From an uncultured delta proteobacterium (GTDB taxonomy: Bacteria; Desulfobacterota; Desulfomonilia; Desulfomonilales; Desulfomonilaceae), in the NCBI GenBank assembly GCA_963789265.1, contig CAWBKB010000001.1:1280001-1344000 (forward strand): a DNA stretch of 64,000 bases. Direction: 5' to 3'. Position 1 is the first letter of the stretch; each line of letters starts with the position of its first letter. The notes below the pieces were generated by a model, which saw nothing but the letters and a program-made list of their open reading frames with translations, was not told the origin of the DNA and did no database searches. The position numbers and the translations under genes were made by a program. This document shows positions 1 through 64,000 of the stretch, piece after piece.

Positions 1-1247
1 TTCGCCGAAACCGGTATCAGCCCCAGCAGGATGTGGAAGAACCAGCTCAGTTGTGGGTGCAAGAGACCATCCAGTACCTGATAGTGAAGAATGGCTCCGG
101 AAAGTGGCAAGAAAAGCACCAGGGGGTGGAAAATGAATTCATCCGGCGGGCGGAAAACCATCCTCAGGAGCACCAACATCAAGAAAATCAGTGATGCAGT
201 ATAGATTATCGTAAAAGGAAATCCCAAATCCGCTAGAAACGTGAAGAACATGTTTTCAGAAGTTCTCAAGCGGCTGGTCCATTTAACAAATGTGTCCTTG
301 GAGATGTACGGATACTCGGGTTGGTAGTTTTCCAGGATCTTGCCGCGGGGGGCGAGAAGGCCATTTCCGAGCAGAGGATGGTCAGAGGCAATCTTCAACG
401 AGAAAAAGATGCTCTCGGCCCTGTAAGCCACAGATTCACCTTGTTTCCCCCATTTCTTAACATGGTTGGCATCCTGATAGAAAAAGGCGTTCCCGGCTGC
501 CAGTGAAATTGCAAACAACACCACAAGTAGAGGGACGATTTGCTTAAGTCGCCATTCCCGGAGGACCGCCGCAAGAAGGCACAGAACGATGGGAATAACA
601 ACCGCGGACCCCATTGCAGCCGTGCGGGCCCCAAACAGTAGTATTATGTAGCTTGCGCACAACAAGATCACGCCGGCCGTGACTGCCCCGCGCGATCTAG
701 TGCTCAGCAAGGTCAGCGGGGCAAACGAAAGCAGAATGAGCCTGTCGGCTACAGGGTGCCAATGCGAATCCAGGAATTGATAGATATTGCCCCTTATCGC
801 GATACTGGCCGCACTCAGGACGAGAATTCCGCAAAGCATCAATATGCACAGATCTCGGAAATAGCGTTGCCTATCAGGAGAGCCAAGGAGGATCCTGGAA
901 CACCAAAAACCGCCGAGACCGGACGCAAGAACAGTAAAGCCTCGCACCGAGGAGGACTCCGGTGTAAGGCTAAATAGCCCGCTCAATACCACCAGGAGCA
1001 GGAGCACGAGAGACACGATAATTTCCGCCGGCGTGGCACGGCCTGAGCCTTTCCTGCGGAAAGCCAGAGCAAAGACGAGACTGACCGCGCACAAGATAGC
1101 GGAAAAGACATTGGCTCGGCCGCCTGGAATGACAATCAGATAGGGGTTGAGAAACGCCAGTTGCAGCGATGTCAAGCAGAACGCTATCCACGCGACTTTT
1201 TCGCCCACGGATGATGCTGCGAGCCCTCCGGAAACTATGCCGGACAA
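1..1247 (-). CDS. O-antigen ligase (Wzy_C/WaaL)-like polytopic membrane protein, runs off the left edge; start uncertain (GTG 1208 or TTG 1247)
   Basis: Manual translation of the minus frame gives a stop-free hydrophobic ORF to position 1 (absent from the ORF track because no stop is in the window) containing SVAYRAESIFFSLKIASDHPLLGNG...RTSENMFFTFLADLG, the R...PLLGxG...xN...L.xLG pattern of Wzy_C. Confidence 0.7.
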   Translation of the reverse strand, partial: MSGIVSGGLAASSVGEKVAWIAFCLTSLQLAFLNPYLIVIPGGRANVFSAILCAVSLVFALAFRRKGSGRATPAEIIVSLVLLLLVVLSGLFSLTPESSSVRGFTVLASGLGGFWCSRILLGSPDRQRYFRDLCILMLCGILVLSAASIAIRGNIYQFLDSHWHPVADRLILLSFAPLTLLSTRSRGAVTAGVILLCASYIILLFGARTAAMGSAVVIPIVLCLLAAVLREWRLKQIVPLLVVLFAISLAAGNAFFYQDANHVKKWGKQGESVAYRAESIFFSLKIASDHPLLGNGLLAPRGKILENYQPEYPYISKDTFVKWTSRLRTSENMFFTFLADLGFPFTIIYTASLIFLMLVLLRMVFRPPDEFIFHPLVLFLPLSGAILHYQVLDGLLHPQLSWFFHILLGLIPVSA

Positions 1248-1743
1248 CCTATCGTTAATTGCCTCTACCTCCCCTGGGAGTTTTGCATTTGACAGCAGAC
1301 CTGCGTGAACCGAGTCAGTCAAGCCCGGAACGGTCGTACGGAAAGACGGCCGGATTGCCGGGTATTCCGAAAGAGTGGAATTTAGCCCCGGGATATCGAA
1401 CTAGACCTGGGTAACGAATTAAGATGCCGTAGATCCGTGCAATTTTCAAGGTATTTCAAAAAAGGTGGTGGGTTAGCCCGCTCGCAATGATAGTCTTTCG
1501 CCGCTGGTGGCTTAAGGCACAGAAGCCACCGCATGGGGATTTTCTTGAAAAATTACGGAAGATGCAGAATTAAGGATCTGATGGCAAGGCAACGCGGTCC
1601 TCGATAAGTGCGAGTGCGGCAAGTTCTTTAAAATCGTGGTTGACCCGGGGTCGCGCCGAGCGGTATGCTCGGACAAGGAGAAAGGCTCTCGGAGAGCCTT
1701 GTACCGACAATTTATCCGGCCATGCAAAGAAAGGGAACGAACC

Positions 1744-2715
1744 ATGCAAGACGTACCAAAGGCTCTCCAAGCGGTCGATCGAGTGGAGGTACTTACCCTT
1801 ATAGACAATTACGTGGATGTGCTGCTCGCAGACGGACCCGGTGTGATCAGAGCAGGGAACGCGAGGAAGGGCGAGGCCGAAATTCCTCGACAAACCTTGG
1901 TGGCCGAACACGGGCTGTCGCTCCTGATTACCGTGTATCGGAACGGAACGAGCCACACGGTACTCCTGGACACGGGGTATAATTCCGCATCTATGCTTCA
2001 CAACATGGAATACCTCGATGTCAGCCCGGCCGGCATCGAGGCTGTGGTGCTCAGCCACGGCCACATGGACCATTCAGGCGGCCTGAACCAACTCCTGGAA
2101 AAGCTGGGTAACGGTGTTAGTGTGGTGGCGCACCCGGACGTTTTCCGGCAGCGATTCCTCGTCCGACCTCAGGTGGGAAAGCTGAGCCTTCCGATTCTAG
2201 CGGACATGGAAAACCTTCGAAGCCTGAATGCAACGTTCACTGATGCAAGCGGTCCGGTCTATTTGGCGGAGAACATGATACTGGTGAGCGGCGAAGTCCC
2301 TCGCATTACTGACTTCGAGAAGGGGATGCCCGGCGCATTCATGGAAGAGCAGGGAGAAATGGTTCCAGATGCAATCAGGGACGATCAAGCCGTGGTTGTC
2401 GAACTTGCCGGCCAGGGTCTGGTGGTTATTTCGGGATGCGCTCATTCAGGAATTATAAATTCCATACTCTATGCGAAGCAACTGGCGGGTGAGTCCCGTG
2501 TTGCAGGGATAATAGGCGGCTTTCACCTGTCGGGTCCGGATATGGCACCCGCGGTCGAGATTACTATCCGCGAGCTGAAGCAGCTATCTCCGGGCCTGAT
2601 CATGCCCATGCACTGCACCGGCTGGAACGCGATACAGCGCTTGCAGAATGAATTTCCCGGGGCATTTGTACTGAGTAGCGTGGGCACAAAGGTGGTTCTG
2701 CCGCGGGAGGTGTGA
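1744..2715 (+). CDS. Metallo-beta-lactamase-fold hydrolase (pterin-synthase-like subfamily)
   Basis: AEHGLS, LLDTG, SHGHMDH (HxHxDH), GCAHSG, GGFHL and PMHCTG motifs; ATG at 1744 after purine-rich RBS. Confidence 0.85.
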   Translation: MQDVPKALQAVDRVEVLTLIDNYVDVLLADGPGVIRAGNARKGEAEIPRQTLVAEHGLSLLITVYRNGTSHTVLLDTGYNSASMLHNMEYLDVSPAGIEAVVLSHGHMDHSGGLNQLLEKLGNGVSVVAHPDVFRQRFLVRPQVGKLSLPILADMENLRSLNATFTDASGPVYLAENMILVSGEVPRITDFEKGMPGAFMEEQGEMVPDAIRDDQAVVVELAGQGLVVISGCAHSGIINSILYAKQLAGESRVAGIIGGFHLSGPDMAPAVEITIRELKQLSPGLIMPMHCTGWNAIQRLQNEFPGAFVLSSVGTKVVLPREV

Positions 2716-2723
2716 AAGCGGGG

Positions 2724-2860
2724 TTAATCGTCTAGGTATCTGCCAGAACATAGAACTAATCGGGCTATGTGCTTCCGACAGCCTTCCACGTCAATAATTG
2801 GGGATGGCGGGGCGAGCTCTCGACGCCGGCGGCCGGGTGGAAGTGAACGGTGTAATTCAC
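2724..2860 (-). pseudogene. Remnant of a RelE/ParE-like toxin
   Basis: GTG overlapping the upstream TGA reads MNYTVHFHPAA.VE, a typical ParE N-terminus, then the frame breaks; only a short fragment (PSPIIDVEGCRK) remains. Confidence 0.5.
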
Positions 2861-3087
2861 GACAGTCGCGCCCGAGCATCTCGGAAGACTTCTTCCGTGT
2901 CTCGCAACGCCACTTTGCCCGCTTCAATCTCTTCATCACGACGAATTGCCTCTTCCAGCCATAGCCTCTCCGTCTCAGATTCCGATGGTTCATCTAAGCT
3001 AAGCAAGAGCCTGCCGGCCAACTGTACCCGCTCCTCAATATTTAATTGGAGGGCCGCTGTTATAATTTCATCGAGTTACTTTCCCAT
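2857..3087 (-). pseudogene. Addiction-module antitoxin (TIGR02574-like) with a stop at codon 4
   Basis: Manual translation: MGK*LDEIITAALQLNIEERVQLAGRLLLSLDEPSESETERLWLEEAIRRDEEIEAGKVALRDTEEVFRDARARLS*; RBS GGAGAGG upstream. Confidence 0.7.
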
Positions 3088-3106
3088 GTTCTCAACTTCC
3101 TCTCCA

Positions 3107-3481
3107 TTAGCGCTCGGGCTGCAACGGTAGTCGTGTGATACGGACGCGTTTCTTGTCCACGACGCAGATTGAGCTTTGCAAAATCTCCACAGATACTATC
3201 CTCAGCACCGTCTCCAACAAATCACACATCTCTATATCGGAATAATTCCCGCCGCGAAACAGGATTATGCCCGGCCCGTCGGCCAAGCTGAGCGCCAAGA
3301 GACGAGGAAAATCCAAATCCGCTGTGATGATAACACGGCCGTCGCTACGGGCGAAATTCAACAATTCGATATCCGGAGCACGATCTTTGCCGATTTGATT
3401 GGCGTGAACTCCTTGATGTCCGTACGTGTGAAGGACTTTGAGCAGAAGAGAAGAGACCGGCATATCAAAAAGGAATTTCAT
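3107..3481 (-). CDS. DUF5615 PIN-like toxin (VapC45-like)
   Basis: MKFLFDMPVS...D.E....A....RVIITADLDF pattern; overlaps the DUF433 gene. Confidence 0.85.
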   Translation of the reverse strand: MKFLFDMPVSSLLLKVLHTYGHQGVHANQIGKDRAPDIELLNFARSDGRVIITADLDFPRLLALSLADGPGIILFRGGNYSDIEMCDLLETVLRIVSVEILQSSICVVDKKRVRITRLPLQPER

Positions 3482-3702
3482 GAAGCGAACTCGACCACTT
3501 GTTCATCAGCCAGGAAAGCCGCGTAATTGAGGGCTTCTTGGATGTCCTCCGATTCCAGGTAAGGGTATGCCTTCAAGATAGACTCCTTAGTTTCTCCTGC
3601 TGCCAGCAGTCCCAGCAATCGTGAAACCGGGAACCGTAACCCGCGAATCACAGGCTTCCCACCGCAGATTTCGGGATTCACGGTAATCCGTTGCAGAGTC
3701 AT
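3478..3702 (-). CDS. DUF433 antitoxin
   Basis: RITVNPEICGGKPVIRGLRFPV...ILKAYPYLESEDIQEAL signature. Confidence 0.9.
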   Translation of the reverse strand: MTLQRITVNPEICGGKPVIRGLRFPVSRLLGLLAAGETKESILKAYPYLESEDIQEALNYAAFLADEQVVEFAS

Positions 3703-4348
3703 CGTGGATACCTCCTGTTCGGGCTTTATAGATAGACGAAAATCGGTCTCTTCTCAACGTGCTTCGTGACCGGGGCGGTGTCAAGAACAAAAGACCCCTT
3801 TTCGTAGCTGTTCGGTTATCCTGGGTCGAGTGTGGTCTTTCATAAATTCAGCCAACAGAACTTAGGCAGCGCTGAACAGGCAGCCCAGCCGCCTTTTGCA
3901 AAAAAAAATTGAGAATCAACTTGGAAAAAATGACGAGTCTGTGGTATTGAAAGATTAGTGTTTTTGTCGGGGATCATGGAGCGAGGGCTGCAAGTTTTCT
4001 CCCAGGCTGGACAGGTTGGCTTTTTCACTCCCGGAAACATTGTTCCCGAACCCGAGGTGGGCCTGAATACCTTGACTAGCGAATCAGTACCCTGTCCGCG
4101 CCGCCTCCATCCGCAAAGATTTTCCAGCGTCTGTCTGTAAAAAAACCGGCGCCCCGCTAAGCGCCATATCTTACAAAGGACAGTGAATACTCGAACCCAA
4201 AACCCTTGCACCCTCCCAGGAGAACGCGACGAAAGCCTTAAGAAGGTTTTCATTTGAATTTTTCCTGATTGCGGCGATAATGACCGTCTGTCCTTGTTAG
4301 TCAGTTACAACGCGGGATTGAAGACAGAAAGGCGGAAATAAGGGCGAA

Positions 4349-5203
4349 ATGGATTTCGTTATTCTTGAAGTGCTTAACGGCCTCGCGTTCGCCATGCTGC
4401 TTTTCCTGGTTACTTCCGGTCTCTCCCTGATTTTCGGATTGATGCGCCTCATAAACCTGGTCCACGCTTCGTTCTACTTGCTGGCAGGTTATGTCGCACT
4501 GACCGTGATCGGTCGGACCGGCAGCTTTCTGTCGGGTCTGGTTGTAGCCTGCCTGGTGGTGCCGCTCGTCGGCATCTGTGTGCAGCGAGTCTTCCTGCGC
4601 CGATTCGAACGAAACGAACTCGCTCAGGTGCTTGTCACGTTTGGTTTGATTTTCATTATAGGGGATGCTTGTCTTTGGATCTGGGGCGGGTTGCCAAGGT
4701 CTATCCTCAAACCTTCCTTTCTCAACAGAGCAATCTTCTTTGGGGACATTGTTTTTCCCGCTTACCGCCTCTTCATAATGGTCACGGGATTCGTCGTGGC
4801 AGTGGCACTTTGGCTCTTCCTGGACAAGACGAGAGCGGGAGCCATGATCAGAGCGAGTGTGGACAATCCGGATATGGCAGCAGCGGTGGGGGTGAATGTT
4901 CCGATGCTGTTCATGGCGGTGTATGCTCTGGGGACATTTCTAGCGGCACTGGCGGGGGTCCTGGGTGGGGCATTCGTAGGAGTGTATCCAGGAGCAGATC
5001 TTGATATCCTTCTATTAGCACTGGTAACGCTTATCATCGGCGGTGAGGGGAGCCTCCTGGGCGCGTTCGTCGGCAGCATCCTGGTAGGCATGATGGACAA
5101 TTTCGGTAGATCCCTCTTCCCGGAACTCTCATTGTTCATGGTCTTTGCGCCTATGGCCATAATCCTGGCGGTCAGGCCGCAGGGTTTGTTCGGTAAAAAA
5201 TGA
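4349..5203 (+). CDS. Branched-chain-amino-acid-type ABC permease (LivH-like)
   Basis: GLSLIFGLMRLINLVH and G..IRA..DN.DMA..VGVNV motifs; multiple TM segments. Confidence 0.9.
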   Translation: MDFVILEVLNGLAFAMLLFLVTSGLSLIFGLMRLINLVHASFYLLAGYVALTVIGRTGSFLSGLVVACLVVPLVGICVQRVFLRRFERNELAQVLVTFGLIFIIGDACLWIWGGLPRSILKPSFLNRAIFFGDIVFPAYRLFIMVTGFVVAVALWLFLDKTRAGAMIRASVDNPDMAAAVGVNVPMLFMAVYALGTFLAALAGVLGGAFVGVYPGADLDILLLALVTLIIGGEGSLLGAFVGSILVGMMDNFGRSLFPELSLFMVFAPMAIILAVRPQGLFGKK

Positions 5204-6138
5204 AACTCACTATCTCACTACTATTGATGGTCGTTATCACCCTGGTCCTGCTGGCTTGCCCCTTGTTTCTCTCCTCGTATTACATGAGTCTGATGACCCA
5301 GGTGCTGATATTCGCCCTCTTTGCGATGAGTCTCGATCTCCTGGTTGGGAGTTTGGGATTGCCTTCTTTGGGCCATGCTGTTTATTTCGGAGTAGCGGCC
5401 TATACTGCGGGGTTGTTGGCTTTAAAAGTCACCGCGAATTTCTGGTTTTGTCTTTTGGCGGGAACAGGCGTAGGGCTCATAACCGCAGCCTTGTTCGGTT
5501 TTTTGGCTGTCCGCACCTACGGATCTTCTTTTCTTATGATTACTTTGGCACTTGCGCAGGTCGTCTGGGGAATAGCTTATAAGTGGCGATCGTTTACCGG
5601 TGGTGACGATGGCCTTTCGGGAATTGGCGTTCCGCATCTCGGTCTACCGTTGGTTGTCACACAAAACACGTACTATTACCTGGTTCTCGTAGTCTTCGGT
5701 GTTGCAAGCTTTATGCTGACTATCATCGTAAGGTCCCCGTTTGGTAACACGCTCACCGGCATAAGAGAGAGCGAGTCCAGGATGAGATCGCTTGGGTACA
5801 ACCCCGTCTTGTACAAGTATCTCTGCTTCGTTCTGGCCGGTGGATTCGCATCGGTTTCCGGCGTGCTGTTTGTGTTTCAAAATCGCTTTGTCGGGCCCAG
5901 CGACTTGGGATTGGTGCTGTCCGCGAAAGGGTTGCTCATGGTGATTCTCGGAGGGGCCGGGACTCTCTGGGGTGCGGCACTCGGTGCGGCAGTCATCACC
6001 TTGTCGGAAAATATAATCAGCGCTTACATTGATCGCTGGATCATGGTTCTTGGTATCATATACGTCATTTCCATCATGTTTTTTCCCCAGGGAATAGTGG
6101 GAGCGATCAGAGGCAGACAGGGAGAGGGGTCATCTTGA
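5200..6138 (+). CDS. ABC permease (LivM-like)
   Basis: SLDLLVG..GLPSLGHA, TGGDDG and SPFG..L.GIRESE.R motifs. Confidence 0.9.
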   Translation: MKLTISLLLMVVITLVLLACPLFLSSYYMSLMTQVLIFALFAMSLDLLVGSLGLPSLGHAVYFGVAAYTAGLLALKVTANFWFCLLAGTGVGLITAALFGFLAVRTYGSSFLMITLALAQVVWGIAYKWRSFTGGDDGLSGIGVPHLGLPLVVTQNTYYYLVLVVFGVASFMLTIIVRSPFGNTLTGIRESESRMRSLGYNPVLYKYLCFVLAGGFASVSGVLFVFQNRFVGPSDLGLVLSAKGLLMVILGGAGTLWGAALGAAVITLSENIISAYIDRWIMVLGIIYVISIMFFPQGIVGAIRGRQGEGSS

Positions 6139-6899
6139 CGCAGCCATTGAGAGTGGAAAAAGTGGGCAAGATGTTTGGCAAAGTCGCGGTCCTCCTGGGG
6201 GTTTCTCTCGGACTCGAACCCGGGGAGAGACACGCTATCTTGGGGCCCAATGGCGCGGGCAAGACAACACTCTTCAACGTCATCTCAGGGATTCATGGGC
6301 TTAGCTCCGGCCGAGTCTTTCTGTTTGGCGAGGATGTATCAAGAATGCCGGTTCAGCGCCGGGCATCCATGGGATTGGGTAGGACGTTTCAGATTACCAA
6401 TCTGTTCGGTGCGTTGACGGTATTCCAAAACATAATGCTTGCACGACAGTCCTTAGAGCCCTATCGTTTTACCTTTTTTAAGCCACTGACCCGTTATCCA
6501 AGACTTATGTCGGAAGTGGAGAATATCCTGTGCCAGTGGGGAATCGAGGAGAAACACGATCAGGTGGTGAGCACCCTCTCCTACGGAGAGCAACGGCAGC
6601 TTGAAGTTATTATGGCGATGGCCAACAAGCCGAAGTTGCTGCTTCTAGATGAGCCTACCGCAGGATTGTCCCCATCCGAGACGGCGAGTATGACAACGTT
6701 TCTTAGCAAGCTGGAAGACTCCATTACCATACTTCTGGTAGAGCACGACATGGATGTGGTCTTTTCCCTGGCAGAGAAAATCACAGTGATGCATTACGGG
6801 AACGTGGTCGCGCAAGGGCCGGTGCAGGAGATCAAAGGGAATCCCCAAGTCATGGCGGCATATCTCGGAGAGGAACCCGAGCAGCATGTTACTGGTTGA
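6135..6899 (+). CDS. ABC ATPase (LivG-like)
   Basis: Walker A GPNGAGKTT, LSYGEQR, LLLDEP, VEHD. Confidence 0.92.
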   Translation: MTQPLRVEKVGKMFGKVAVLLGVSLGLEPGERHAILGPNGAGKTTLFNVISGIHGLSSGRVFLFGEDVSRMPVQRRASMGLGRTFQITNLFGALTVFQNIMLARQSLEPYRFTFFKPLTRYPRLMSEVENILCQWGIEEKHDQVVSTLSYGEQRQLEVIMAMANKPKLLLLDEPTAGLSPSETASMTTFLSKLEDSITILLVEHDMDVVFSLAEKITVMHYGNVVAQGPVQEIKGNPQVMAAYLGEEPEQHVTG

Positions 6900-7590
6900 A
6901 GATATCCATACTTATCTGGGCAAAAGTTACGTAATCCAAGGTACTTCTCTGAGAGTCGAGGAGGGGAGGGTCGTTGCCGTACTCGGCAGGAATGGAGTCG
7001 GAAAGACCACTTTGATACGTTCCATTATGGGACTGGTGCCGACGAGGCAAGGACGAATTGTCTTCCGCGATGAAGACGTCACGAACCTCAAGCCATATAC
7101 CCGAGCTAGAAAAGGGCTGGGCCTCGTTCCCCAGGGAAGGCAAATTTTTCCTTCTTTGACGGTGCTGGAAAACCTTCAGATAAACGCTCGAGCTGCGAGC
7201 CGGGAAAAGGAAGCCCGATGGAATCTGAAGAAGATCCTTGAGCTGTTCCCTCGACTGAAAGTAAGATTGTCCAATAGTGGGGACCAACTCAGCGGCGGAG
7301 AGCAGCAGATGCTCGCAATAGGACGCGCGCTGGCCGGAAATCCCGCTTTTATGCTTATGGACGAGCCCTCGGAAGGTCTCGCTCCCATTGTAGTGAAGGA
7401 AATTGCCGACCTCGTGGCTGAGCTAAAAGCTCAGGGGCTTTCCATTCTACTTGTGGAACAGAATTTTAAACTTGCGATGACGGCCGCGGATCACGTCTAC
7501 ATTATGAGCAAAGGCCGAATAGTGTACGAATCCGAGCCCACGGACCTCGTAGAAAACAAGGAAATTAAGGAGAAATGGCTCGGGATCTGA
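6886..7590 (+). CDS. ABC ATPase (LivF-like)
   Basis: GRNGVGKTT, LSGGEQQM, MDEPSEGLAP, VEQN. Confidence 0.92.
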   Translation: MLLVEDIHTYLGKSYVIQGTSLRVEEGRVVAVLGRNGVGKTTLIRSIMGLVPTRQGRIVFRDEDVTNLKPYTRARKGLGLVPQGRQIFPSLTVLENLQINARAASREKEARWNLKKILELFPRLKVRLSNSGDQLSGGEQQMLAIGRALAGNPAFMLMDEPSEGLAPIVVKEIADLVAELKAQGLSILLVEQNFKLAMTAADHVYIMSKGRIVYESEPTDLVENKEIKEKWLGI

Positions 7591-7745
7591 TCGAAGGTCG
7601 CGGGTCGCATAATAATTGCCAAAGTACTTTCCCGAGTTGCTCGGCGTCTCGGAAGAGTATGCCCGACTTGTCTGTCGAGCAAAGGAAAGCCCCACTTGGG
7701 ACGCGGGGCGAACACCTCAGTAAGCCAAGTCGCAAGGGATTGAAC

Positions 7746-7973
7746 TCAATGGTATCCCATTGCGCAAAAAGGACTGGCCTGCATGGACGGAAGATGACAC
7801 AGCAGGGATCGTCTGGATTCGTCGTGTGAGGACACCCAGAGTTGCCAAAGATCGTCCGGCCAGACTTCGACTCGCGGCCGAGTCATTTCTTCCTCGATTC
7901 GTATATCGTTGCTTTCGGTTAGGACCCTGAAAACATCTCCTTCGCTGAAGTCTTCATACTCAATGTCGGACAT
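7746..7973 (-). CDS. Small acidic hypothetical protein (75 aa)
   Basis: Strong RBS AAGGAGGTG 8 nt before ATG; no competing gene in the gap. Confidence 0.55.
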   Translation of the reverse strand: MSDIEYEDFSEGDVFRVLTESNDIRIEEEMTRPRVEVWPDDLWQLWVSSHDESRRSLLCHLPSMQASPFCAMGYH

Positions 7974-8051
7974 TTACTATTCACCTCCTTATATGATCGA
8001 CGATCCTACGCTCTTTAATTAATCACTTGTCACAGGCAGTCAAGCCGTCCG

Positions 8052-9192
8052 TCACTTCAGGAGGCGCGGGCTCAACGGGATGATGATGCCCAGGATAACT
8101 GATAGAGCGGCCACTAGTCCGATCGGCACAATAGCATCTTTCACCGCCCCCTTGGGCAAGGGCCCCAGCTCCGTTTGAATGGTCCCGGCGGCGCGGTCCA
8201 ATATTCCCAGGGTTTCCTGATTACGGGCGAGATAGATCCAGTAAGAAACCCAGCCGAGGATTGCCATCGCAGCCATTACAGCGTCGACTACCGCGGCACT
8301 CCCTACCATCCCGAGTTTGGAACCGACCCATAGGACTATCAGACCGGGTGAAAAACTCACCAGCCCGATTGCCACCACACGAAAAGCCAAAGACAGATAG
8401 AGACCGCCCGCCTGCGCTTCCTTTGTATAGAACACCACGATTCCAGCCCTCCTTTGACCCCATGAGAGGCCGCGGTTGAAGATTGGAAAGACAAATGAAA
8501 CTAAAACTAGGGTCAGAGCGGGTAAGAAACAACGGGAATGAAGTGAATGCCGCGTTCAGGTATGCATCCCCGAAGTGCGCGGGCACCCATTCCAGAGGTA
8601 CAAAACAGAAGATGAACAACATGATGAGACAAGAGTACACCGCCAGAAACAGCGAAAAGGTATGTATGGACGCAAGAATCCTTCGCCTCCTCGAGGCGGG
8701 TGTCCTGTTGCCGTAAATATTGCGGGGGAATTCGGACAAGGGGTCTTTGTTCAGGATTGCACTGACCCGATCGGGGTGCTCGGCAGGACGAGTGACGACC
8801 TGCAAGCCGCAGCGAGGGCAATCCCCGCGTATCAAGAGCACGTCGTCCTCTCGGGTCGCCGTGTACCCGCATTTGGGACAGAGATTGGTGTCGTTCCAAG
8901 CGGCCTTGGGCTCATCCTCCGGCATTTGATCCGCCGGGTTTGCCGGCACAGGCTGTTTTGCGTCAGGTTCAATACGTGATACGGCGCCGGCCCCTTCAAT
9001 CAGAACCTGTTGTTTTAAGGCCACGCTGTGGTCGAGTCCACGTGCGATCACGGTAGGGTTGCCCGACAGAAGTTCAGCAATTACCTCGACGTCGCGTCTG
9101 AAAAGCGCGGATAGTTTCTTGACTGCTATAGGCCGTTCAAAGCCTTCCCGTATTTTGCCCTCAAGAACGAGTTTGTATGACTGATCCTCCAT
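8052..9192 (-). CDS. Membrane protein with Zn ribbon (CPKC...CPRC) and RDD-like domain; split by a +1 frameshift near 8520
   Basis: Removing one base at ACCC (8520-8522) joins ...FPLFLT to ALTLVLVSFVFPIFNRGLSWGQRRAGIVVF (RDD-like WGQ..GI.V); ASRRRRILA also matches RDD. Confidence 0.65.
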
Positions 9193-9326
9193 GCCTGATC
9201 CTTGGTTCCCGTGGAGCAAATGATGTGGCCTGCAAACGCGCTTCATGGTACCATATTTTACGGATCTTGACTCTACGTACGGAAACATATATTTTTATAA
9301 GCACTTACTGATTTTGTGGAGGAAAG

Positions 9327-9968
9327 ATGGCAGAGAAAGTGTCAGAGGACTCGTTTACACAATCCGGAGAGGACCTTTCAAGTGAAAGGTTGGAACAGAT
9401 CGTCGCCTCAATGCCCGATTCCGCGAATGCTCATTACAATTTAGGGCTGGCTTTTGTCAGGGAGCGCGAATGGGATCGCGGGCTGCGAGAATTTCAGACC
9501 GCCCTCAGGCTGAAACCGGGCTTATTGGAGGCCCGGGTCAATTTAGCCGGGATACTTTTGCAGAAGGGCGACTATGATGGGTGTATAGAAGAAAGCCTCA
9601 AGGCGCTCCAGTACAGACCTGACCTTATTCAAGGGTGTATCAATATCGGCATAGCATTCATGCAAAAGGGGGCGCTGGAGCAGGCGATTCAGAGTTTCCA
9701 GAATGCGCTCAAGATAGATCCCGACTCCGCAGTCGCGCATTTGAACTTGGGAATCGCCTACCTGTCACTCGGTGAAATCGACCAAAGCATCGAACACAAC
9801 AAGCGAGCCATCGAGATACACTCGGGATTTGCAGTCGCGCATAACAATCTCGCGGCCGCTCTTTTTCAAAAAGGGGAAACCACGAAAGCTCGTGAGTACG
9901 CGCTTCAAGCCAGGAGTCTCGGGTACCCGGTGAGCACGGAATTCCTTAAACAGCTTGGTGTAGAATGA
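9327..9968 (+). CDS. Tetratricopeptide repeat protein
   Basis: Repeated AHYNLG/ARVNLA/AHLNLG/AHNNLA TPR units; GGAGG RBS. Confidence 0.9.
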   Translation: MAEKVSEDSFTQSGEDLSSERLEQIVASMPDSANAHYNLGLAFVREREWDRGLREFQTALRLKPGLLEARVNLAGILLQKGDYDGCIEESLKALQYRPDLIQGCINIGIAFMQKGALEQAIQSFQNALKIDPDSAVAHLNLGIAYLSLGEIDQSIEHNKRAIEIHSGFAVAHNNLAAALFQKGETTKAREYALQARSLGYPVSTEFLKQLGVE

Positions 9969-10347
9969 CTTGCAGAGGAGTTTCCAACGATAAACAACCG
10001 ACCGTCCCATCTATTGACAGCTTCTTAGAAGCGGCTTAGCATCGAGACATTGCCCCGTTTCATAAAGAGAGAATGGAGGACCTCGGATACCAACCTGTCT
10101 CGGAAATCACTACGTTGACCGGGCATTGGTATCAATGCAGTCACGGACCGGCTTGGCTGAGCACAGGATTCAGGCATCCGAATAGTCTTTGACAATTATA
10201 ACATGGCAAGTGCTCTCAACCGGGTTGATCGGAACTGGAATGGAATCCGAAAGAACGAAAGGAGCAGGTTGCGGCGGCGCCTGAGCACCGCCATGCCCCA
10301 CCAGCCCCGATCACCGTTGAAGAAGAAATGGATACCATCTTTGGCAG

Positions 10348-11460
10348 CTATTCTCCTGTAGCCGCGGCGACCATTGCCCGAACATTATCCAATTTGGCAT
10401 TGACCGGAATATCGCAGCCCGAATGTAAGATGAATCCCTCGGGTCCCAATGTTTCGATGAGTTTGGTGCAATATTCGTGGACGGCATCCGGTGAACCCAT
10501 GCTCAGCATAGTGGCCGGCACATCGCCCATCAGACACATATGATCTCCGAGCAGTTCCTTAGCCTTGAAAAGGTCTGTTTGACCGTCTGTCGCCATGATG
10601 CATTTTCCTTTGGGCAGCTCTCTGAAGCGGGCCAGATCGCGGGTCCAATTGGCATCCAGATGTAAAATGGCCACCAGTCCGCGGTCGATGACATCATTGA
10701 CCATCTTGCTATAGTATGGCCAAACAAAACGGTCCCACAGTTTGGGCGACAGCATCTGGCTGGCCGATCGCCAGCCGCCCAACCATATACCCGTGTAACC
10801 GCCATTCACGCTAATGTCCAGAAACGGGCCGTACACATGGGGTGCAATCAAATCCATGACCGCTTGAACTTTGTCAGGGATTGTAAACAGGTCGTGGATG
10901 AATTTGGTCATGGAGCGTCCGCCGCAGAGCATTTCAAAGGGTGAAGACAGGGGAACACCGGCAGTGAGCACTGGAATCCCCAGGGGATCACAGACCGTTT
11001 TTGCATCAAAGGGTGGTTGGTTGAAAGGCAAAAGCTCTGGAGCCACGTCGTTGAAGACACGGTTGTGCATATAATCTTCATAAAACTCAGGCCAGCCTTT
11101 GTCCAAGATCGTGTCATAGTCTTCGATCTTCATCAATTCCGATTCAGCCACCTGATAGGGCACGTCATGGTCCAGTTCCTTGCCGGGAATTTTGACCTTC
11201 GAAAGCCACAATTGGCTCAACCCGTAGGTGGCAAACCCCAGGTAGTCGGTGCCGTCGGCATCGCCGCACAGCTCATAGGTCTTGATCATCGCTTCGGCCG
11301 AATTGACGACGGATGCACAGAAATCTCCGAATGGCATTCCCACCGTTTTGGCGGCAAACAGTGCGTAAAGCAGAACCACAGGAGTTCGGTCAGGCTTCTC
11401 CAGTGCAATAGCTTTTCGGATGCGAGCCATTCTCTCCTTCAGAAGGTCAGCTTTGTTCAT
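10348..11460 (-). CDS. UroD/MtaA-family methyltransferase (candidate O-demethylase MT1)
   Basis: R..KAIALEKPDRTPV, LSPKLWDRFVWPY, ILHLDAN, CLMGDVP, GFILHSGCDIP; start overlaps the corrinoid gene stop. Confidence 0.85.
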   Translation of the reverse strand: MNKADLLKERMARIRKAIALEKPDRTPVVLLYALFAAKTVGMPFGDFCASVVNSAEAMIKTYELCGDADGTDYLGFATYGLSQLWLSKVKIPGKELDHDVPYQVAESELMKIEDYDTILDKGWPEFYEDYMHNRVFNDVAPELLPFNQPPFDAKTVCDPLGIPVLTAGVPLSSPFEMLCGGRSMTKFIHDLFTIPDKVQAVMDLIAPHVYGPFLDISVNGGYTGIWLGGWRSASQMLSPKLWDRFVWPYYSKMVNDVIDRGLVAILHLDANWTRDLARFRELPKGKCIMATDGQTDLFKAKELLGDHMCLMGDVPATMLSMGSPDAVHEYCTKLIETLGPEGFILHSGCDIPVNAKLDNVRAMVAAATGE

Positions 11461-12110
11461 GTCGATCCTCCAGCCAATTTCTGAGCTGTGATCACGGCCG
11501 AGTTGGCATCCGGGCAAAAAGCGTCCGCTCCTACATACTTGCAGGCATCCGCTGTGATGGCGGCACCTCCGATCATGATGGACAAGTCTGTACGCAATCC
11601 CGCGTTTTGTATGGCATCCACGGTCCCCTTGAGGCTTTCGAATGCCGAGGTCAGCAAACAGGATAGGCCCACCACTGAGGGGTGATGAGTCTTGATTGCC
11701 TCCATGAAAGCTTCGGCCGGCTGATCCACGCCGAGATCCACTACTTTAAATCCCTGGCAACCCAAGAGATTAGCGACAATGTCCTTGCCAATGTCGTGGA
11801 TGTCTCCTTTCACCGTGCCAATCACATACGTACCGTACTTGGAATCACTTTCATCCTCGGCACTCATGCGCTTCTTCACGCCTTCCACCGCCTGCTTGAA
11901 GATAGTCGCCGACATGATGAGCTCGGACAAAAAGTAGTTCTCCGCTTCATACTCTTCGCCGACCTGCCGCATGCCGTCCTGGAGGGCGGCAAGAATCTTT
12001 ATGGGATCGGCTCCCTGCTCGTTGAGCCGTCGCACCTCGGAAAGCACGGCGGCTTCATCCAAGTTCTTCATGAAAGTGGTAAGCTGGACCATATTGACCT
12101 CATGTCTCAT
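11457..12110 (-). CDS. Corrinoid (cobalamin-binding) methyl-carrier protein
   Basis: B12 cap domain (GMRQVGEEYE..YFLSEL) plus GTVKGDIHDIGK (DxHxxG), SCLL and GGA motifs. Confidence 0.93.
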   Translation of the reverse strand: MRHEVNMVQLTTFMKNLDEAAVLSEVRRLNEQGADPIKILAALQDGMRQVGEEYEAENYFLSELIMSATIFKQAVEGVKKRMSAEDESDSKYGTYVIGTVKGDIHDIGKDIVANLLGCQGFKVVDLGVDQPAEAFMEAIKTHHPSVVGLSCLLTSAFESLKGTVDAIQNAGLRTDLSIMIGGAAITADACKYVGADAFCPDANSAVITAQKLAGGST

Positions 12111-12140
12111 CTGATGGACCCCGGGAAAGCTTGAGCTCGC

Positions 12141-13424
12141 CTATGAAATGGGAACTAAGCTTCCTGCAGCAGGAATCTCGGGATGCTCGCGATTGTAAAC
12201 AACGGTAACCTCCCAGGGCCATTTCTTACCCTTGCGCCATTGGCCGCCGACTACCGGTGTGCGGCAGTAATTGTCTTTATTGAATTGGATATGCCCCACC
12301 ATGGTCTTCAGGTTGGTCGCAGCGATGTTCTTGCGCAAGACTTCCTTGTTCAGACTTCCGGAGCGCTTGAGTACATCCGCTGCGATTTCGTAGGCTGCGT
12401 ACTCATATCCCAAGGGTTGGGTCCAACATTTGCCCGCGCCCTTTTCATAGGCGTCGCACAACTCCTTGGCGCTGTAGCCTGTCAGGGAGGAGGAATACGG
12501 ATGATCCGGACTCCACCAAACCTCAGTGCTGATACCCTCGGCCAAGTTCCCGCCCATGGCGTCCATAGCCGACGGAAAGAGGCACGCTCTGCCAATGGTG
12601 GCCACCTTGGGTTTGTATCCCATCTGGAAGCATTGGCGCCAACAGGAGATCCAGTCGGGTGGGCTGGTATTTCCCACGATGATGTCGACATTTTCTTTGC
12701 GCCACTTGTCAATATATGCGCTATAGTCCTTGGCCCCGGGTTGGAACATTCCCTCATCGATCACAGTATACCCTTTGGGCCCCAACAGGTGCTTGAAAGT
12801 ATTGTACCAGGGAATGCCGCCCGGGTCAGAGGCGAAGAACAAGCCGACCTTTTTATTGGTGGGCACCTGCTCCCACATTCCTGTATAGATCGGTACAATA
12901 TCATCCACCACTGTCCAGAAGCTCAAAAATGCCCACTTGTGGGGGGCATTTTCGATAAAGGAATCCAGGGGAGAGTCCAGCGCAATGCACGGCATCTGAT
13001 AGCGTTCGCAAACAGATGTCACCGGGTCCACGGTGGTAGGCGCATGTAACACTACCATCAAATCTACTTTATCTCCGAGGATGAGCTTAGAGGCCATCTC
13101 GGCAGCAGTGTTGGGATCGCTCTGTGTATCCGCCACCTTGACCTTAACCGGAAGTTTTTTCCCAGCCGCTTTGATGAAGATGCCGCCGTCGCGGTTGATC
13201 TCCCCGACCACTCGTTTGGTCAGCCACATCGTGGGTTCTCCGAATGGCGCCAGGGGACCGGTCAAGGGGCTTGGCTGACCAATCAGAATATAATCGCGCT
13301 GGGCCGCCGCTGCTGTTCCGACTAATCGGGGCGACAGCATTGCAACACCGGCGGTGGCCGCACCAGCGGCTAGTTGTTTGATAAACCTTCTTCGATCGAT
13401 ACCGCTGCCTCTTTTCATCTGCAA
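12141..13424 (-). CDS. ABC substrate-binding protein (Leu/Ile/Val-binding fold) with Tat signal
   Basis: N-terminal DRRRFIK twin-arginine motif; PLTGPLAPFG and DTQSDP motifs. Confidence 0.88.
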   Translation of the reverse strand: MQMKRGSGIDRRRFIKQLAAGAATAGVAMLSPRLVGTAAAAQRDYILIGQPSPLTGPLAPFGEPTMWLTKRVVGEINRDGGIFIKAAGKKLPVKVKVADTQSDPNTAAEMASKLILGDKVDLMVVLHAPTTVDPVTSVCERYQMPCIALDSPLDSFIENAPHKWAFLSFWTVVDDIVPIYTGMWEQVPTNKKVGLFFASDPGGIPWYNTFKHLLGPKGYTVIDEGMFQPGAKDYSAYIDKWRKENVDIIVGNTSPPDWISCWRQCFQMGYKPKVATIGRACLFPSAMDAMGGNLAEGISTEVWWSPDHPYSSSLTGYSAKELCDAYEKGAGKCWTQPLGYEYAAYEIAADVLKRSGSLNKEVLRKNIAATNLKTMVGHIQFNKDNYCRTPVVGGQWRKGKKWPWEVTVVYNREHPEIPAAGSLVPIS

Positions 13425-13468
13425 CTCCTTTCGCTGCGTGTGGGGTTATGGACGGACGATCCGCCAAA

Positions 13469-14410
13469 CTACATCCTTCGGGGCGATAGAAACTCGAACC
13501 CGATTTTTTCCTGAACCGTACCCATGATACCTTTGGGCATCAGCAGCATGATCACTACGCTAACCGTGCCTAAAATTATCATGCTGATGCTTGCGTACTC
13601 CGCTAAATACTGCTGAAATAGGACGAAGATCAGCGCACCGATAATGGGCCCTTCAATGGTTCCAATGCCGCCAATGATGACGATGAAACACAGATTGACG
13701 GTCCATCCAATGTCAAACGCTTTGTAAGGTTGAATATAGACTTGGTTGAGGAATAGAACGCCGGAAGTGATTCCGGTGACGCAAGCGGCAATCAAGAAGC
13801 AAAGCAACTTAGAGCGGAAGATATTGATACCGATGCTCCGACAAACCCCTACATCGTCGCGCATGGCCATCAGACTGAGTCCCAGGCGGGAACGCAGCAG
13901 TAAATAGACCAGCGCGACCGAGCCGATGCCCATGCAGATCGCCATGTAGTAGATCTGGTTGATGGAAAGGGTATAGGCCGCCTTAATGAAAACGCCCGAA
14001 CCTTTTTTGGTAAGGTCCCAGTTGGAAAACCAGATCATCAGAGCTTCGGCCACAATCCAGGAGCCGATGGCAAAATAGACGCCGCTCATGCGAAAGATGG
14101 GCACAGAGATGATCAGGGCAAAGAGGACGCTCACCAGGCCGCCCGTTATGATGCTCAGCCAAATCGGCCAGTGGAAATTGAGGGTCATAATCGCCAAGGT
14201 GTAGCCGCCCAGGCCGATAAAGATCTGCTGACCCAATGAGATCAGTCCGGAATATCCGGCCAAAAGGTTCCACATTTGGGCAAGAGCCAAATAGAGCCCA
14301 AAGATCATAAATACGAGGACAAAGTATTGCGAACTCCAGAGGGGCAAAGTGAACAACGCTCCAAGAATCGCTAGAATCGCCACAAAACGCCAATATTGGG
14401 CCATCATCAT
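13469..14410 (-). CDS. ABC permease (LivM-like)
   Basis: WNLLAGYSGLISLGQ and IIGGIGTIEGPIIGA motifs. Confidence 0.9.
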   Translation of the reverse strand: MMMAQYWRFVAILAILGALFTLPLWSSQYFVLVFMIFGLYLALAQMWNLLAGYSGLISLGQQIFIGLGGYTLAIMTLNFHWPIWLSIITGGLVSVLFALIISVPIFRMSGVYFAIGSWIVAEALMIWFSNWDLTKKGSGVFIKAAYTLSINQIYYMAICMGIGSVALVYLLLRSRLGLSLMAMRDDVGVCRSIGINIFRSKLLCFLIAACVTGITSGVLFLNQVYIQPYKAFDIGWTVNLCFIVIIGGIGTIEGPIIGALIFVLFQQYLAEYASISMIILGTVSVVIMLLMPKGIMGTVQEKIGFEFLSPRRM

Positions 14411-14411
14411 T

Positions 14412-15284
14412 TCATGCCACCCTCTCTGCCTTGCCGAATAAGCCCTGGGGCCGAATTGTTAGCACGGTGAGCAAGATCAAATATCCGGATAGAAGCTGAT
14501 ACCCGGGTCCCAAGAAATGTGCTCCCAAGACCTGGGCCAGTCCCAGGATCACCCCGCCCACAAGAGTGCCGACCAAGGAACCCACACCGCCGATGATGAC
14601 CACGCCGAAGGCGATAATGAGATATTGGGGGCCAGTATGAGGGAAAAAGGTAAAGGTAGTCCCCACCATCACGCCCGCCACGGACGCAGTCAGCATGGAA
14701 AGGCCCATGGCGTAGGCGAAGACGCGGTGGGTGTCGACTCCCATGAATTGTGCAGCTTCAGCATCGTCGGAGGCTGCCCGAATGGCCAGACCGAGGTAGT
14801 TGTAGCGGAAAAAGAGAAGTATCCCTCCGATGACAATCAGGCCTATCACACAGCCCACGAGGTAGATGACCGGTATGCCGCAATTTTTCGAAACATAGAT
14901 GCTTTTGACCGCAAGAGAAGTCGATAGGGATCGGGCATCAGGGGAAAAGATCGTCAGCAGGGCATTCTGAAGAATAATGGACACACCAAAGGCAACGATC
15001 AGAGGAGGTTCCATGCCCTTGTCCAGCACCCGGTTGAGGATGAATATTTGCAGCAGGACTCCAACAGCAAACATTACCGGGATAACCATTACCAGGGCTA
15101 GGTAGGGGGAGATGCCAAACTCCGTTGCTAAAACCAGGGTAAGGTAGCTTGCGAGGATCATCAAGTCGCCGTGGGCCAGATTGACCAGACGCATGATACC
15201 GAAGATCATGGATAGGCCGACCCCCACGGTGGCATAGATGATGCCAAGCAGAATGCCGTTAATCAAAGGCTGAATGAGGTCCAC
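14412..15284 (-). CDS. ABC permease (LivH-like)
   Basis: GLSMIFGIMRLVNLAHGD, GLAIRAASDD, RPQGLFG. Confidence 0.9.
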   Translation of the reverse strand: MDLIQPLINGILLGIIYATVGVGLSMIFGIMRLVNLAHGDLMILASYLTLVLATEFGISPYLALVMVIPVMFAVGVLLQIFILNRVLDKGMEPPLIVAFGVSIILQNALLTIFSPDARSLSTSLAVKSIYVSKNCGIPVIYLVGCVIGLIVIGGILLFFRYNYLGLAIRAASDDAEAAQFMGVDTHRVFAYAMGLSMLTASVAGVMVGTTFTFFPHTGPQYLIIAFGVVIIGGVGSLVGTLVGGVILGLAQVLGAHFLGPGYQLLSGYLILLTVLTIRPQGLFGKAERVA

Positions 15285-15302
15285 GTAACACCTCGCGTCA
15301 AA

Positions 15303-16019
15303 TTAAAGACCAAAATAGGCTTTCTTAACAGCCTCTTCGGTCAAATTCTTCGGATCGCCCTGCAAAGCAACCTTGCCTTCCTGCATGACAAAGGCCCAAT
15401 CCGCTGCCTTCAAGCTTCTCTGGATATCCTGCTCAACCAGAATCAGAGTGACGCCCTCGCCGTTGATCTCCTTGAGTTTGCTGTAGATATTATTAATGAT
15501 CACCGGAGCCAAGCCGAGGGAAATCTCATCGAATAGGATCAGACGGGGCTCGGACATCAAGGCGCGTCCTATGGCAAGCATCTGCTGTTCCCCACCGCTC
15601 AAGTTTGTTCCCAATTGATTAATTCGTTCCATCAGGCGAGGAAACAACTGGCACACCTTTTCAAGATTCTGCTTTCGATTTTTACGGGCCCTCATCGCAT
15701 AGGCCCCAATCAGCAGGTTTTCCCGCACGGTCAGGCGCTGAAAGATGCGGCGCCCTTCCGGTACCAGGGCCAGGCCGTTTGCCAAAGTCTGGTACGGGGT
15801 CAAAGAGGTGATCATCTCTCCTCGGAAAACCACCTGGCCACGGCTGGGTTGCAAAGCGCCCGCGATAGTTTTCAGCAGGGTCGATTTGCCGGCGCCGTTG
15901 GCGCCGATGATTGAAACCGTGCTGCCCGCGGCGACATTCAGAGAGACATCCCAAATGGCTTGAAATTCACCGTAGTGTACATCCAACTGATGGACGCTCA
16001 GGACAGATTCCGATCCCAT
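15303..16019 (-). CDS. ABC ATPase (LivF-like)
   Basis: GANGAGKST, VPEGRRIF, LSGGEQQM. Confidence 0.92.
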   Translation of the reverse strand: MGSESVLSVHQLDVHYGEFQAIWDVSLNVAAGSTVSIIGANGAGKSTLLKTIAGALQPSRGQVVFRGEMITSLTPYQTLANGLALVPEGRRIFQRLTVRENLLIGAYAMRARKNRKQNLEKVCQLFPRLMERINQLGTNLSGGEQQMLAIGRALMSEPRLILFDEISLGLAPVIINNIYSKLKEINGEGVTLILVEQDIQRSLKAADWAFVMQEGKVALQGDPKNLTEEAVKKAYFGL

Positions 16020-16741
16020 CAGCCCTCCTGAATTCCTAGGTAGCACTGTAATACTTCTTTGGCGTTCATGACCTCCTGGGGACCCCCGCAGATAAGCATT
16101 CCACCTTGATCCAGGGCCAGGATTCGATCCACTCCACTCATCATCATGAGAATGTGTTCAATCCACACCACAGTCACCCCGTTGTCTCGAATCTGATGGA
16201 CGATTTCGAGGACTTGTCGTGATTCCGCTTCAGTCAACCCGGCGGCAACCTCGTCCAGAAGCAGTAAAGAGGGCTTCGTGGCCATTGCACGGGCCAGTTC
16301 CAGACGCTTACGATCCAACAATCGCAAGGTCCTGGCAAAATGGTGACGACAGTTGCTAAGGCCGGTAAAGACCAAGATTTGGTCCGCTTCGATGCGGGCC
16401 CTTTTTTCGGTAAGACCGCCCCCGTGTGTCGCGGCCACCAACAAATTTTCCAGAACGGTCATATTGCCGAAGGGCCGCGGAATCTGGTAGGTTCGGCCAA
16501 TACCCTTCCTGGAACGCTGGTCAGCCGAACTCTTCGTGATATCGCTACCTTCAAAATAGATTTTGCCTCGGTCCGGTGGATAGACACCGGTTAAGACATT
16601 GAAAAGGGTGGTCTTGCCCGAACCATTAGGCCCCAGTATGCCCAGAATCTCCCCCTGCCTTACGTCCATCGTGAGACCGGTGAGTGCTTGAACCTTTCCG
16701 AAGGCCTTTGCCAGGTTTTCCGTTTTCAGTAGCTCCGTCAT
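16019..16741 (-). CDS. ABC ATPase (LivG-like)
   Basis: GPNGSGKTT, RTYQIPRPF, LLLDEVAAG. Confidence 0.92.
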   Translation of the reverse strand: MTELLKTENLAKAFGKVQALTGLTMDVRQGEILGILGPNGSGKTTLFNVLTGVYPPDRGKIYFEGSDITKSSADQRSRKGIGRTYQIPRPFGNMTVLENLLVAATHGGGLTEKRARIEADQILVFTGLSNCRHHFARTLRLLDRKRLELARAMATKPSLLLLDEVAAGLTEAESRQVLEIVHQIRDNGVTVVWIEHILMMMSGVDRILALDQGGMLICGGPQEVMNAKEVLQCYLGIQEG

Positions 16742-18886
16742 TGCCTATTCTCGCTGTCAGCGCTCGATGCCCTGTAAATCTTACACAATACACCCCTGAG
16801 GGGCTCTGCTCCGATATCCGGGTCATAGTCCATGTCCCCGTAGAGCACGTTAAGATTTGATCTTTGCCATCCGTAATCCGGCGGTCCTTCCTCCGGGAAC
16901 CACCAGCCGGGCTGGGCACCGATAACGTCTCTGCGAATGTCCCGGGTCAGCTTGGCACGTTGAGTCATTCTCCCCTCGGATGTTTCGATCCAAATCCAAT
17001 CATCGTCTGAGATCCCGTAGTGCCCTGCTGTGTCAGGATGCAGGTACACCACCGGGTCCGGGTGGCGGCGACGCAAGCGTTGGATCTGACGCCCCTCACT
17101 GAGGAAAAATTCTTGAATGCGACCCGAAGCTGTTAATATCAATGGATACTGTGCAAGAAGTTTCGGTGTTGACAGGGGACTGATCGCCGGTTCCCTGTAG
17201 ATCGGCAAAGGTTCCACATTAATGGTTTTCAAAGCTTCCGAATAAAACTCGAATTTTCCCGAAGGAGTGGCAAAACCGTATTCCCGATATTTGTAGTAAC
17301 GTTGCTCCGCCTGGACTATACCTTTGCGGCAGAATTCTTCGAAATCCATTCCGCTGGGCGCTAGGACCCAGTTGAGGTAGTCCCGGTAATCTCTCCAGGG
17401 AAATGCGTCGGCAAGTCCCAGACGCTGGGCCATTTCAAGCAGCACCGAACGGTCGGCACGGGTTTCTCCTATCTGGGCCAGCTTGGGCCGTGCCAGGATG
17501 CACCAGATTTTATGCAGGCAGGCCACATCTTCGGTTTCGAGCCAAGAGGCTGCGGGCAGTACCAGATCTGCCATTTGAGCGGTGGGAGTCATAAAAAGAT
17601 CCGACACCACGACAAACTTCAGTAGACCCAAAGCTTTCTTGACTTCATGGACATGAGTGGCGGTGATCATCGGATTGGAGCCTACGATCCATAGAGCCTC
17701 CATCCGGTAAGGCCGGGCCGAAATGATGGACTGCCAAAAAGAGGGTTCCTGTATTCCAGGATTCAAGGGGAATCGGTCGGCATCGATACTACGCTCCCTT
17801 TTTTGCGGTGGAAGAAAGGCAGCACCTGACAGCGAGGGTTCGTGCCACGGTGATTTTCGAAACACCGGTGCCGGCGCTATCCACAGGGCGTCCCCGCCGG
17901 GGCGGTCAATATTGCCTGTCAGGGCGCTCAGAGTCAGAATGGCCCGTGCGGTCTGAAAACTGCCAGCGGTTCATATCCAGCGCATGGCCCCACTGGATGC
18001 AGGCTGGTCGAGTACTGGCATAAGTTCGGGTTGCCTGGCGGATCAGGTCCGTCTCAATGCCGGTTATCCTTGAGGCCCATTCGGGACTAAATTGACGCAC
18101 ATGGGCCTTCAGGGCGTCAAAGCCCAGCGTATGCTCGCGTACAAATTCATGGTCAATCAAATCTTCTTCCATCAACAAATGGATCATCGCAAGAGCCAGG
18201 GCCCCGTCCGTCCCCGGCCGGATTTGGAGAAAGTGAGTGGCCTTGCGGGCCGGGCCGTTGCGTATCGGGTCCACCACGATAACTTTTTCAGCCGTTTTAA
18301 GGGCACGCTTCACCATGCCGCCGCACATGCCGTCAGCAGCGCCGCTTTCGGTAACGTTACAGCCCCAGATCAGCACGCAGGCCGGCCGCTGCCCTCCGAA
18401 ACCGTAGACATCGGCCACAGGCAGTTGGCCGCAAGAGTAGCGAGAAGCCATCTGTCGTGCAAGGTAGCAAAAATGGAGGGGTTCGGTCATATTGGGTGTG
18501 CCGAAGGCGTTGGCGAAGCGTGCCACAAAGCCCGAATAGGCGCGCCCCGTACCCTGCATCATTCCCAGATATTCACTTTTTCCGGCCTTGCGCAAGGCGT
18601 CGAATTTTTCCGTCATCTCGGTCAAGGCTTCTTCCCACGAGATGGGGGTCCATTCGTTGGCCCCGCGCTGGCCGCGGCGACGCAGCGGGCGGGTCAGGCG
18701 GTCCGGGTGATAGAGCAAATCCACAGACGCGGCGCCCTTGGTGCACAGATATCCCCGACTGGTGGGGCTTTCGGGATCGCCGGTGATCTTGACGACCTTT
18801 TGGCCTTTCAGATGGACCTGAACCTGGCACACACCATGGCACATCCGACAGGCCGAGGTGACCGATTCTATGCTGTTTTTCATCAT
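16738..18886 (-). CDS. Bis-MGD Mo/W enzyme of the acetylene-hydratase-like clade; split by a +1 frameshift near 17956-17964
   Basis: N-terminal CRMCHGVC...C [4Fe-4S] motif, PGTDGALAL, DLFMTPTAQMADLVLPA, TPSGKFE, C-terminal molydop-binding domain; the repaired join reads FQTARAILTLSALTGNIDRPGG; ~715 aa. Confidence 0.85.
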
Positions 18887-18916
18887 CTTCTCCAACTCAA
18901 GCGGAAGAACCGCCGT

Positions 18917-19846
18917 CTAGTAGCCGACCTTGTCCAGACCTTTGAGGCCGAGGATCTTGCGGCCCTCCTCGGGTGTGGCCGGCTCGATGCCGAATTCTTT
19001 GGCGATCCGAATGATTTTTTGTACTTGCTCTGCGTTGCTTCTTGCCAGAATTCCCTTTTCCAGGTAGAGGTTGTCCTCCAAGCCCACCCGGGCGTGACCG
19101 CCCATCAAAAGCGAATGAGTGCACATGCGAAACTGTGTGCTTCCGGCGGCACAGACGGAAAATTCAAATTCCGGTATCAGCTTGCGGGCGGTTTCCAGTA
19201 AGAAAACCAGGTTTTCAGGTGTGGCCGGAATACCTCCCAGGATACCCAGGACAAACTGAAGATAAACCGGGGTCTTAACGATTCCTTTTTCGATTAGAAA
19301 GGAGAGATTGTTAAGCATGCCGGTGTCGTAGATTTCAAATTCGGGTTTCGTCCCGGTTTGTGCGAAGATCCCCAAGAATTCACGCATAGTCTTGAAGGTG
19401 TTGGGGAAGATGAAGTCCTCGGTATTGAGGAGGTATTCTTCTTCCCAGTCGTATTGATACGTCTTGATTTTGTCCGCCACCTGGAAGAGGGCAAAATTCA
19501 AGGAGCCGGCGTTTAAGGAGGCCAGCTCGGGCTTTAAGGTTGAAGCGACCCTGACGCGCCGGGAGACCGGCTCCCCCAGACGGCCGCCGGTGGTTGTACA
19601 CAGGATAATATCGCAGTGCTTTTTCACTTCGGAAGCAATGGCAAGATATAGATCCTGGTCGGCGTTGGGTAGGCCGGTTTCTTGGTCGCGGACATGCACG
19701 TGGGCTACGGTGCCGCCGGCCGAATGCACGGCCAGGATTTCGTCCGTGATTTGACGGGCAGTCACGGGCAGGTGGGGCGACATGCTGGGAGTGTGAATAG
19801 ATCCGGTAATGGCCGCGGTAATAATAGCTTTGGACATATCAATCAT
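18917..19846 (-). CDS. Beta-keto acid cleavage enzyme (BKACE/DUF849); candidate triacetate acetoacetate-lyase
   Basis: IITAAITG, AHVHVRD, PELASLN, KPEFEIYD, RVGLEDN. Confidence 0.9.
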   Translation of the reverse strand: MIDMSKAIITAAITGSIHTPSMSPHLPVTARQITDEILAVHSAGGTVAHVHVRDQETGLPNADQDLYLAIASEVKKHCDIILCTTTGGRLGEPVSRRVRVASTLKPELASLNAGSLNFALFQVADKIKTYQYDWEEEYLLNTEDFIFPNTFKTMREFLGIFAQTGTKPEFEIYDTGMLNNLSFLIEKGIVKTPVYLQFVLGILGGIPATPENLVFLLETARKLIPEFEFSVCAAGSTQFRMCTHSLLMGGHARVGLEDNLYLEKGILARSNAEQVQKIIRIAKEFGIEPATPEEGRKILGLKGLDKVGY

Positions 19847-20774
19847 CCTGTTGTCGTTTTTTTTGAGAAGCGATCAGATGGAGCAAAAGTCCTTTCCGGA
19901 CTGCCGCCATCTTCTTTTGGTCCCAACTTGAAAATCCTTTCCCGGACTTAAATCCGAAATGTCCATCATTCACGAGCTTTTGGAGATAGGGCGACGGCCG
20001 CGGAGAACTTTCAATGTGCTTGAGGACGTAATCGTGGATAGAAAGTGTCAAGTCGGTTCCCACGAGGTCTGCGTTTTCCAAAGGTCCCAGGAACGGTAAC
20101 CGCAGGCCGAAGCTGTATTTCACGCACTCGTCGACTGTGGCGGCATCGGCGATGCCGTTTTCGACGATGGAGATGGCTTCGCGCCACAGTGCGTGTTGCA
20201 TTCTGTTGGCTACAAAGCCGGGCACATCCTTCTTGACCTTAACAGGATGCTTGCCTGCCTCTGCGAGCAAGCCGAAGATTCGATCAACAGTCTCCGGCGC
20301 CGTATCGCGGCCCGGCACCACTTCAACCAAGGGAATCAAGTAGGGCGGATTCCAAAAATGAGTTCCGACGATGCGCCTTCGACATCTTGAAGGGCTTGCA
20401 ATTTCTGTAATGCTGATCACTGAAGTGTTGGATGCCAGGACTGCTTGCTCGGGGCAATACTCATCCAATTGCTTGAATAGCCGTTGCTTGAGTTTCAGAT
20501 CTTCCGGAACCGCCTCGAAGACTACGTCCGCCTTAGCAACGCCCTCGCGCAGATTCGTTGTGAAACAAATGCCATCGAGTCCCGTTTCCTTTTTTCGCGC
20601 CGATATCACACCGTTTTCGAACAGGAGTGTCAAATTGGCTTGAATCTGTTCCCGTGCGTGGTTCAGCACTTGTTCGCTAATATCCACCAAGGTGACCGGA
20701 TGCCCTTCAACGGCAAAAATCATGGCAATGCCATGTCCCATCAACCCTGCGCCGACAACGACAATTTGTTCCAT
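19839..20774 (-). CDS. 3-hydroxyacyl-CoA dehydrogenase family; candidate 3-hydroxy-5-oxohexanoate dehydrogenase
   Basis: GAGLMGHG, EAVPE, SNTS, HFWNPP, PGFVANR. Confidence 0.9.
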   Translation of the reverse strand: MEQIVVVGAGLMGHGIAMIFAVEGHPVTLVDISEQVLNHAREQIQANLTLLFENGVISARKKETGLDGICFTTNLREGVAKADVVFEAVPEDLKLKQRLFKQLDEYCPEQAVLASNTSVISITEIASPSRCRRRIVGTHFWNPPYLIPLVEVVPGRDTAPETVDRIFGLLAEAGKHPVKVKKDVPGFVANRMQHALWREAISIVENGIADAATVDECVKYSFGLRLPFLGPLENADLVGTDLTLSIHDYVLKHIESSPRPSPYLQKLVNDGHFGFKSGKGFSSWDQKKMAAVRKGLLLHLIASQKKRQQDD

Positions 20775-20789
20775 GCCAATCCTTCTCTT

Positions 20790-21569
20790 CTAGCCCGCGG
20801 AGTAGCCACCATCCACGTTGAGAATTGCTCCGGTCATAAAATCTGAGGCCTTGGACGACAGATAGATCAGGGTACCAAGAAAGTCTTCGGGTTCGCCCAA
20901 TCGGCCTACGGGGATTCTTTTGAGGAAATTCAGATAGAATGCCTTGTCGTCGAACATCCATTGGGTCAAGGCGGTGCGGAAGACAGTGGGAGCTATGGCG
21001 TTGACATTGATTTTGTGCGGTCCCCATTCGCACCCCAAGGTTTTGGCCAAAAGATGAATGGCCCCTTTGGAGGGACTGTAGGCCGAGTAGTTGGCCATGC
21101 CCAGTTCGCCTCGCGCTGAACCAAGCAGCACCACTTTGCCGCCGCGGCCCTGGGCGATCATGACCTTGCCAACCTCTTTGCAGAAGAGATAGGTGCCCTT
21201 AACATTGGCATCCATGATCATTTCCCATTCTTCAAGCGGCTGCTGGACGATGGGGCCGGGTTTGTTGACGCCGGCGGCAGTGATAAGAATGTCGATGCCT
21301 CCGAAGGTGCTCAGAGTATCGGCTACGATTTTGGCTACGGCAACTGGGTCTGTGGGAGGCCCGGCCGAGAAAGCCGCCGTACCTCCGGCAGCTTCTATTT
21401 CGGCTATCAGGGATTTCAAGGTCTCTGGACTGCGGCCGGTCGCCATTATTTTTACACCGCTGGTTGCCAGTCCCAGACAGGCGGCTTTGCCGAATCCGCC
21501 CGTGGCACCGGTAATCAGGGCAACCTTGCCGGACACATCAAACAGAGCGCTTATTTCGTCCTTATTCAT
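20790..21569 (-). CDS. SDR; candidate phloroglucinol reductase
   Basis: TGATGGFG and YSPSK (YxxxK); segments LFDVSGKVALITGATG, GGKVVL.GSAR, PTVFR..LT.WMFD, NFLKRIPVGRLGEPEDF match my recollection of characterised phloroglucinol reductases. Confidence 0.8.
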   Translation of the reverse strand: MNKDEISALFDVSGKVALITGATGGFGKAACLGLATSGVKIMATGRSPETLKSLIAEIEAAGGTAAFSAGPPTDPVAVAKIVADTLSTFGGIDILITAAGVNKPGPIVQQPLEEWEMIMDANVKGTYLFCKEVGKVMIAQGRGGKVVLLGSARGELGMANYSAYSPSKGAIHLLAKTLGCEWGPHKINVNAIAPTVFRTALTQWMFDDKAFYLNFLKRIPVGRLGEPEDFLGTLIYLSSKASDFMTGAILNVDGGYSAG

Positions 21570-21608
21570 GCTTCAACCTCGTGAGGGTTTGCTGTGTGAT
21601 CTTTGCTA

Positions 21609-21953
21609 TCAATCCGGATAATTGATGATTACCAGCATGCTGGCCGGCCTGGGCGTCTTATTTATCACGCTACGCCCCTCATTGGGGCCTAAATAAAGGG
21701 CATCCCACTGCCTCAAAACGTGCTCTTCGGTGCTGCTCTTGACGGTGATTTCCCCTTCCAGCACAAAGTAGATTTTCTCCAAGGGGTTGTCTTCGTAAGC
21801 CCACTCCGCACCGCCGCCCGGCAAAAAATGGGAGAGACCCATCCAGAATTTCTGCGCCCCGGTCTCTTCCTTGCCGATCAAGCGCATCGCGGTCATATTG
21901 AAATGCTTTGGAGCTCCATACGGCTTAACATCCTTAAGTTCCACCTTTTTCAT
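21609..21953 (-). CDS. Small cupin protein
   Basis: SHFLPGGGAE...EKIYFVLEGEITV cupin barrel; ATG 21953. Confidence 0.85.
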   Translation of the reverse strand: MKKVELKDVKPYGAPKHFNMTAMRLIGKEETGAQKFWMGLSHFLPGGGAEWAYEDNPLEKIYFVLEGEITVKSSTEEHVLRQWDALYLGPNEGRSVINKTPRPASMLVIINYPD

Positions 21954-22038
21954 GCTTTCTTCGCCCCTTTCGCTAAAATTGGTCCGATGAGGTTCGGCGT
22001 GGCGAGGTTTACCCCGCCTGTGGCTCTCTAGATCTTTA

Positions 22039-23408
22039 TCACTGCCTTGAAAAGCTGTACTCATCCTGAACAAGCAGGATTGCGAGGGCAGCGACCAGAA
22101 CCGGGTACGGCCAAACCCATGAAGTTGACAAATAGTGACACCTTTATATGGATCAAAACGCCGGCCAGCGTCGGGCCAAAGATGGCACCCAGCCGACCGA
22201 TGCCGAAAGCGAAGCCCATCGCTGTGGATCGCATGGCCGGCGGATAGAATAGGGACACATAGCTGTTAGCCAGATTTTGCCCGGCAAAGTAACCGGTACC
22301 CGCCATGGCAACCAGAGTCGCCAACAAATAGAAATCTCTAGTTTGACTCAACAAAGCTATTGAGGCAAAGGCCGTCAAAAAACAAACAGCCAGCGTCGGC
22401 TTGGAGCCGCAACGGTCAGCAATTACCCCGGCAATCTGGCTTCCAAATAAAGCGGCCAGTTGAAGAATTAGCAAGAACAATAGCCCTGATCCCAGAGCAA
22501 AGCCGGCATTCATCATCAGTTTCGGCAACCAAATGCCAAGCCCGAAGATCATGTACATATTCATGAAAAACATGATCCAGAAACAGGATCGTGCTGAACC
22601 CACGGTGTTCACGAAAAAGATCAATAATCGGCGCCCTGCCCGAGCCTTTATCAATGTCAAAAGTTACATCGTCCGGGAAGGGCTCTGCCGGCCGTGCTCT
22701 CCTCAGGATTGCTTTCAATTCCGCAACACGGCCCTCAGCAATTAGACGAGTTGGAGATTCGGGCAGCATCTTCACATATACGGGTAGCAGAAGCAGCGGA
22801 AGAGCACCCAAGTAAAATACCGATCGCCAGCCGAACAAGGGGAAGAGCCATATACTGAAACCGGCGGCAGCTATGCCGCCGACTTGCATACCCGAAAAGA
22901 TCGCCGCAATCATCAGAGCCCGGTTCCTGAGAGGAGCGTACTCCGACGCCAAGGCGACTATGTTGGGCATGACCCCTCCAATTCCTAAGCCTGCGCAAAA
23001 ACGGCACAATCCAAACGTGCCGGGACCATGGGTCGTACCTGTCAACCCGGTGGCCAGGCTGAGCACAGCGACGCAGATGATGACGGCCACCTTTCGGCCG
23101 ATCTTATCCGCCAGCGAACCGAATATCAGTGCGCCTACCGCGGCTCCGATCAACGCATAACTGCCGATGACGCCGGCCTGGGTCGGGTTAATCCCAAACT
23201 CCTTCAGAAGTACAGGAACAGCCGCCCCGTAAATGACCAAGTCATAACCATCGAAGGTGATGATGCAAACTGACAACAAGAACAGGTACGCATGAAAGCT
23301 GGAAAACTTACTCTCATCGAGCCATTTGTTGACGTTCAAAACTGTGCATGTCGATGGGGGGCCGGCTTTTAATAGCCTGAGGTTCCCGGCCATCGTTTGT
23401 CCCTCCAT
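22039..23408 (-). CDS. Aromatic acid:H+ symporter MFS (BenK/PcaK-like); two +1 frameshifts (~22582, ~22099)
   Basis: FDGYDL, GSLADKIGRK, GLGIGG.MPN..AL.SEYAP, LPESP, YP..MRSTAMG..GIGRLGAI; repaired C-terminus VPGLVAALAILLVQDEYSFSRQ*. Confidence 0.85.
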
Positions 23409-23526
23409 CTTTTTTCCTTCGATGAGCGAATTCACGCGAGTTTCGATCTTGGGCGATGACTTGCCGTATATTCTCGAGGCGGCCGGCACGCAGCTATCTG
23501 CCGTGAAAGCAGAGGCATGTCATTGC

Positions 23527-24543
23527 TCATTCCACCGGGAAGTCTACAAACTTGCCGTTCTTCAGGTACCCTGCCTTCTCATACAGGTCGAACTGCGGAG
23601 GGGTGGCGCAACCGCTAGCGTTCATCGGACCGAGAGCGTCTTTGTGGTTTCCAGTCCCGTGTTTGACTAGCGCTGGAGCATAGAGAATGTCGCCGATCTC
23701 CGCTTCGATCCACCGGCTTTCCAAATAAGCCATACCCGGGGCGTCCCAGAAAATGATAGCGTCCTCTGATATGGGATGAACATGAGGTTTAAAGGCAATC
23801 CCCGGCAAATGGCAGGCATTGTGTAGCCCACAGTTTTTGGCCCCCACGCCGGGCCATACGATGAACTTCATGGCTCCGCCGTACCCATGGAAGGGAGCGC
23901 CGCGGTAAATGTTGAAGACCCCGCCCTTCCGAGCAACTTCGCTGTAACCGATCGCTTCCGCTCTGTATCTCCCACCCAGCTCGTTGGCCCTCATCACGCA
24001 TTCCCGCGGAATGGTGTCAGGCACCATGTTGAGCATCAGTTTGTCAACATCTTCGACTTTGAATTCGCCGTTCTGCATTAAGCCGATTTCCTGGTAAAAC
24101 TCTAGAGGAGAAGGGCAGATGTAAGCTAAGGCAACAAAATCTTCTTTGGAATTTGGAGCGCAGCGGGTACCAAACGGGACTCCCATGGGCACGAAAATGA
24201 CGTTGCCGGCCTCGATTCTTTCCCAGCCCGCCTCACCGAGATTGACTTCCCCAGCCCCCCGGATGCAGGTCATGCTCACTTCGGATATGACGCGAATCTG
24301 TGTGTCGAACTTACCGCCAGGCTTGTGAATAAGCAGGTGGAAGGAGACCATGCGTGTGCCTACGGCGGGCCAGCCGATAAGCCGGGTGATGCAACCCTTT
24401 CCGTTCTCGATGTCCAGGCCCTCGTTGATGTTGAAGATAGCCCCTCGAGTGCGAATCTCATCACGAGTGCGGTTATACGCGCGGGCAGGATCGTCTCTAA
24501 GCAGTGGAATTTGCACCTGAGTCTCCTCTAACATGCCTGTCAT
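23527..24543 (-). CDS. Bicupin of unknown function (start ATG 24543 or upstream TTG 24756)
   Basis: Internal duplication (GAIFNI...GWPAVG versus GGVFNI...VWPGVG); C-domain has HVHPISE...KHG metal ligands. Confidence 0.75.
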   Translation of the reverse strand: MTGMLEETQVQIPLLRDDPARAYNRTRDEIRTRGAIFNINEGLDIENGKGCITRLIGWPAVGTRMVSFHLLIHKPGGKFDTQIRVISEVSMTCIRGAGEVNLGEAGWERIEAGNVIFVPMGVPFGTRCAPNSKEDFVALAYICPSPLEFYQEIGLMQNGEFKVEDVDKLMLNMVPDTIPRECVMRANELGGRYRAEAIGYSEVARKGGVFNIYRGAPFHGYGGAMKFIVWPGVGAKNCGLHNACHLPGIAFKPHVHPISEDAIIFWDAPGMAYLESRWIEAEIGDILYAPALVKHGTGNHKDALGPMNASGCATPPQFDLYEKAGYLKNGKFVDFPVE

Positions 24544-24787
24544 GCCGAGGAAGGAGTTCCTCCTCGCTGAAAAAAACCAGGCAATCTTGCCGTAATCGGA
24601 ACCGTCAAGACGTAAGGATCCGTCCGCCGTTGCGAAAATCCGCGAGCCAGATGTGCGCATCAACGGAAGAACACTGGAGCATCGCCGGTCATCTTTCCTT
24701 GCCGTCTCAAGCGAATGGAAAAACAATGCATTCTGCACCGGGGCGGTCGTTGACAACGCCGCCCCTTGAAAAGATCACCCGAATAAG

Positions 24788-25552
24788 TTAGTCCTCTTCT
24801 TCCAAAATGGCCACCAGGCGCACGATGGACCCGTCCCCTTTCTGCCAGCGGATGGGAAAGCCCGAGATGGTCACTCGTTTTCCGACGACCTGCTCCAAAT
24901 CGCCGCCAACGTTTTCCCATCCCATGATGCCGTTGCGCAACAGCAAGTTGTGGCACGGTTCCCAATACGGGAAATCTTCCTTCACCTCCCGGCCGGTCTC
25001 TCGTTTGTACTCTTCGCAAATGTCGGGCCTGAGGGGTCCTCCAGGGCCATGGGGGCCGATAGCCGTTCCCAGTGGATGATCCAGGGCCTGCTGATCCACG
25101 CCCACTGCTTTGACGCCCTTCTGAACAAACCACTCTCCGGCTTCTTTATACAGGCCCGGTGAGTAGCAGAAGTATTCCGTACTGTCGCCCCACTTTTTGT
25201 GCCAACCGGTATGAACGATAACGATATCGTCCTTTTCGATCTTGGGACGTGCGTTTTCCAGATCCTCAGCGGTGATGACGCCCCATTTACCCTTCGGAAT
25301 GTCAACAACCACACCGGTGCCGTAGTATTTTTCCAAAGGAATCTCATCGGTATACTGACCCCCTTCGAACACATGGGCCGGGGAGTCCGCATGAGTGGTG
25401 CAGTGCATGGTGGTGGTAATCACCTGGGAAAGGACCCCGGATTTGGCGTGGTAATGCATGCGTTCGATCTTGACATCCTGAAAATAGGGCCATAGCGGGC
25501 ATTTGTCCCCAAAGGGCTGACTGAGATCGACCAATCTAATCTTCTTGCTCAT
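24788..25552 (-). CDS. Cyclase (kynurenine formamidase-like) family; candidate dihydrophloroglucinol cyclohydrolase
   Basis: DLSQP, HCTTHADSPAH (HxGTHxDxPxH variant), QALDHPL, WEPCH, ENVGGDL, GDGSIVR; GAGGAGG RBS. Confidence 0.85.
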   Translation of the reverse strand: MSKKIRLVDLSQPFGDKCPLWPYFQDVKIERMHYHAKSGVLSQVITTTMHCTTHADSPAHVFEGGQYTDEIPLEKYYGTGVVVDIPKGKWGVITAEDLENARPKIEKDDIVIVHTGWHKKWGDSTEYFCYSPGLYKEAGEWFVQKGVKAVGVDQQALDHPLGTAIGPHGPGGPLRPDICEEYKRETGREVKEDFPYWEPCHNLLLRNGIMGWENVGGDLEQVVGKRVTISGFPIRWQKGDGSIVRLVAILEEED

Positions 25553-25607
25553 CGCTGTCGCCTCCTCTTTGCTTCGCATATTTTGGGTCGTCGTTTGGTT
25601 GAGGGGC

Positions 25608-25964
25608 CTACTCCTCAATTAGTGTTTTAGAGAGATCTTGCTCATCGTCCCTGAGTTTAACCACGAGATCAAAATCAGAGATGGCAGAGACGCTGTAAAA
25701 CCGCATGCTGGGTCTTTCGACGGCCATGTCCATAACGGCCAGGATGCCACGGAAATCAGCCGAACAAATGTGACGCTTTAGATGTTCGAAGGAATCCCAT
25801 TGCTCAAAAAGGATGAATTCGTTGTCGCATTTGACATCGATCCAGAGTTTGAAATGCCGACAGCCGGGCTGCACCGAAATCGGACCAAGGATGGTGTCAA
25901 AGATGCGCAAGGCTTCTTGAACCTTTGACTGAATCAAGCGCATGCGCAGAATCATCATGTTCAT
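25608..25964 (-). CDS. Antibiotic biosynthesis monooxygenase (ABM/Dabb) domain protein
   Basis: QPGC..F...FILFEQWDS..HLKRHI.S pattern; start placed downstream of the sigma-54 promoter. Confidence 0.75.
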   Translation of the reverse strand: MNMMILRMRLIQSKVQEALRIFDTILGPISVQPGCRHFKLWIDVKCDNEFILFEQWDSFEHLKRHICSADFRGILAVMDMAVERPSMRFYSVSAISDFDLVVKLRDDEQDLSKTLIEE

Positions 25965-26028
25965 GAGAATGCCTGCTGGTTTGTGATATTTCGACATTAA
26001 TTTGATTAAGGTCAGTGACCAATCTTGT

Positions 26029-26044
26029 AACAATAAGCGTGCCA
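26029..26044 (-). promoter_or_regulatory. Sigma-54 -24/-12 promoter of the catabolic operon
   Basis: Minus strand TGGCACGCTTATTGTT: exact TGGCACG -24 box and correctly spaced TTGT (consensus TTGC); adjacent to a sigma-54 activator gene. Confidence 0.65.
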
Positions 26045-26203
26045 TATTGGGTCGACAGGTATCTTGCGATCGTAACATAGTGAAAAGAAATAGTTAAACT
26101 CTATTTGTTCGTATTCGCCAGAGGGCACGATGGAGAAAGAAACTAACGCCATTCCGCTAAGCTAACGAAATAGCGACAAAGAGAGGTGCCGGCCCATGAT
26201 GGG

Positions 26204-28069
26204 TCAGCGCCAAGTCGATGGGGATGAATCCAGTCGGACAATGTTCAATTTTTGCATTTTAGATCGCAGGGTGGACACCTTCAAGCCCAGTAGCCGAGCA
26301 GCTCCTCCGGGGCCGGAAATACGACCTCGAGACTTTCTTAGGGTGTGGAGAATATGATTGCGGATGACATCGTCCAGGAGCTGTTCGTCAGTCTGGATAC
26401 AGTCTTCGGTCTCAAGCAGTCCCACGGTCAATGTGTCACCACTGGTAAGAATCATTGCTCTTTCGATCACATTGCGCAACTGACGGACATTTCCCGGCCA
26501 GTCCTGAGCCTTGAGTAATTCCATGGTTTTGTTGGGGATATATTTTATGGATTTACCCATGCTTTGGGAAAATTCTTTCACAAAGGCCCACACCAGTAAG
26601 GGGATGTCTTCCTGACGCTCTCTTAAAGTCGGCATGGTGATGGGAAAGACATTGAGGCGGTAGTAGAGATCTCGCCGAAACTTCTTTAATTTAACCTGAT
26701 CTGCCAGATTGGAATTGGTGGCGGCAATCACTCGCACATCCACGGAGATGGTTTGTGCGCTGCCCAAGCGCTCAAAGCGATGGTCTTGGAGTACGCTTAA
26801 TAATTTGGCCTGAAGGTCGAGAGGCAAGTCCCCGATTTCGTCCAAGAAGAGGGTCGATTGGTTGGCGGCCTCAAAACGTCCGATTTGTTTGGCGGTGGCA
26901 CCGGTAAAAGCCCCTTTTTCGCGACCGAACAGTTCACCTTCGATTAACGTGGCGGGCAGTGCGGCACAATTGACTTTGATCATTGAGCGACCTTTGCGCG
27001 GGCTCATATTATGAATAGCCCGGGCCAAAATCTCCTTTCCGGTGCCCGTTTCTCCCAAAATGAGCACGCAGGTATCTTTTCCGGCAACTTTTTCTGCGGC
27101 TGCCAGAACCTTCTTTATGGGCAGGGTTTCACCTACAATATCCTCATGCCGGTAGCGGACCTCAATCTCCTCCCGTAAAAAGGTATTCTCCTGCTCCAGT
27201 TGATTTTTCAATTTCCGGATTTCTTCAAGGGCACTTTTCAGCTTGTTTTCCGCTCGCTTGCGTTCGGTCACGTCCCGCGTCAAGGATAACAGGAGGGACT
27301 GGTTAAGGAAATCAAGCCGGCTCAAGCGGACTTCCACCGGGAAGGTGCGCCCATCTTTTCGCCGTTGGGTACCCTCGAAGGTGATATATTCTCCCGAAGC
27401 GAGCCGTTCCCAAAAGCGGTTGCGATGCCTACTTTGAGAAACTTCCAAATCGATGTCAGCGATATTCATCTTCAAGAGTTCGTGCCGGTCGTATCCCAGG
27501 CTTCGACACGCCTCCTGATTGACATCGTAGATATGACCGGCATAGTCGTGGACAAAGAAGGCATCACCGGCTTGTTCTACCAATGTCCGAAATCGGCTTT
27601 CACTTTCGTGCAGGGTAGCTTCGGCTTTTTTCGATGCCGTGATATCCTGAACAAAGCCTTCACTGACTATGTGGCCATCGGCGGTTTTTGCGGGGTGTGC
27701 GCTGATGCTGATCCAGATCGTCTCCCCGTCCATGCGCTTGGCTTGGGCTTCGACTGAATCGACAAACCCGCGGCTGCTCATTTCCGCCACCATGAGATGA
27801 CGATCCTCTGGATGGACCCACAGCTCGCGGGCGTTGGTCACCGATGCCAGGAAAGCCTTTTCGGATTCGTAACCGAATATTTCGGCCATTTTTCGATTCA
27901 CCCAATGAAATTGGCCTTGCAGGGTCACTCGGAAGACCCCCAGGACTGCATGGGCAACTAAATCTTTCCATAGCTTTGCTTCTGAAGATAACTGCGCATT
28001 GCTGCTAAGTAGTCGGTTATTTTCCTCTTTCAGCCGCTTGATCTCTTCAGTCATAGTAAACGAACCCAT
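26204..28069 (-). CDS. Sigma-54-dependent activator with two PAS domains, AAA+ and Fis HTH
   Basis: GETGTGKE, GAFTGA, LFLDEIGD, DLYYRL, WPGNVRQL; PAS/PAC DIT..K and DVTERK. Confidence 0.95.
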   Translation of the reverse strand: MGSFTMTEEIKRLKEENNRLLSSNAQLSSEAKLWKDLVAHAVLGVFRVTLQGQFHWVNRKMAEIFGYESEKAFLASVTNARELWVHPEDRHLMVAEMSSRGFVDSVEAQAKRMDGETIWISISAHPAKTADGHIVSEGFVQDITASKKAEATLHESESRFRTLVEQAGDAFFVHDYAGHIYDVNQEACRSLGYDRHELLKMNIADIDLEVSQSRHRNRFWERLASGEYITFEGTQRRKDGRTFPVEVRLSRLDFLNQSLLLSLTRDVTERKRAENKLKSALEEIRKLKNQLEQENTFLREEIEVRYRHEDIVGETLPIKKVLAAAEKVAGKDTCVLILGETGTGKEILARAIHNMSPRKGRSMIKVNCAALPATLIEGELFGREKGAFTGATAKQIGRFEAANQSTLFLDEIGDLPLDLQAKLLSVLQDHRFERLGSAQTISVDVRVIAATNSNLADQVKLKKFRRDLYYRLNVFPITMPTLRERQEDIPLLVWAFVKEFSQSMGKSIKYIPNKTMELLKAQDWPGNVRQLRNVIERAMILTSGDTLTVGLLETEDCIQTDEQLLDDVIRNHILHTLRKSRGRISGPGGAARLLGLKVSTLRSKMQKLNIVRLDSSPSTWR

Positions 28070-28491
28070 TCTTCAGAGACGGTGGGTGCAGTTTAGGCGG
28101 GCAAATCGGTTCCTCCCCCGACCAATCACGAGGTATCATTCCATTGACTTGCTCCGAAGGAAAAAGTCGGCGGACATACCTCCAGCCGACATTAGAGGGT
28201 TATTCAACCAAAGTCAATGATTGCATAATCCTCGCGATCACCCGGCATGGCGGTGTCGCGAACCACGACGTCACATGACGATTGTCGATCATCCGTTAGG
28301 CGCTCGGTTCAACTCTGATTTCGAAGCGATAAGGTCTGACATGCTCTTGATTCCGGCGATTAATCCCAACCTCCCAGAGCACCCTGACGATCCATGCAAC
28401 TGTAAAACGATTACGCTTGATCCCGACCTGCTATCGACCCCGGATACTGCCACAAAACTAACTCAGAATTCGGCCGCGGTAGGTCGCTCGT

Positions 28492-28634
28492 AACCATTCA
28501 CTTACGAGCGGTAAAGGATTGTCATTGCGAGCGAAGCGAAGCAATCTCTTCCTCTAAACGCCACTTAGATTGCTTCGTCGTTTCACTCCTCGCAATGACA
28601 AGGTGCAGAAGATCCCCCGCACAAGTGAATGGTT
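28492..28634. repeat. Nested palindromic element, family A copy 1
   Basis: Outer IR AACCATTCACTT...AAGTGAATGGTT, inner GTCATTGCGAG...CTCGCAATGAC, core GAAGCAATC...GATTGCTTC. Confidence 0.8.
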
Positions 28635-28923
28635 TCGGCCGCTCCGAGAATTTGCTTGACTGTGTTGTTAACTGATGGTAGTTTTCTGACTCATCGGCAA
28701 TACACTTTAACATGAGTAAAGAAATCGTGTAGTACGTCGATGTCCGTCGGCGCTTCATAGGCGCGGCACAAACGATCTGGCAGGCCATGACGTGTCGAAT
28801 TCAAGACATGGCTACCGCCGGATGCGGACAAGGTGGTCCTACCCGCTGCCGGCCCGAGTGGGAGAAGTGTCTATCCTTCTCATACCTTAGTACAGAATTT
28901 CATAATTACGGTGCCAATTGCAC

Positions 28924-29008
28924 GGTAGCGCCGGCGTCCCTGCCGGCGTTTCGCGAAAACTGGCATAGAGGCCGGTCCTACTGGATTCCCGCGTGCGCGG
29001 GAATGACG
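28924..29008. repeat. REP-like composite element, family B copy 1
   Basis: GGTAGCGCCGGCGTCCCTGCCGGCG...CTGGATTCCCGCGTGCGCGGGAATGACG; reverse-complement copy at 58355-58440. Confidence 0.8.
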
Positions 29009-29057
29009 GCTACGGCACCAGAATACGAGACCGTATTTGCGAAAAGGAGTACTTAGT

Positions 29058-29777
29058 GTGTCTCAACGAATCATGAGCAAAGAGATTCCATCAATACAGG
29101 ACAGGCGCAAAAAGCTCATTCAAGGGAGGCGCGAAAGGGAGAGATCTCAGAGGATTCAGAGCATTCTTGACGCGGCGAAAAAGAACTTCTTTTCAAAAGG
29201 ATACATCAAGGCAACGATGGATGAAATCGCCCTCGAAGCCGAGATCAGCAAGCCTACCATATATACTTACTTCAAGACCAAGGATGACCTCTTTTTTTCC
29301 TTGATTCTCCCTGTGGTGGAAGACATCGGAACGCAACTGGCACAAATTGAAAGCGCTCTCGCAGAAAACCGATACAAAAGCGGCGGATCTTTGATCCGTA
29401 ATCTGTTCGAGAAACTCTTCCAAACGTATGAGAAAGAACCGGTAACTTTTGGAATCGTACAGCTTTTCCAACAAACCGGACTCGTGTGGGAACTCAATGA
29501 CGAGATTCAGTCGGCCCTGAATAACAAGGGTCGCCGTAACTTCGAAACCATGAGGAGGATACTCAGGTCCGCCATCAAGCAAGGGCTGTTAAGAAAGTCG
29601 AACGTCTATCAGCTAGGGGATGTGATTTGGGGCACATTTGTGGGAATCGTTCAACTTGAAGCTATCAAATCTCAGCACAGGGATGCAAATACATTCCTGA
29701 AGCCGGCATTGAGGCTGGCTCAAAGGATTCTTCTAGACGGGACGGCGCCGACCAGGGGGGCTGGAGGAAGTGGATAA
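29058..29777 (+). CDS. TetR/AcrR family regulator
   Basis: ILDAAKK.FFSKGY.KATMDEIA.EAEISKPTIYTYFKTKDDL HTH; AGGAG RBS. Confidence 0.93.
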   Translation: MSQRIMSKEIPSIQDRRKKLIQGRRERERSQRIQSILDAAKKNFFSKGYIKATMDEIALEAEISKPTIYTYFKTKDDLFFSLILPVVEDIGTQLAQIESALAENRYKSGGSLIRNLFEKLFQTYEKEPVTFGIVQLFQQTGLVWELNDEIQSALNNKGRRNFETMRRILRSAIKQGLLRKSNVYQLGDVIWGTFVGIVQLEAIKSQHRDANTFLKPALRLAQRILLDGTAPTRGAGGSG

Positions 29778-29937
29778 CGGCAGATTACAGCGCCCATGAT
29801 TCGAGGCATTGGCCACTGCACATGACCAGGGAACAAGCTCACGAACGCACGAGCGTCACTTTCGATCCCGAACACTCAGACGAAAGAATTTCGCTCGCAT
29901 AAGCCCGATAGGACCCTAATGGGCAGGAGGAAACGAG

Positions 29938-30825
29938 ATGGCTTACGAGACGATTCTGTACGAAAAGCGAGACCGGATCGGAACGATAACTCTAAACCGT
30001 CCGGAAAAATTCAACACTATCAGGCCGCCTATGCCCGACGAAATTGAGCATGCGTTGGCCGCGGCAAATGCCGATCGAGAAGTGCGTGTCATCATATTGC
30101 AAGGTGCGGGCAAAGCGTTTTGCGCGGGGTTCGACTTCTCGGAAAACCTGGACCATTTCTCCGGATGGGGATTGCCTTCCGGCTCTGGGCAATGGGATCC
30201 TGGTGAAGACATGATGGTTGTTACGAGCCCCTTCAGGGGCCCGGTACCGAAGTTGATGAGCATCTGGCGAAGTCCAAAGCCTGTCATCGCCCGAGTGCAC
30301 GGCTGGTGCGTGGGCGGGGGGTCAGATATGGCGCTGCTGGCCGACGTCATAATCTCTTCCGAGGACGCCCGATTCGGAACGCCATATTCCAGGGTGTGGG
30401 GTTGTTATCTTACCGGAATGTGGATCTACCGGTTGGGGCTCACGCGGGTGAAATTGCTCGCACTCACGGGCGATTCCATAGACGGAAAAGAAGCGGAAGC
30501 CATAGGGCTGATCAATCGGGCGGTGCCGGCACGGAAACTTGACGAGGAAGTCATGTATTGGGCGCAAAGAATGGCCCAATGTCCGGCTTCACAGCTTGCG
30601 GCAATGAAGCTGGCGATTAACCAGGCTTTCGAAAACATGGGCCTGCACAGCACGCAACTTCTTGGCTGCATTTTGGATGGGTATATGCGCAACACTCCGG
30701 AGGGCCTGGACTTCGTGAAGACGGCGATGGAAAAAGGTGTCGGAGAGGCAATAGAGCAGCGTGACGGACCTTTCGGTGATTACAGTCAAGCCCCGGCTTC
30801 CCGGAAACCGCATGGCGTTCCTTGA
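29938..30825 (+). CDS. Crotonase-superfamily protein with atypical catalytic residues
   Basis: ITLNRPEK.N, AFCAGFD, KPVIARVHGWCVGGG, EA..IGLINRAVP. Confidence 0.9.
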   Translation: MAYETILYEKRDRIGTITLNRPEKFNTIRPPMPDEIEHALAAANADREVRVIILQGAGKAFCAGFDFSENLDHFSGWGLPSGSGQWDPGEDMMVVTSPFRGPVPKLMSIWRSPKPVIARVHGWCVGGGSDMALLADVIISSEDARFGTPYSRVWGCYLTGMWIYRLGLTRVKLLALTGDSIDGKEAEAIGLINRAVPARKLDEEVMYWAQRMAQCPASQLAAMKLAINQAFENMGLHSTQLLGCILDGYMRNTPEGLDFVKTAMEKGVGEAIEQRDGPFGDYSQAPASRKPHGVP

Positions 30826-30977
30826 ACTGCCGCCGTGAAAAGGCACCTTAACAGAAAAGGAGACGATACGGCTCGGCTGATACGACCACCGGTCTATTGA
30901 GAAGCATGCACGGGCGCTCGCTGTCCGGGTTTTTTCCCTCTCAAACCGTTGGTCTCAATGTGGTAGGGAGATCAGGC

Positions 30978-31772
30978 ATGTTGTTGCGTGGCAAAGTAGT
31001 CTTGATAACCGGGGCCGCCCGAGGCATAGGGCGAGTGGCAGCGCTGGTCATGGCGGATGAAGGCGCGGACGTGGCGGTTGCAGACATTTCGCCCGCGGTT
31101 GAAGCCACCGCGGAAGAAGTGAAACAACGGGGAACACGTTCAGCCGCGGCTGTCTTCAACATTGCAGATCCTTCTCAGGTGCACGAAGGTGTCGAGAAGA
31201 TCGTGCAGGAATTGGGCGACGTCAACATCCTCGTAAACAACGCGGGGATCGTCAACAACATTGCACGGATGACCAAGATGACTCATGAGGCGTGGAGTCG
31301 AGAGATATCGGTCAACCTCTCGGGGGCATTCAATATGATCAAAGAAGTCATCGGGCAGATGGTTGAACGCAAATGGGGGAGGATTGTCAACATATCTTCC
31401 CTGGCCGCGATCAGGGGGCTCGACAGGCAGGTGGCCTACGCAGCGAGCAAGGCCGGCCTGCTTGGTCTCACCAAGACCGTGGCTCTGGAACACGCCAGAG
31501 ATGGAATCACCTGCAACGCCATCCTTCCAGGACTGATCGAGACGGAAATGGTCCGGCAGATGCCCGAGGAAATCAGAAACGCTGGAATCTCAAGGATACC
31601 GACTCAGAGAATGGGTTCGATGGAGGAAGTGGGCCATCTCATCACATTCCTTGCATCTGATCGTGCTGCCTACATCAATGGAGAAGAGATTTGCATCGAC
31701 GGAGGACTCAGACTCAACGTGACGACCTTGGGAAGCCGCAAGGAAGTCGCAGGGGGTACCCACGCCGGATGA
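30978..31772 (+). CDS. SDR (FabG-like) oxidoreductase
   Basis: TGAARGIG, NNAG, YAASK. Confidence 0.9.
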   Translation: MLLRGKVVLITGAARGIGRVAALVMADEGADVAVADISPAVEATAEEVKQRGTRSAAAVFNIADPSQVHEGVEKIVQELGDVNILVNNAGIVNNIARMTKMTHEAWSREISVNLSGAFNMIKEVIGQMVERKWGRIVNISSLAAIRGLDRQVAYAASKAGLLGLTKTVALEHARDGITCNAILPGLIETEMVRQMPEEIRNAGISRIPTQRMGSMEEVGHLITFLASDRAAYINGEEICIDGGLRLNVTTLGSRKEVAGGTHAG

Positions 31773-31820
31773 CTCGCGCTTGAGACCTCACTGAATTTCT
31801 CTCCATGGAGACCACCTGAA

Positions 31821-33417
31821 ATGGCACAACATAGTCGATCAGGAATACCGCTAAAGCCGGTCTATACTCCCGAAGACGTTATCAATCTCGATTATCGGCG
31901 ACAACTCGGCGCTCCCGGTGAGTTCCCATTCACACGCGGGAGGCTGCGTGAGCGGAGAGGCGGATGGATTCAACGGCAGCTTTCCGGCGAAGGTGACCCT
32001 TCACGATCTAATAAGCAGCTCAAGTACCTCCTTGAAAAAGGACAGACGGGGATCGACGTGATCGGCGACAGCCCCACGCAGGCCTGTATGGATCCTGACC
32101 ACCCGCTTGCAGTGAATACCGTGGGAACGCAGGGCGTATCTCTGTGTTGCCTAAACGACTACAGGGAGCTGTACAGAGACATTCCCTTGGGAGCCATTTC
32201 CATTTCTTCGTCAGTTCCCGCCGCATTTGCGCTGCCGGGGTTGTATCTCGTGGCCAAGGAAAATGGTTTTCCTCCGGACAAATTGAGAGGCTCGGTGCTT
32301 CAGGCACCATTCTATGCTGAGGATTGCGGGTATGCGATGGGCATGCCCTTTAGCCTGCGGCTGAGGCTCTCATCGGATTCCATAGCGTTTTGTGCCGGAG
32401 AGACGCCGAAGTTCCATTCATTCGTGGAGGACACCTATTTTTTCAGCGAAACCGGGCTGAACGTGGTGGAAGAGATGGCCCTGGGGTTTGTCGAACTCAG
32501 GCATTTGGTGCGTGAAGTGCTCAACTTGGGTGTGGACATAGACAGCTTCGCCCCCAGGATTGCTATCCTGGTCAACTGTGGTTCTGGATTTTTTTGAAGA
32601 AATTGCAAAAATACGAGCCACCAGAAGGCTTTTCGCGAGAATGATGAAGGAGGAGTTTGGCGCCAAAGATCCCCGGTCGTGGGCAGTAGCCATTACCTGT
32701 CATACGTCGGGCCTGTCCCTCACCGCACAGCAGCCGGCCAACAACATTGTCCGCGGGACACTTCAAGCTGTGGCGCTGGTGCTGGCGGGCGTGGACGCGT
32801 TGGAGATTTCCGCCTTTGACGAAGCGTACAGGACGCCCAGCCCGGAATCTCACCTCGTGGCATTGAGGACACAACAGGTTATCCATCTTGAGTCGAACGT
32901 TTCAAAAGTGGCTGACCCGCTAGGTGGGTCTTACTTCGTGGAAGCCCTTACGGATGAGACGGAAAAACGTATCTGGGACATGATTATGGAAATCGAGGCG
33001 AAAGGGAATCCTGCGGAGTTGTCTGACAGCGGGTGGTTTAGGAGATTCTTTGAGGAGCGCATGGACAGATATTACAGCCGGATCAGAAGCGGTGAACTGG
33101 CAAAGGTTGGGGTGAACGCGGATGTTGTGCCCGATCACGAAGACAATCTCCTGCGCGATGTAGCGGAGCTCAAGATCGAGCCATGCTGGGCACACGTGGA
33201 GCACATAAAGGAATTCAAAAGGAAACGCAGGCGGAAAAGGATCGAGCGTGTACTCCGAAACGTTTATGACAAGGCCAAAACGGAAGATGAGAACCTGATA
33301 TATCCAATCATGGCCGCTATGGAATCGGAGGCAACCGTGGGGGAAATTGCGGGGGTGCTGCGCATAGCCTATGGTTTTCCCTACGATCCCCACGGTCTGA
33401 TGGAATCACCGTTTTAA
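31821..33417 (+). CDS. B12-dependent acyl-CoA mutase large subunit (divergent); split by a +1 frameshift at ~32582
   Basis: SGIPLKPVYTP, PGEFPFTRG, IDSFAPR, FFEEIAKIRA.RR, TSGLSLTAQQP.NNIVR, DEA, DPLGGSYFVEALT, ATVGEI; removing one T gives VNCGLDFFEE. Confidence 0.88.
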
Positions 33418-33430
33418 GGAGCCGTTCGTC

Positions 33431-33892
33431 ATGCATAGGATCAGAGTACTGATCGGTATTTTGGGTTTAGATCAACACGAGGTGGGTGCAGTCGCAGTGT
33501 CGAGAATGCTCAGGGACGCGGGAATGGAGATCATTTATGCCGGAAGATTCAACATGCCTGCAATGATCGTTGAATCGAGCATTCAAGAAGCTGTGGACTT
33601 GATCGGCCTGAGTTGTCATTCGTGGGAGTACCTCTATTTCGTTCCTCAACTCATAAAACTACTTGCAGAGCGGAATCCGGGAATACCGGTCGTCGTCGGT
33701 GGATCGATAATAACCCCCGGCGATCGTGTGAAACTTGCGGAGATGGGGGTTGCTGCGTCCTTTGGGCCGTCGTCTTCGGCCAAAGAAATCGTCGAAACAA
33801 TACGGGGCTTGGCAGCAAAAGGAGTCTATGCCGCTGCGCCAACGAAGGCATTGCCCGCAGATGAAATCGACGAGTCGGTCAGGGTGGACTAA
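33431..33892 (+). CDS. Acyl-CoA mutase small (cobalamin-binding) subunit
   Basis: GLDQHEVG (DxHxxG), LRDAGMEIIY, IGLS, VGG.I. Confidence 0.92.
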   Translation: MHRIRVLIGILGLDQHEVGAVAVSRMLRDAGMEIIYAGRFNMPAMIVESSIQEAVDLIGLSCHSWEYLYFVPQLIKLLAERNPGIPVVVGGSIITPGDRVKLAEMGVAASFGPSSSAKEIVETIRGLAAKGVYAAAPTKALPADEIDESVRVD

Positions 33893-33973
33893 ATCGGATT
33901 CGATGTTCCCACAGAAACGTTGCGCAATGAAATGCCTCGATAGAACACGTGAAAAACAGAAGGAGGTCGAATT

Positions 33974-35536
33974 ATGGCTCTGAATCCATTGCAAGAGAAC
34001 TTGTTGAGGCGAGCAACCTTAGGAGATCTGGTGACGAGATCTGCTTTAAGGTTTGGCAATCGAGTTGCCTTGGTTGCCGGACAAGAGATGGTTGATTTCA
34101 AGACGCTCAATGAAAAGAGCTGCAGGGCCGCCAACGCATTTCTGGAAATGGGGATAGCCAAAGGAGACCGCGTTGCCTTCATGACTCACAACTGTTTGGA
34201 TTATATCTATTGCCGCCTCGGCCTGAGCAAAATCGGAGCAGCGCCGGTACCACTTAATTTCATGCTCAAAGGGGAGGAAATAGTCTACATCATTCAAGAT
34301 TCCGAGCCTAAGGCTTTTTTTGTAGAGGATTCTCTTGTGGAGTCCGTCATTCCTGTCAAACCAAGGCTTTCCAGTGTGCAGCAGTTTGGGTGGTTCGATT
34401 TTGGTTCAGGGAAACCGATTCCGGCTGATTTCGCCAATATGAAGAATTTTCTGTCGGATAAGTATCCGGATACAGAACCGGAAGTTGTGATCGATTCCGA
34501 CGACATGGCTACCTTGATGTACACTACGGGTACCGAGAGCTTCCCAAAAGGTGTTGTGACCACTCATCTCAATTACTATATGAGTATGTTCCATCTGGCA
34601 TGCGATTGCGATTTCAGGCGGGAAGACGTTTTGCTCATTGATATTCCGCTCTTTCACGTCGCCGGGACAACTGTTCTGCTTGCTTCTATGACGTTCGGCT
34701 CAAGAGCCGTCATCGCCTACGCGCCTGATCCGATGAACATTCTGCGGACAACTGAAGCGCACAAAGTTACAATGTGGATCTATCCTCCTACCCTATACCA
34801 TGCTTTGCCCACTATTCCAGGATTCGAACGGTTCGACCTGTCCTCACTGAAGAAATGCATCTCATTTGGATCTGTCATGGCTCCGGGCATTCTGGAAAAG
34901 TGGAAAACTATCAAATCGGATATTCAGTGGCGTAATTACTGGGGACAGACTGAAAGCTCTCCGGTGGGTACCACATCGGCACCGGAGGATTTTGAAGAAA
35001 AAATAAATTCCATCGGGATTTCAGACACTGGGGTAACCGTAAAAGTCTTTGATGAAAAAGATCAGGAACTGCCCCCAGGCGATGTTGGGGAGTTGGTAAT
35101 TCGAGGGCCGGCTGTGATGAACGGCTACTGGAAGAAAGAAGAACTCACACAGAAGACATTGGCCAATGGGTGGCTCCATACCGGTGATATGGGATTCATG
35201 GATCAGGATGGATACTTCCACTTTACCGATCGTAAGAAGGACATGATTAAAACAGGAGGAGAGAATGTTTCCTCACAGGAAGTGGAATCCGTCATTATCG
35301 GTCACCCCCATGTGGGCCAAGTTGCGGTAATCGGACAGCCTGATGAATATTGGTCGGAGGCTGTCTCGGCATTCATCGTGCCAAGGCACGGACAGGACAT
35401 CGTACCGGAAGAGATTCTCCTCTTTTGCAAGGAAAGGATGGCAGGCTACAAGATTCCCAAAAGAATCTTTGTTGTGGCTGAACTCCCTATGTCGCCCACC
35501 GGAAAAGTGTTGAAGCGAAAACTGAGAGACGAGTGA
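33974..35536 (+). CDS. Acyl-CoA synthetase (AMP-forming)
   Basis: YTTGTESFPKG, WGQTE, WLHTGD, DRKKDMIKTGGENV, PTGK. Confidence 0.93.
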   Translation: MALNPLQENLLRRATLGDLVTRSALRFGNRVALVAGQEMVDFKTLNEKSCRAANAFLEMGIAKGDRVAFMTHNCLDYIYCRLGLSKIGAAPVPLNFMLKGEEIVYIIQDSEPKAFFVEDSLVESVIPVKPRLSSVQQFGWFDFGSGKPIPADFANMKNFLSDKYPDTEPEVVIDSDDMATLMYTTGTESFPKGVVTTHLNYYMSMFHLACDCDFRREDVLLIDIPLFHVAGTTVLLASMTFGSRAVIAYAPDPMNILRTTEAHKVTMWIYPPTLYHALPTIPGFERFDLSSLKKCISFGSVMAPGILEKWKTIKSDIQWRNYWGQTESSPVGTTSAPEDFEEKINSIGISDTGVTVKVFDEKDQELPPGDVGELVIRGPAVMNGYWKKEELTQKTLANGWLHTGDMGFMDQDGYFHFTDRKKDMIKTGGENVSSQEVESVIIGHPHVGQVAVIGQPDEYWSEAVSAFIVPRHGQDIVPEEILLFCKERMAGYKIPKRIFVVAELPMSPTGKVLKRKLRDE

Positions 35537-36056
35537 CTCGAATCAGCGTGACCGATGAAACTTTTCTGCAGCCAAAATGAGATTATTGGGATTAAGATGA
35601 ATAATTAGAGGAGAGGCGCGAGGCCGGACGGGTTGACTTCCTTGCGCCGCCTGAGAGTTTGGTGTCTCAGGCTCTTGCAAATATAGTTATCCAGCCCAAA
35701 ATTGAAATCCTCGAGAGGGGCAAACTCTCAAGGGTTAATGAAATTAGGCTGGTCAAAACATGAACAGGGGCAAAATTATCTTGCCCTCAACTGTAGGAAA
35801 TTACCTAAGCGTGGAAATGCCGGGAAATTCCGGGCTCACACTCCTCAATCGCCTTTGGGAGTTCCCTTCGGTCCGGGTTTCCGCCTATGCAACACTCTGG
35901 TAAGCACGCTTTCCAGTCAAGTCATGAAATCATCTATTTGTTTGTCAACAATTAAGTTTCGTGTACGTGGAACGCTTCCGGTACTCACTACGGACACCGG
36001 GGGAAAAAGTTAATAAAAAAGAGAACCCGGATCGACCGAATTCTCTTGTAATTTTC

Positions 36057-36143
36057 TGGTGCTCGGAGCGAGAGTCGAACTCGCACACCCGTAAGGGCGG
36101 TGGATTTTGAGTCCACTGCGTCTACCGATTCCGCCATCCGAGC
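36057..36143 (-). tRNA. tRNA-Leu(CAA)
   Basis: GCTCGGATGGCGGAATCGGTAGACGCA-GTGGA CT CAA AA TCCAC-long variable arm-GTTCGA-TCCGAGC ACCA; 87 nt with encoded CCA. Confidence 0.97.
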
Positions 36144-36251
36144 ACGTTCAAACACCGCATGGCAGATTCGCAAAATGCGAAACCGCACCACGCAGTGGCA
36201 GTATACTCGCGGCACGAGCCTGACGCAAGGTTGAAAATGACATTGTCGTAG

Positions 36252-36447
36252 GCATTCAGATGGGCGCCGGAAAATTGTCATTGCGAGGAGTGCATGGTGG
36301 GACAGGCTTCCAGCCTGTCTATTAGAGATGACGGACAAGATGCCCGTCCCACCGGCAATCTAAGCGGCGTTCAAAGGAAAAGATTGCTTCGTCCCGCGGG
36401 AGGCGGGACTCCCAATGACAACCTCTTCCCGCGCATAAGTGAATGGT
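36252..36447. repeat. Family A palindromic element copy 2 (inverted) with a nested REP doublet at 36296-36353
   Basis: Core GCAATCTAAGCGGCGTTCAAAGGAAAAGATTGC matches the reverse complement of the copy 1 core; insert GGTGGGACAGGCTTCCAGCCTGTC...GACGGACAAGATGCCCGTCCCACC. Confidence 0.75.
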
Positions 36448-36569
36448 CACATCGGACGGGCCGTTTTTCTTGACATGCATCCGCTGCAAGCCTAGAATTT
36501 TGCCTCTGAATCGTATCCGGTCAAACCGGGAAGCTGTTGTTACATGTGGACAACAGTGAGGCAGCGTAA

Positions 36570-37226
36570 ATGAGTGACAAGCAGTATGTGATCGATGACT
36601 TGAGTGTGAAAGAAAGCTGGCGAATATTCAGGATTATTTCGGAATTCGTGGAGGGTTTCGAGCATCTTTCCGAGATCTATCCCGCGGTCTCGGTCTTTGG
36701 TTCATCCCGTGTAGCGCAAACCGATCCTGTATATGAATTGGGCCGCGAGGTTGGGCGCCTCCTTGCCCAGGCCGGGTTCTCCGTGGTTACCGGAGGCGGC
36801 CCGGGTGCAATGGAGGCCGCCAACCGAGGCGCAGCCGAAGCCGGAGGCAAGTCTGTGGGGCTGTGTATACATCTCCCGAAGGAGCAGGCAGCCAACCCCT
36901 ACGCAAACATTCGCCTCGATTTCCGCTATTTCTTCATACGCAAGGTAATGTTCGTGAAGTACGCGGTGGCATACGTCATCCTTCCGGGAGGCTTCGGCAC
37001 GCTGGACGAGCTATTCGAGGCTATGACCCTGATTCAGACGGACCGCATAAAGCCTTTTCCGGTAATTCTCCTGGGAAAGGAGTACTGGAAGGACTTGCTC
37101 TCCTGGATAAAGAAAACCATGTCGGTGAAACATGGCATGATATGTCCTGACGACATGGACATGTTTCAGTGCATAGACGATCCGGCCGAAGCGGTGGCCG
37201 CAATCAAGAGGATTGTTATTGTATAG
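36570..37226 (+). CDS. LOG family (TIGR00730) nucleotide phosphoribohydrolase
   Basis: VSVFGSSR, TGGGPGAMEAAN, FFIRK, PGGFGTLDE. Confidence 0.92.
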   Translation: MSDKQYVIDDLSVKESWRIFRIISEFVEGFEHLSEIYPAVSVFGSSRVAQTDPVYELGREVGRLLAQAGFSVVTGGGPGAMEAANRGAAEAGGKSVGLCIHLPKEQAANPYANIRLDFRYFFIRKVMFVKYAVAYVILPGGFGTLDELFEAMTLIQTDRIKPFPVILLGKEYWKDLLSWIKKTMSVKHGMICPDDMDMFQCIDDPAEAVAAIKRIVIV

Positions 37227-37530
37227 AGAGTTTCAAAAGAGATGTTCCAATTCGAGGATGATTGGATGTGTGCTCCGTCTGTTCGACAGATGAAGACTCC
37301 CCTGGCGCGGTGCAGGAAAGTCCCGGCAGAGAGATCACTCGAACAGCTCTCCCGGACAGACGAAATAGCTTGGGTGACGCAGCGGGGTCGTCAGAAGAAA
37401 ATTGGGGCATGGCGAGCCATGCCCCTTCATCCAATTTGATTGTCCAGGCCGGCTGTATTAATTCTTCGCGGCCAAACGTCTAACCGGTTATAAAGACCAA
37501 TTCCTCCACATCTCACAAACTCCAAGTCAA

Positions 37531-37554
37531 GCCCGATCCGACATCGGGTCGGAC
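37531..37554. terminator. Hairpin between convergent genes, possible terminator
   Basis: CCGATCCGA-CA-TCGGGTCGG stem; no clear U tract. Confidence 0.35.
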
Positions 37555-37591
37555 TAAAGGTTATCAGAGCGCTGTTTCGCAAACATACCAG

Positions 37592-38128
37592 CTACCGACC
37601 CATTGGCGGGTATCCATATCCGTACGCCTCGGCTGGCGGCATCCCCATTGGCTTGCACTTTGATATCTTTGATATCCGCTGGGGACAAGGCGGCGGTCCG
37701 CATGGCGGCATGCACGGGGGTGCACATGCAATTGACGGACAGCACGGCAACGGCTTGCAATCTCCGTTCAACGAAACGCAATTCGCGAGTAGCCGAAAGG
37801 GCGCCGTCACGATCGACAGGAGTCCACACAGAGGGTTAAATCCGTTGAGCCAGCTACTAGATCCGCAATTTTGCTGTCCACATCCCGGAGGCATGCACGA
37901 AGGCATACACGGCGGAGGGCAGGGAGGCGGACAACTGGGCGGCCCGCACATCTGCCCGGGACAAGCCGGGATTCCAGGCCCACATGGAGGCGGAGGCCCA
38001 GGCATTTGAACCTTTATAGGAGGATACATGCTGGGGGGGCCAGGGTGTCTGGCTTGAGCCATGCCCAAACCCACGGTGCCATAGAGGAACAACAAACATG
38101 CAAACAGAGAGAGTATTCGCGCAACCAT
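37592..38128 (-). CDS. Exported Pro/Cys-rich protein
   Basis: AAAGGAG RBS, Sec signal peptide (..GMAQA), CPPP/CGPP/CMPP repeats. Confidence 0.75.
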   Translation of the reverse strand: MVARILSLFACLLFLYGTVGLGMAQARHPGPPSMYPPIKVQMPGPPPPCGPGIPACPGQMCGPPSCPPPCPPPCMPSCMPPGCGQQNCGSSSWLNGFNPLCGLLSIVTAPFRLLANCVSLNGDCKPLPCCPSIACAPPCMPPCGPPPCPQRISKISKCKPMGMPPAEAYGYGYPPMGR

Positions 38129-38504
38129 ACCCGTACTCCTTTTCTGAAAAGATTAATGAAATCTTTGTGTTCCCAGATTTAGCAAACGTATAATATCATG
38201 TCTGTTCAAAGTAGTCAATAAAATATCCAAATGATATCGAGTGATGCCAAAATTTAATGATGAAACGGCTGAGCTTTAATTCACGAGACTTCTATGCCGA
38301 CGAAACAACATCCTGCAAGATCGGTCGGTTGGCCTCCAATGACCATCTTTGTGGGAATCCGATGCTCATTGCCGGACAATTTCCAACGTGAACCGCTGGC
38401 TGCGCGCCCCGTCATTGCTCTTGATCTTTCAGTCTATTCACCTATACTTGTTCGCATAAGGCAAGAAATGCTGCCACTGGCCTCATCTTTCGAAACCGAA
38501 CCTT

Positions 38505-40376
38505 GTGGATCGCACTATGGAACGACCGTATGTCGACATTATCGTTGTGGGAGCCGGCCATGCCGGGTGTGAAGCGGCTCTGGCGTCCTCAAGAATGGGG
38601 CTCTCGGTGTGGATGTACACTCTGAATGCGGACACCATTGGGCTTATGCCTTGCAACCCCTCCATCGGTGGTTTGGGCAAGGGACATCTGGTTAAGGAAA
38701 TCGACGCACTTGGCGGCGAAATGGGGCGGGCCGCGGACGCTTCGTGCATTCAGTATAAAACTCTGGGGACGAGCAAAGGACCTGCGGTACAGGGATCCAG
38801 AATGCAGTGTGACCGCTTGCAATATTCTGCGGCCATGAAGTCCGCGGTGGAGAGGGAGCCGAATCTGCTTGTTCGCCAGGAAATGGTAGACGGTCTCATT
38901 ATCAGTAGCGGCCGGTGTGTCGGCATTCTAGAGAGATGCGGATATGAGGTGAGCGCGTCGGCAGTAGTCTTAGCCACCGGCACTTTTCTCGACGGGGTCA
39001 TTCATATCGGCCAAACCTCGTACGGGGCCGGTCGGGCCGGTGAGTTCCCGGCAAGAGCGCTCGCGTCTCAACTTAAAGAACTTGGCTTTTCCTGGGGCCG
39101 TTTCAAGACCGGAACGCCCCCCAGGCTCAAAGGCTCTACCGTAGATTTCGACGCAATGAATGAGGACGCGGGAGACGCATTAATCCGCCCCTTTTCATTG
39201 CGTACGCCGTCCATAAAACGGCCCCGACGCTCCTGTTTCAGGACATACACCTCGGTACGAACTCACGAGATCGTTCGGCGCAATCTCATGAAATCTCCCC
39301 TATATTCAGGAATAATAAAGGGAATCCCGGCCAGGTATTGCCCGTCGCTCGAGGACAAGGTCGCTCGATTCCCCGAGCGGACGAGGCACCCCGTAGTGGT
39401 GGAACCTGAAGGTCTTCACACTTCGGAAGTGTATTTAAAGGGACTCGGCAATTCTCTCCCTCCCGAGATACAGATAGATCTTGTCCATTCGGTTCCCGGC
39501 CTTGAAGAGGCTGAAATTGTGCGACCAGCGTACGCAATCGAGTACGATTTCATCGATCCCACCTGCTTGAACCTCACCCTGGAATCGAAAGCAATTCGTG
39601 GGCTGTACCTTGCCGGCCAAATCAACGGCACCTCGGGATATGAGGAAGCGGCAGCACAGGGCCTTTGGGCGGGGATCAACGCGGCATGCGCCGTTTCAGA
39701 GAGAGACCCTTTCGTCCTGTTCCGATCGGAAGCTTACATGGGAGTTATGGTGGACGATCTTGTAACACGAGGAGTCAATGAGCCTTATCGTCTCTTCACT
39801 TCCAGGGCCGAATATCGGCTGTTATTGAGAGAGGACAACGCGGCCGAGAGACTCTTGCACAAAGGTCGGACTTTAGGACTCATTTCAGGGGCTCTTGTGG
39901 CCGAACTTGAGGCAAAGCTGCTCGAGGTGGAGGAGCAGACAAAGTTACTCAAAAGCGCGCGAGTCAAGCCGGACCGGATATTAAACGATCTGATACGCGC
40001 CAGGGGCGGGTCGGAGATACGCGAAGCCACCACAGCCGCCAAGTTGCTGAAGCGGCCGGAGCTGAGCATGGACGATTTCGTCTTCCTCGGAATCATAGAA
40101 CCCGGTATGGATCCTTACGTTAATCGACAAATCGAAATTCAGTTAAAGTACGAGGGCTATATAGATCGGCAGACGCGTGAAGCGAACCAATTACAGAAAA
40201 TGGAAAAGATGCATATCCCGGAGGATTTGGACTACGAGCGCGTTGAGGGGCTATCCAGGGAGTTGCGCGAAAGCCTCAAATCTCGGAGGCCCCAATCTCT
40301 AGGGCAGGTTTCACGAATCCCTGGAATTACTCCGGCAGCTCTGAGCGCCTTGATGGTTCGCATCAGACCTCGATGA
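38505..40376 (+). CDS. mnmG: tRNA U34 carboxymethylaminomethyl modification enzyme MnmG (GidA)
   Basis: [73 protein letters not shown]. Confidence 0.97.
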
Positions 40377-40451
40377 ACTACGGACGATCAAGACAAGGCC
40401 CAGGGAATACAGCCCGCCGCCGGCACCGTAGTGTCTCAACCGATGCTATGA

Positions 40452-41282
40452 TTAGAGGTAGAGAAGGTCTATACCTCCAGTGATGGGAACTGTAGCGCCG
40501 GTGATGTAACCCGCGGCATCCGAGGCCAAGAAGATCACCAATGCGGCTACTTCATCGGGGTGGCCCATGCGTTTCATTGGACAACGGCTGCGGTAGCGTT
40601 CCAGCTTTTCCTGGCCTGCCAGCCTAATAGCTTCTGTATCAATGAAACCGGGAGCCACGGAGTTGACCGTGATCCCGTGGCGGGCACCTTCCAGAGCCAG
40701 GGATTTTGTCAGACCTGTGAGACCGGCCTTGGAAGCCCCGTAGCTGGGATGAGCGCAAGCGCCCATGAGGCCGGCGATGGACGACATGTTAATTATCCTT
40801 CCCCAGCCTTTCTCCAGCATCCCAGGCCACACAGCCTTGGCGCAGAGAAATGCACCGGTGAGGTTCACCGTTAGATCTCGTTCCCATCGATCAGGTCTCT
40901 GATCCTCCAACTTGCCCAGGTTCTCCATAATGGCCGCGTTATTGACCAGGATATCCACGGCACCGAATTCTCCAGCGATACGGTCGACGACGGATTGGAT
41001 TTCGCCCGTGTCTGTAACGTCCAATCTCAAGGCGAGGCTCCTGGTCCCCTGGTGTCGTATCTCTTCGGCTGTGGACAGTGTATGTACTGCACCTTCCTTT
41101 TTAAAGTGACTAGCAAGGACGCTGTAATCTGCCCATTGAGCGGGATCTCGATCATTGTCCTCAATAAGAATATCAGTCACCACGACGTTTGCCCCAGCTC
41201 GCCCAAAAGCCAGGGCAATGGCCTGTCCAAGTCCGCGGGAGGCTCCGGTGACCAATGCAGTCTTGCCGGTCAGTGATATCAT
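40452..41282 (-). CDS. SDR oxidoreductase
   Basis: TGASRGLG, NNAA, YGASK. Confidence 0.9.
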   Translation of the reverse strand: MISLTGKTALVTGASRGLGQAIALAFGRAGANVVVTDILIEDNDRDPAQWADYSVLASHFKKEGAVHTLSTAEEIRHQGTRSLALRLDVTDTGEIQSVVDRIAGEFGAVDILVNNAAIMENLGKLEDQRPDRWERDLTVNLTGAFLCAKAVWPGMLEKGWGRIINMSSIAGLMGACAHPSYGASKAGLTGLTKSLALEGARHGITVNSVAPGFIDTEAIRLAGQEKLERYRSRCPMKRMGHPDEVAALVIFLASDAAGYITGATVPITGGIDLLYL

Positions 41283-41630
41283 AGTGACAGCCCTCTATCG
41301 TTTCTCAGGCAGATCTATGCGTGTCCCATCTTCGGCGATGATCACTCGAATCAAGAAGCCTTCTTGCACGGCCTCGAGACACAAATCCTCACTCACCGGA
41401 AACCGGTCCCAGGTCTGTTCCAGGCATGAGATGACATAGTACGGATCAAAGGCTTGATTCGGGCCTGTGTCCCCTCCACAGGGGTCGCGTGCTTCTCTCA
41501 AAACAGGGGCCCGTGGCAACCTATGGCATTGATCTCAGCTACAATCCTTCAGGGCCTCCTTGAACTAAATCGACGGAGCGGAACTGATAACGGTCTCAAC
41601 AGGTTCACCACTCCCGCCTGCGGCCACCAA

Positions 41631-42989
41631 TCAGCGTTTCGTGCGACCCTGAAGCGGTCTCCAGGATGTCTCGACGACACCAAGTTCCTTTTTCCACCAG
41701 GGCCGATCGAGCGCAGGCATAGGGGCTCTCATCATCCCCTCGGGTATCAAGGATTCGTGCGGTTGTCTGGGGCCAATCCGGTATTCGTCCATTGTGTATT
41801 CTCGGCCCAGGTTAGGATTGTCCGGACAGGCGGGGCCCAGTCCCGAAAGGCAGCGCATCAGGCAAGTATTGCAGCGTTTGCATCGCTGTATTTCCTTCAC
41901 CCGCCCTTCCATCAACTTTTTGGGGTAGTCCGGATCACAAAAGAGCTGTCGTCCCAACGCCTGAACGTCGAATTTGCCGTCGGCAATGTTTTGGTTCGCT
42001 TTGTCAGGATTGTGTTGAGAAGCAACGATGATGGGAATCTTAAGCTCTTTCTTGAAGGCTTCGCCGTGCTCGGGAATATGCTTGGCGCGATCTCCGTCGG
42101 TGATGAGATGTCCACCTTCTTCGTAACCCGCACCGTCGGACAGACTGATGTAGTCGGCGCCTCGGGTCTCCAGATCTTTGGCAACGTCAATCATCTCCTC
42201 TTCGGTCAGTCCGCCTGCCATGTGCTCTTCAGCGCTAATGCGAACGCCAACTGCAACGCCGGGACAGGCATAACGAATCTGCTCTATGATCTCGTTGAGG
42301 AATCGCTTTCGGTTACGCCACTCGCCGCCGTACATATCGGTCCGCTTGTTGCTCAGCGGTGAAAGGAACTGATGTTCCAGGTATCCGTGCGGTGCGTGGA
42401 TTTCAATTACATCAAACCCAGCGATAACGGCAAGTTGGCAGCTTGCCGCGAACTCTTTCTGCTCACTGCGTATTTCCTCAATTGACATCTCCCGTGTCAT
42501 CTGCCCGACCAGGAATGTGCGCGGGTGTTCCACTATTTTCCATGCTTCGGCTATTCCTTTGGCAGCTTTGTCCATAGTGATCTCGTACGGCAGTCCTCCG
42601 GTGGCCGCGGGCGCGAGTTTCGAGTGATCGTACGAATGACCTTGACGTCCAAATCCGATTGTCATTTGGGCGGCGGCCCTGGCGCCAAAATAGTGAATTC
42701 GATCGGTCAACATGGCGAGTCCCTGGAGATGTCCGTGGTGAAAGCAGTACAAGTTGCGGCCCCACACGAACTCTGAAGCGAGTCTTGTGCCCATAATGGC
42801 GCCGGTGCTTACCATTGCCGCTCCGCCCTTGGCGCGTGCCGCAAAATAGGAGAGCATCTGCTCGGTGGCTTCGCCATCAACTCCCGAGAAGGTTTCGTTC
42901 ATGGGGGCCAGTACAATTCGGTTCTTCAGTTCGATCGGGCCGACCCCAATCGGGCTCAAAAGATGTTCATAACTCTTAGACTCGGACAC
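41631..42989 (-). CDS. Old yellow enzyme (NADH:flavin oxidoreductase) with Fe-S motif, no FAD/NAD domain
   Basis: LKNRIVLAPM, RAKGG, IHAPHGYL, N.RTD.YGG, GRQLFCDPD, CKRCNTCLMRC...C. Confidence 0.9.
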   Translation of the reverse strand: MSESKSYEHLLSPIGVGPIELKNRIVLAPMNETFSGVDGEATEQMLSYFAARAKGGAAMVSTGAIMGTRLASEFVWGRNLYCFHHGHLQGLAMLTDRIHYFGARAAAQMTIGFGRQGHSYDHSKLAPAATGGLPYEITMDKAAKGIAEAWKIVEHPRTFLVGQMTREMSIEEIRSEQKEFAASCQLAVIAGFDVIEIHAPHGYLEHQFLSPLSNKRTDMYGGEWRNRKRFLNEIIEQIRYACPGVAVGVRISAEEHMAGGLTEEEMIDVAKDLETRGADYISLSDGAGYEEGGHLITDGDRAKHIPEHGEAFKKELKIPIIVASQHNPDKANQNIADGKFDVQALGRQLFCDPDYPKKLMEGRVKEIQRCKRCNTCLMRCLSGLGPACPDNPNLGREYTMDEYRIGPRQPHESLIPEGMMRAPMPALDRPWWKKELGVVETSWRPLQGRTKR

Positions 42990-43010
42990 TGCTCTTCTCC
43001 TTTCTTGTAG

Positions 43011-44018
43011 TTACTTTACGCGCCTCGTGGTGGTGTCAACGCCCAAGAGGCTCGCCAGATTGCCGCCGAAGATTTTGCGGCGGTCGTCATCAGTGATGGC
43101 CGGATATCCGTAATCCTTCTGCATATCTTCAGGAATCTGGAATGATTGCAATCCGATAACAGCACTTCTCACCTGGACCCCGAACCCGGCATAATCGGTT
43201 CCCCAAATTATCTTCTCCGGGCCCACCCAGCGGAGCGCTTCTCCGATGATCTTGGCAAACTTCCTCGGCGCGGCCAGTGCCCAGGGGACCAAGAGACTCA
43301 AACAGACGTAAACATTCGGGTGTCCCATTGCGACCATATTGAGATCGTCGCAGTACGGATACCCCATATGAAACGCATTGATTTTCAGTTCGGGGAAATC
43401 TCTTGCCACCTCGTCAAGGTAGATAGGCAGCGCATACTTGCTTTTTCCTGGAGGTACCCAGCAAAAGCCGGTGTGGATATCGAGAACAATTCCGAGTTCT
43501 TGCGCTTTTGCGTAGAATGGCCAGAGGTCAGGATCATTGATGTACGTGTCTTCAGGGGGATAGAATTTGAATATTTTCGCGCTCTTCTCTTTCACCCAAT
43601 ATTCCAACTCCCAAAGAGTGTTCTTCAATCCCTTGTGAATGATCGGTGAAACGTTCGGTTGATACATGAAACGGTCGGGATTCGAGTCCACGATCTTGCC
43701 CATTTCTCCGTTCGTGCACCATCTGCTGGTGTAACCTGTGGTATCCATCATCGATTCCGGCAGCAGGCAGGCAATGTCCACTCCGTACTTATCCATGGCC
43801 ATGAGCAGGCGATCCGGATCCGCGCTCTTCTCCATTTCCCATGGTTCCATCCCCTGGAACGCCTCAGGAGGTATCCCTGTCAAGAGCGGTCTGCGGATAG
43901 CGTCGATGGCTTTCCACCACATTTGAACGCCCGGGAAATGGTTGATTCGTTCCATGTCGCCGATCAGGTGCGGTTCCGGATCGACCTTGAAGTAGTTGTC
44001 TTGCTTAAATTCCGTCAT
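43011..44018 (-). CDS. Amidohydrolase_2 family protein
   Basis: KFYPP, PFY..AQELG..LDIHTG, FPELKI..FHMG, IIWGTDY, KIFGGN. Confidence 0.88.
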   Translation of the reverse strand: MTEFKQDNYFKVDPEPHLIGDMERINHFPGVQMWWKAIDAIRRPLLTGIPPEAFQGMEPWEMEKSADPDRLLMAMDKYGVDIACLLPESMMDTTGYTSRWCTNGEMGKIVDSNPDRFMYQPNVSPIIHKGLKNTLWELEYWVKEKSAKIFKFYPPEDTYINDPDLWPFYAKAQELGIVLDIHTGFCWVPPGKSKYALPIYLDEVARDFPELKINAFHMGYPYCDDLNMVAMGHPNVYVCLSLLVPWALAAPRKFAKIIGEALRWVGPEKIIWGTDYAGFGVQVRSAVIGLQSFQIPEDMQKDYGYPAITDDDRRKIFGGNLASLLGVDTTTRRVK

Positions 44019-44051
44019 GGTTCACCTCCATTCGCCATACATACGAGATCG

Positions 44052-45599
44052 TTAACCAATGTTGCGGTCACGGCCTTCCCAGAACTTCTTCTTGACATCC
44101 TTGCGGAGGATCTTGCCAACCGGAGTTGTGGGGAGCTGAGGCCAAAATTCCAGGGACTTTGGGCACTTGTATCCGGCCAAGCGCTCTTTACAGTAAATTA
44201 TAAGGTCTTCTTCTGTTGCTTGTGCACCCGGCCTGAGGACCACGACAGCCTGAACCCGTTCACCCCATTTTTCATCCGGTGCTGAAACCACGGCTGCCAT
44301 GGCCACTGCCGGGTGCCGGTAAAGGACATCCTCGGTCTCCTTTGGGTAGACGTTTTCCCCGCCAGTCACGATCATGTCCGCCTTCCGATCCACGAGGAAA
44401 AGGTATCCTTCCTCATCCATGTAGCCGATGTCGCCGGTGTGGTACCAGCCGCCACGGAGGGTTGAAGCGGTAAGCTCGGGGTTTTTCCAATACCCCATCA
44501 TGACGCACTTACCGCGAAGCGCGATTTCACCCACCATACCAGGAGGAACGGGTAGGTCCTTGTCGCCAACAACCCGCACATCGACGCTAATGCCGGCCTT
44601 GCCCGCACTGGCAAGCAGCCTGGATCTGTCCCCATCCGACACGTGGTCTTCCCTGCCGAGAATGGTTCCGCCGATACACTCTGTCATGGCGTATACCTGT
44701 TCAAATTTCGGTCCGAACTTTTGGATGCACTGCTTAAGAAGCGAAGGAGGAAAAGGGCTGCCTGCATACGAAATGCAACGCAGACTCGACAGATCGTATG
44801 CGTCCAGATTGGCGTACTGGAGCAGCCATCCATACACGGTGGGAACCGCGTTTACGTGTGTGCACTTTTCGTCCTGGATGAGCTGAAGGATGCCGTTCAG
44901 ATCGGGTTTGCGGTTGATCACTACCTTACCACCCGTGAGCAGCACGGCCAAAGCAGGCCAAAAGGAGACATGGAACAGGGGGAGAACAAAGCAGGTGGCG
45001 TCGTCTCGATTGAAAGAAAACCCCAGAGCCGCTGCCAAGATACCGCTCATGAGTCCCCGGTGTGACATCATGACGCCCTTTGGTGCGCCCGTGGTCCCTC
45101 CGGTGTACATGAGTATGGCCATCTCGTCCTCGCCTGGATCCCGGCCCGGTTCCTCGGGTGCGGCGCTCGCCAAAAGCTCTTCGTACGAAAGATAGCCGTC
45201 CACCGCATTATCCATAGCGATCCAGATCCTGATGGCTGGGGTCCTATCCTTCATCTTCCAAGCCTGATCTTCGTACCCGTCGGCGGCGAAAAAGCAGGTC
45301 GCTTCAGAATCGTTGACGATGTGGACAAGCTCTTGGTCGGATAGCCGAAAGTTGAGGGGGGTGACACTTATTCCAAGCTTGCTGGCTGCAAAGTAGATCT
45401 CAAGGTACTTGTGGGTGTTTTCGGCAAGTACCGTGAGCCGGTCTCTCTTGCCGACACCCAATGCAAGCATCCCGTGTGCCAGCCGATTCACTCGCTCGTT
45501 GAGTTGCTTATAGGTGAGGCGAGTGCCCTCGAATACGGTCGCAGTATTGTGCGGGAAGAGGATCGCCGATTTTCTCGGAATGTCGCCCAAGGTGTACAT
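44052..45599 (-). CDS. Acyl-CoA synthetase (AMP-forming)
   Basis: YTGGTTGAPKG, YAMTE, WYHTGD, GGENVYP, PVGK. Confidence 0.93.
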   Translation of the reverse strand: MYTLGDIPRKSAILFPHNTATVFEGTRLTYKQLNERVNRLAHGMLALGVGKRDRLTVLAENTHKYLEIYFAASKLGISVTPLNFRLSDQELVHIVNDSEATCFFAADGYEDQAWKMKDRTPAIRIWIAMDNAVDGYLSYEELLASAAPEEPGRDPGEDEMAILMYTGGTTGAPKGVMMSHRGLMSGILAAALGFSFNRDDATCFVLPLFHVSFWPALAVLLTGGKVVINRKPDLNGILQLIQDEKCTHVNAVPTVYGWLLQYANLDAYDLSSLRCISYAGSPFPPSLLKQCIQKFGPKFEQVYAMTECIGGTILGREDHVSDGDRSRLLASAGKAGISVDVRVVGDKDLPVPPGMVGEIALRGKCVMMGYWKNPELTASTLRGGWYHTGDIGYMDEEGYLFLVDRKADMIVTGGENVYPKETEDVLYRHPAVAMAAVVSAPDEKWGERVQAVVVLRPGAQATEEDLIIYCKERLAGYKCPKSLEFWPQLPTTPVGKILRKDVKKKFWEGRDRNIG

Positions 45600-45611
45600 C
45601 TCTTCCCCTTT

Positions 45612-46775
45612 CTATGCCCACGACTTCGGATAGCCCATGAATTGCATCATCATGTTCTTGGCCATTTCGTCGGTGATGGGTGAAAAGACCATCTGTTTGT
45701 AATCCCTGAAGTAGCGTTGCATGTCGTACTCCATGGTGTACCCGTAGCCCCCGAGTATCTCCATGCCCCAAGTGGCCGCCTTCTCGCTGGCCCGAGATGC
45801 TACGACCTTTGCCATGCAAGCTTCGATGTGCATAGGTTTACCGTTGTCGGCCAGCCAGGCGCACTTGTAGATGAGGTTGCGAGCATTCTCGATTTCGATG
45901 GCGATGTCGGCGAGGTAGTGCTGAATGATCTGGAATCGGGAGATAGATCCTCCGAATGCTTCTCTCTCCTGCGCATACCGAAACGCGTCATTGAACGCGG
46001 CCTGAGCCACGCCCAGACTTAGAGCCGACGTACCGATACGCTCGTTGTTCAACACCATCAGAAGCTGATACCAGCCATTGTCGAGCGCACCGAGAAGGTT
46101 CTCTTTTGGCACGCGGACATCGTCGAGATAGACGTAATTGGCTCCGCACGCGTGACAGCCCACTTTGGGGATGAGCTTGGTTTGAAGCCCTTCGGAATTC
46201 CGGGGGACTATGAGGACCGACAAACCATGTGACCGCTTGACCTCGGGATTCGTGATCGCGATGACGATCATGTAATCGGATACGTGGGCCGCTGTGATAA
46301 AGACCTTTACCCCGTTGATGAGCCAGTGATCGCCTTTGTCCTCGGCCTTGGTGGAAATCGCGCCGAGGATATCGGTGCCGCCCGCAGGCTCGGTCAGGGC
46401 CATTGCCCATTTTTCTGCGCCGGCCGCAACCTTCGGGAGGTATTTGGCCTTTTGTTCTTCAGTTCCCATGTGGAGTACCGGCGCCACCCCAAAGCCCATA
46501 GTTGCTCCAACGCCCAGCGCCACTGAGACGGATGCTGTTGCCAGTTCCTCGATCACAATCATGGCCTCTATCTGACCGAGTCCAAGGCCCCCATACGCCT
46601 GAGGGACGGCCAGGCCCAGCACTCCAAGATTCGCCAAACCTTGCCAGATCTCCTCCGGCATGAAGTCACAGTTCTCGTCCATCCAGCGGACCTTTTCTTT
46701 AGTCAATTCTTTCTTGCAGAACTTGCGAATGGTCTCGCGGAGCATTTCCTGCTCTTCTGTCAGGTTGAAATCCAT
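45612..46775 (-). CDS. Acyl-CoA dehydrogenase
   Basis: ALTEPAGGTD, INGVKVFIT, LNNER, R.AFG..I..FQ, GGYGY; C-terminal FSPITDEM instead of YEGT. Confidence 0.93.
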   Translation of the reverse strand: MDFNLTEEQEMLRETIRKFCKKELTKEKVRWMDENCDFMPEEIWQGLANLGVLGLAVPQAYGGLGLGQIEAMIVIEELATASVSVALGVGATMGFGVAPVLHMGTEEQKAKYLPKVAAGAEKWAMALTEPAGGTDILGAISTKAEDKGDHWLINGVKVFITAAHVSDYMIVIAITNPEVKRSHGLSVLIVPRNSEGLQTKLIPKVGCHACGANYVYLDDVRVPKENLLGALDNGWYQLLMVLNNERIGTSALSLGVAQAAFNDAFRYAQEREAFGGSISRFQIIQHYLADIAIEIENARNLIYKCAWLADNGKPMHIEACMAKVVASRASEKAATWGMEILGGYGYTMEYDMQRYFRDYKQMVFSPITDEMAKNMMMQFMGYPKSWA

Positions 46776-46786
46776 TACGCTTCTCC

Positions 46787-48058
46787 TCAGCTCTTCACGC
46801 CTTTGCGGAAATTCTCCATCATGCTCTGAATGTCAGGGGCATGGACGAGCCACTGAATGCCGTTCCGTTCCACAGCCAAGGCCGTGTCGATGCTTCCTCC
46901 TTCGGCGGAACGGGCCATGATCTCTTTGCCCATACGTAGGGCAATCGGTTTCTTCGAGGCGATCTGAGCCACAATCTGCTCGAATTCATCCTCGAAGCGG
47001 TCGTCGGGAAAGACTCGGGTCAGAAGGCCCATTTCGTAGGCCTCGCGCGGGTGTAATTCTTGCTCCCGCTGTAGACTAGCTCACGCGGCTCGGTGGACGG
47101 GCATGCTCCTGACAATGCGAGCGGTACCACCCCAACCGGGGAGAATCCCCATGTTAACTTCAGTTAGGCCGACCTTCGCCGATTCCTTGGCATAGAGCAG
47201 ATCACAGCAGAGCGCCAGTTCGAGCCCGCCTGCCAGGCAGTGCCCGTCTATCCTGGCGATCACGACCTTTTCGCAGTCGGTGATGGCACGCTGTACATCG
47301 AGCCCCTCATGGGCCAGCCAGTTCAATGATGCTTGATGCTCGGCAAGTGAAGGAAAGACGTCCAAATCTCCGCCGGTGCAGAACGCTTTGCCGCCCGCAC
47401 CGGCAAGTATCACAACCCCGACCGATCTCTCCTCCCTAACTCGTCGAAATGCATCTCTAAGCTCCTGCGCCATCCGGCGGTTAATCGCGTTGCCTTTTTC
47501 AGGACGGTTGAGGGTGATCCGACAGACAGAGTTGTTGGAGCCGCTGATCTCATAGCGAATCGCTTGATAATCCTCAGGATCCATGAATGCCCGAACCTCC
47601 GCCAAATCCTCAGGATCATTATGAGTAGCTAGGGCTCGCAGAGATTCGTCACAAGGACGGAAAAGAGGAAGGGCATGTTGATCTGTGATATCCCTAAAAA
47701 TTACTTCCACATCCATGCCAATCTCAACCGCCGCGGGGTCGCATTCCACAATCTGCGTCATCATCCTGACGCCTTCCTGCAAGTCAACCATTGCCAGCAC
47801 GTATGGAAGATCAGGCATGAACTTGGGCTCAACCATGTCGCGCATGATCGCGAATGTGTAGACTTTGGCTCTGCCGGAAGCATCCTGCCATCCAAGTTTT
47901 TCAGACCAGCATTGTGGGCAGTATTTTCGAGGATAGAATATAAGCGAGTTGCATTCCCGGCATTTCTGGATCAGAAGCTTATGCTTCTTCGTGGCCCTCC
48001 AAAACTCCTCGGTCCACGGCTGCACGGTAGGGATCGGCTTCAGGTATTCCGAACTCAT
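46787..48058 (-). CDS. DUF35 (Zn-ribbon/OB-fold)-enoyl-CoA hydratase fusion; compensating indels at ~47088 and ~47050
   Basis: CREC...CPQC plus OB fold, then TLNRPEK.NA, AFCTGGD, GGLE, TE...GILPGWGG; the alternative frame restores RARELVYSGSKNYT. Confidence 0.85.
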
Positions 48059-49239
48059 GACAATTCCCTCCCCCATACGGTGGCGATATTGTTCATTCCC
48101 GAACCGCCGGAAGTATTCTGAAACACGAATTTGGCATTTGGCACCTGACGATCGCCTGCCTTGCCCATGAGCTGGCGGGCTGTTTCCACGTATGTCGCCA
48201 TGCTGACGCCCGAACCGGTGTGGCCTCTGCCGAGAGCATCGCCTATGGGCGACCAGGGCAAGTCACCTCCGGGCCACGTGCGCTTTTCAAAGAATGCCTT
48301 GCACCCCTGATGCGGCTCGCACAGTCCCATCGCCTCCATCATGATGGGATGACCGACGGGATAGGCCAGGTATATGTTCCAAATGTCAATGTCATCTTTA
48401 GTCAAGCCGGCCTCTGCCAGAGCATGTTTCCCGGACCTGCGCAAGCCTTCCTGCGTCTGAACGCTGTCTCTCAATACGGTACACGCGGTGAAAAAGGCCG
48501 CGCCTTCTCCCAGCTTGTAAACGGGCGTGTCGGTGACCTGTGGTGCCAGCTCTGCGGACGTGACCACCAGAGCGGATCCGCCATCGGCCAGGACGTTGCA
48601 CTCTCGCTTGTGGAGCGGATCGGCCACGAACGATGATGATAGGACCTTCTCAATGGAAGGGACTTCCTTTTGATAAAACATCGAATTAGGGTCCAAAGCG
48701 GCCCACTTGCGCATGGAAACGACGACGGATGCCATTTCCTCCGGGGTCGCTCCGGACTCATACATGTATCGCCTTACCATCATGGCAATGATGCCGTTGT
48801 ACGTTGTTCCAAAGGGATATTCCCACTGGAGATCCATTCCGGCCTGGGCGAAAAAGTTGATAAGCTCGTTCACGGGAATGGTGGAATGTACGGTCACATG
48901 CGGGATGAGGACGGTCTTCGCGGTAGCGCTGTTGATGAGTTGCTCGGCCAGACGAAGGCAGTTGGATGTTGAGGCTCCTCCTGCATTGCAGATGCACACA
49001 TCCTTACAGCCCTTCAGGCCCAGTTCCTCGGGAAGTTTGCCGAAAGAAATCTCGGCGGTGAGCCTGGGTTGGGCCTGAGGAGCCACGGTTACGACGGCCT
49101 CAATGTCGTTTTTGTCCAGCCCGGAGTCTCTCACCGCCGCCATACAAGTTTCATAGATGATGTCCCAAGGGGACCTGTGGGGATAGATCCCGGTAGGAAC
49201 TTCTCCGATACCTACTATGGCCAGATTTCCTCTACTCAT
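48055..49239 (-). CDS. Thiolase-fold protein (SCP-x/Ltp2-like) lacking the nucleophilic Cys
   Basis: AIVGIG, GGAS at the C.S position, ADPL..REC...ADGG.A.VV, GH, ARQLMG.AGDRQV; stop overlaps the DUF35 gene start. Confidence 0.88.
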   Translation of the reverse strand: MSRGNLAIVGIGEVPTGIYPHRSPWDIIYETCMAAVRDSGLDKNDIEAVVTVAPQAQPRLTAEISFGKLPEELGLKGCKDVCICNAGGASTSNCLRLAEQLINSATAKTVLIPHVTVHSTIPVNELINFFAQAGMDLQWEYPFGTTYNGIIAMMVRRYMYESGATPEEMASVVVSMRKWAALDPNSMFYQKEVPSIEKVLSSSFVADPLHKRECNVLADGGSALVVTSAELAPQVTDTPVYKLGEGAAFFTACTVLRDSVQTQEGLRRSGKHALAEAGLTKDDIDIWNIYLAYPVGHPIMMEAMGLCEPHQGCKAFFEKRTWPGGDLPWSPIGDALGRGHTGSGVSMATYVETARQLMGKAGDRQVPNAKFVFQNTSGGSGMNNIATVWGRELS

Positions 49240-49389
49240 GGTCGCCCCTCTGTCTTGCCTGACTTGGATGCCCCGATATGGTGGATGCTTCCTTCATGGT
49301 GTCGTGGGCTCCTTTGGACGCTACTCTGGGGTTGACAAATCAGTCGGTCGTGGATAATCTAGAGAGCCCTTACTGACGGTTCATTTCTG

Positions 49390-49419
49390 AAGCTACTCTA
49401 CAGTCCAGAGGGTTGTCAA
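49390..49419 (-). promoter_or_regulatory. Sigma-70 promoter with dyad in spacer for the leftward operon
   Basis: Minus strand TTGACA-18 nt-TAGCTT; spacer contains CTCT-N7-AGAG; motif repeated at 49562-49579. Confidence 0.5.
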
Positions 49420-49582
49420 TATGAATTGAGGCGTGATCTCCACATTGGGTGAATAGTAGTAACACGTTGATATGGTTATTTATAACTGGATAGTGAACTC
49501 GGTTCATGACCCCGGGGTGGGCGTGAGGTGGGTGAGGAATCTAACCAGTCTACAGATAGCAACTCTACAGTTTGGAGGGATC

Positions 49583-50458
49583 ATGAGCGACCAAACTTTC
49601 ATGCGAATAAAGGAACTTGAACAAAGATCGGGAGTGCCCAGGACCACCATACACTTCTATTTGCGGCAAGGACTGTTGCACCCGCCCAACAAGACCGGGC
49701 GCACCATGGCCTATTACGACGAAAGCCATCTCCAGAGGCTTCAGGATATCCGGAACATCAAAGGAAACATTAGAATGCCGCTTCCTTTTCTCAAAGAAAA
49801 GATTGCGGAGTTGGCTCGAGAGGGGAAAGACGGTCGGGTCAGCGGTTTGCAATCCATGAAGGACGTGGCGACCACCACCAAAGCAAAAGACAGCAAACGG
49901 CGCAAGATCGTAGAGGCTGCCATTCAGGTCTTCTCACAGAAAGGGTACCACCGCACGAAAGTCCAGGACATCACAAGTTCTCTAGGCATCTCGACAGGAA
50001 CCTTTTACATTTACTTCGGCAACAAGCGCGATCTCTTCGTGGAAGTTGTTGACCACGTATTTCACACCATTCTGGGTGAGGCAGCTAAAGCCATAATTGC
50101 TGAAGAAGATATCTTGAAGAAGATGATTCTCCGAGGCCGGGTCTTTTACGAAAATTACTCAAAATACAATGAAATACTCAATCAGTTGCGTGCCGAAATG
50201 GCCGGTGAGGATGAATGGCCTAAACAGAAGATTAAGAAAGCCTATCACGACCTGACTAAGCCCGTGATCAAGGACATTCAGCGAGGTATCGACACGGGCG
50301 TATACCGAATGGTAGACCCCGATCTGCTAGCCTATGCGCTAACAGGTATCATAGAGATCATGTCATTGAGGATGATGATCGACAATAAGTACACCTTCGA
50401 GAATATCATGACATTTATTGTAGATTTCACGACCAACGGATTGGCTCCAAGACCTTGA
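49583..50458 (+). CDS. MerR-HTH/TetR fusion regulator
   Basis: MRIKELEQRSGVPRTTIHFYLRQGLL (MerR HTH) then IVEAAIQVFSQKGYH.T.VQDI...GISTGTFYIYF.NK (TetR HTH). Confidence 0.9.
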   Translation: MSDQTFMRIKELEQRSGVPRTTIHFYLRQGLLHPPNKTGRTMAYYDESHLQRLQDIRNIKGNIRMPLPFLKEKIAELAREGKDGRVSGLQSMKDVATTTKAKDSKRRKIVEAAIQVFSQKGYHRTKVQDITSSLGISTGTFYIYFGNKRDLFVEVVDHVFHTILGEAAKAIIAEEDILKKMILRGRVFYENYSKYNEILNQLRAEMAGEDEWPKQKIKKAYHDLTKPVIKDIQRGIDTGVYRMVDPDLLAYALTGIIEIMSLRMMIDNKYTFENIMTFIVDFTTNGLAPRP

Positions 50459-50812
50459 GAGCGAACTGGAAGAGGAGTGAAAACCACAATGCGGCCTAAC
50501 GGAGAAATGAACCGCCCAGTCAAGTCACCATGTCAGAGAGGAGACCGATACCGTGATACGAAATGGGCCACTGCTTTCTGGGTTTCTGTGTGTGTAGGCG
50601 GTTTGGGTGTCATGTGATTCCATTTCCTTGTGGGGGAGAGATCGAGGTGAACGTTCCGTCCGTGCCATTTTAAAGTCCTTCTCTAAGAGAATTATCTCAG
50701 AGTAGACGACAATGAAAGCTCGCCTTTTTACGAACACAACACAAAATGGAGATGCAGCTCTTAATAATCAATCAGGTAAACCCCCGGCTTTGCCGAGGAG
50801 CACCTAATTGTA

Positions 50813-53470
50813 TCAGTAAGCGACCTGTCGGAGTTTCATCGTGAAGAAACGGCAGAGATTGATCCCAATCTGGGGATAGACTTTCATAATCTCCTGGAAT
50901 TGATGATGGCGGAGTACGTAGGCGAGCGTGTCGTCAGCCGCAACGCATGTAGCATTGGGAGCCATTTGTGTAAAGAGGCTAAGTTCTCCTAAAAATGCCC
51001 CTTCTCCGATCGTCACCTTTTCGATTTGGTTTGGTGTCTCATATCCACCGAATATAGTGACCTTTCCGCTGACAACAAGGTAGATCGAGGAATTCTGTTC
51101 GCCCTCTCTTATCATGATATCACCCGGTTTGAAATGCTCTATATTGACAACAGAGGCTATAGCGTGGAGCTCGCGCACTCCCATTCCTTCGAAGATGCTA
51201 AATTCCTTGAGTTTGTTGATTCTTTCGATAATGTCAGGCATGGGGGCTACCTCGTTCATGCTGCGCGCCAGCGCAAACTGGGCGATTTCCCGCACATAGG
51301 GAAACTTGTCCCCAAGGCGGGCCTCAATGATAGGAATAAAGGATTGCCGGGGCATCTGATCCCCGATCACGAAGAGGGCAAGCATTCTGGTGATAGGATC
51401 TTCCGCGTCCGCGAGGAATGTTAAGAGACGATCCGGCGTATCGTTGCGGATCAGCGGGAAGAGCTTCCTTCCTTTTTCGATTTTCTCGTTCAGGGGGATA
51501 TCTTCGATCAGGGGAATCAGGTACGGTGTTAATTCCTTTTGAATCGAATTCTCTACCAACTCAACGGCAATGGAGGCGGTTTCCGATCTGAGAGCTTGAT
51601 ACATGAGCCTCATATCCGCATGATAGACCCACAATGCATAAAAGATAAGGCTGAGGATCTCTTCATTCACTTCCAACAGATGCTTATTCAGCATTCCGAT
51701 ACTCTGTGCACCCTCTTCCTGAAGTCGTCGAACGGCTATCAGGTTACCGTATGCCTGTCCCAACTGTTTTCCAAGAAAAGGGACCAGCTCGAAATCCTTG
51801 ACTCCGGCCAGCCTCAGCACCTCGAGAATTCCTTGCTTTGCCCTAGGCGGAACCTCAAGGAGGGAAACTTCAAGATAGGGCACTATTGTCTCTCGATAGC
51901 TCATAAGGGCTTCAATGGCCCCTGTTCGTACATCATCATCACTGTCTTCCAGGCACCGGATAAGTTTGGATACTGCCCTGATATCTTGCGTCCGTGCGAA
52001 GGAAGCGGCAGCTTCGGCACGTGTCACCGGGTTTTCGTCGTCCAGGAGCTTGAGCGCTACGTCCGGGTCAAGCACCGGAATTTCGCTTTGGTCATGGGTC
52101 GGGAATGCCTCCAAATGACCTCCGGGTGCAACCTGCCCGAGGTCCATGGCAGCAGCGCCACTGTCAAAAGTGTGGACTGATTCGATCAAGTCGAAATCAA
52201 TTTGCTTTTCAACAATTACCTGTTTGAGGACACGTTTATAGTGTTTTCTGAATATTAGGCTTTCGACCACCCAATATATCGTAAGGGCCAATGCAATTAC
52301 AGAGAAATACCGGGCGCTCAAAACCGGTTTGAGGCCAATCATCATTAGGGAGCCTAATAGCATACCCACTTTGAGGACAGTCCCGCGAAGAAATGTACGA
52401 CTCCATGCCATCAGGTCCGCCGGTATGACGCTGTACAATATTTTGTTTACAGGACCGGCTATGGCCCTCTGAATCAGAAGGGTGGTGAATTGCCCATAGC
52501 AGGCCACATATATGTTGAAGAATTTGATCAAGGAGCCAAAGAGAAGAGCGAAATTAAACGGCTGGACCAGAGCCGAATTCGTCAGACCTATTGAGGAATA
52601 GAGGCGCCCCATGAAGAACAGCAGCGCAAAGGTCGTGAGGGTGGTCATGCCGCGGAATACGGAAAGGAAGGCGATCAGCGATTGCTCCGAGGCAAACGTG
52701 TTGTTGGCAATAATACTGAATTGGTAGAAAAATATAGGGAGGAGGATGTTTGGAATCAATCCTGTGATTATGAGGTACCGAACTATTGGATAATCACGTA
52801 TCAGGCTTGGAACTTCGGTGAGTGGTACGATTCGCACCGTGCCTTTGTCCCTCTTGGTCATCGGATTGGTGTTGCCCAGAAGATTATAGCCCGTGCGGAC
52901 TAGGAACAGAGTCGTTCCCAGGCATACTGCGCCGAATATGAGAAGGGTCGGGTCTTGCCCCACGGTCAGCGTGAGAGGCCCGGTCACAAAGCTCCCGAGA
53001 GTGGATCCGAGAACCTGTGCCGCCGTGACAAGAGGGAAGATTCGCTTACCCTGTCGTGCATTGAACAGGTCCCCGGCCATGTTCCACAAGAACACCAGCA
53101 GTATGGAATCCAGCAGATGAAGCATTTGATAAAGAATGGGATAAGCGATGGTAATATCCGCTTTGACCATGAAGAAGAGAACGGTCACGGCCCCCGCGTA
53201 GATTGCCAGGAATCCCGCTAGAAGATGATAATCCATGAACCGCCGGGCGAGTTTGTCTACGACCCACATGACCACAAAAGTCAAAAGAGCGTTGATGACC
53301 AACATCATGGGTATGTATTGCGGGCCGTAACGCTTTATAAAGGATGCATCTACGTAAGTGCGAAAAATTGCTGCAACGAAGAAAATGACGAAGAAGATCG
53401 AAGAGATCCACAGGAAGTTGTGGGATTCGTGGACGTAGATTTTTAGATACTTTTCGAGAAGGCGCTTCAT
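50813..53470 (-). CDS. NTT/TLC-like MFS transporter fused to HEAT repeats and a cNMP-binding domain
   Basis: Multiple TM segments with WN.AGDLF..RQGKR.F, HEAT units (LLDDENPVTRAEAA, LEDSDDDVRTGA), C-terminal IREGE...GELSLF. Confidence 0.85.
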   Translation of the reverse strand: MKRLLEKYLKIYVHESHNFLWISSIFFVIFFVAAIFRTYVDASFIKRYGPQYIPMMLVINALLTFVVMWVVDKLARRFMDYHLLAGFLAIYAGAVTVLFFMVKADITIAYPILYQMLHLLDSILLVFLWNMAGDLFNARQGKRIFPLVTAAQVLGSTLGSFVTGPLTLTVGQDPTLLIFGAVCLGTTLFLVRTGYNLLGNTNPMTKRDKGTVRIVPLTEVPSLIRDYPIVRYLIITGLIPNILLPIFFYQFSIIANNTFASEQSLIAFLSVFRGMTTLTTFALLFFMGRLYSSIGLTNSALVQPFNFALLFGSLIKFFNIYVACYGQFTTLLIQRAIAGPVNKILYSVIPADLMAWSRTFLRGTVLKVGMLLGSLMMIGLKPVLSARYFSVIALALTIYWVVESLIFRKHYKRVLKQVIVEKQIDFDLIESVHTFDSGAAAMDLGQVAPGGHLEAFPTHDQSEIPVLDPDVALKLLDDENPVTRAEAAASFARTQDIRAVSKLIRCLEDSDDDVRTGAIEALMSYRETIVPYLEVSLLEVPPRAKQGILEVLRLAGVKDFELVPFLGKQLGQAYGNLIAVRRLQEEGAQSIGMLNKHLLEVNEEILSLIFYALWVYHADMRLMYQALRSETASIAVELVENSIQKELTPYLIPLIEDIPLNEKIEKGRKLFPLIRNDTPDRLLTFLADAEDPITRMLALFVIGDQMPRQSFIPIIEARLGDKFPYVREIAQFALARSMNEVAPMPDIIERINKLKEFSIFEGMGVRELHAIASVVNIEHFKPGDIMIREGEQNSSIYLVVSGKVTIFGGYETPNQIEKVTIGEGAFLGELSLFTQMAPNATCVAADDTLAYVLRHHQFQEIMKVYPQIGINLCRFFTMKLRQVAY

Positions 53471-53845
53471 ATCCCTCCCCGTCCAAGAAAGAAGCCGGTT
53501 GGAATTATGGACAGGGGCGAATTATAAGAGATCGGATCGAAACCTTCAACAGTTTGATTTCACAGTTATGACGATCAATGGTCTCATGGCTCGGAAATCG
53601 TTCCTGCGTAGGAGATATTTCATGATTTGACCGCGAACTGATGCCCGCGACCGGGATCACCGTTGCCCCGTACGGGTCCACAACGGTCATCTGACTTCGG
53701 TCGCTTTGTCAGCACGGGAAAGGGTGCCCTCTCAACACTGTTGGCTTATGATCGTTGTCCAAAAAGATGTCCGTTTGTTCATCGGAAGCATAGAATTTTG
53801 AAGATTCGGCCTGCGAAGCTTTCTATCGCCATCCGCGCGGGAATG

Positions 53846-54049
53846 CGGACAGGCTGGAGGACTGGAAAGTCCGGCCCACAGTAATAGTCCTTCCCGCGCC
53901 GGAATCCAGACTGTAGAGCAGACTTTCCAGTCTGCTGTTTATGGCATCGTCCTCCGCGCGCACGCGGACCCGGGGGGGGGGGGCGCCACGCAACCACCGG
54001 CTCCCGAATCGGAGTGAGGGGTGCCCCCTGTAGCCCTCGACGAATGACA
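53846..54049. repeat. Cluster of degenerate REP-like palindromes with a G12 run (53972-53983)
   Basis: GGACTGGAAAGTCC, GTAGAGCAGACTTTCCAGTCTGCT, TTCCCGCGCCGGAATCCAG and GAATGAC motifs. Confidence 0.55.
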
Positions 54050-54056
54050 ATAGCCC

Positions 54057-54623
54057 TTACTTGACGCTATTCAACAGTTTGGACTTGACCGTTGCCGAGA
54101 GTTCGGAATCTGCCGGGGCTTTCTCCACCTTGCCGTCTTTGGTGTTCAAAAGAAGACTCTTTCCCCAAACGTCCAAAGCGTACGCTTGGAAGGTCTCTTG
54201 TTCCCCGGCTTTGTCCCACTGCGGTATCACCTCCAAGATGACGTCCTTCTCTACGGTTAGACCCGCTTTGTCATGGTACGGCCCCCGCACCGGTCCTACG
54301 GAGTAATATCTGCCGTGAGCAGCGAAAAATCTTTGTTGGGACACAATAGCGTTGCGCATGGTCTGCCGCGCGAGTGCTTCTCTCTCTGCGACTTTGGAGG
54401 TCAAGAGATGATCGAAGGCTAGATGCATTAGAAAATAGGCCACAACGGCATTGGCGCAGGCTGTCATCACGGCGATTCTCAACAAACCCTTGCTCTTGAG
54501 CTGCACCTTGCGGCCCATCAGATAGAACCATACTGCATATACGGTCGGGGAGAAGATCACAATCAATAAACACAGATAAATTAAAGCGATAATTACAATA
54601 CCTATGGTGTCTCGGATCATCAT
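54057..54623 (-). CDS. Membrane protein with pilin-like helix
   Basis: Two hydrophobic segments then EALARQTMRNAIVSQQRFFAAHGRYY. Confidence 0.7.
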   Translation of the reverse strand: MMIRDTIGIVIIALIYLCLLIVIFSPTVYAVWFYLMGRKVQLKSKGLLRIAVMTACANAVVAYFLMHLAFDHLLTSKVAEREALARQTMRNAIVSQQRFFAAHGRYYSVGPVRGPYHDKAGLTVEKDVILEVIPQWDKAGEQETFQAYALDVWGKSLLLNTKDGKVEKAPADSELSATVKSKLLNSVK

Positions 54624-54641
54624 TGACGGTTCTGATTCAGT

Positions 54642-55649
54642 CTAGTTACTAGTTCCGTGAAGGACTTGTAAATTATCACGCGGCTCACCTGAGCTTGGCT
54701 TCTCTCTTAAAGGAAGGGCCTGAAGGTAGTCGGCAATTGGAGTATGGATAAATCTCAGCTCTTCATGCGTAATTTCAATCGGAACGGACTCACGCCTTTC
54801 TTCTTTGCTAAGAACCAGCTCGCCGCTCTCCGTGGCCATAATGATTCTGTACGCTAGTCGATTGTGGGCCCGAACCCGCTCCGGGATTCCGAAGCCGTAG
54901 TTGACGTGTCCGCTACCGGCGATAACGAGCATGAGCCGGCCCTTTCCCGCGGGGGAATCAAGGAAGCGCGAAACGGTCTGAGCCATTGTCGCATCCCGCA
55001 AAGCCTGTGCAAGCACAATGCGATCGAGGCTTTCTTTTTCAAAAGCCTTGTGAACTCGAAGCCTTAGGCGCAGGAGGCGATCCAGCAGCGGATTGATCTT
55101 TTCGAGCCCTTCGGGGATTTCGCGCCTTTCAGACTCGGTAAGGCGGGCGAGACCCTCATGAGCAACCTTGCGGACCAACAAGTCATTGGCGTTGAGAGCT
55201 ACTATCGGGACGTGCCGCTTACGTGCAAGGGTAAGCACATTTGCATAATCCTGCAAATTGGTCCAGTGGTCGTGGCCGAGTTCGGTAATAAGGTCTGAAA
55301 TACTCGCGCTTGCTCGTTGCCATCGGTCCAGGATTGGCTGCTGTTCCCGCGCGAACATTTCCATGCCCAGGGCGAGCTTTAATCCGCGATCCAGTAGGCC
55401 GCGAAGCACCTCCGCCTCAAGCTCATGGTGCCGGGCTATGGTGTGGATTTCTCCCAGATACACTATCCGAACTGTGCAAAGATCGTCGAACATAGCACGC
55501 AGAGGTACAGGCTCGCCCATGTACAAGTCAATGATGAACGGCTTACAATCGGCAGAAGCAGTCATGTTTGAACAGAGCAGCAAGGCCAGGCCCAGCGTCA
55601 GACTTCGGAGCAGCACTAAGCGAATTCGGTCGTGACGTAATATTACCAA
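54642..55649 (-). CDS. ChaN/EreA-like exported protein
   Basis: Signal peptide; VYLGEIH...HH, LGMEMF, QALRDATMA, IAGSGHV. Confidence 0.85.
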   Translation of the reverse strand: MVILRHDRIRLVLLRSLTLGLALLLCSNMTASADCKPFIIDLYMGEPVPLRAMFDDLCTVRIVYLGEIHTIARHHELEAEVLRGLLDRGLKLALGMEMFAREQQPILDRWQRASASISDLITELGHDHWTNLQDYANVLTLARKRHVPIVALNANDLLVRKVAHEGLARLTESERREIPEGLEKINPLLDRLLRLRLRVHKAFEKESLDRIVLAQALRDATMAQTVSRFLDSPAGKGRLMLVIAGSGHVNYGFGIPERVRAHNRLAYRIIMATESGELVLSKEERRESVPIEITHEELRFIHTPIADYLQALPLREKPSSGEPRDNLQVLHGTSN

Positions 55650-55939
55650 GAACGCCCTCCAGAGAAAACAATGTCGAAATCTTTGAATTCGCCCGTGGGT
55701 GTTTCTTCGAACACCTCGACATCTTCGACTCTACCGAAGGATGGGCCTTTCCGGCACCACGCGACCACCGCATTGACCTTTTCCGCTTCGCCTTCGATTA
55801 CTGCCTCTACTCTCCCGTCCACGAGATTCTTGACCCAGCCCCTCACATCGGCCTGTCTGGCTGCTTGCCTGGTATAGGCTCTGAATGAGACCCCTTGCAC
55901 CATTCCTGAAATGAGAACTCGCCGGCGTATTATTGGCAT
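55643..55939 (-). CDS. acyP: Acylphosphatase
   Basis: ISG.VQGVSFR, GWVKNL.DG.VE, GP. Confidence 0.93.
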   Translation of the reverse strand: MPIIRRRVLISGMVQGVSFRAYTRQAARQADVRGWVKNLVDGRVEAVIEGEAEKVNAVVAWCRKGPSFGRVEDVEVFEETPTGEFKDFDIVFSGGRSW

Positions 55940-56100
55940 GAGGAAATCTCCGTGACCGTTTTCGAGCACAAAACCATCTCCCAAAGGCTGCCGCAGAAGG
56001 GGTAAGCGATCCTAGTCAACTCTCCGTGCTCATTCGGCGGTCTCGACAGGCTTTGTTGTCTTTGTCATCGAAGGCAGTGAAGCATGGAGAAATCTGAACT

Positions 56101-58233
<2,133 letters not shown>

Positions 58234-58321
58234 TCAAATAATCAGGTTCAGGAGAGCCATCGTTTGCGCGGTTTGCAATTTTAGACCGATTCGCTTTCAA
58301 ACAAGTGATACCGTGTTTCTG

Positions 58322-58440
58322 GTAGGGGCGGGTTTCAAACCCGCCCCTACATGTCGTCATGCCCGCGTACACGGGCATCCAGTAGGACCGGCCTCCGTGC
58401 CGATTGTTCGCAAGACGCCGGCAGGGGCGCCGACGCTACC
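58322..58440. repeat. GTAG-family REP (58322-58350) plus family B copy 2 (58355-58440)
   Basis: Perfect palindrome GTAGGGGCGGGTTT-C-AAACCCGCCCCTAC followed by an inverted homolog of 28924-29008. Confidence 0.8.
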
Positions 58441-58569
58441 CTCGGATCGAAGTCCGGGGTGATCCCGTGGAACGCGGGATGCACGGCCATATCCTCGCGG
58501 GGATTGTCACTTGTTTGACGGTGCACGCTTATAATCAAATGCCCAGGGGATTCGTCTCAATTTGATGCG

Positions 58570-59160
58570 TTACTTCCCCTTCTTGGGCCAGGTGCCCTTA
58601 AAGTTGGATCGAACTTCTTTACCTTTCTCGCCCTTGAACAGGGCAGTTCCGTCCGTTATTGTTATCGGGAAGGAGAAATCTCCTACGGTTGTCCACCATT
58701 TCTTAATCAGGGCAGGCGCGGTCGTTTTCATCTCTTTCATACGCTCCACGTTACCTGCCCCTACCATTAGGTTTCCCAGAGTCGCCAATGTTTCGTTTGT
58801 GGTTATAACCTTCAACTGATTGGTCTTTCCGCCGGGAATCCATGAGTGTTCATACTCGTTGGCGGTATTCACCTCAAAGCCGTCAAAGGCTGTAGTGAAG
58901 GTCAGTTCGTCCAGCATGATCGGCTCTTTATTAGGATTCTTGATGTCGAGGATGTACGCCAGGTTCAGGATGGGGCCCGCTCCAACTTCCTTGGGCTCTT
59001 TATCGGTCTTAATTTTTGGTTTTATGTCGTAGAAAAACTGAATGTTGGCTACTTCCACTCTCTCCAGACTGATGATCGGCGCCTCAAGCGCCATGGCCGG
59101 GAGAACAGCAAATGCGAATGCTGCCGCAACAAATACTAATATAGCTAGTGCCCGATTCAT
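58570..59160 (-). CDS. Exported LEA_2/WHy-like protein
   Basis: Signal peptide (..AMA), LDIKNPN..PI.LD.L.F motif; GGAGG RBS. Confidence 0.7.
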   Translation of the reverse strand: MNRALAILVFVAAAFAFAVLPAMALEAPIISLERVEVANIQFFYDIKPKIKTDKEPKEVGAGPILNLAYILDIKNPNKEPIMLDELTFTTAFDGFEVNTANEYEHSWIPGGKTNQLKVITTNETLATLGNLMVGAGNVERMKEMKTTAPALIKKWWTTVGDFSFPITITDGTALFKGEKGKEVRSNFKGTWPKKGK

Positions 59161-59187
59161 CTTCCCTCCTTCGCCTTTTAAGGTCTT

Positions 59188-59991
59188 TCAGGCTAACCAT
59201 CGTTTGCGCCGCTTGTAGTGTTTCACGTCTCGAAAGCTTTTCCTGCCCCCAACATCGGTGAGGCCGAGATAAAAATCCCTGATGTCAGGATTGTCTCTAA
59301 GCTTTTCCGAGGTGTCGTCCATCACGATGCGGCCGTTTTCCATGACGTAGGCGTGAGGCGCCACGGTCAATGCCAGTTTAACATTCTGTTCCACCAGGAG
59401 AATGGGGATCCGTTCTTCCCTGTTCAGCCGTTGAATAATCTCGAAGATCTCCTTGATGAGCAGTGGAGCAAGTCCCATCGAAGGTTCGTCCAGGAGCATC
59501 AATTTGGGCTTAGCCATCATGGCTCGGCCGATAACACACATCTGCTGCTCACCGCCGCTGACGAACCCGGCCGTCACGTTCCGGCGCTCCTTGAGTCGAG
59601 GGAAGTAATGGTACACCATGTCCAGGCGTTCCTTGAGGCCGGCGGGCCGTAGATGCCCCCCAACCATGAGGTTTTCTTCAACGGTGAGATGCTCAAAGAC
59701 GCGTCTTCCCTCAATGATCTGGAAGATCCCTCTCTTAGAGATCTGTTCCGCGGGTAGTTTATGTATCCGTTCACCCATGAACTCAATGCTACCGTCAGTG
59801 ACTTGACCGTCTTCGTGATTGAGCAGGCCGGAGATAGCCTTGAGGGTAGTGCTCTTTCCTGCGCCGTTGGCACCCAAGAGCGCTACCACCCCGCCCTCCG
59901 GAACCTCAATGGAAACCCCCTTGAGAACAAGAATAACCTCGTGGTACCTGACCTCGATGTTGTTGATCTTCAAGATGCTGCTCTGAGTCAC
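59188..59991 (-). CDS. ABC ATPase (LivF-like)
   Basis: GANGAGKST, SGGEQQM, DEPSMGLAP, C-terminal DVKHYKRRKRWL. Confidence 0.92.
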   Translation of the reverse strand: MTQSSILKINNIEVRYHEVILVLKGVSIEVPEGGVVALLGANGAGKSTTLKAISGLLNHEDGQVTDGSIEFMGERIHKLPAEQISKRGIFQIIEGRRVFEHLTVEENLMVGGHLRPAGLKERLDMVYHYFPRLKERRNVTAGFVSGGEQQMCVIGRAMMAKPKLMLLDEPSMGLAPLLIKEIFEIIQRLNREERIPILLVEQNVKLALTVAPHAYVMENGRIVMDDTSEKLRDNPDIRDFYLGLTDVGGRKSFRDVKHYKRRKRWLA

Positions 59992-60075
59992 AACCTTTCT
60001 CCCTTTTTCCGCCGATGGAGCCAGGCAGTGGATTGCAAGTCGCCTGAGGGCGGATCCAGCCGCCCCCAAGACTTC

Positions 60076-61329
60076 TTACCAGCCGAGCCAGCTTTGCCAC
60101 TTGTCCGGAAACATCTTCTTCATATCGATCTTGTCGAACGGTTCGATTTTGCCATTCTTAATGGTGTAAAGACTCGCGATCGACGTGGGGCGATGATCCT
60201 TGTCGGTAATAGTGTACGGTCCAACGCCGAGGGCATTTTTGGTGTTGAAGGGGTACCAACCCTTCAGGGATTCCAGAGCCGCCTTAAGTTCCGGCCCCTT
60301 AAGAGATCCCTTCTTGTCCGCAGCCTGCAACCCCGCGGCCGCGAGGGACGCTTTGACCCACCCCTGAACGGTTCTAATACTTCTTTTTTCCATTGGGACA
60401 TAAGGGTTCAGCTTCTTGGCATATTCGACAACCTTATCCATGTACGGAACATTCATGCCGAGGAACGCACAGGATGCCGCCCCTATCACGCCTTCACCCG
60501 CCGCTCCGGTGAGCCGCAGGAGGTTCTTGTCAAAACCCCAGTTGTTAATTATGTGATCCGCTTTCAACCCAAGAGCGTGAGCATCCTTGAGGGTGGTTGC
60601 GACCGACATGGTGGTGTTCCCGTGCCAACAGATAGTGGGATTCTCACTCTTGGCTTCGAGAACCTGGCTCTTTGCGTCCAGGGCGAACAAGGAGACGTTC
60701 TGATCTTTTCCCACATCGATTCCAAGCAATTTAGCCTGATCTTTGATTGCTTTGATCGGAGCGTTGCAATAGGGCGCGGCGAACATGTAAAAGCAGACCA
60801 GCTTGGGCTTCTTGCCGGCTTCTCGGGCTTTCTTCCACTTGTCGCTCTTCTTCCAGACTTTCTCGTACCAAGAGGTGAGCGCAGCTCTCGCATTGGTTGA
60901 GTAGTCAGTGCTATAAATAAAATTGTACGGTGTCTTCTTAGGATCGCACAGGGCTCCCGACAAGGAATCCGAAATGGTCACCATCTTGTCTTTGTTGACC
61001 GTCGGGGAAAGGGCCTCTGTATCGCCGGTGCCCCATTGCAGCAGCATCGCGATCTTGTCGGTGTCCCTAAATCTCTTGTAAATCGTGATGGCTTCGGGGA
61101 CTCTGTAACCGTAATCCTGGAGCAGGAGTTTAATCTTCTTGCCGTTTATTCCTCCGTGGTCATTGATATAGGTCACACATTCCCGGACACCCAGGGCCGC
61201 GTCTTTGCCCACGTCGGAGGTCGCACCGGTCAAGTCGTTGATCGACCCCACCGTAATCTCCTGCGCCGCAAAAGATACGGAGCAGAGAAGCATGGTAGCC
61301 AGCCCTAACAGCAGGATTCTCTTACTCAT
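60076..61329 (-). CDS. ABC substrate-binding protein (Leu/Ile/Val-binding fold)
   Basis: Signal peptide, DLTGATSDVG, GGINGKKI, WGTGDTEAL. Confidence 0.9.
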   Translation of the reverse strand: MSKRILLLGLATMLLCSVSFAAQEITVGSINDLTGATSDVGKDAALGVRECVTYINDHGGINGKKIKLLLQDYGYRVPEAITIYKRFRDTDKIAMLLQWGTGDTEALSPTVNKDKMVTISDSLSGALCDPKKTPYNFIYSTDYSTNARAALTSWYEKVWKKSDKWKKAREAGKKPKLVCFYMFAAPYCNAPIKAIKDQAKLLGIDVGKDQNVSLFALDAKSQVLEAKSENPTICWHGNTTMSVATTLKDAHALGLKADHIINNWGFDKNLLRLTGAAGEGVIGAASCAFLGMNVPYMDKVVEYAKKLNPYVPMEKRSIRTVQGWVKASLAAAGLQAADKKGSLKGPELKAALESLKGWYPFNTKNALGVGPYTITDKDHRPTSIASLYTIKNGKIEPFDKIDMKKMFPDKWQSWLGW

Positions 61330-61441
61330 CTAGCACCTCCCTCTTCTTAGTTGAAATGCAGTTTCTTGTGGTAAGGCCCGTCCTTTTCGTAATCACCCCC
61401 TTTCTAATGGAGGACTACTCCAAAAAGGCCTCTCTAAATTC

Positions 61442-62566
61442 CTAAGACTTTCCCGTATAAGAGAACGGCCAGAGGTTAAAATAATTCTTCAACTGCCAGT
61501 ATCGGTAACTCAGGCCGTTAGGTTCATACAAGAGGAAGAAGATGATAGCCATCCCAAACGCGGACTCCTTAAAAAAGATAATCTTGGTGGTAATCCAACC
61601 CCACTGCGGATATGATGTCATAAGAAAGTTGCTTATCCATAGGACGCCGGTTTCCAGGGCCTTGAAGACCAACACTACGAATGCCGCGCCAAAAACAACT
61701 CCCTGAATGCTCCCTACGCCCCCGATGAGAATGACTCCCACCCAGAGAAGGGAGTAGAACCATTCGTATTGCTCAGGGCTGACAAAGAACAAAGCGCTGA
61801 TGTAAAATGACCCCGCTATCCCGGCAAAGAACCCCGCCACAAAAAATGCCATGAGCTTGTAAGTTACTATATTTACGCCCATGGTCTCGGCCGCAATATC
61901 GTTGTCCCTTATGGCGATCCACGCTCGACCTAGCTTGGACCGCAATATATTCCCCATTGCCAGCAAACATAGGGCCACGAGTATTATCGACCAATAGTAC
62001 CTGGTGATGTCGTTATCAAGTGCCCAGGGTCCGATCTTCAGAGTCCCCTCCGGTATTGCGAACGCCTGTTCGCGGCCACCTATCCGGCTTACATACTGGG
62101 TGATCACCAGCGGCACTGTTATCCACTGAGCTGCCATGGTGGTCATGATCAGATAAAATCCTTTGACACGTGCCGAAGGCAGGCCGAAGAGCACCGACCA
62201 GAATCCGGCGAGAAACGCGGCGCAAATCATACTGATAGGATATGCCAATCCTGCATTGACTATGAATTTAGGCCAAGGCACAAATAGCATCATCATGGCG
62301 CTACAGTAACCGCCTACCGCCACAAAAGCCGCATGACCCAAAGTGATCTGGCCGCAGTACCCGATGAGCAGTTGGACGCCGAGAGCAGCCAACACGTAAT
62401 AGCTGATGGTGTAAGCGACGCTCAGATACTCCTCACTCACGCAATAGGGGAAAATGATCAGCAAGATCACCATAAGAATCATTTTTCCCTTTATAAAGGG
62501 GGTACGCCACCACTTCTGATCTGCTTCGTAGGATTCGTGATATGTGCCGCACGGGAGGTAACTCAT
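61442..62566 (-). CDS. ABC permease (LivM-like)
   Basis: GYCGQITLGHAAF, RVKGFYL, GRAWIAIRDNDIAAE.MG. Confidence 0.9.
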   Translation of the reverse strand: MSYLPCGTYHESYEADQKWWRTPFIKGKMILMVILLIIFPYCVSEEYLSVAYTISYYVLAALGVQLLIGYCGQITLGHAAFVAVGGYCSAMMMLFVPWPKFIVNAGLAYPISMICAAFLAGFWSVLFGLPSARVKGFYLIMTTMAAQWITVPLVITQYVSRIGGREQAFAIPEGTLKIGPWALDNDITRYYWSIILVALCLLAMGNILRSKLGRAWIAIRDNDIAAETMGVNIVTYKLMAFFVAGFFAGIAGSFYISALFFVSPEQYEWFYSLLWVGVILIGGVGSIQGVVFGAAFVVLVFKALETGVLWISNFLMTSYPQWGWITTKIIFFKESAFGMAIIFFLLYEPNGLSYRYWQLKNYFNLWPFSYTGKS

Positions 62567-62570
62567 TGAA

Positions 62571-63485
62571 CTAGACCCTTTCTATGCGTTCCCAACCCCA
62601 GAGTCCATAAGGTTTAAACAGCAGGAAAACTACCATGAATATGAAGGGCGCGACTTCCTTGATTCCCCCCGGAAAGAACACGTCTAGATAGCCGCCTGCA
62701 AGATTTTGCAATACTCCTATGCTGATCCCGCCCACGATGGCTCCCGGGACCGAGTTGAGGCCGCCGAAGACCACGACCGGAAGAACAATTAGACCAAGAC
62801 TGCTGACGGAAATATTGAGGCCGTTGATATTCCCGAGGACCGTGCCTCCCACCCCGGCAGCCATAAACGCAATGGCCCAGGCCAGGGCATAAACGAATTT
62901 TGCACTTACTCCAAGAGAAAGGGCCGCCATTTCATCATCCGCACAAGCTTGCATGGAGAGACCCCACCTGGTGTACTTGAAAAAACAGATGAACACCACC
63001 ATCAGAACTAAGGCGGCAATGAAGCCCCAGACATAAACGGCTTCTCCAACTGCAATGCCCGCCACATGTATTGACTCCATCGAAAAGACCCTTGGCATGA
63101 AGATCTGCGTGTCGGTATCCCAGATGATGAAGACCATACCTTTGAAAAAGAAGGAAAGACCTACCGTCACCATGATGACGGCCAAGATCGGTTCACCTAT
63201 CATCTTCCGCAAGACGAGGCGTTCCGTAAGTAGGCCGAGTATGAAACCTATGATCATAGTGCCTATAAGAGCCAGGATAAATGCAGACGTTATCGGCATA
63301 ATAGTGACGAATCTCGTGTACAGGCCGAGGCAGACATAGCCGCCGATCATAGTAAGCTCGCCCATGGCCAGATTAAGGACGCCCGAGCACTTGTAGATAA
63401 GCACCCAACCAAGCGCCACCAGGGCGAAAATGGACCCCAGCATGACACCGGTCGTTAGCAATTGCGCCAATTTGGTCCAGTCCAT
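62571..63485 (-). CDS. ABC permease (LivH-like)
   Basis: ALG.VLIYK.SGVLNLA.GE, KPYGLWG. Confidence 0.9.
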   Translation of the reverse strand: MDWTKLAQLLTTGVMLGSIFALVALGWVLIYKCSGVLNLAMGELTMIGGYVCLGLYTRFVTIMPITSAFILALIGTMIIGFILGLLTERLVLRKMIGEPILAVIMVTVGLSFFFKGMVFIIWDTDTQIFMPRVFSMESIHVAGIAVGEAVYVWGFIAALVLMVVFICFFKYTRWGLSMQACADDEMAALSLGVSAKFVYALAWAIAFMAAGVGGTVLGNINGLNISVSSLGLIVLPVVVFGGLNSVPGAIVGGISIGVLQNLAGGYLDVFFPGGIKEVAPFIFMVVFLLFKPYGLWGWERIERV

Positions 63486-64000
63486 CTATTTCTTTCCTCC
63501 CTGACGAGACACATCCTGTAATCTGATATCCTGTTTGATCTCTACTACTCTGCCATCTTCGTAGGTGATGTTGGTTTCCATGTGGAGTTTTTCGACACCG
63601 GAATAGAGAGCATCTATGATATCTTTGTACCGATTCTCCACAAAGGCCCGGCGGATCTTCCTAGTTCGAGTCAATTCATCGTCGTCCGCGTCAAATTCTT
63701 TGTAGAGGTTGGCGAATCTCCCGATCTTGGCGGAATCGGGCAGGGTTCGGTTCACCTCTCTAATGGGTTGTTCCACCAGATCGTAAACCGCTGGGTCCTG
63801 TGAGAGTTCCGTATAGCTGGTATAGTTGATGCCGTTGTCCTCGGCCCACTTGCCAACAGTATTGTAGTCTATGCATAGGATTGCACTGACGTAGGGTCTC
63901 TTATGTCCTACGATCAGCGCATCTTTCAAGTACGGGCTGAATTTGAGGCGGGCCTCGAGGAACTGGGGGGAAAACTTTCTGCCGTCGCTCAAAATCATGA
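63486..64000 (-). CDS. Long-chain acyl-CoA synthetase, C-terminal part (runs off the right edge)
   Basis: G.KFSPQFLE.RLKFSPY.KDA, ELTRTRKIRR. Confidence 0.85.
   Translation of the reverse strand, partial: MILSDGRKFSPQFLEARLKFSPYLKDALIVGHKRPYVSAILCIDYNTVGKWAEDNGINYTSYTELSQDPAVYDLVEQPIREVNRTLPDSAKIGRFANLYKEFDADDDELTRTRKIRRAFVENRYKDIIDALYSGVEKLHMETNITYEDGRVVEIKQDIRLQDVSRQGGKK

Follow-up and report, generated by a model that had tools for sequence, protein, structure and literature searches.

A putative sigma-54-controlled gene block joining accessory genes to a phloroglucinol core in a Desulfomonilaceae bacterium

The locus studied here raises the question of whether a long run of genes on one strand forms a single catabolic unit, in which accessory enzymes lead related plant phenols into a phloroglucinol pathway, or a plain phloroglucinol operon that happens to share its direction with genes for other substrates. 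Within the 64,000-nucleotide stretch analysed (the window), the block covers positions 10348-28069 of the minus strand and consists of a PAS/sigma-54 activator followed by 16 genes; all features described below are on this strand unless stated otherwise. All family-supported open reading frames of at least 150 aa in this interval lie on the minus strand, and the block has definite limits because it is flanked by plus-strand genes, a TPR gene at 9327-9968 and a TetR gene at 29037-29777. An earlier note on this DNA, made from the sequence alone, had counted 17 co-directional genes behind such an activator, and the number holds when the activator itself is added to the 16 genes behind the promoter. 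Mechanical ORF calls come to 18 genes, since the MFS and Mo enzyme genes are each split. The overlapping junctions seen earlier are also real: the HOHDH and TAL genes overlap by 8 nt, and the Mo gene, which starts 21 nt after TAL, overlaps the gene of an ABC ATPase by 4 nt. The two permease genes are 1 nt apart, and the remaining gaps are 15-44 nt, except those between MFS and small cupin (about 105 nt) and between DPGC and bicupin (about 245 nt). The Desulfobacterota-like host proposed before agrees with the MnmG protein, which is 86% identical to that of a Desulfomonilaceae MAG; the genome is 95.6% complete and belongs to a soil relative of the sulfate reducers.

The two split genes were examined against contigs derived from soil-metagenome reads (two runs of one study). 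The MFS pieces are found at 22416-23489 and 22061-22660, with stop-to-stop frames overlapping by 248 nt, and the Mo enzyme pieces at 17906-18895 and 16738-17865, with an overlap of 65 nt. The contigs lack one base at 22581 and one at 17963, each inside a frame-overlap zone, and by frame arithmetic, taking out one base joins the two pieces of each gene into a single ORF; a third one-base absence is at 22099. Both splits are therefore one-base assembly errors and both genes are intact in the read-derived contigs, whose depth is only 3.5-5.3 and which may originate from the source sample.

The four core enzymes correspond to those of the anaerobic phloroglucinol pathway published by Zhou et al. 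(2023, PMC10470551). Phloroglucinol reductase (PGR, an SDR at 20790..21569, single copy in the genome) matches PDB 5g4k at 1.2e-67, against 1.6e-45 for the next structure. Dihydrophloroglucinol cyclohydrolase (DPGC, 24788..25618) belongs to the cyclase family (Pfam Cyclase, 8e-37); among solved structures it comes closest to kynurenine formamidase and isatin hydrolase, and orthologues of 78-86% identity adjoin PGR in other loci. (S)-3-Hydroxy-5-oxohexanoate dehydrogenase (TfD/HOHDH, 19839..20774) carries the 3HCDH_N and 3HCDH domains, and triacetate acetoacetate-lyase (TAL, 18917..19846) is a BKACE protein (PF05853, 7e-98). The best NCBIfam model for TAL is NF053538, the 3,5-dioxohexanoate (triacetate) enzyme, with 388.9 bits, just below the cut-off of 430, compared with 249.7 for lysine Kce. 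When the tryptic peptides of Clostridium scatologenes printed in the supplement of Zhou et al. were compared by eye, the identities were 10/14 and 9/14 for PGR, 13/23 for DPGC, 19/20, 11/12 and 13/14 for TfD/HOHDH and 11/23 for TAL. By homology to the characterised enzymes, PGR would reduce phloroglucinol with NADPH, DPGC would open the ring of dihydrophloroglucinol, TfD/HOHDH would oxidise 3-hydroxy-5-oxohexanoate to triacetate, and TAL would convert triacetate and acetyl-CoA into acetoacetate and acetoacetyl-CoA. The assignment of the core to this pathway is very probably correct, and the core enzyme set named in the earlier note is upheld by the best structure for PGR, the best model for the BKACE protein and the peptide matches.

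Compared with the C. scatologenes cluster, the block shares the four enzyme families, matches the assayed proteins at peptide level, keeps the same gene set and order, and likewise has an MFS transporter and a regulator nearby. It differs in having a sigma-54/PAS regulator, in lacking thiolase, CoA-transferase and butyrate genes, and in its additional ABC importer, bicupin, ABM protein, Mo/W enzyme and corrinoid/methyltransferase pair; its host is a Desulfomonilaceae bacterium while C. scatologenes is a fermenting Firmicute. Zhou et al. also reported the core cluster in sulfate-reducing bacteria and archaea, so the core itself is already known.

For the control of the block, the activator (26204..28069) contains two PAS domains, AAA+ and HTH_8 (Pfam PF00158 at 6e-68, with PAS_9 in two stretches), and its stop is followed by a hairpin at 26147-26175. 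The -24/-12-like box TGGCACGCTTATTGT, of the form TGGCAC-N5-TTGT, is a pattern match at 26030..26044. It falls inside the longest ORF call of the first gene, which therefore starts later. The -24/-12 pattern alone is not significant within the window (6 matches versus 4.3 expected). The same variant recurs at the equivalent site of another locus, L158:8420-8434, between DPGC and an upstream activator orthologue of 53% identity, where it is the sole match in 20 kb. Together with the activator domains, this bears out the regulator and box claimed earlier. The activator may sense an aromatic signal and fire this promoter. An operon is supported by the tight junctions, the box kept in L158 and the presence of rpoN in the genome. 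A GC-rich hairpin followed by a U-rich tract (24715..24790) comes after the DPGC stop and opens the spacer of about 245 nt; its folding energy of -24.5 kcal/mol is weak in z-score (-1.76), and it is a possible attenuator or partial terminator. Since the spacer and hairpin separate ABM-DPGC from the other genes, one transcript is not assured. No match stands out as an internal promoter in a scan from the bicupin to the methyltransferase gene.

The accessory genes differ in how closely they accompany the core elsewhere. The small cupin (21609..21953, about 114 aa) is a conserved companion of PGR, lying upstream of it in 59 of 72 related loci overall (47/57 metagenome loci and 12/15 genomes). It has no canonical His metal triad, invariant residues are found across its relatives, and its model is closest to TM1459. 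In C. scatologenes, the 113-aa Cupin_2 gene CSCA_1081 likewise adjoins the PGR gene CSCA_1082, and the accessible part of the published account does not discuss it. The Liv-type ABC importer (13469..16741) comprises two ATPases (16019-16741 and 15303-16046) and two permeases (14412-15284 and 13469-14410), and is preceded in coordinate by a Peripla_BP_6 substrate-binding protein (12141..13424) with the twin-arginine signal IDRRRFIK. Importer orthologues (56-64% identity) lie beside the core in L070, L079, L090, L106 and L137, and a permease of at least 40% identity is present in 10 of 29 metagenome loci (each at least 12 kb) and 3 of 12 phylum genome loci. Such an importer is thus a frequent partner of phloroglucinol clusters, and probably serves the pathway here. 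The aromatic acid:H+ symporter-family MFS protein (22061..23489, one gene with the error near 22581) matches TIGR00895 at positions 2-255 and 244-398 in its two pieces; orthologues of 59% (L013) and 52% (L015) follow a bicupin gene. From their context, both the Tat-signal binding protein with its ABC system and the MFS protein may import the substrates. The ABM-domain protein (25608..25964, about 118 aa, Pfam ABM 1.1e-8) has an inferred start, the ORF call extending to 26078, and in the Atlas it matches only ABM clusters.

The bicupin (23527..24540) has about 324-337 aa; the ORF call of 409 aa is too long, as homologues have about 324. Its C-terminal cupin retains the HxHx4E...H site while the corresponding N-terminal site of this copy is degenerate, although the family consensus shows the 3His-1Glu motif in each of the two domains. 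There is no sequence-level match in PDB. The structural model (pLDDT 93.6) is closest to the quercetin 2,3-dioxygenases, which are also bicupins: YxaG (PDB 1y3t) is the top match with Z 23.9, 268 aligned residues and rmsd 3.1, and the fungal quercetinase 1juh has Z 22.8. It is a rare family, of which 35 representatives reach E<=1e-30. Core genes were found in 5 of the 14 loci of close orthologues and, in a sixth (G464), 12 kb off on the same strand; at genome level, PGR of at least 54% identity is present in 10 of the 14 bicupin genomes versus 16 of 401 genomes of the phylum sample. The neighbours of the bicupin include carboxylate transporters (TRAP, TTT and the orthologous MFS) and Amidohydro_2 enzymes. 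From this context, the bicupin could act on an aromatic carboxylate taken up by the cell, for example a trihydroxybenzoate or an acid derived from a flavonol, to give phloroglucinol or a precursor. Against this role, its N-terminal metal site is degenerate, and the enzymes closest to it in structure depend on O2, which is not available to a strict anaerobe. We put its part in a phloroglucinol-forming step at even odds.

The Mo/W enzyme (16738..18895, split at 17963) is a cytoplasmic bis-MGD protein with an N-terminal [4Fe-4S] domain; full-length homologues have about 705 aa, and neither a Tat signal nor a neighbouring FeS subunit was found. The earlier placement in the acetylene hydratase clade holds roughly: a full-length orthologue of 83% identity is best matched by acetylene hydratase (PDB 2e7z, 6.9e-93, then PsrA at 3.7e-82), but the N-terminal half of the window's own enzyme scores better with PsrA. 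Acetylene hydratase is likewise cytoplasmic and single-subunit, with an Fe4S4 domain and a Cys ligand. Its Asp after the second cluster Cys, which is catalytic, is replaced here by His (C-x2-C-H). Catechol dehydroxylases are described in PMC7028382 as the closest kin of acetylene hydratase, occurring in aromatic-degrading anaerobes that include Desulfomonile. The position of the gene is that of another family. Pyrogallol-phloroglucinol transhydroxylase genes (AthL/BthL, Pelobacter acidigallici type; Pfam confirmed) lie next to the core in 16 of the 80 metagenome loci and in 4 of the 15 genomes, and directly follow TAL in L073, L082 and L090, while an Fe4S4-type enzyme of about 705 aa directly follows TAL in the window and in L087. 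The transhydroxylase is larger (about 950-1000 aa) and Ser-coordinated, whereas the Mo/W enzyme has the N-terminal Fe4S4 domain, carries Cys as the metal-ligand residue, has neither the AhtL-like domain nor the beta subunit, and shares only 22-24% identity with the transhydroxylase; no transhydroxylase match (PF21423) was found in its own genome at the stated completeness. In this slot the enzyme might move, add or remove a ring hydroxyl to give phloroglucinol, but we regard that role as doubtful. The L087 enzyme resembles two other paralogues at least as closely as it does that of the window. Close orthologues of the latter stand alone in varied contexts and a paralogue of 65% identity lies among housekeeping genes, so the family is not specific to the phloroglucinol pathway.

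At the end of the block, a corrinoid protein (11457..12110; B12-binding and B12-binding_2 domains, TIGR02370 at 4.8e-44) is followed by a URO-D/MtaA-family methyltransferase (MT, 10348..11517; PF01208 at 1.3e-27, start uncertain). Such a pairing also occurs in the aryl O-demethylases of acetogens and in CdmBCA, the chloromethane system (PMC13222342), but the block has one methyltransferase only, with neither a methyl-corrinoid:tetrahydrofolate methyltransferase nor an activator; genes for RACE-type activators and additional methyltransferases are located at other places in the genome. The only solved relative of MT is CdmB (3e-17, C-terminal half only), a chloromethane methyltransferase. MT orthologues are present in 8 of 401 phylum genomes, three of which have PGR. 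In the genome G360, the corrinoid and MT genes recur as a pair (53% and 56% identity), on the strand of the core and about 10 kb upstream of it. Among 95 other PGR loci, the corrinoid protein occurs once (L082, 41% identity). The pair might demethylate methoxylated trihydroxybenzenes with the help of an activator and another methyltransferase from elsewhere in the genome; we hold this O-demethylation to be possible, at slightly below even odds.

Two readings would change the chemistry assigned to individual genes. The core might serve another beta-keto-acid pathway, such as lysine fermentation, carnitine or sugar acids: the SDR also matches gluconate/KduD-type models, the dehydrogenase matches 3-hydroxybutyryl-CoA dehydrogenase models, and the BKACE protein matches the lysine Kce model and falls just short of the NCBIfam equivalog cut-off for the triacetate enzyme. 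Yet the triacetate-specific model beats Kce by 139 bits, the PGR-type structure beats every sugar-acid SDR by 22 orders of magnitude, a peptide of assayed CsTfD is 19/20 identical, and gene set and order agree with the characterised cluster; we regard the other pathways as very improbable. For the bicupin, the alternative is an O2-dependent flavonol (quercetin-type) 2,4-dioxygenase working at oxic-anoxic interfaces, whose depside would yield phloroglucinol carboxylate and then phloroglucinol. Quercetinase products do connect chemically to phloroglucinol, bacterial and fungal quercetinases take ranks 1-7 (Z 23.9-22.3, the next fold relative having 21.3), the consensus keeps both metal sites, and the surroundings of the L007 orthologue include C-glycoside deglycosidase genes and an Amidohydro_2 gene. 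We consider it unlikely, as identity to the quercetinases is only 10-14%, most hosts belong to strict-anaerobe lineages (Syntrophorhabdales, Syntrophales, Desulfovibrionaceae, Clostridia), the adjacent carboxylate-type transporters (AAHS-MFS, TRAP, TTT) suggest a small aromatic acid rather than a flavonol, and the operon contains no esterase gene.

A further alternative concerns the block as a whole, which may be a plain phloroglucinol operon (core, small cupin and ABC importer) co-directional with genes for other substrates, the Mo/W enzyme, corrinoid/MT pair, ABM protein and perhaps bicupin-MFS serving unrelated pathways with no funnel. In its favour, the ABM protein, the MFS protein, MT and close orthologues of the Mo enzyme (at least 56% identity) are all absent from the 95 other PGR loci, the Mo orthologues occur alone, and a hairpin-bearing spacer follows DPGC. 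The bicupin and MFS genes can also form a unit of their own: in L013 the nearest 10 kb or so contain no core gene, and the short 6.6-kb contig of L015 has none either. On the other side, the junctions from bicupin to MT are 1-105 nt or overlapping with no standout internal promoter, the Mo gene lies between two pathway-linked units by its junctions with TAL and the ATPase, and genomes with the bicupin or MT carry PGR far more often than the background; these co-occurrence counts are small and the related genomes are not independent. We give this alternative a minority share of the probability, and the funnel of related plant phenols into the core is plausible. Of the earlier proposal, the funnel gains some support from comparative genomics, in the case of the bicupin, the corrinoid/MT pair, the ABC importer and the Mo position, while in the 95 other loci conservation with the core fails for the ABM protein, the MFS protein and this Mo enzyme.

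The earlier note also knew of no description of the arrangement. This does not apply to the core cluster, given Zhou et al., but a literature search, within the text accessible to it, found no accessory set of this kind beside a phloroglucinol core in print. The new part is the accessory set joined to a known core in one gene block. Taken as a whole, the block would be a sigma-54-controlled catabolic unit (probability roughly 0.6) with which this Desulfomonilaceae bacterium may use phloroglucinol and probably some of its substituted relatives.

The phloroglucinol-type gene block at 10348-28069, which had been reported from the sequence alone, was confirmed as an observation. All the family-supported genes in this interval lie on the minus strand and the neighbours on either side lie on the plus strand, so the block is co-directional, and the gene total stands as 16 genes and an activator. 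The transcriptional order begins with the gene of a sigma-54 activator (26204-28069, minus strand), whose product has two PAS domains. A hairpin located 3' of its stop codon on the same strand precedes a -24/-12-like box, TGGCACGCTTATTGT (26030-26044, minus strand), which was found by pattern match. The genes behind this box, all on the minus strand, encode, in order, an ABM-domain protein, a cyclase-family protein (dihydrophloroglucinol cyclohydrolase, DPGC), a bicupin, an aromatic-acid MFS transporter, a small cupin (gene 5, 21609-21953), an SDR (phloroglucinol reductase, PGR), a 3-hydroxyacyl-CoA-dehydrogenase-like protein (TfD), a BKACE protein (triacetate acetoacetate-lyase, TAL), a molybdopterin enzyme (gene 9), two ABC ATPases and two permeases (genes 10-13), a binding protein with the Tat signal IDRRRFIK, a corrinoid protein and, as the last of the 16, a URO-D-family methyltransferase (MT). 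The gene junctions are overlaps or gaps of 1-44 nt with two exceptions, one of about 105 nt ahead of the small cupin and the other of about 245 nt, which separates the cyclase gene from the bicupin gene and contains a GC-rich hairpin.

The block has all the features of a sigma-54 operon: the activator is an enhancer-binding protein with the AAA+ domain that interacts with sigma-54, a -24/-12 box precedes the first gene, and the window's own genome carries rpoN. Taken alone, the -24/-12 pattern does not exceed chance level in the window (6 matches versus 4.3 expected), and the box reads TTGT at -12 where the consensus is TTGC. In the locus of another genome, G219, the same TGGCAC-N5-TTGT variant is the only match in 20 kb, flanked on one side by an activator of 53% identity and on the other by the cyclase gene. 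There is no such box beside the 39%-identical activator of locus L155.

The assignment of the core genes to the phloroglucinol pathway appears right, as judged from a structure score, an NCBIfam model and peptide matches. The best solved relative of the SDR is 5g4k, with 1.2e-67 versus 1.6e-45 for the next one; we take this entry to be the Clostridium PGR structure, its molecule name saying only SDR. The cyclase matches PF04199 at 8e-37, and TfD carries 3HCDH domains. For the BKACE protein, the best NCBIfam model is NF053538 (3,5-dioxohexanoate enzyme), which scores 388.9 bits over the full length, under its cut-off of 430 and 139 bits above the next model (lysine). Tryptic peptides of the assayed Clostridium scatologenes (Cs) proteins, given in the PMC10470551 supplement, were also compared by eye with the translations of the window. 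The SDR matched the CsPGR peptides at 10/14 and 9/14 residues, TfD matched those of CsTfD at 19/20, 11/12 and 13/14, and the BKACE protein matched a CsTAL peptide at 11/23; at this peptide level the cyclase agreed with CsDPGC at 13 of 23 residues, the GGDL..V.GK stretch included. The alternative that these proteins belong to carnitine, lysine or sugar-acid metabolism is very unlikely because of the SDR score, the margin of the BKACE model and the Cs peptide matches. As reported by Zhou et al. 2023 (PMC10470551), PGR, DPGC, TfD and TAL were shown to degrade phloroglucinol in C. scatologenes, and the core cluster was already noted in sulfate-reducing bacteria and archaea.

The host lineage was also borne out, the MnmG protein being 86% identical to that of a Desulfomonilaceae MAG and 76-77% identical to those of Desulfomonile tiedjei MAGs. 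Of 70 genomes of the order, 2 have a PGR orthologue, and the 6 other genomes searched from the same genus (76-98% complete) have none; in a phylum sample of 401 genomes, the count is 16. The cluster is therefore patchy in the lineage. For comparison, all the operon proteins were used in tblastn searches of 80 metagenome loci found with PGR and of 15 loci taken from phylum genomes. The usual unit among these 95 loci consists of DPGC, the small cupin, PGR, TfD and often TAL. A Liv-type ABC system accompanies the core in 10/29 long metagenome loci and 3/12 long genome loci, with orthologues of 56-64% identity in five loci. The Mo enzyme beside the core is nearly always the pyrogallol-phloroglucinol transhydroxylase, with its two subunits AthL and BthL (16/80 metagenome loci and 4/15 genomes), and in L073, L082 and L090 it directly follows TAL. 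An Fe4S4-type enzyme of about 705 aa occupies the place after TAL in the window and L087 only. The bicupin was found in two loci (L109 and L110) and the corrinoid protein in one, at 41% identity, while the ABM protein, the MFS transporter and MT were found in none of the 95. The Atlas search returned only generic ABM clusters for the ABM protein and generic URO-D clusters for MT.

Two side observations came from the same loci. A second cyclase-family subtype, 40-48% identical to the DPGC of the window, stands beside PGR in L148, L151, L153, L154, L156, L067, L076, L079 and L080; in L079 both cyclase subtypes are absent or distant near PGR. Either subtype may be the counterpart of CsDPGC, a protein of 312 aa. 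Also, AthL/BthL genes are fused into phloroglucinol clusters on many uncultured Desulfobacterota-type contigs, often directly after TAL, including L073, L082, L090, L102-L104, L106, L108, L116-L118, L147, L150, L154 and L156 among others.

The small cupin is a recurrent companion of the core. In 59 of the 72 loci with room for it (L066-L161), PGR is directly preceded, within 2 kb, by a cupin of about 113 aa that lacks the usual His metal site; this total is made up of 47/57 metagenome loci and 12/15 genomes. The protein of the window has about 114 aa and no His triad. Residues Y12, H17, Y62 and N98 are invariant, D84, E92 and R94 are nearly so, and its predicted structure resembles the Mn cupin TM1459. 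In C. scatologenes, the 113-aa Cupin_2 protein CSCA_1081 adjoins CsPGR (CSCA_1082) and CsDPGC (CSCA_1083) by locus tag, and it was detected in gel-band proteomics, according to the supplement of PMC10470551. The main text of that paper makes no mention of the word "cupin", and CSCA_1081 is undiscussed there. In size and PGR adjacency, CSCA_1081 resembles the small cupin of the window. The pathway may have a fifth component in the small cupin that has been overlooked.

The bicupin belongs to a small family, with 37 matches in a word-indexed search; a profile search against 1.84 billion representatives gave 35 at E<=1e-30, of which many are fragments. When one genome per species was scanned, 14 close orthologues (54-74% identity) were found, whose hosts are Syntrophorhabdales, Syntrophales, Syntrophobacterales, Desulfovibrionaceae, Bacillota/Clostridia, Bryobacterales and one bin labelled Brachybacterium. 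PGR occurs at 54% identity or higher in 10 of the 14 genomes and at 43-48% in two more, and was found in neither of the remaining two. Core genes are present in five of the bicupin loci (L008, L009, L018, L019 and L020). In L011 and L012, the gene order is AthL, BthL, FmdE, SBP (the ABC binding protein), bicupin and ABC system, and in the genome of L011 the core follows 12 kb further along on the same strand, which makes a supercluster of about 25 kb. An Amidohydro_2 gene adjoins the bicupin in L007, L016 and L017, and an orthologous MFS gene lies directly downstream of it in L013 and L015, as in the window. Genes for TRAP or TTT transporters are often nearby as well, and the carboxylate type of these transporters points to a small aromatic acid as the substrate.

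No sequence in the PDB matches the bicupin at E<=1, and the closest structures to its AlphaFold model (pLDDT 93.6) are bacterial and fungal quercetin 2,3-dioxygenases, which take ranks 1-7 with Z from 23.9 (1y3t) to 22.3, the next relative having 21.3. The bicupin fold with a His/Glu metal site is common to them and the model; the identity is only 10-14%. The family consensus has HxHx4E...H in both cupins, of which the copy in the window keeps the C-terminal site only. This likeness to quercetinases suggests a phloroglucinol-type ring.

The supercluster of about 25 kb in the genome of L011, which is made up of L011 and L168 (genome G464, contig C30), is a second extended phloroglucinol block containing the bicupin and runs on one strand in the order ABC, DPGC, cupin, PGR, TfD, a 5.8-kb stretch, AthL, BthL, FmdE, SBP, bicupin, ABC. 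FmdE-like genes, which encode a treble-clef zinc finger, are found repeatedly next to the bicupin and the transhydroxylase (L009:6906-7478, L011:8343-8825 and L012:7750-8379).

The MFS and Mo enzyme genes each appear in the window as two overlapping frames. A programmed frameshift or a pseudogene was considered for these splits and rejected in favour of assembly error on the evidence of soil-metagenome contigs from two runs of one study (depth 3.5-5.3), which may be the source sample. These contigs lack one base at 22581 and one at 17963, both within the overlap zones, and taking out one base restores a single frame in both genes; read through in this way, the Mo gene is consistent with the 708-aa orthologue that is 83% identical to it. 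A third base is missing from the contigs at 22099. A search for RNA data covering the stretch found none. Other genes are split in the same way, namely the methylmalonyl-CoA mutase (31821-32597 and 32560-33417, plus strand) and two BKACE paralogues elsewhere in the genome (C1:2281952-2282837 and C5:578894-579728), which fits frequent one-base indel errors in the assembly. Its 6.06 Mb in 9 contigs agrees with an indel-prone long-read assembly.

The Mo/W enzyme was compared with two known enzymes. Its 83% orthologue matches acetylene hydratase best, nearly end to end (6.9e-93), followed by polysulfide reductase (3.7e-82). Like acetylene hydratase, the enzyme is predicted to be a monomeric cytoplasmic MopB protein that carries a [4Fe-4S] cluster at its N-terminus and binds the metal through Cys: it has the C-x2-C-x3-C...C motif for Fe4S4 and LHFC with Cys at the metal-ligand position, and neither a Tat signal nor a partner subunit. 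However, the catalytic Asp of acetylene hydratase, which we take to be Asp13 directly after the second cluster Cys, is replaced by His in the protein of the window and in its homologue P0038. Because of this His, the enzyme is not filed as acetylene hydratase; the clade placement in the earlier note is roughly right as regards the nearest solved relative. Acetylene hydratase is listed as Cys-coordinated (PMC10100899). A Ser-coordinated transhydroxylase, on the other hand, would suit the position of the gene, which lies 21 nt from the upstream TAL and overlaps an ABC ATPase by 4 nt, in the usual transhydroxylase slot. This identity is rejected by the Cys ligand, by an identity of only 22-24% to AthL of L102 and L012, and by the domain content: AthL/BthL have the PF21423 AhtL-like domain and an adjoining gene for an FeS beta subunit, whereas the enzyme of the window has PF04879 and lacks both. 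There is no PF21423 match in the own genome, but the named control genomes have none either, and the negative is backed only by the clear matches of the model in other loci. The enzyme after TAL in L087 was rejected as a specific orthologue, its identity being 41-42% to the enzyme of the window against 43% and 40% to two other paralogues.

Full-length homologues of about 705 aa are many in Desulfobacterota metagenomes, and none has a functional name. Close orthologues occur in 6 of the 401 phylum genomes, where they stand alone in varied contexts, and two of the six genomes also have PGR. A 65% paralogue in the own genome sits among housekeeping genes, and no recurring partner was found around five orthologue loci and this paralogue. 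In L162, a 63% orthologue stands beside OYE, Amidohydro_2 and CoA-ligase genes, a set resembling that at 41631-45599 in the window. According to PMC7028382, the catechol dehydroxylases are the nearest kin of acetylene hydratase and occur in aromatic-degrading anaerobes including Desulfomonile. That the Mo/W enzyme forms phloroglucinol from another hydroxybenzene is a rather doubtful proposal, for which the position of the gene is the main argument.

Other features of the genome were also observed. A second catabolic block at 40452-49239 (minus strand) contains an SDR, an old-yellow-enzyme-type reductase, an Amidohydro_2 protein, a CoA ligase, an acyl-CoA dehydrogenase, a ChsH2-like hydratase and a thiolase-like protein, and at 50813-53470 (minus strand) there is a protein of 885 aa that combines HEAT repeats with a cyclic-nucleotide-binding domain at the C-terminus. 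The whole genome has a very large Mo/W enzyme set, with eighteen MopB-family matches, two of which have an in-frame TGA (probable selenocysteine).

The corrinoid protein (TIGR02370, 4.8e-44) and MT (PF01208, 1.3e-27) both belong to methyltransferase-system families, and the only solved relative of MT is CdmB of the chloromethane system (3e-17). When compared with a corrinoid-dependent O-demethylase, the block has this pair but lacks the second methyltransferase, from methyl-corrinoid to tetrahydrofolate, and the activating enzyme. RACo-type activators are found elsewhere in the genome (C1:2229852 and C7:207544), close to other methyltransferase genes. Of the 401 phylum genomes, 8 have an MT orthologue, and three of these also have PGR; in one genome (G360), the core is preceded at a distance of about 10 kb, with other genes between, by the same corrinoid-MT pair (53% and 56% identity) in the same orientation. 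O-demethylation of methoxylated trihydroxybenzenes by this pair is a reasonable prediction, which we hold at just short of even odds.

The earlier note knew of no description of the arrangement. This holds for the accessory set as a whole, which was not found in the literature on phloroglucinol, and not for the core, which is already known, also in sulfate reducers; the genome-neighbourhood tables of PMC10470551 may already list cupin or Mo genes. As for conservation with the core, the comparative sequence data speak for a connection of the bicupin and the ABC importer with phloroglucinol metabolism, and more weakly for one of the corrinoid/MT pair and the Mo/W enzyme; no such link was seen for the ABM protein, the MFS transporter or MT by itself among the 95 loci. 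The same data show that the exact gene combination of the block is idiosyncratic.

Phloroglucinol is the hub of anoxic flavonoid and tannin mineralisation in peat, sediments and guts. To our knowledge, no genes have been assigned in strict anaerobes for the decarboxylation of trihydroxybenzoates, the shifting of ring hydroxyls or the demethylation of methoxylated rings outside the Pelobacter-type transhydroxylase. A joint reading of the block, to which we give a probability of about 0.2, proposes candidates for these steps. The acetylene-hydratase-like Mo/W enzyme would be a new single-subunit phloroglucinol-forming catalyst that replaces the two-subunit transhydroxylase, acting by isomerisation of pyrogallol or hydroxyhydroquinone or by dehydroxylation of 1,2,3,5-tetrahydroxybenzene. 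The quercetinase-like bicupin would convert an imported trihydroxybenzoate-type acid, independently of O2, into the same phloroglucinol pool, and the pathway would have its overlooked fifth component in the small cupin, which is conserved between Clostridium and Desulfobacterota. If this is true, a strict anaerobe would have a funnel into phloroglucinol with three arms, namely the Mo/W enzyme, the bicupin and the O-demethylase pair. The block and its relatives name candidates for the substrate-delivery steps, namely the bicupin, from a rare family tied to PGR, transhydroxylase and Amidohydro_2 genes, the Mo/W enzyme, the corrinoid/MT pair and the small cupin, and assays of these candidates would allow polyphenol turnover in anoxic soils to be better annotated.
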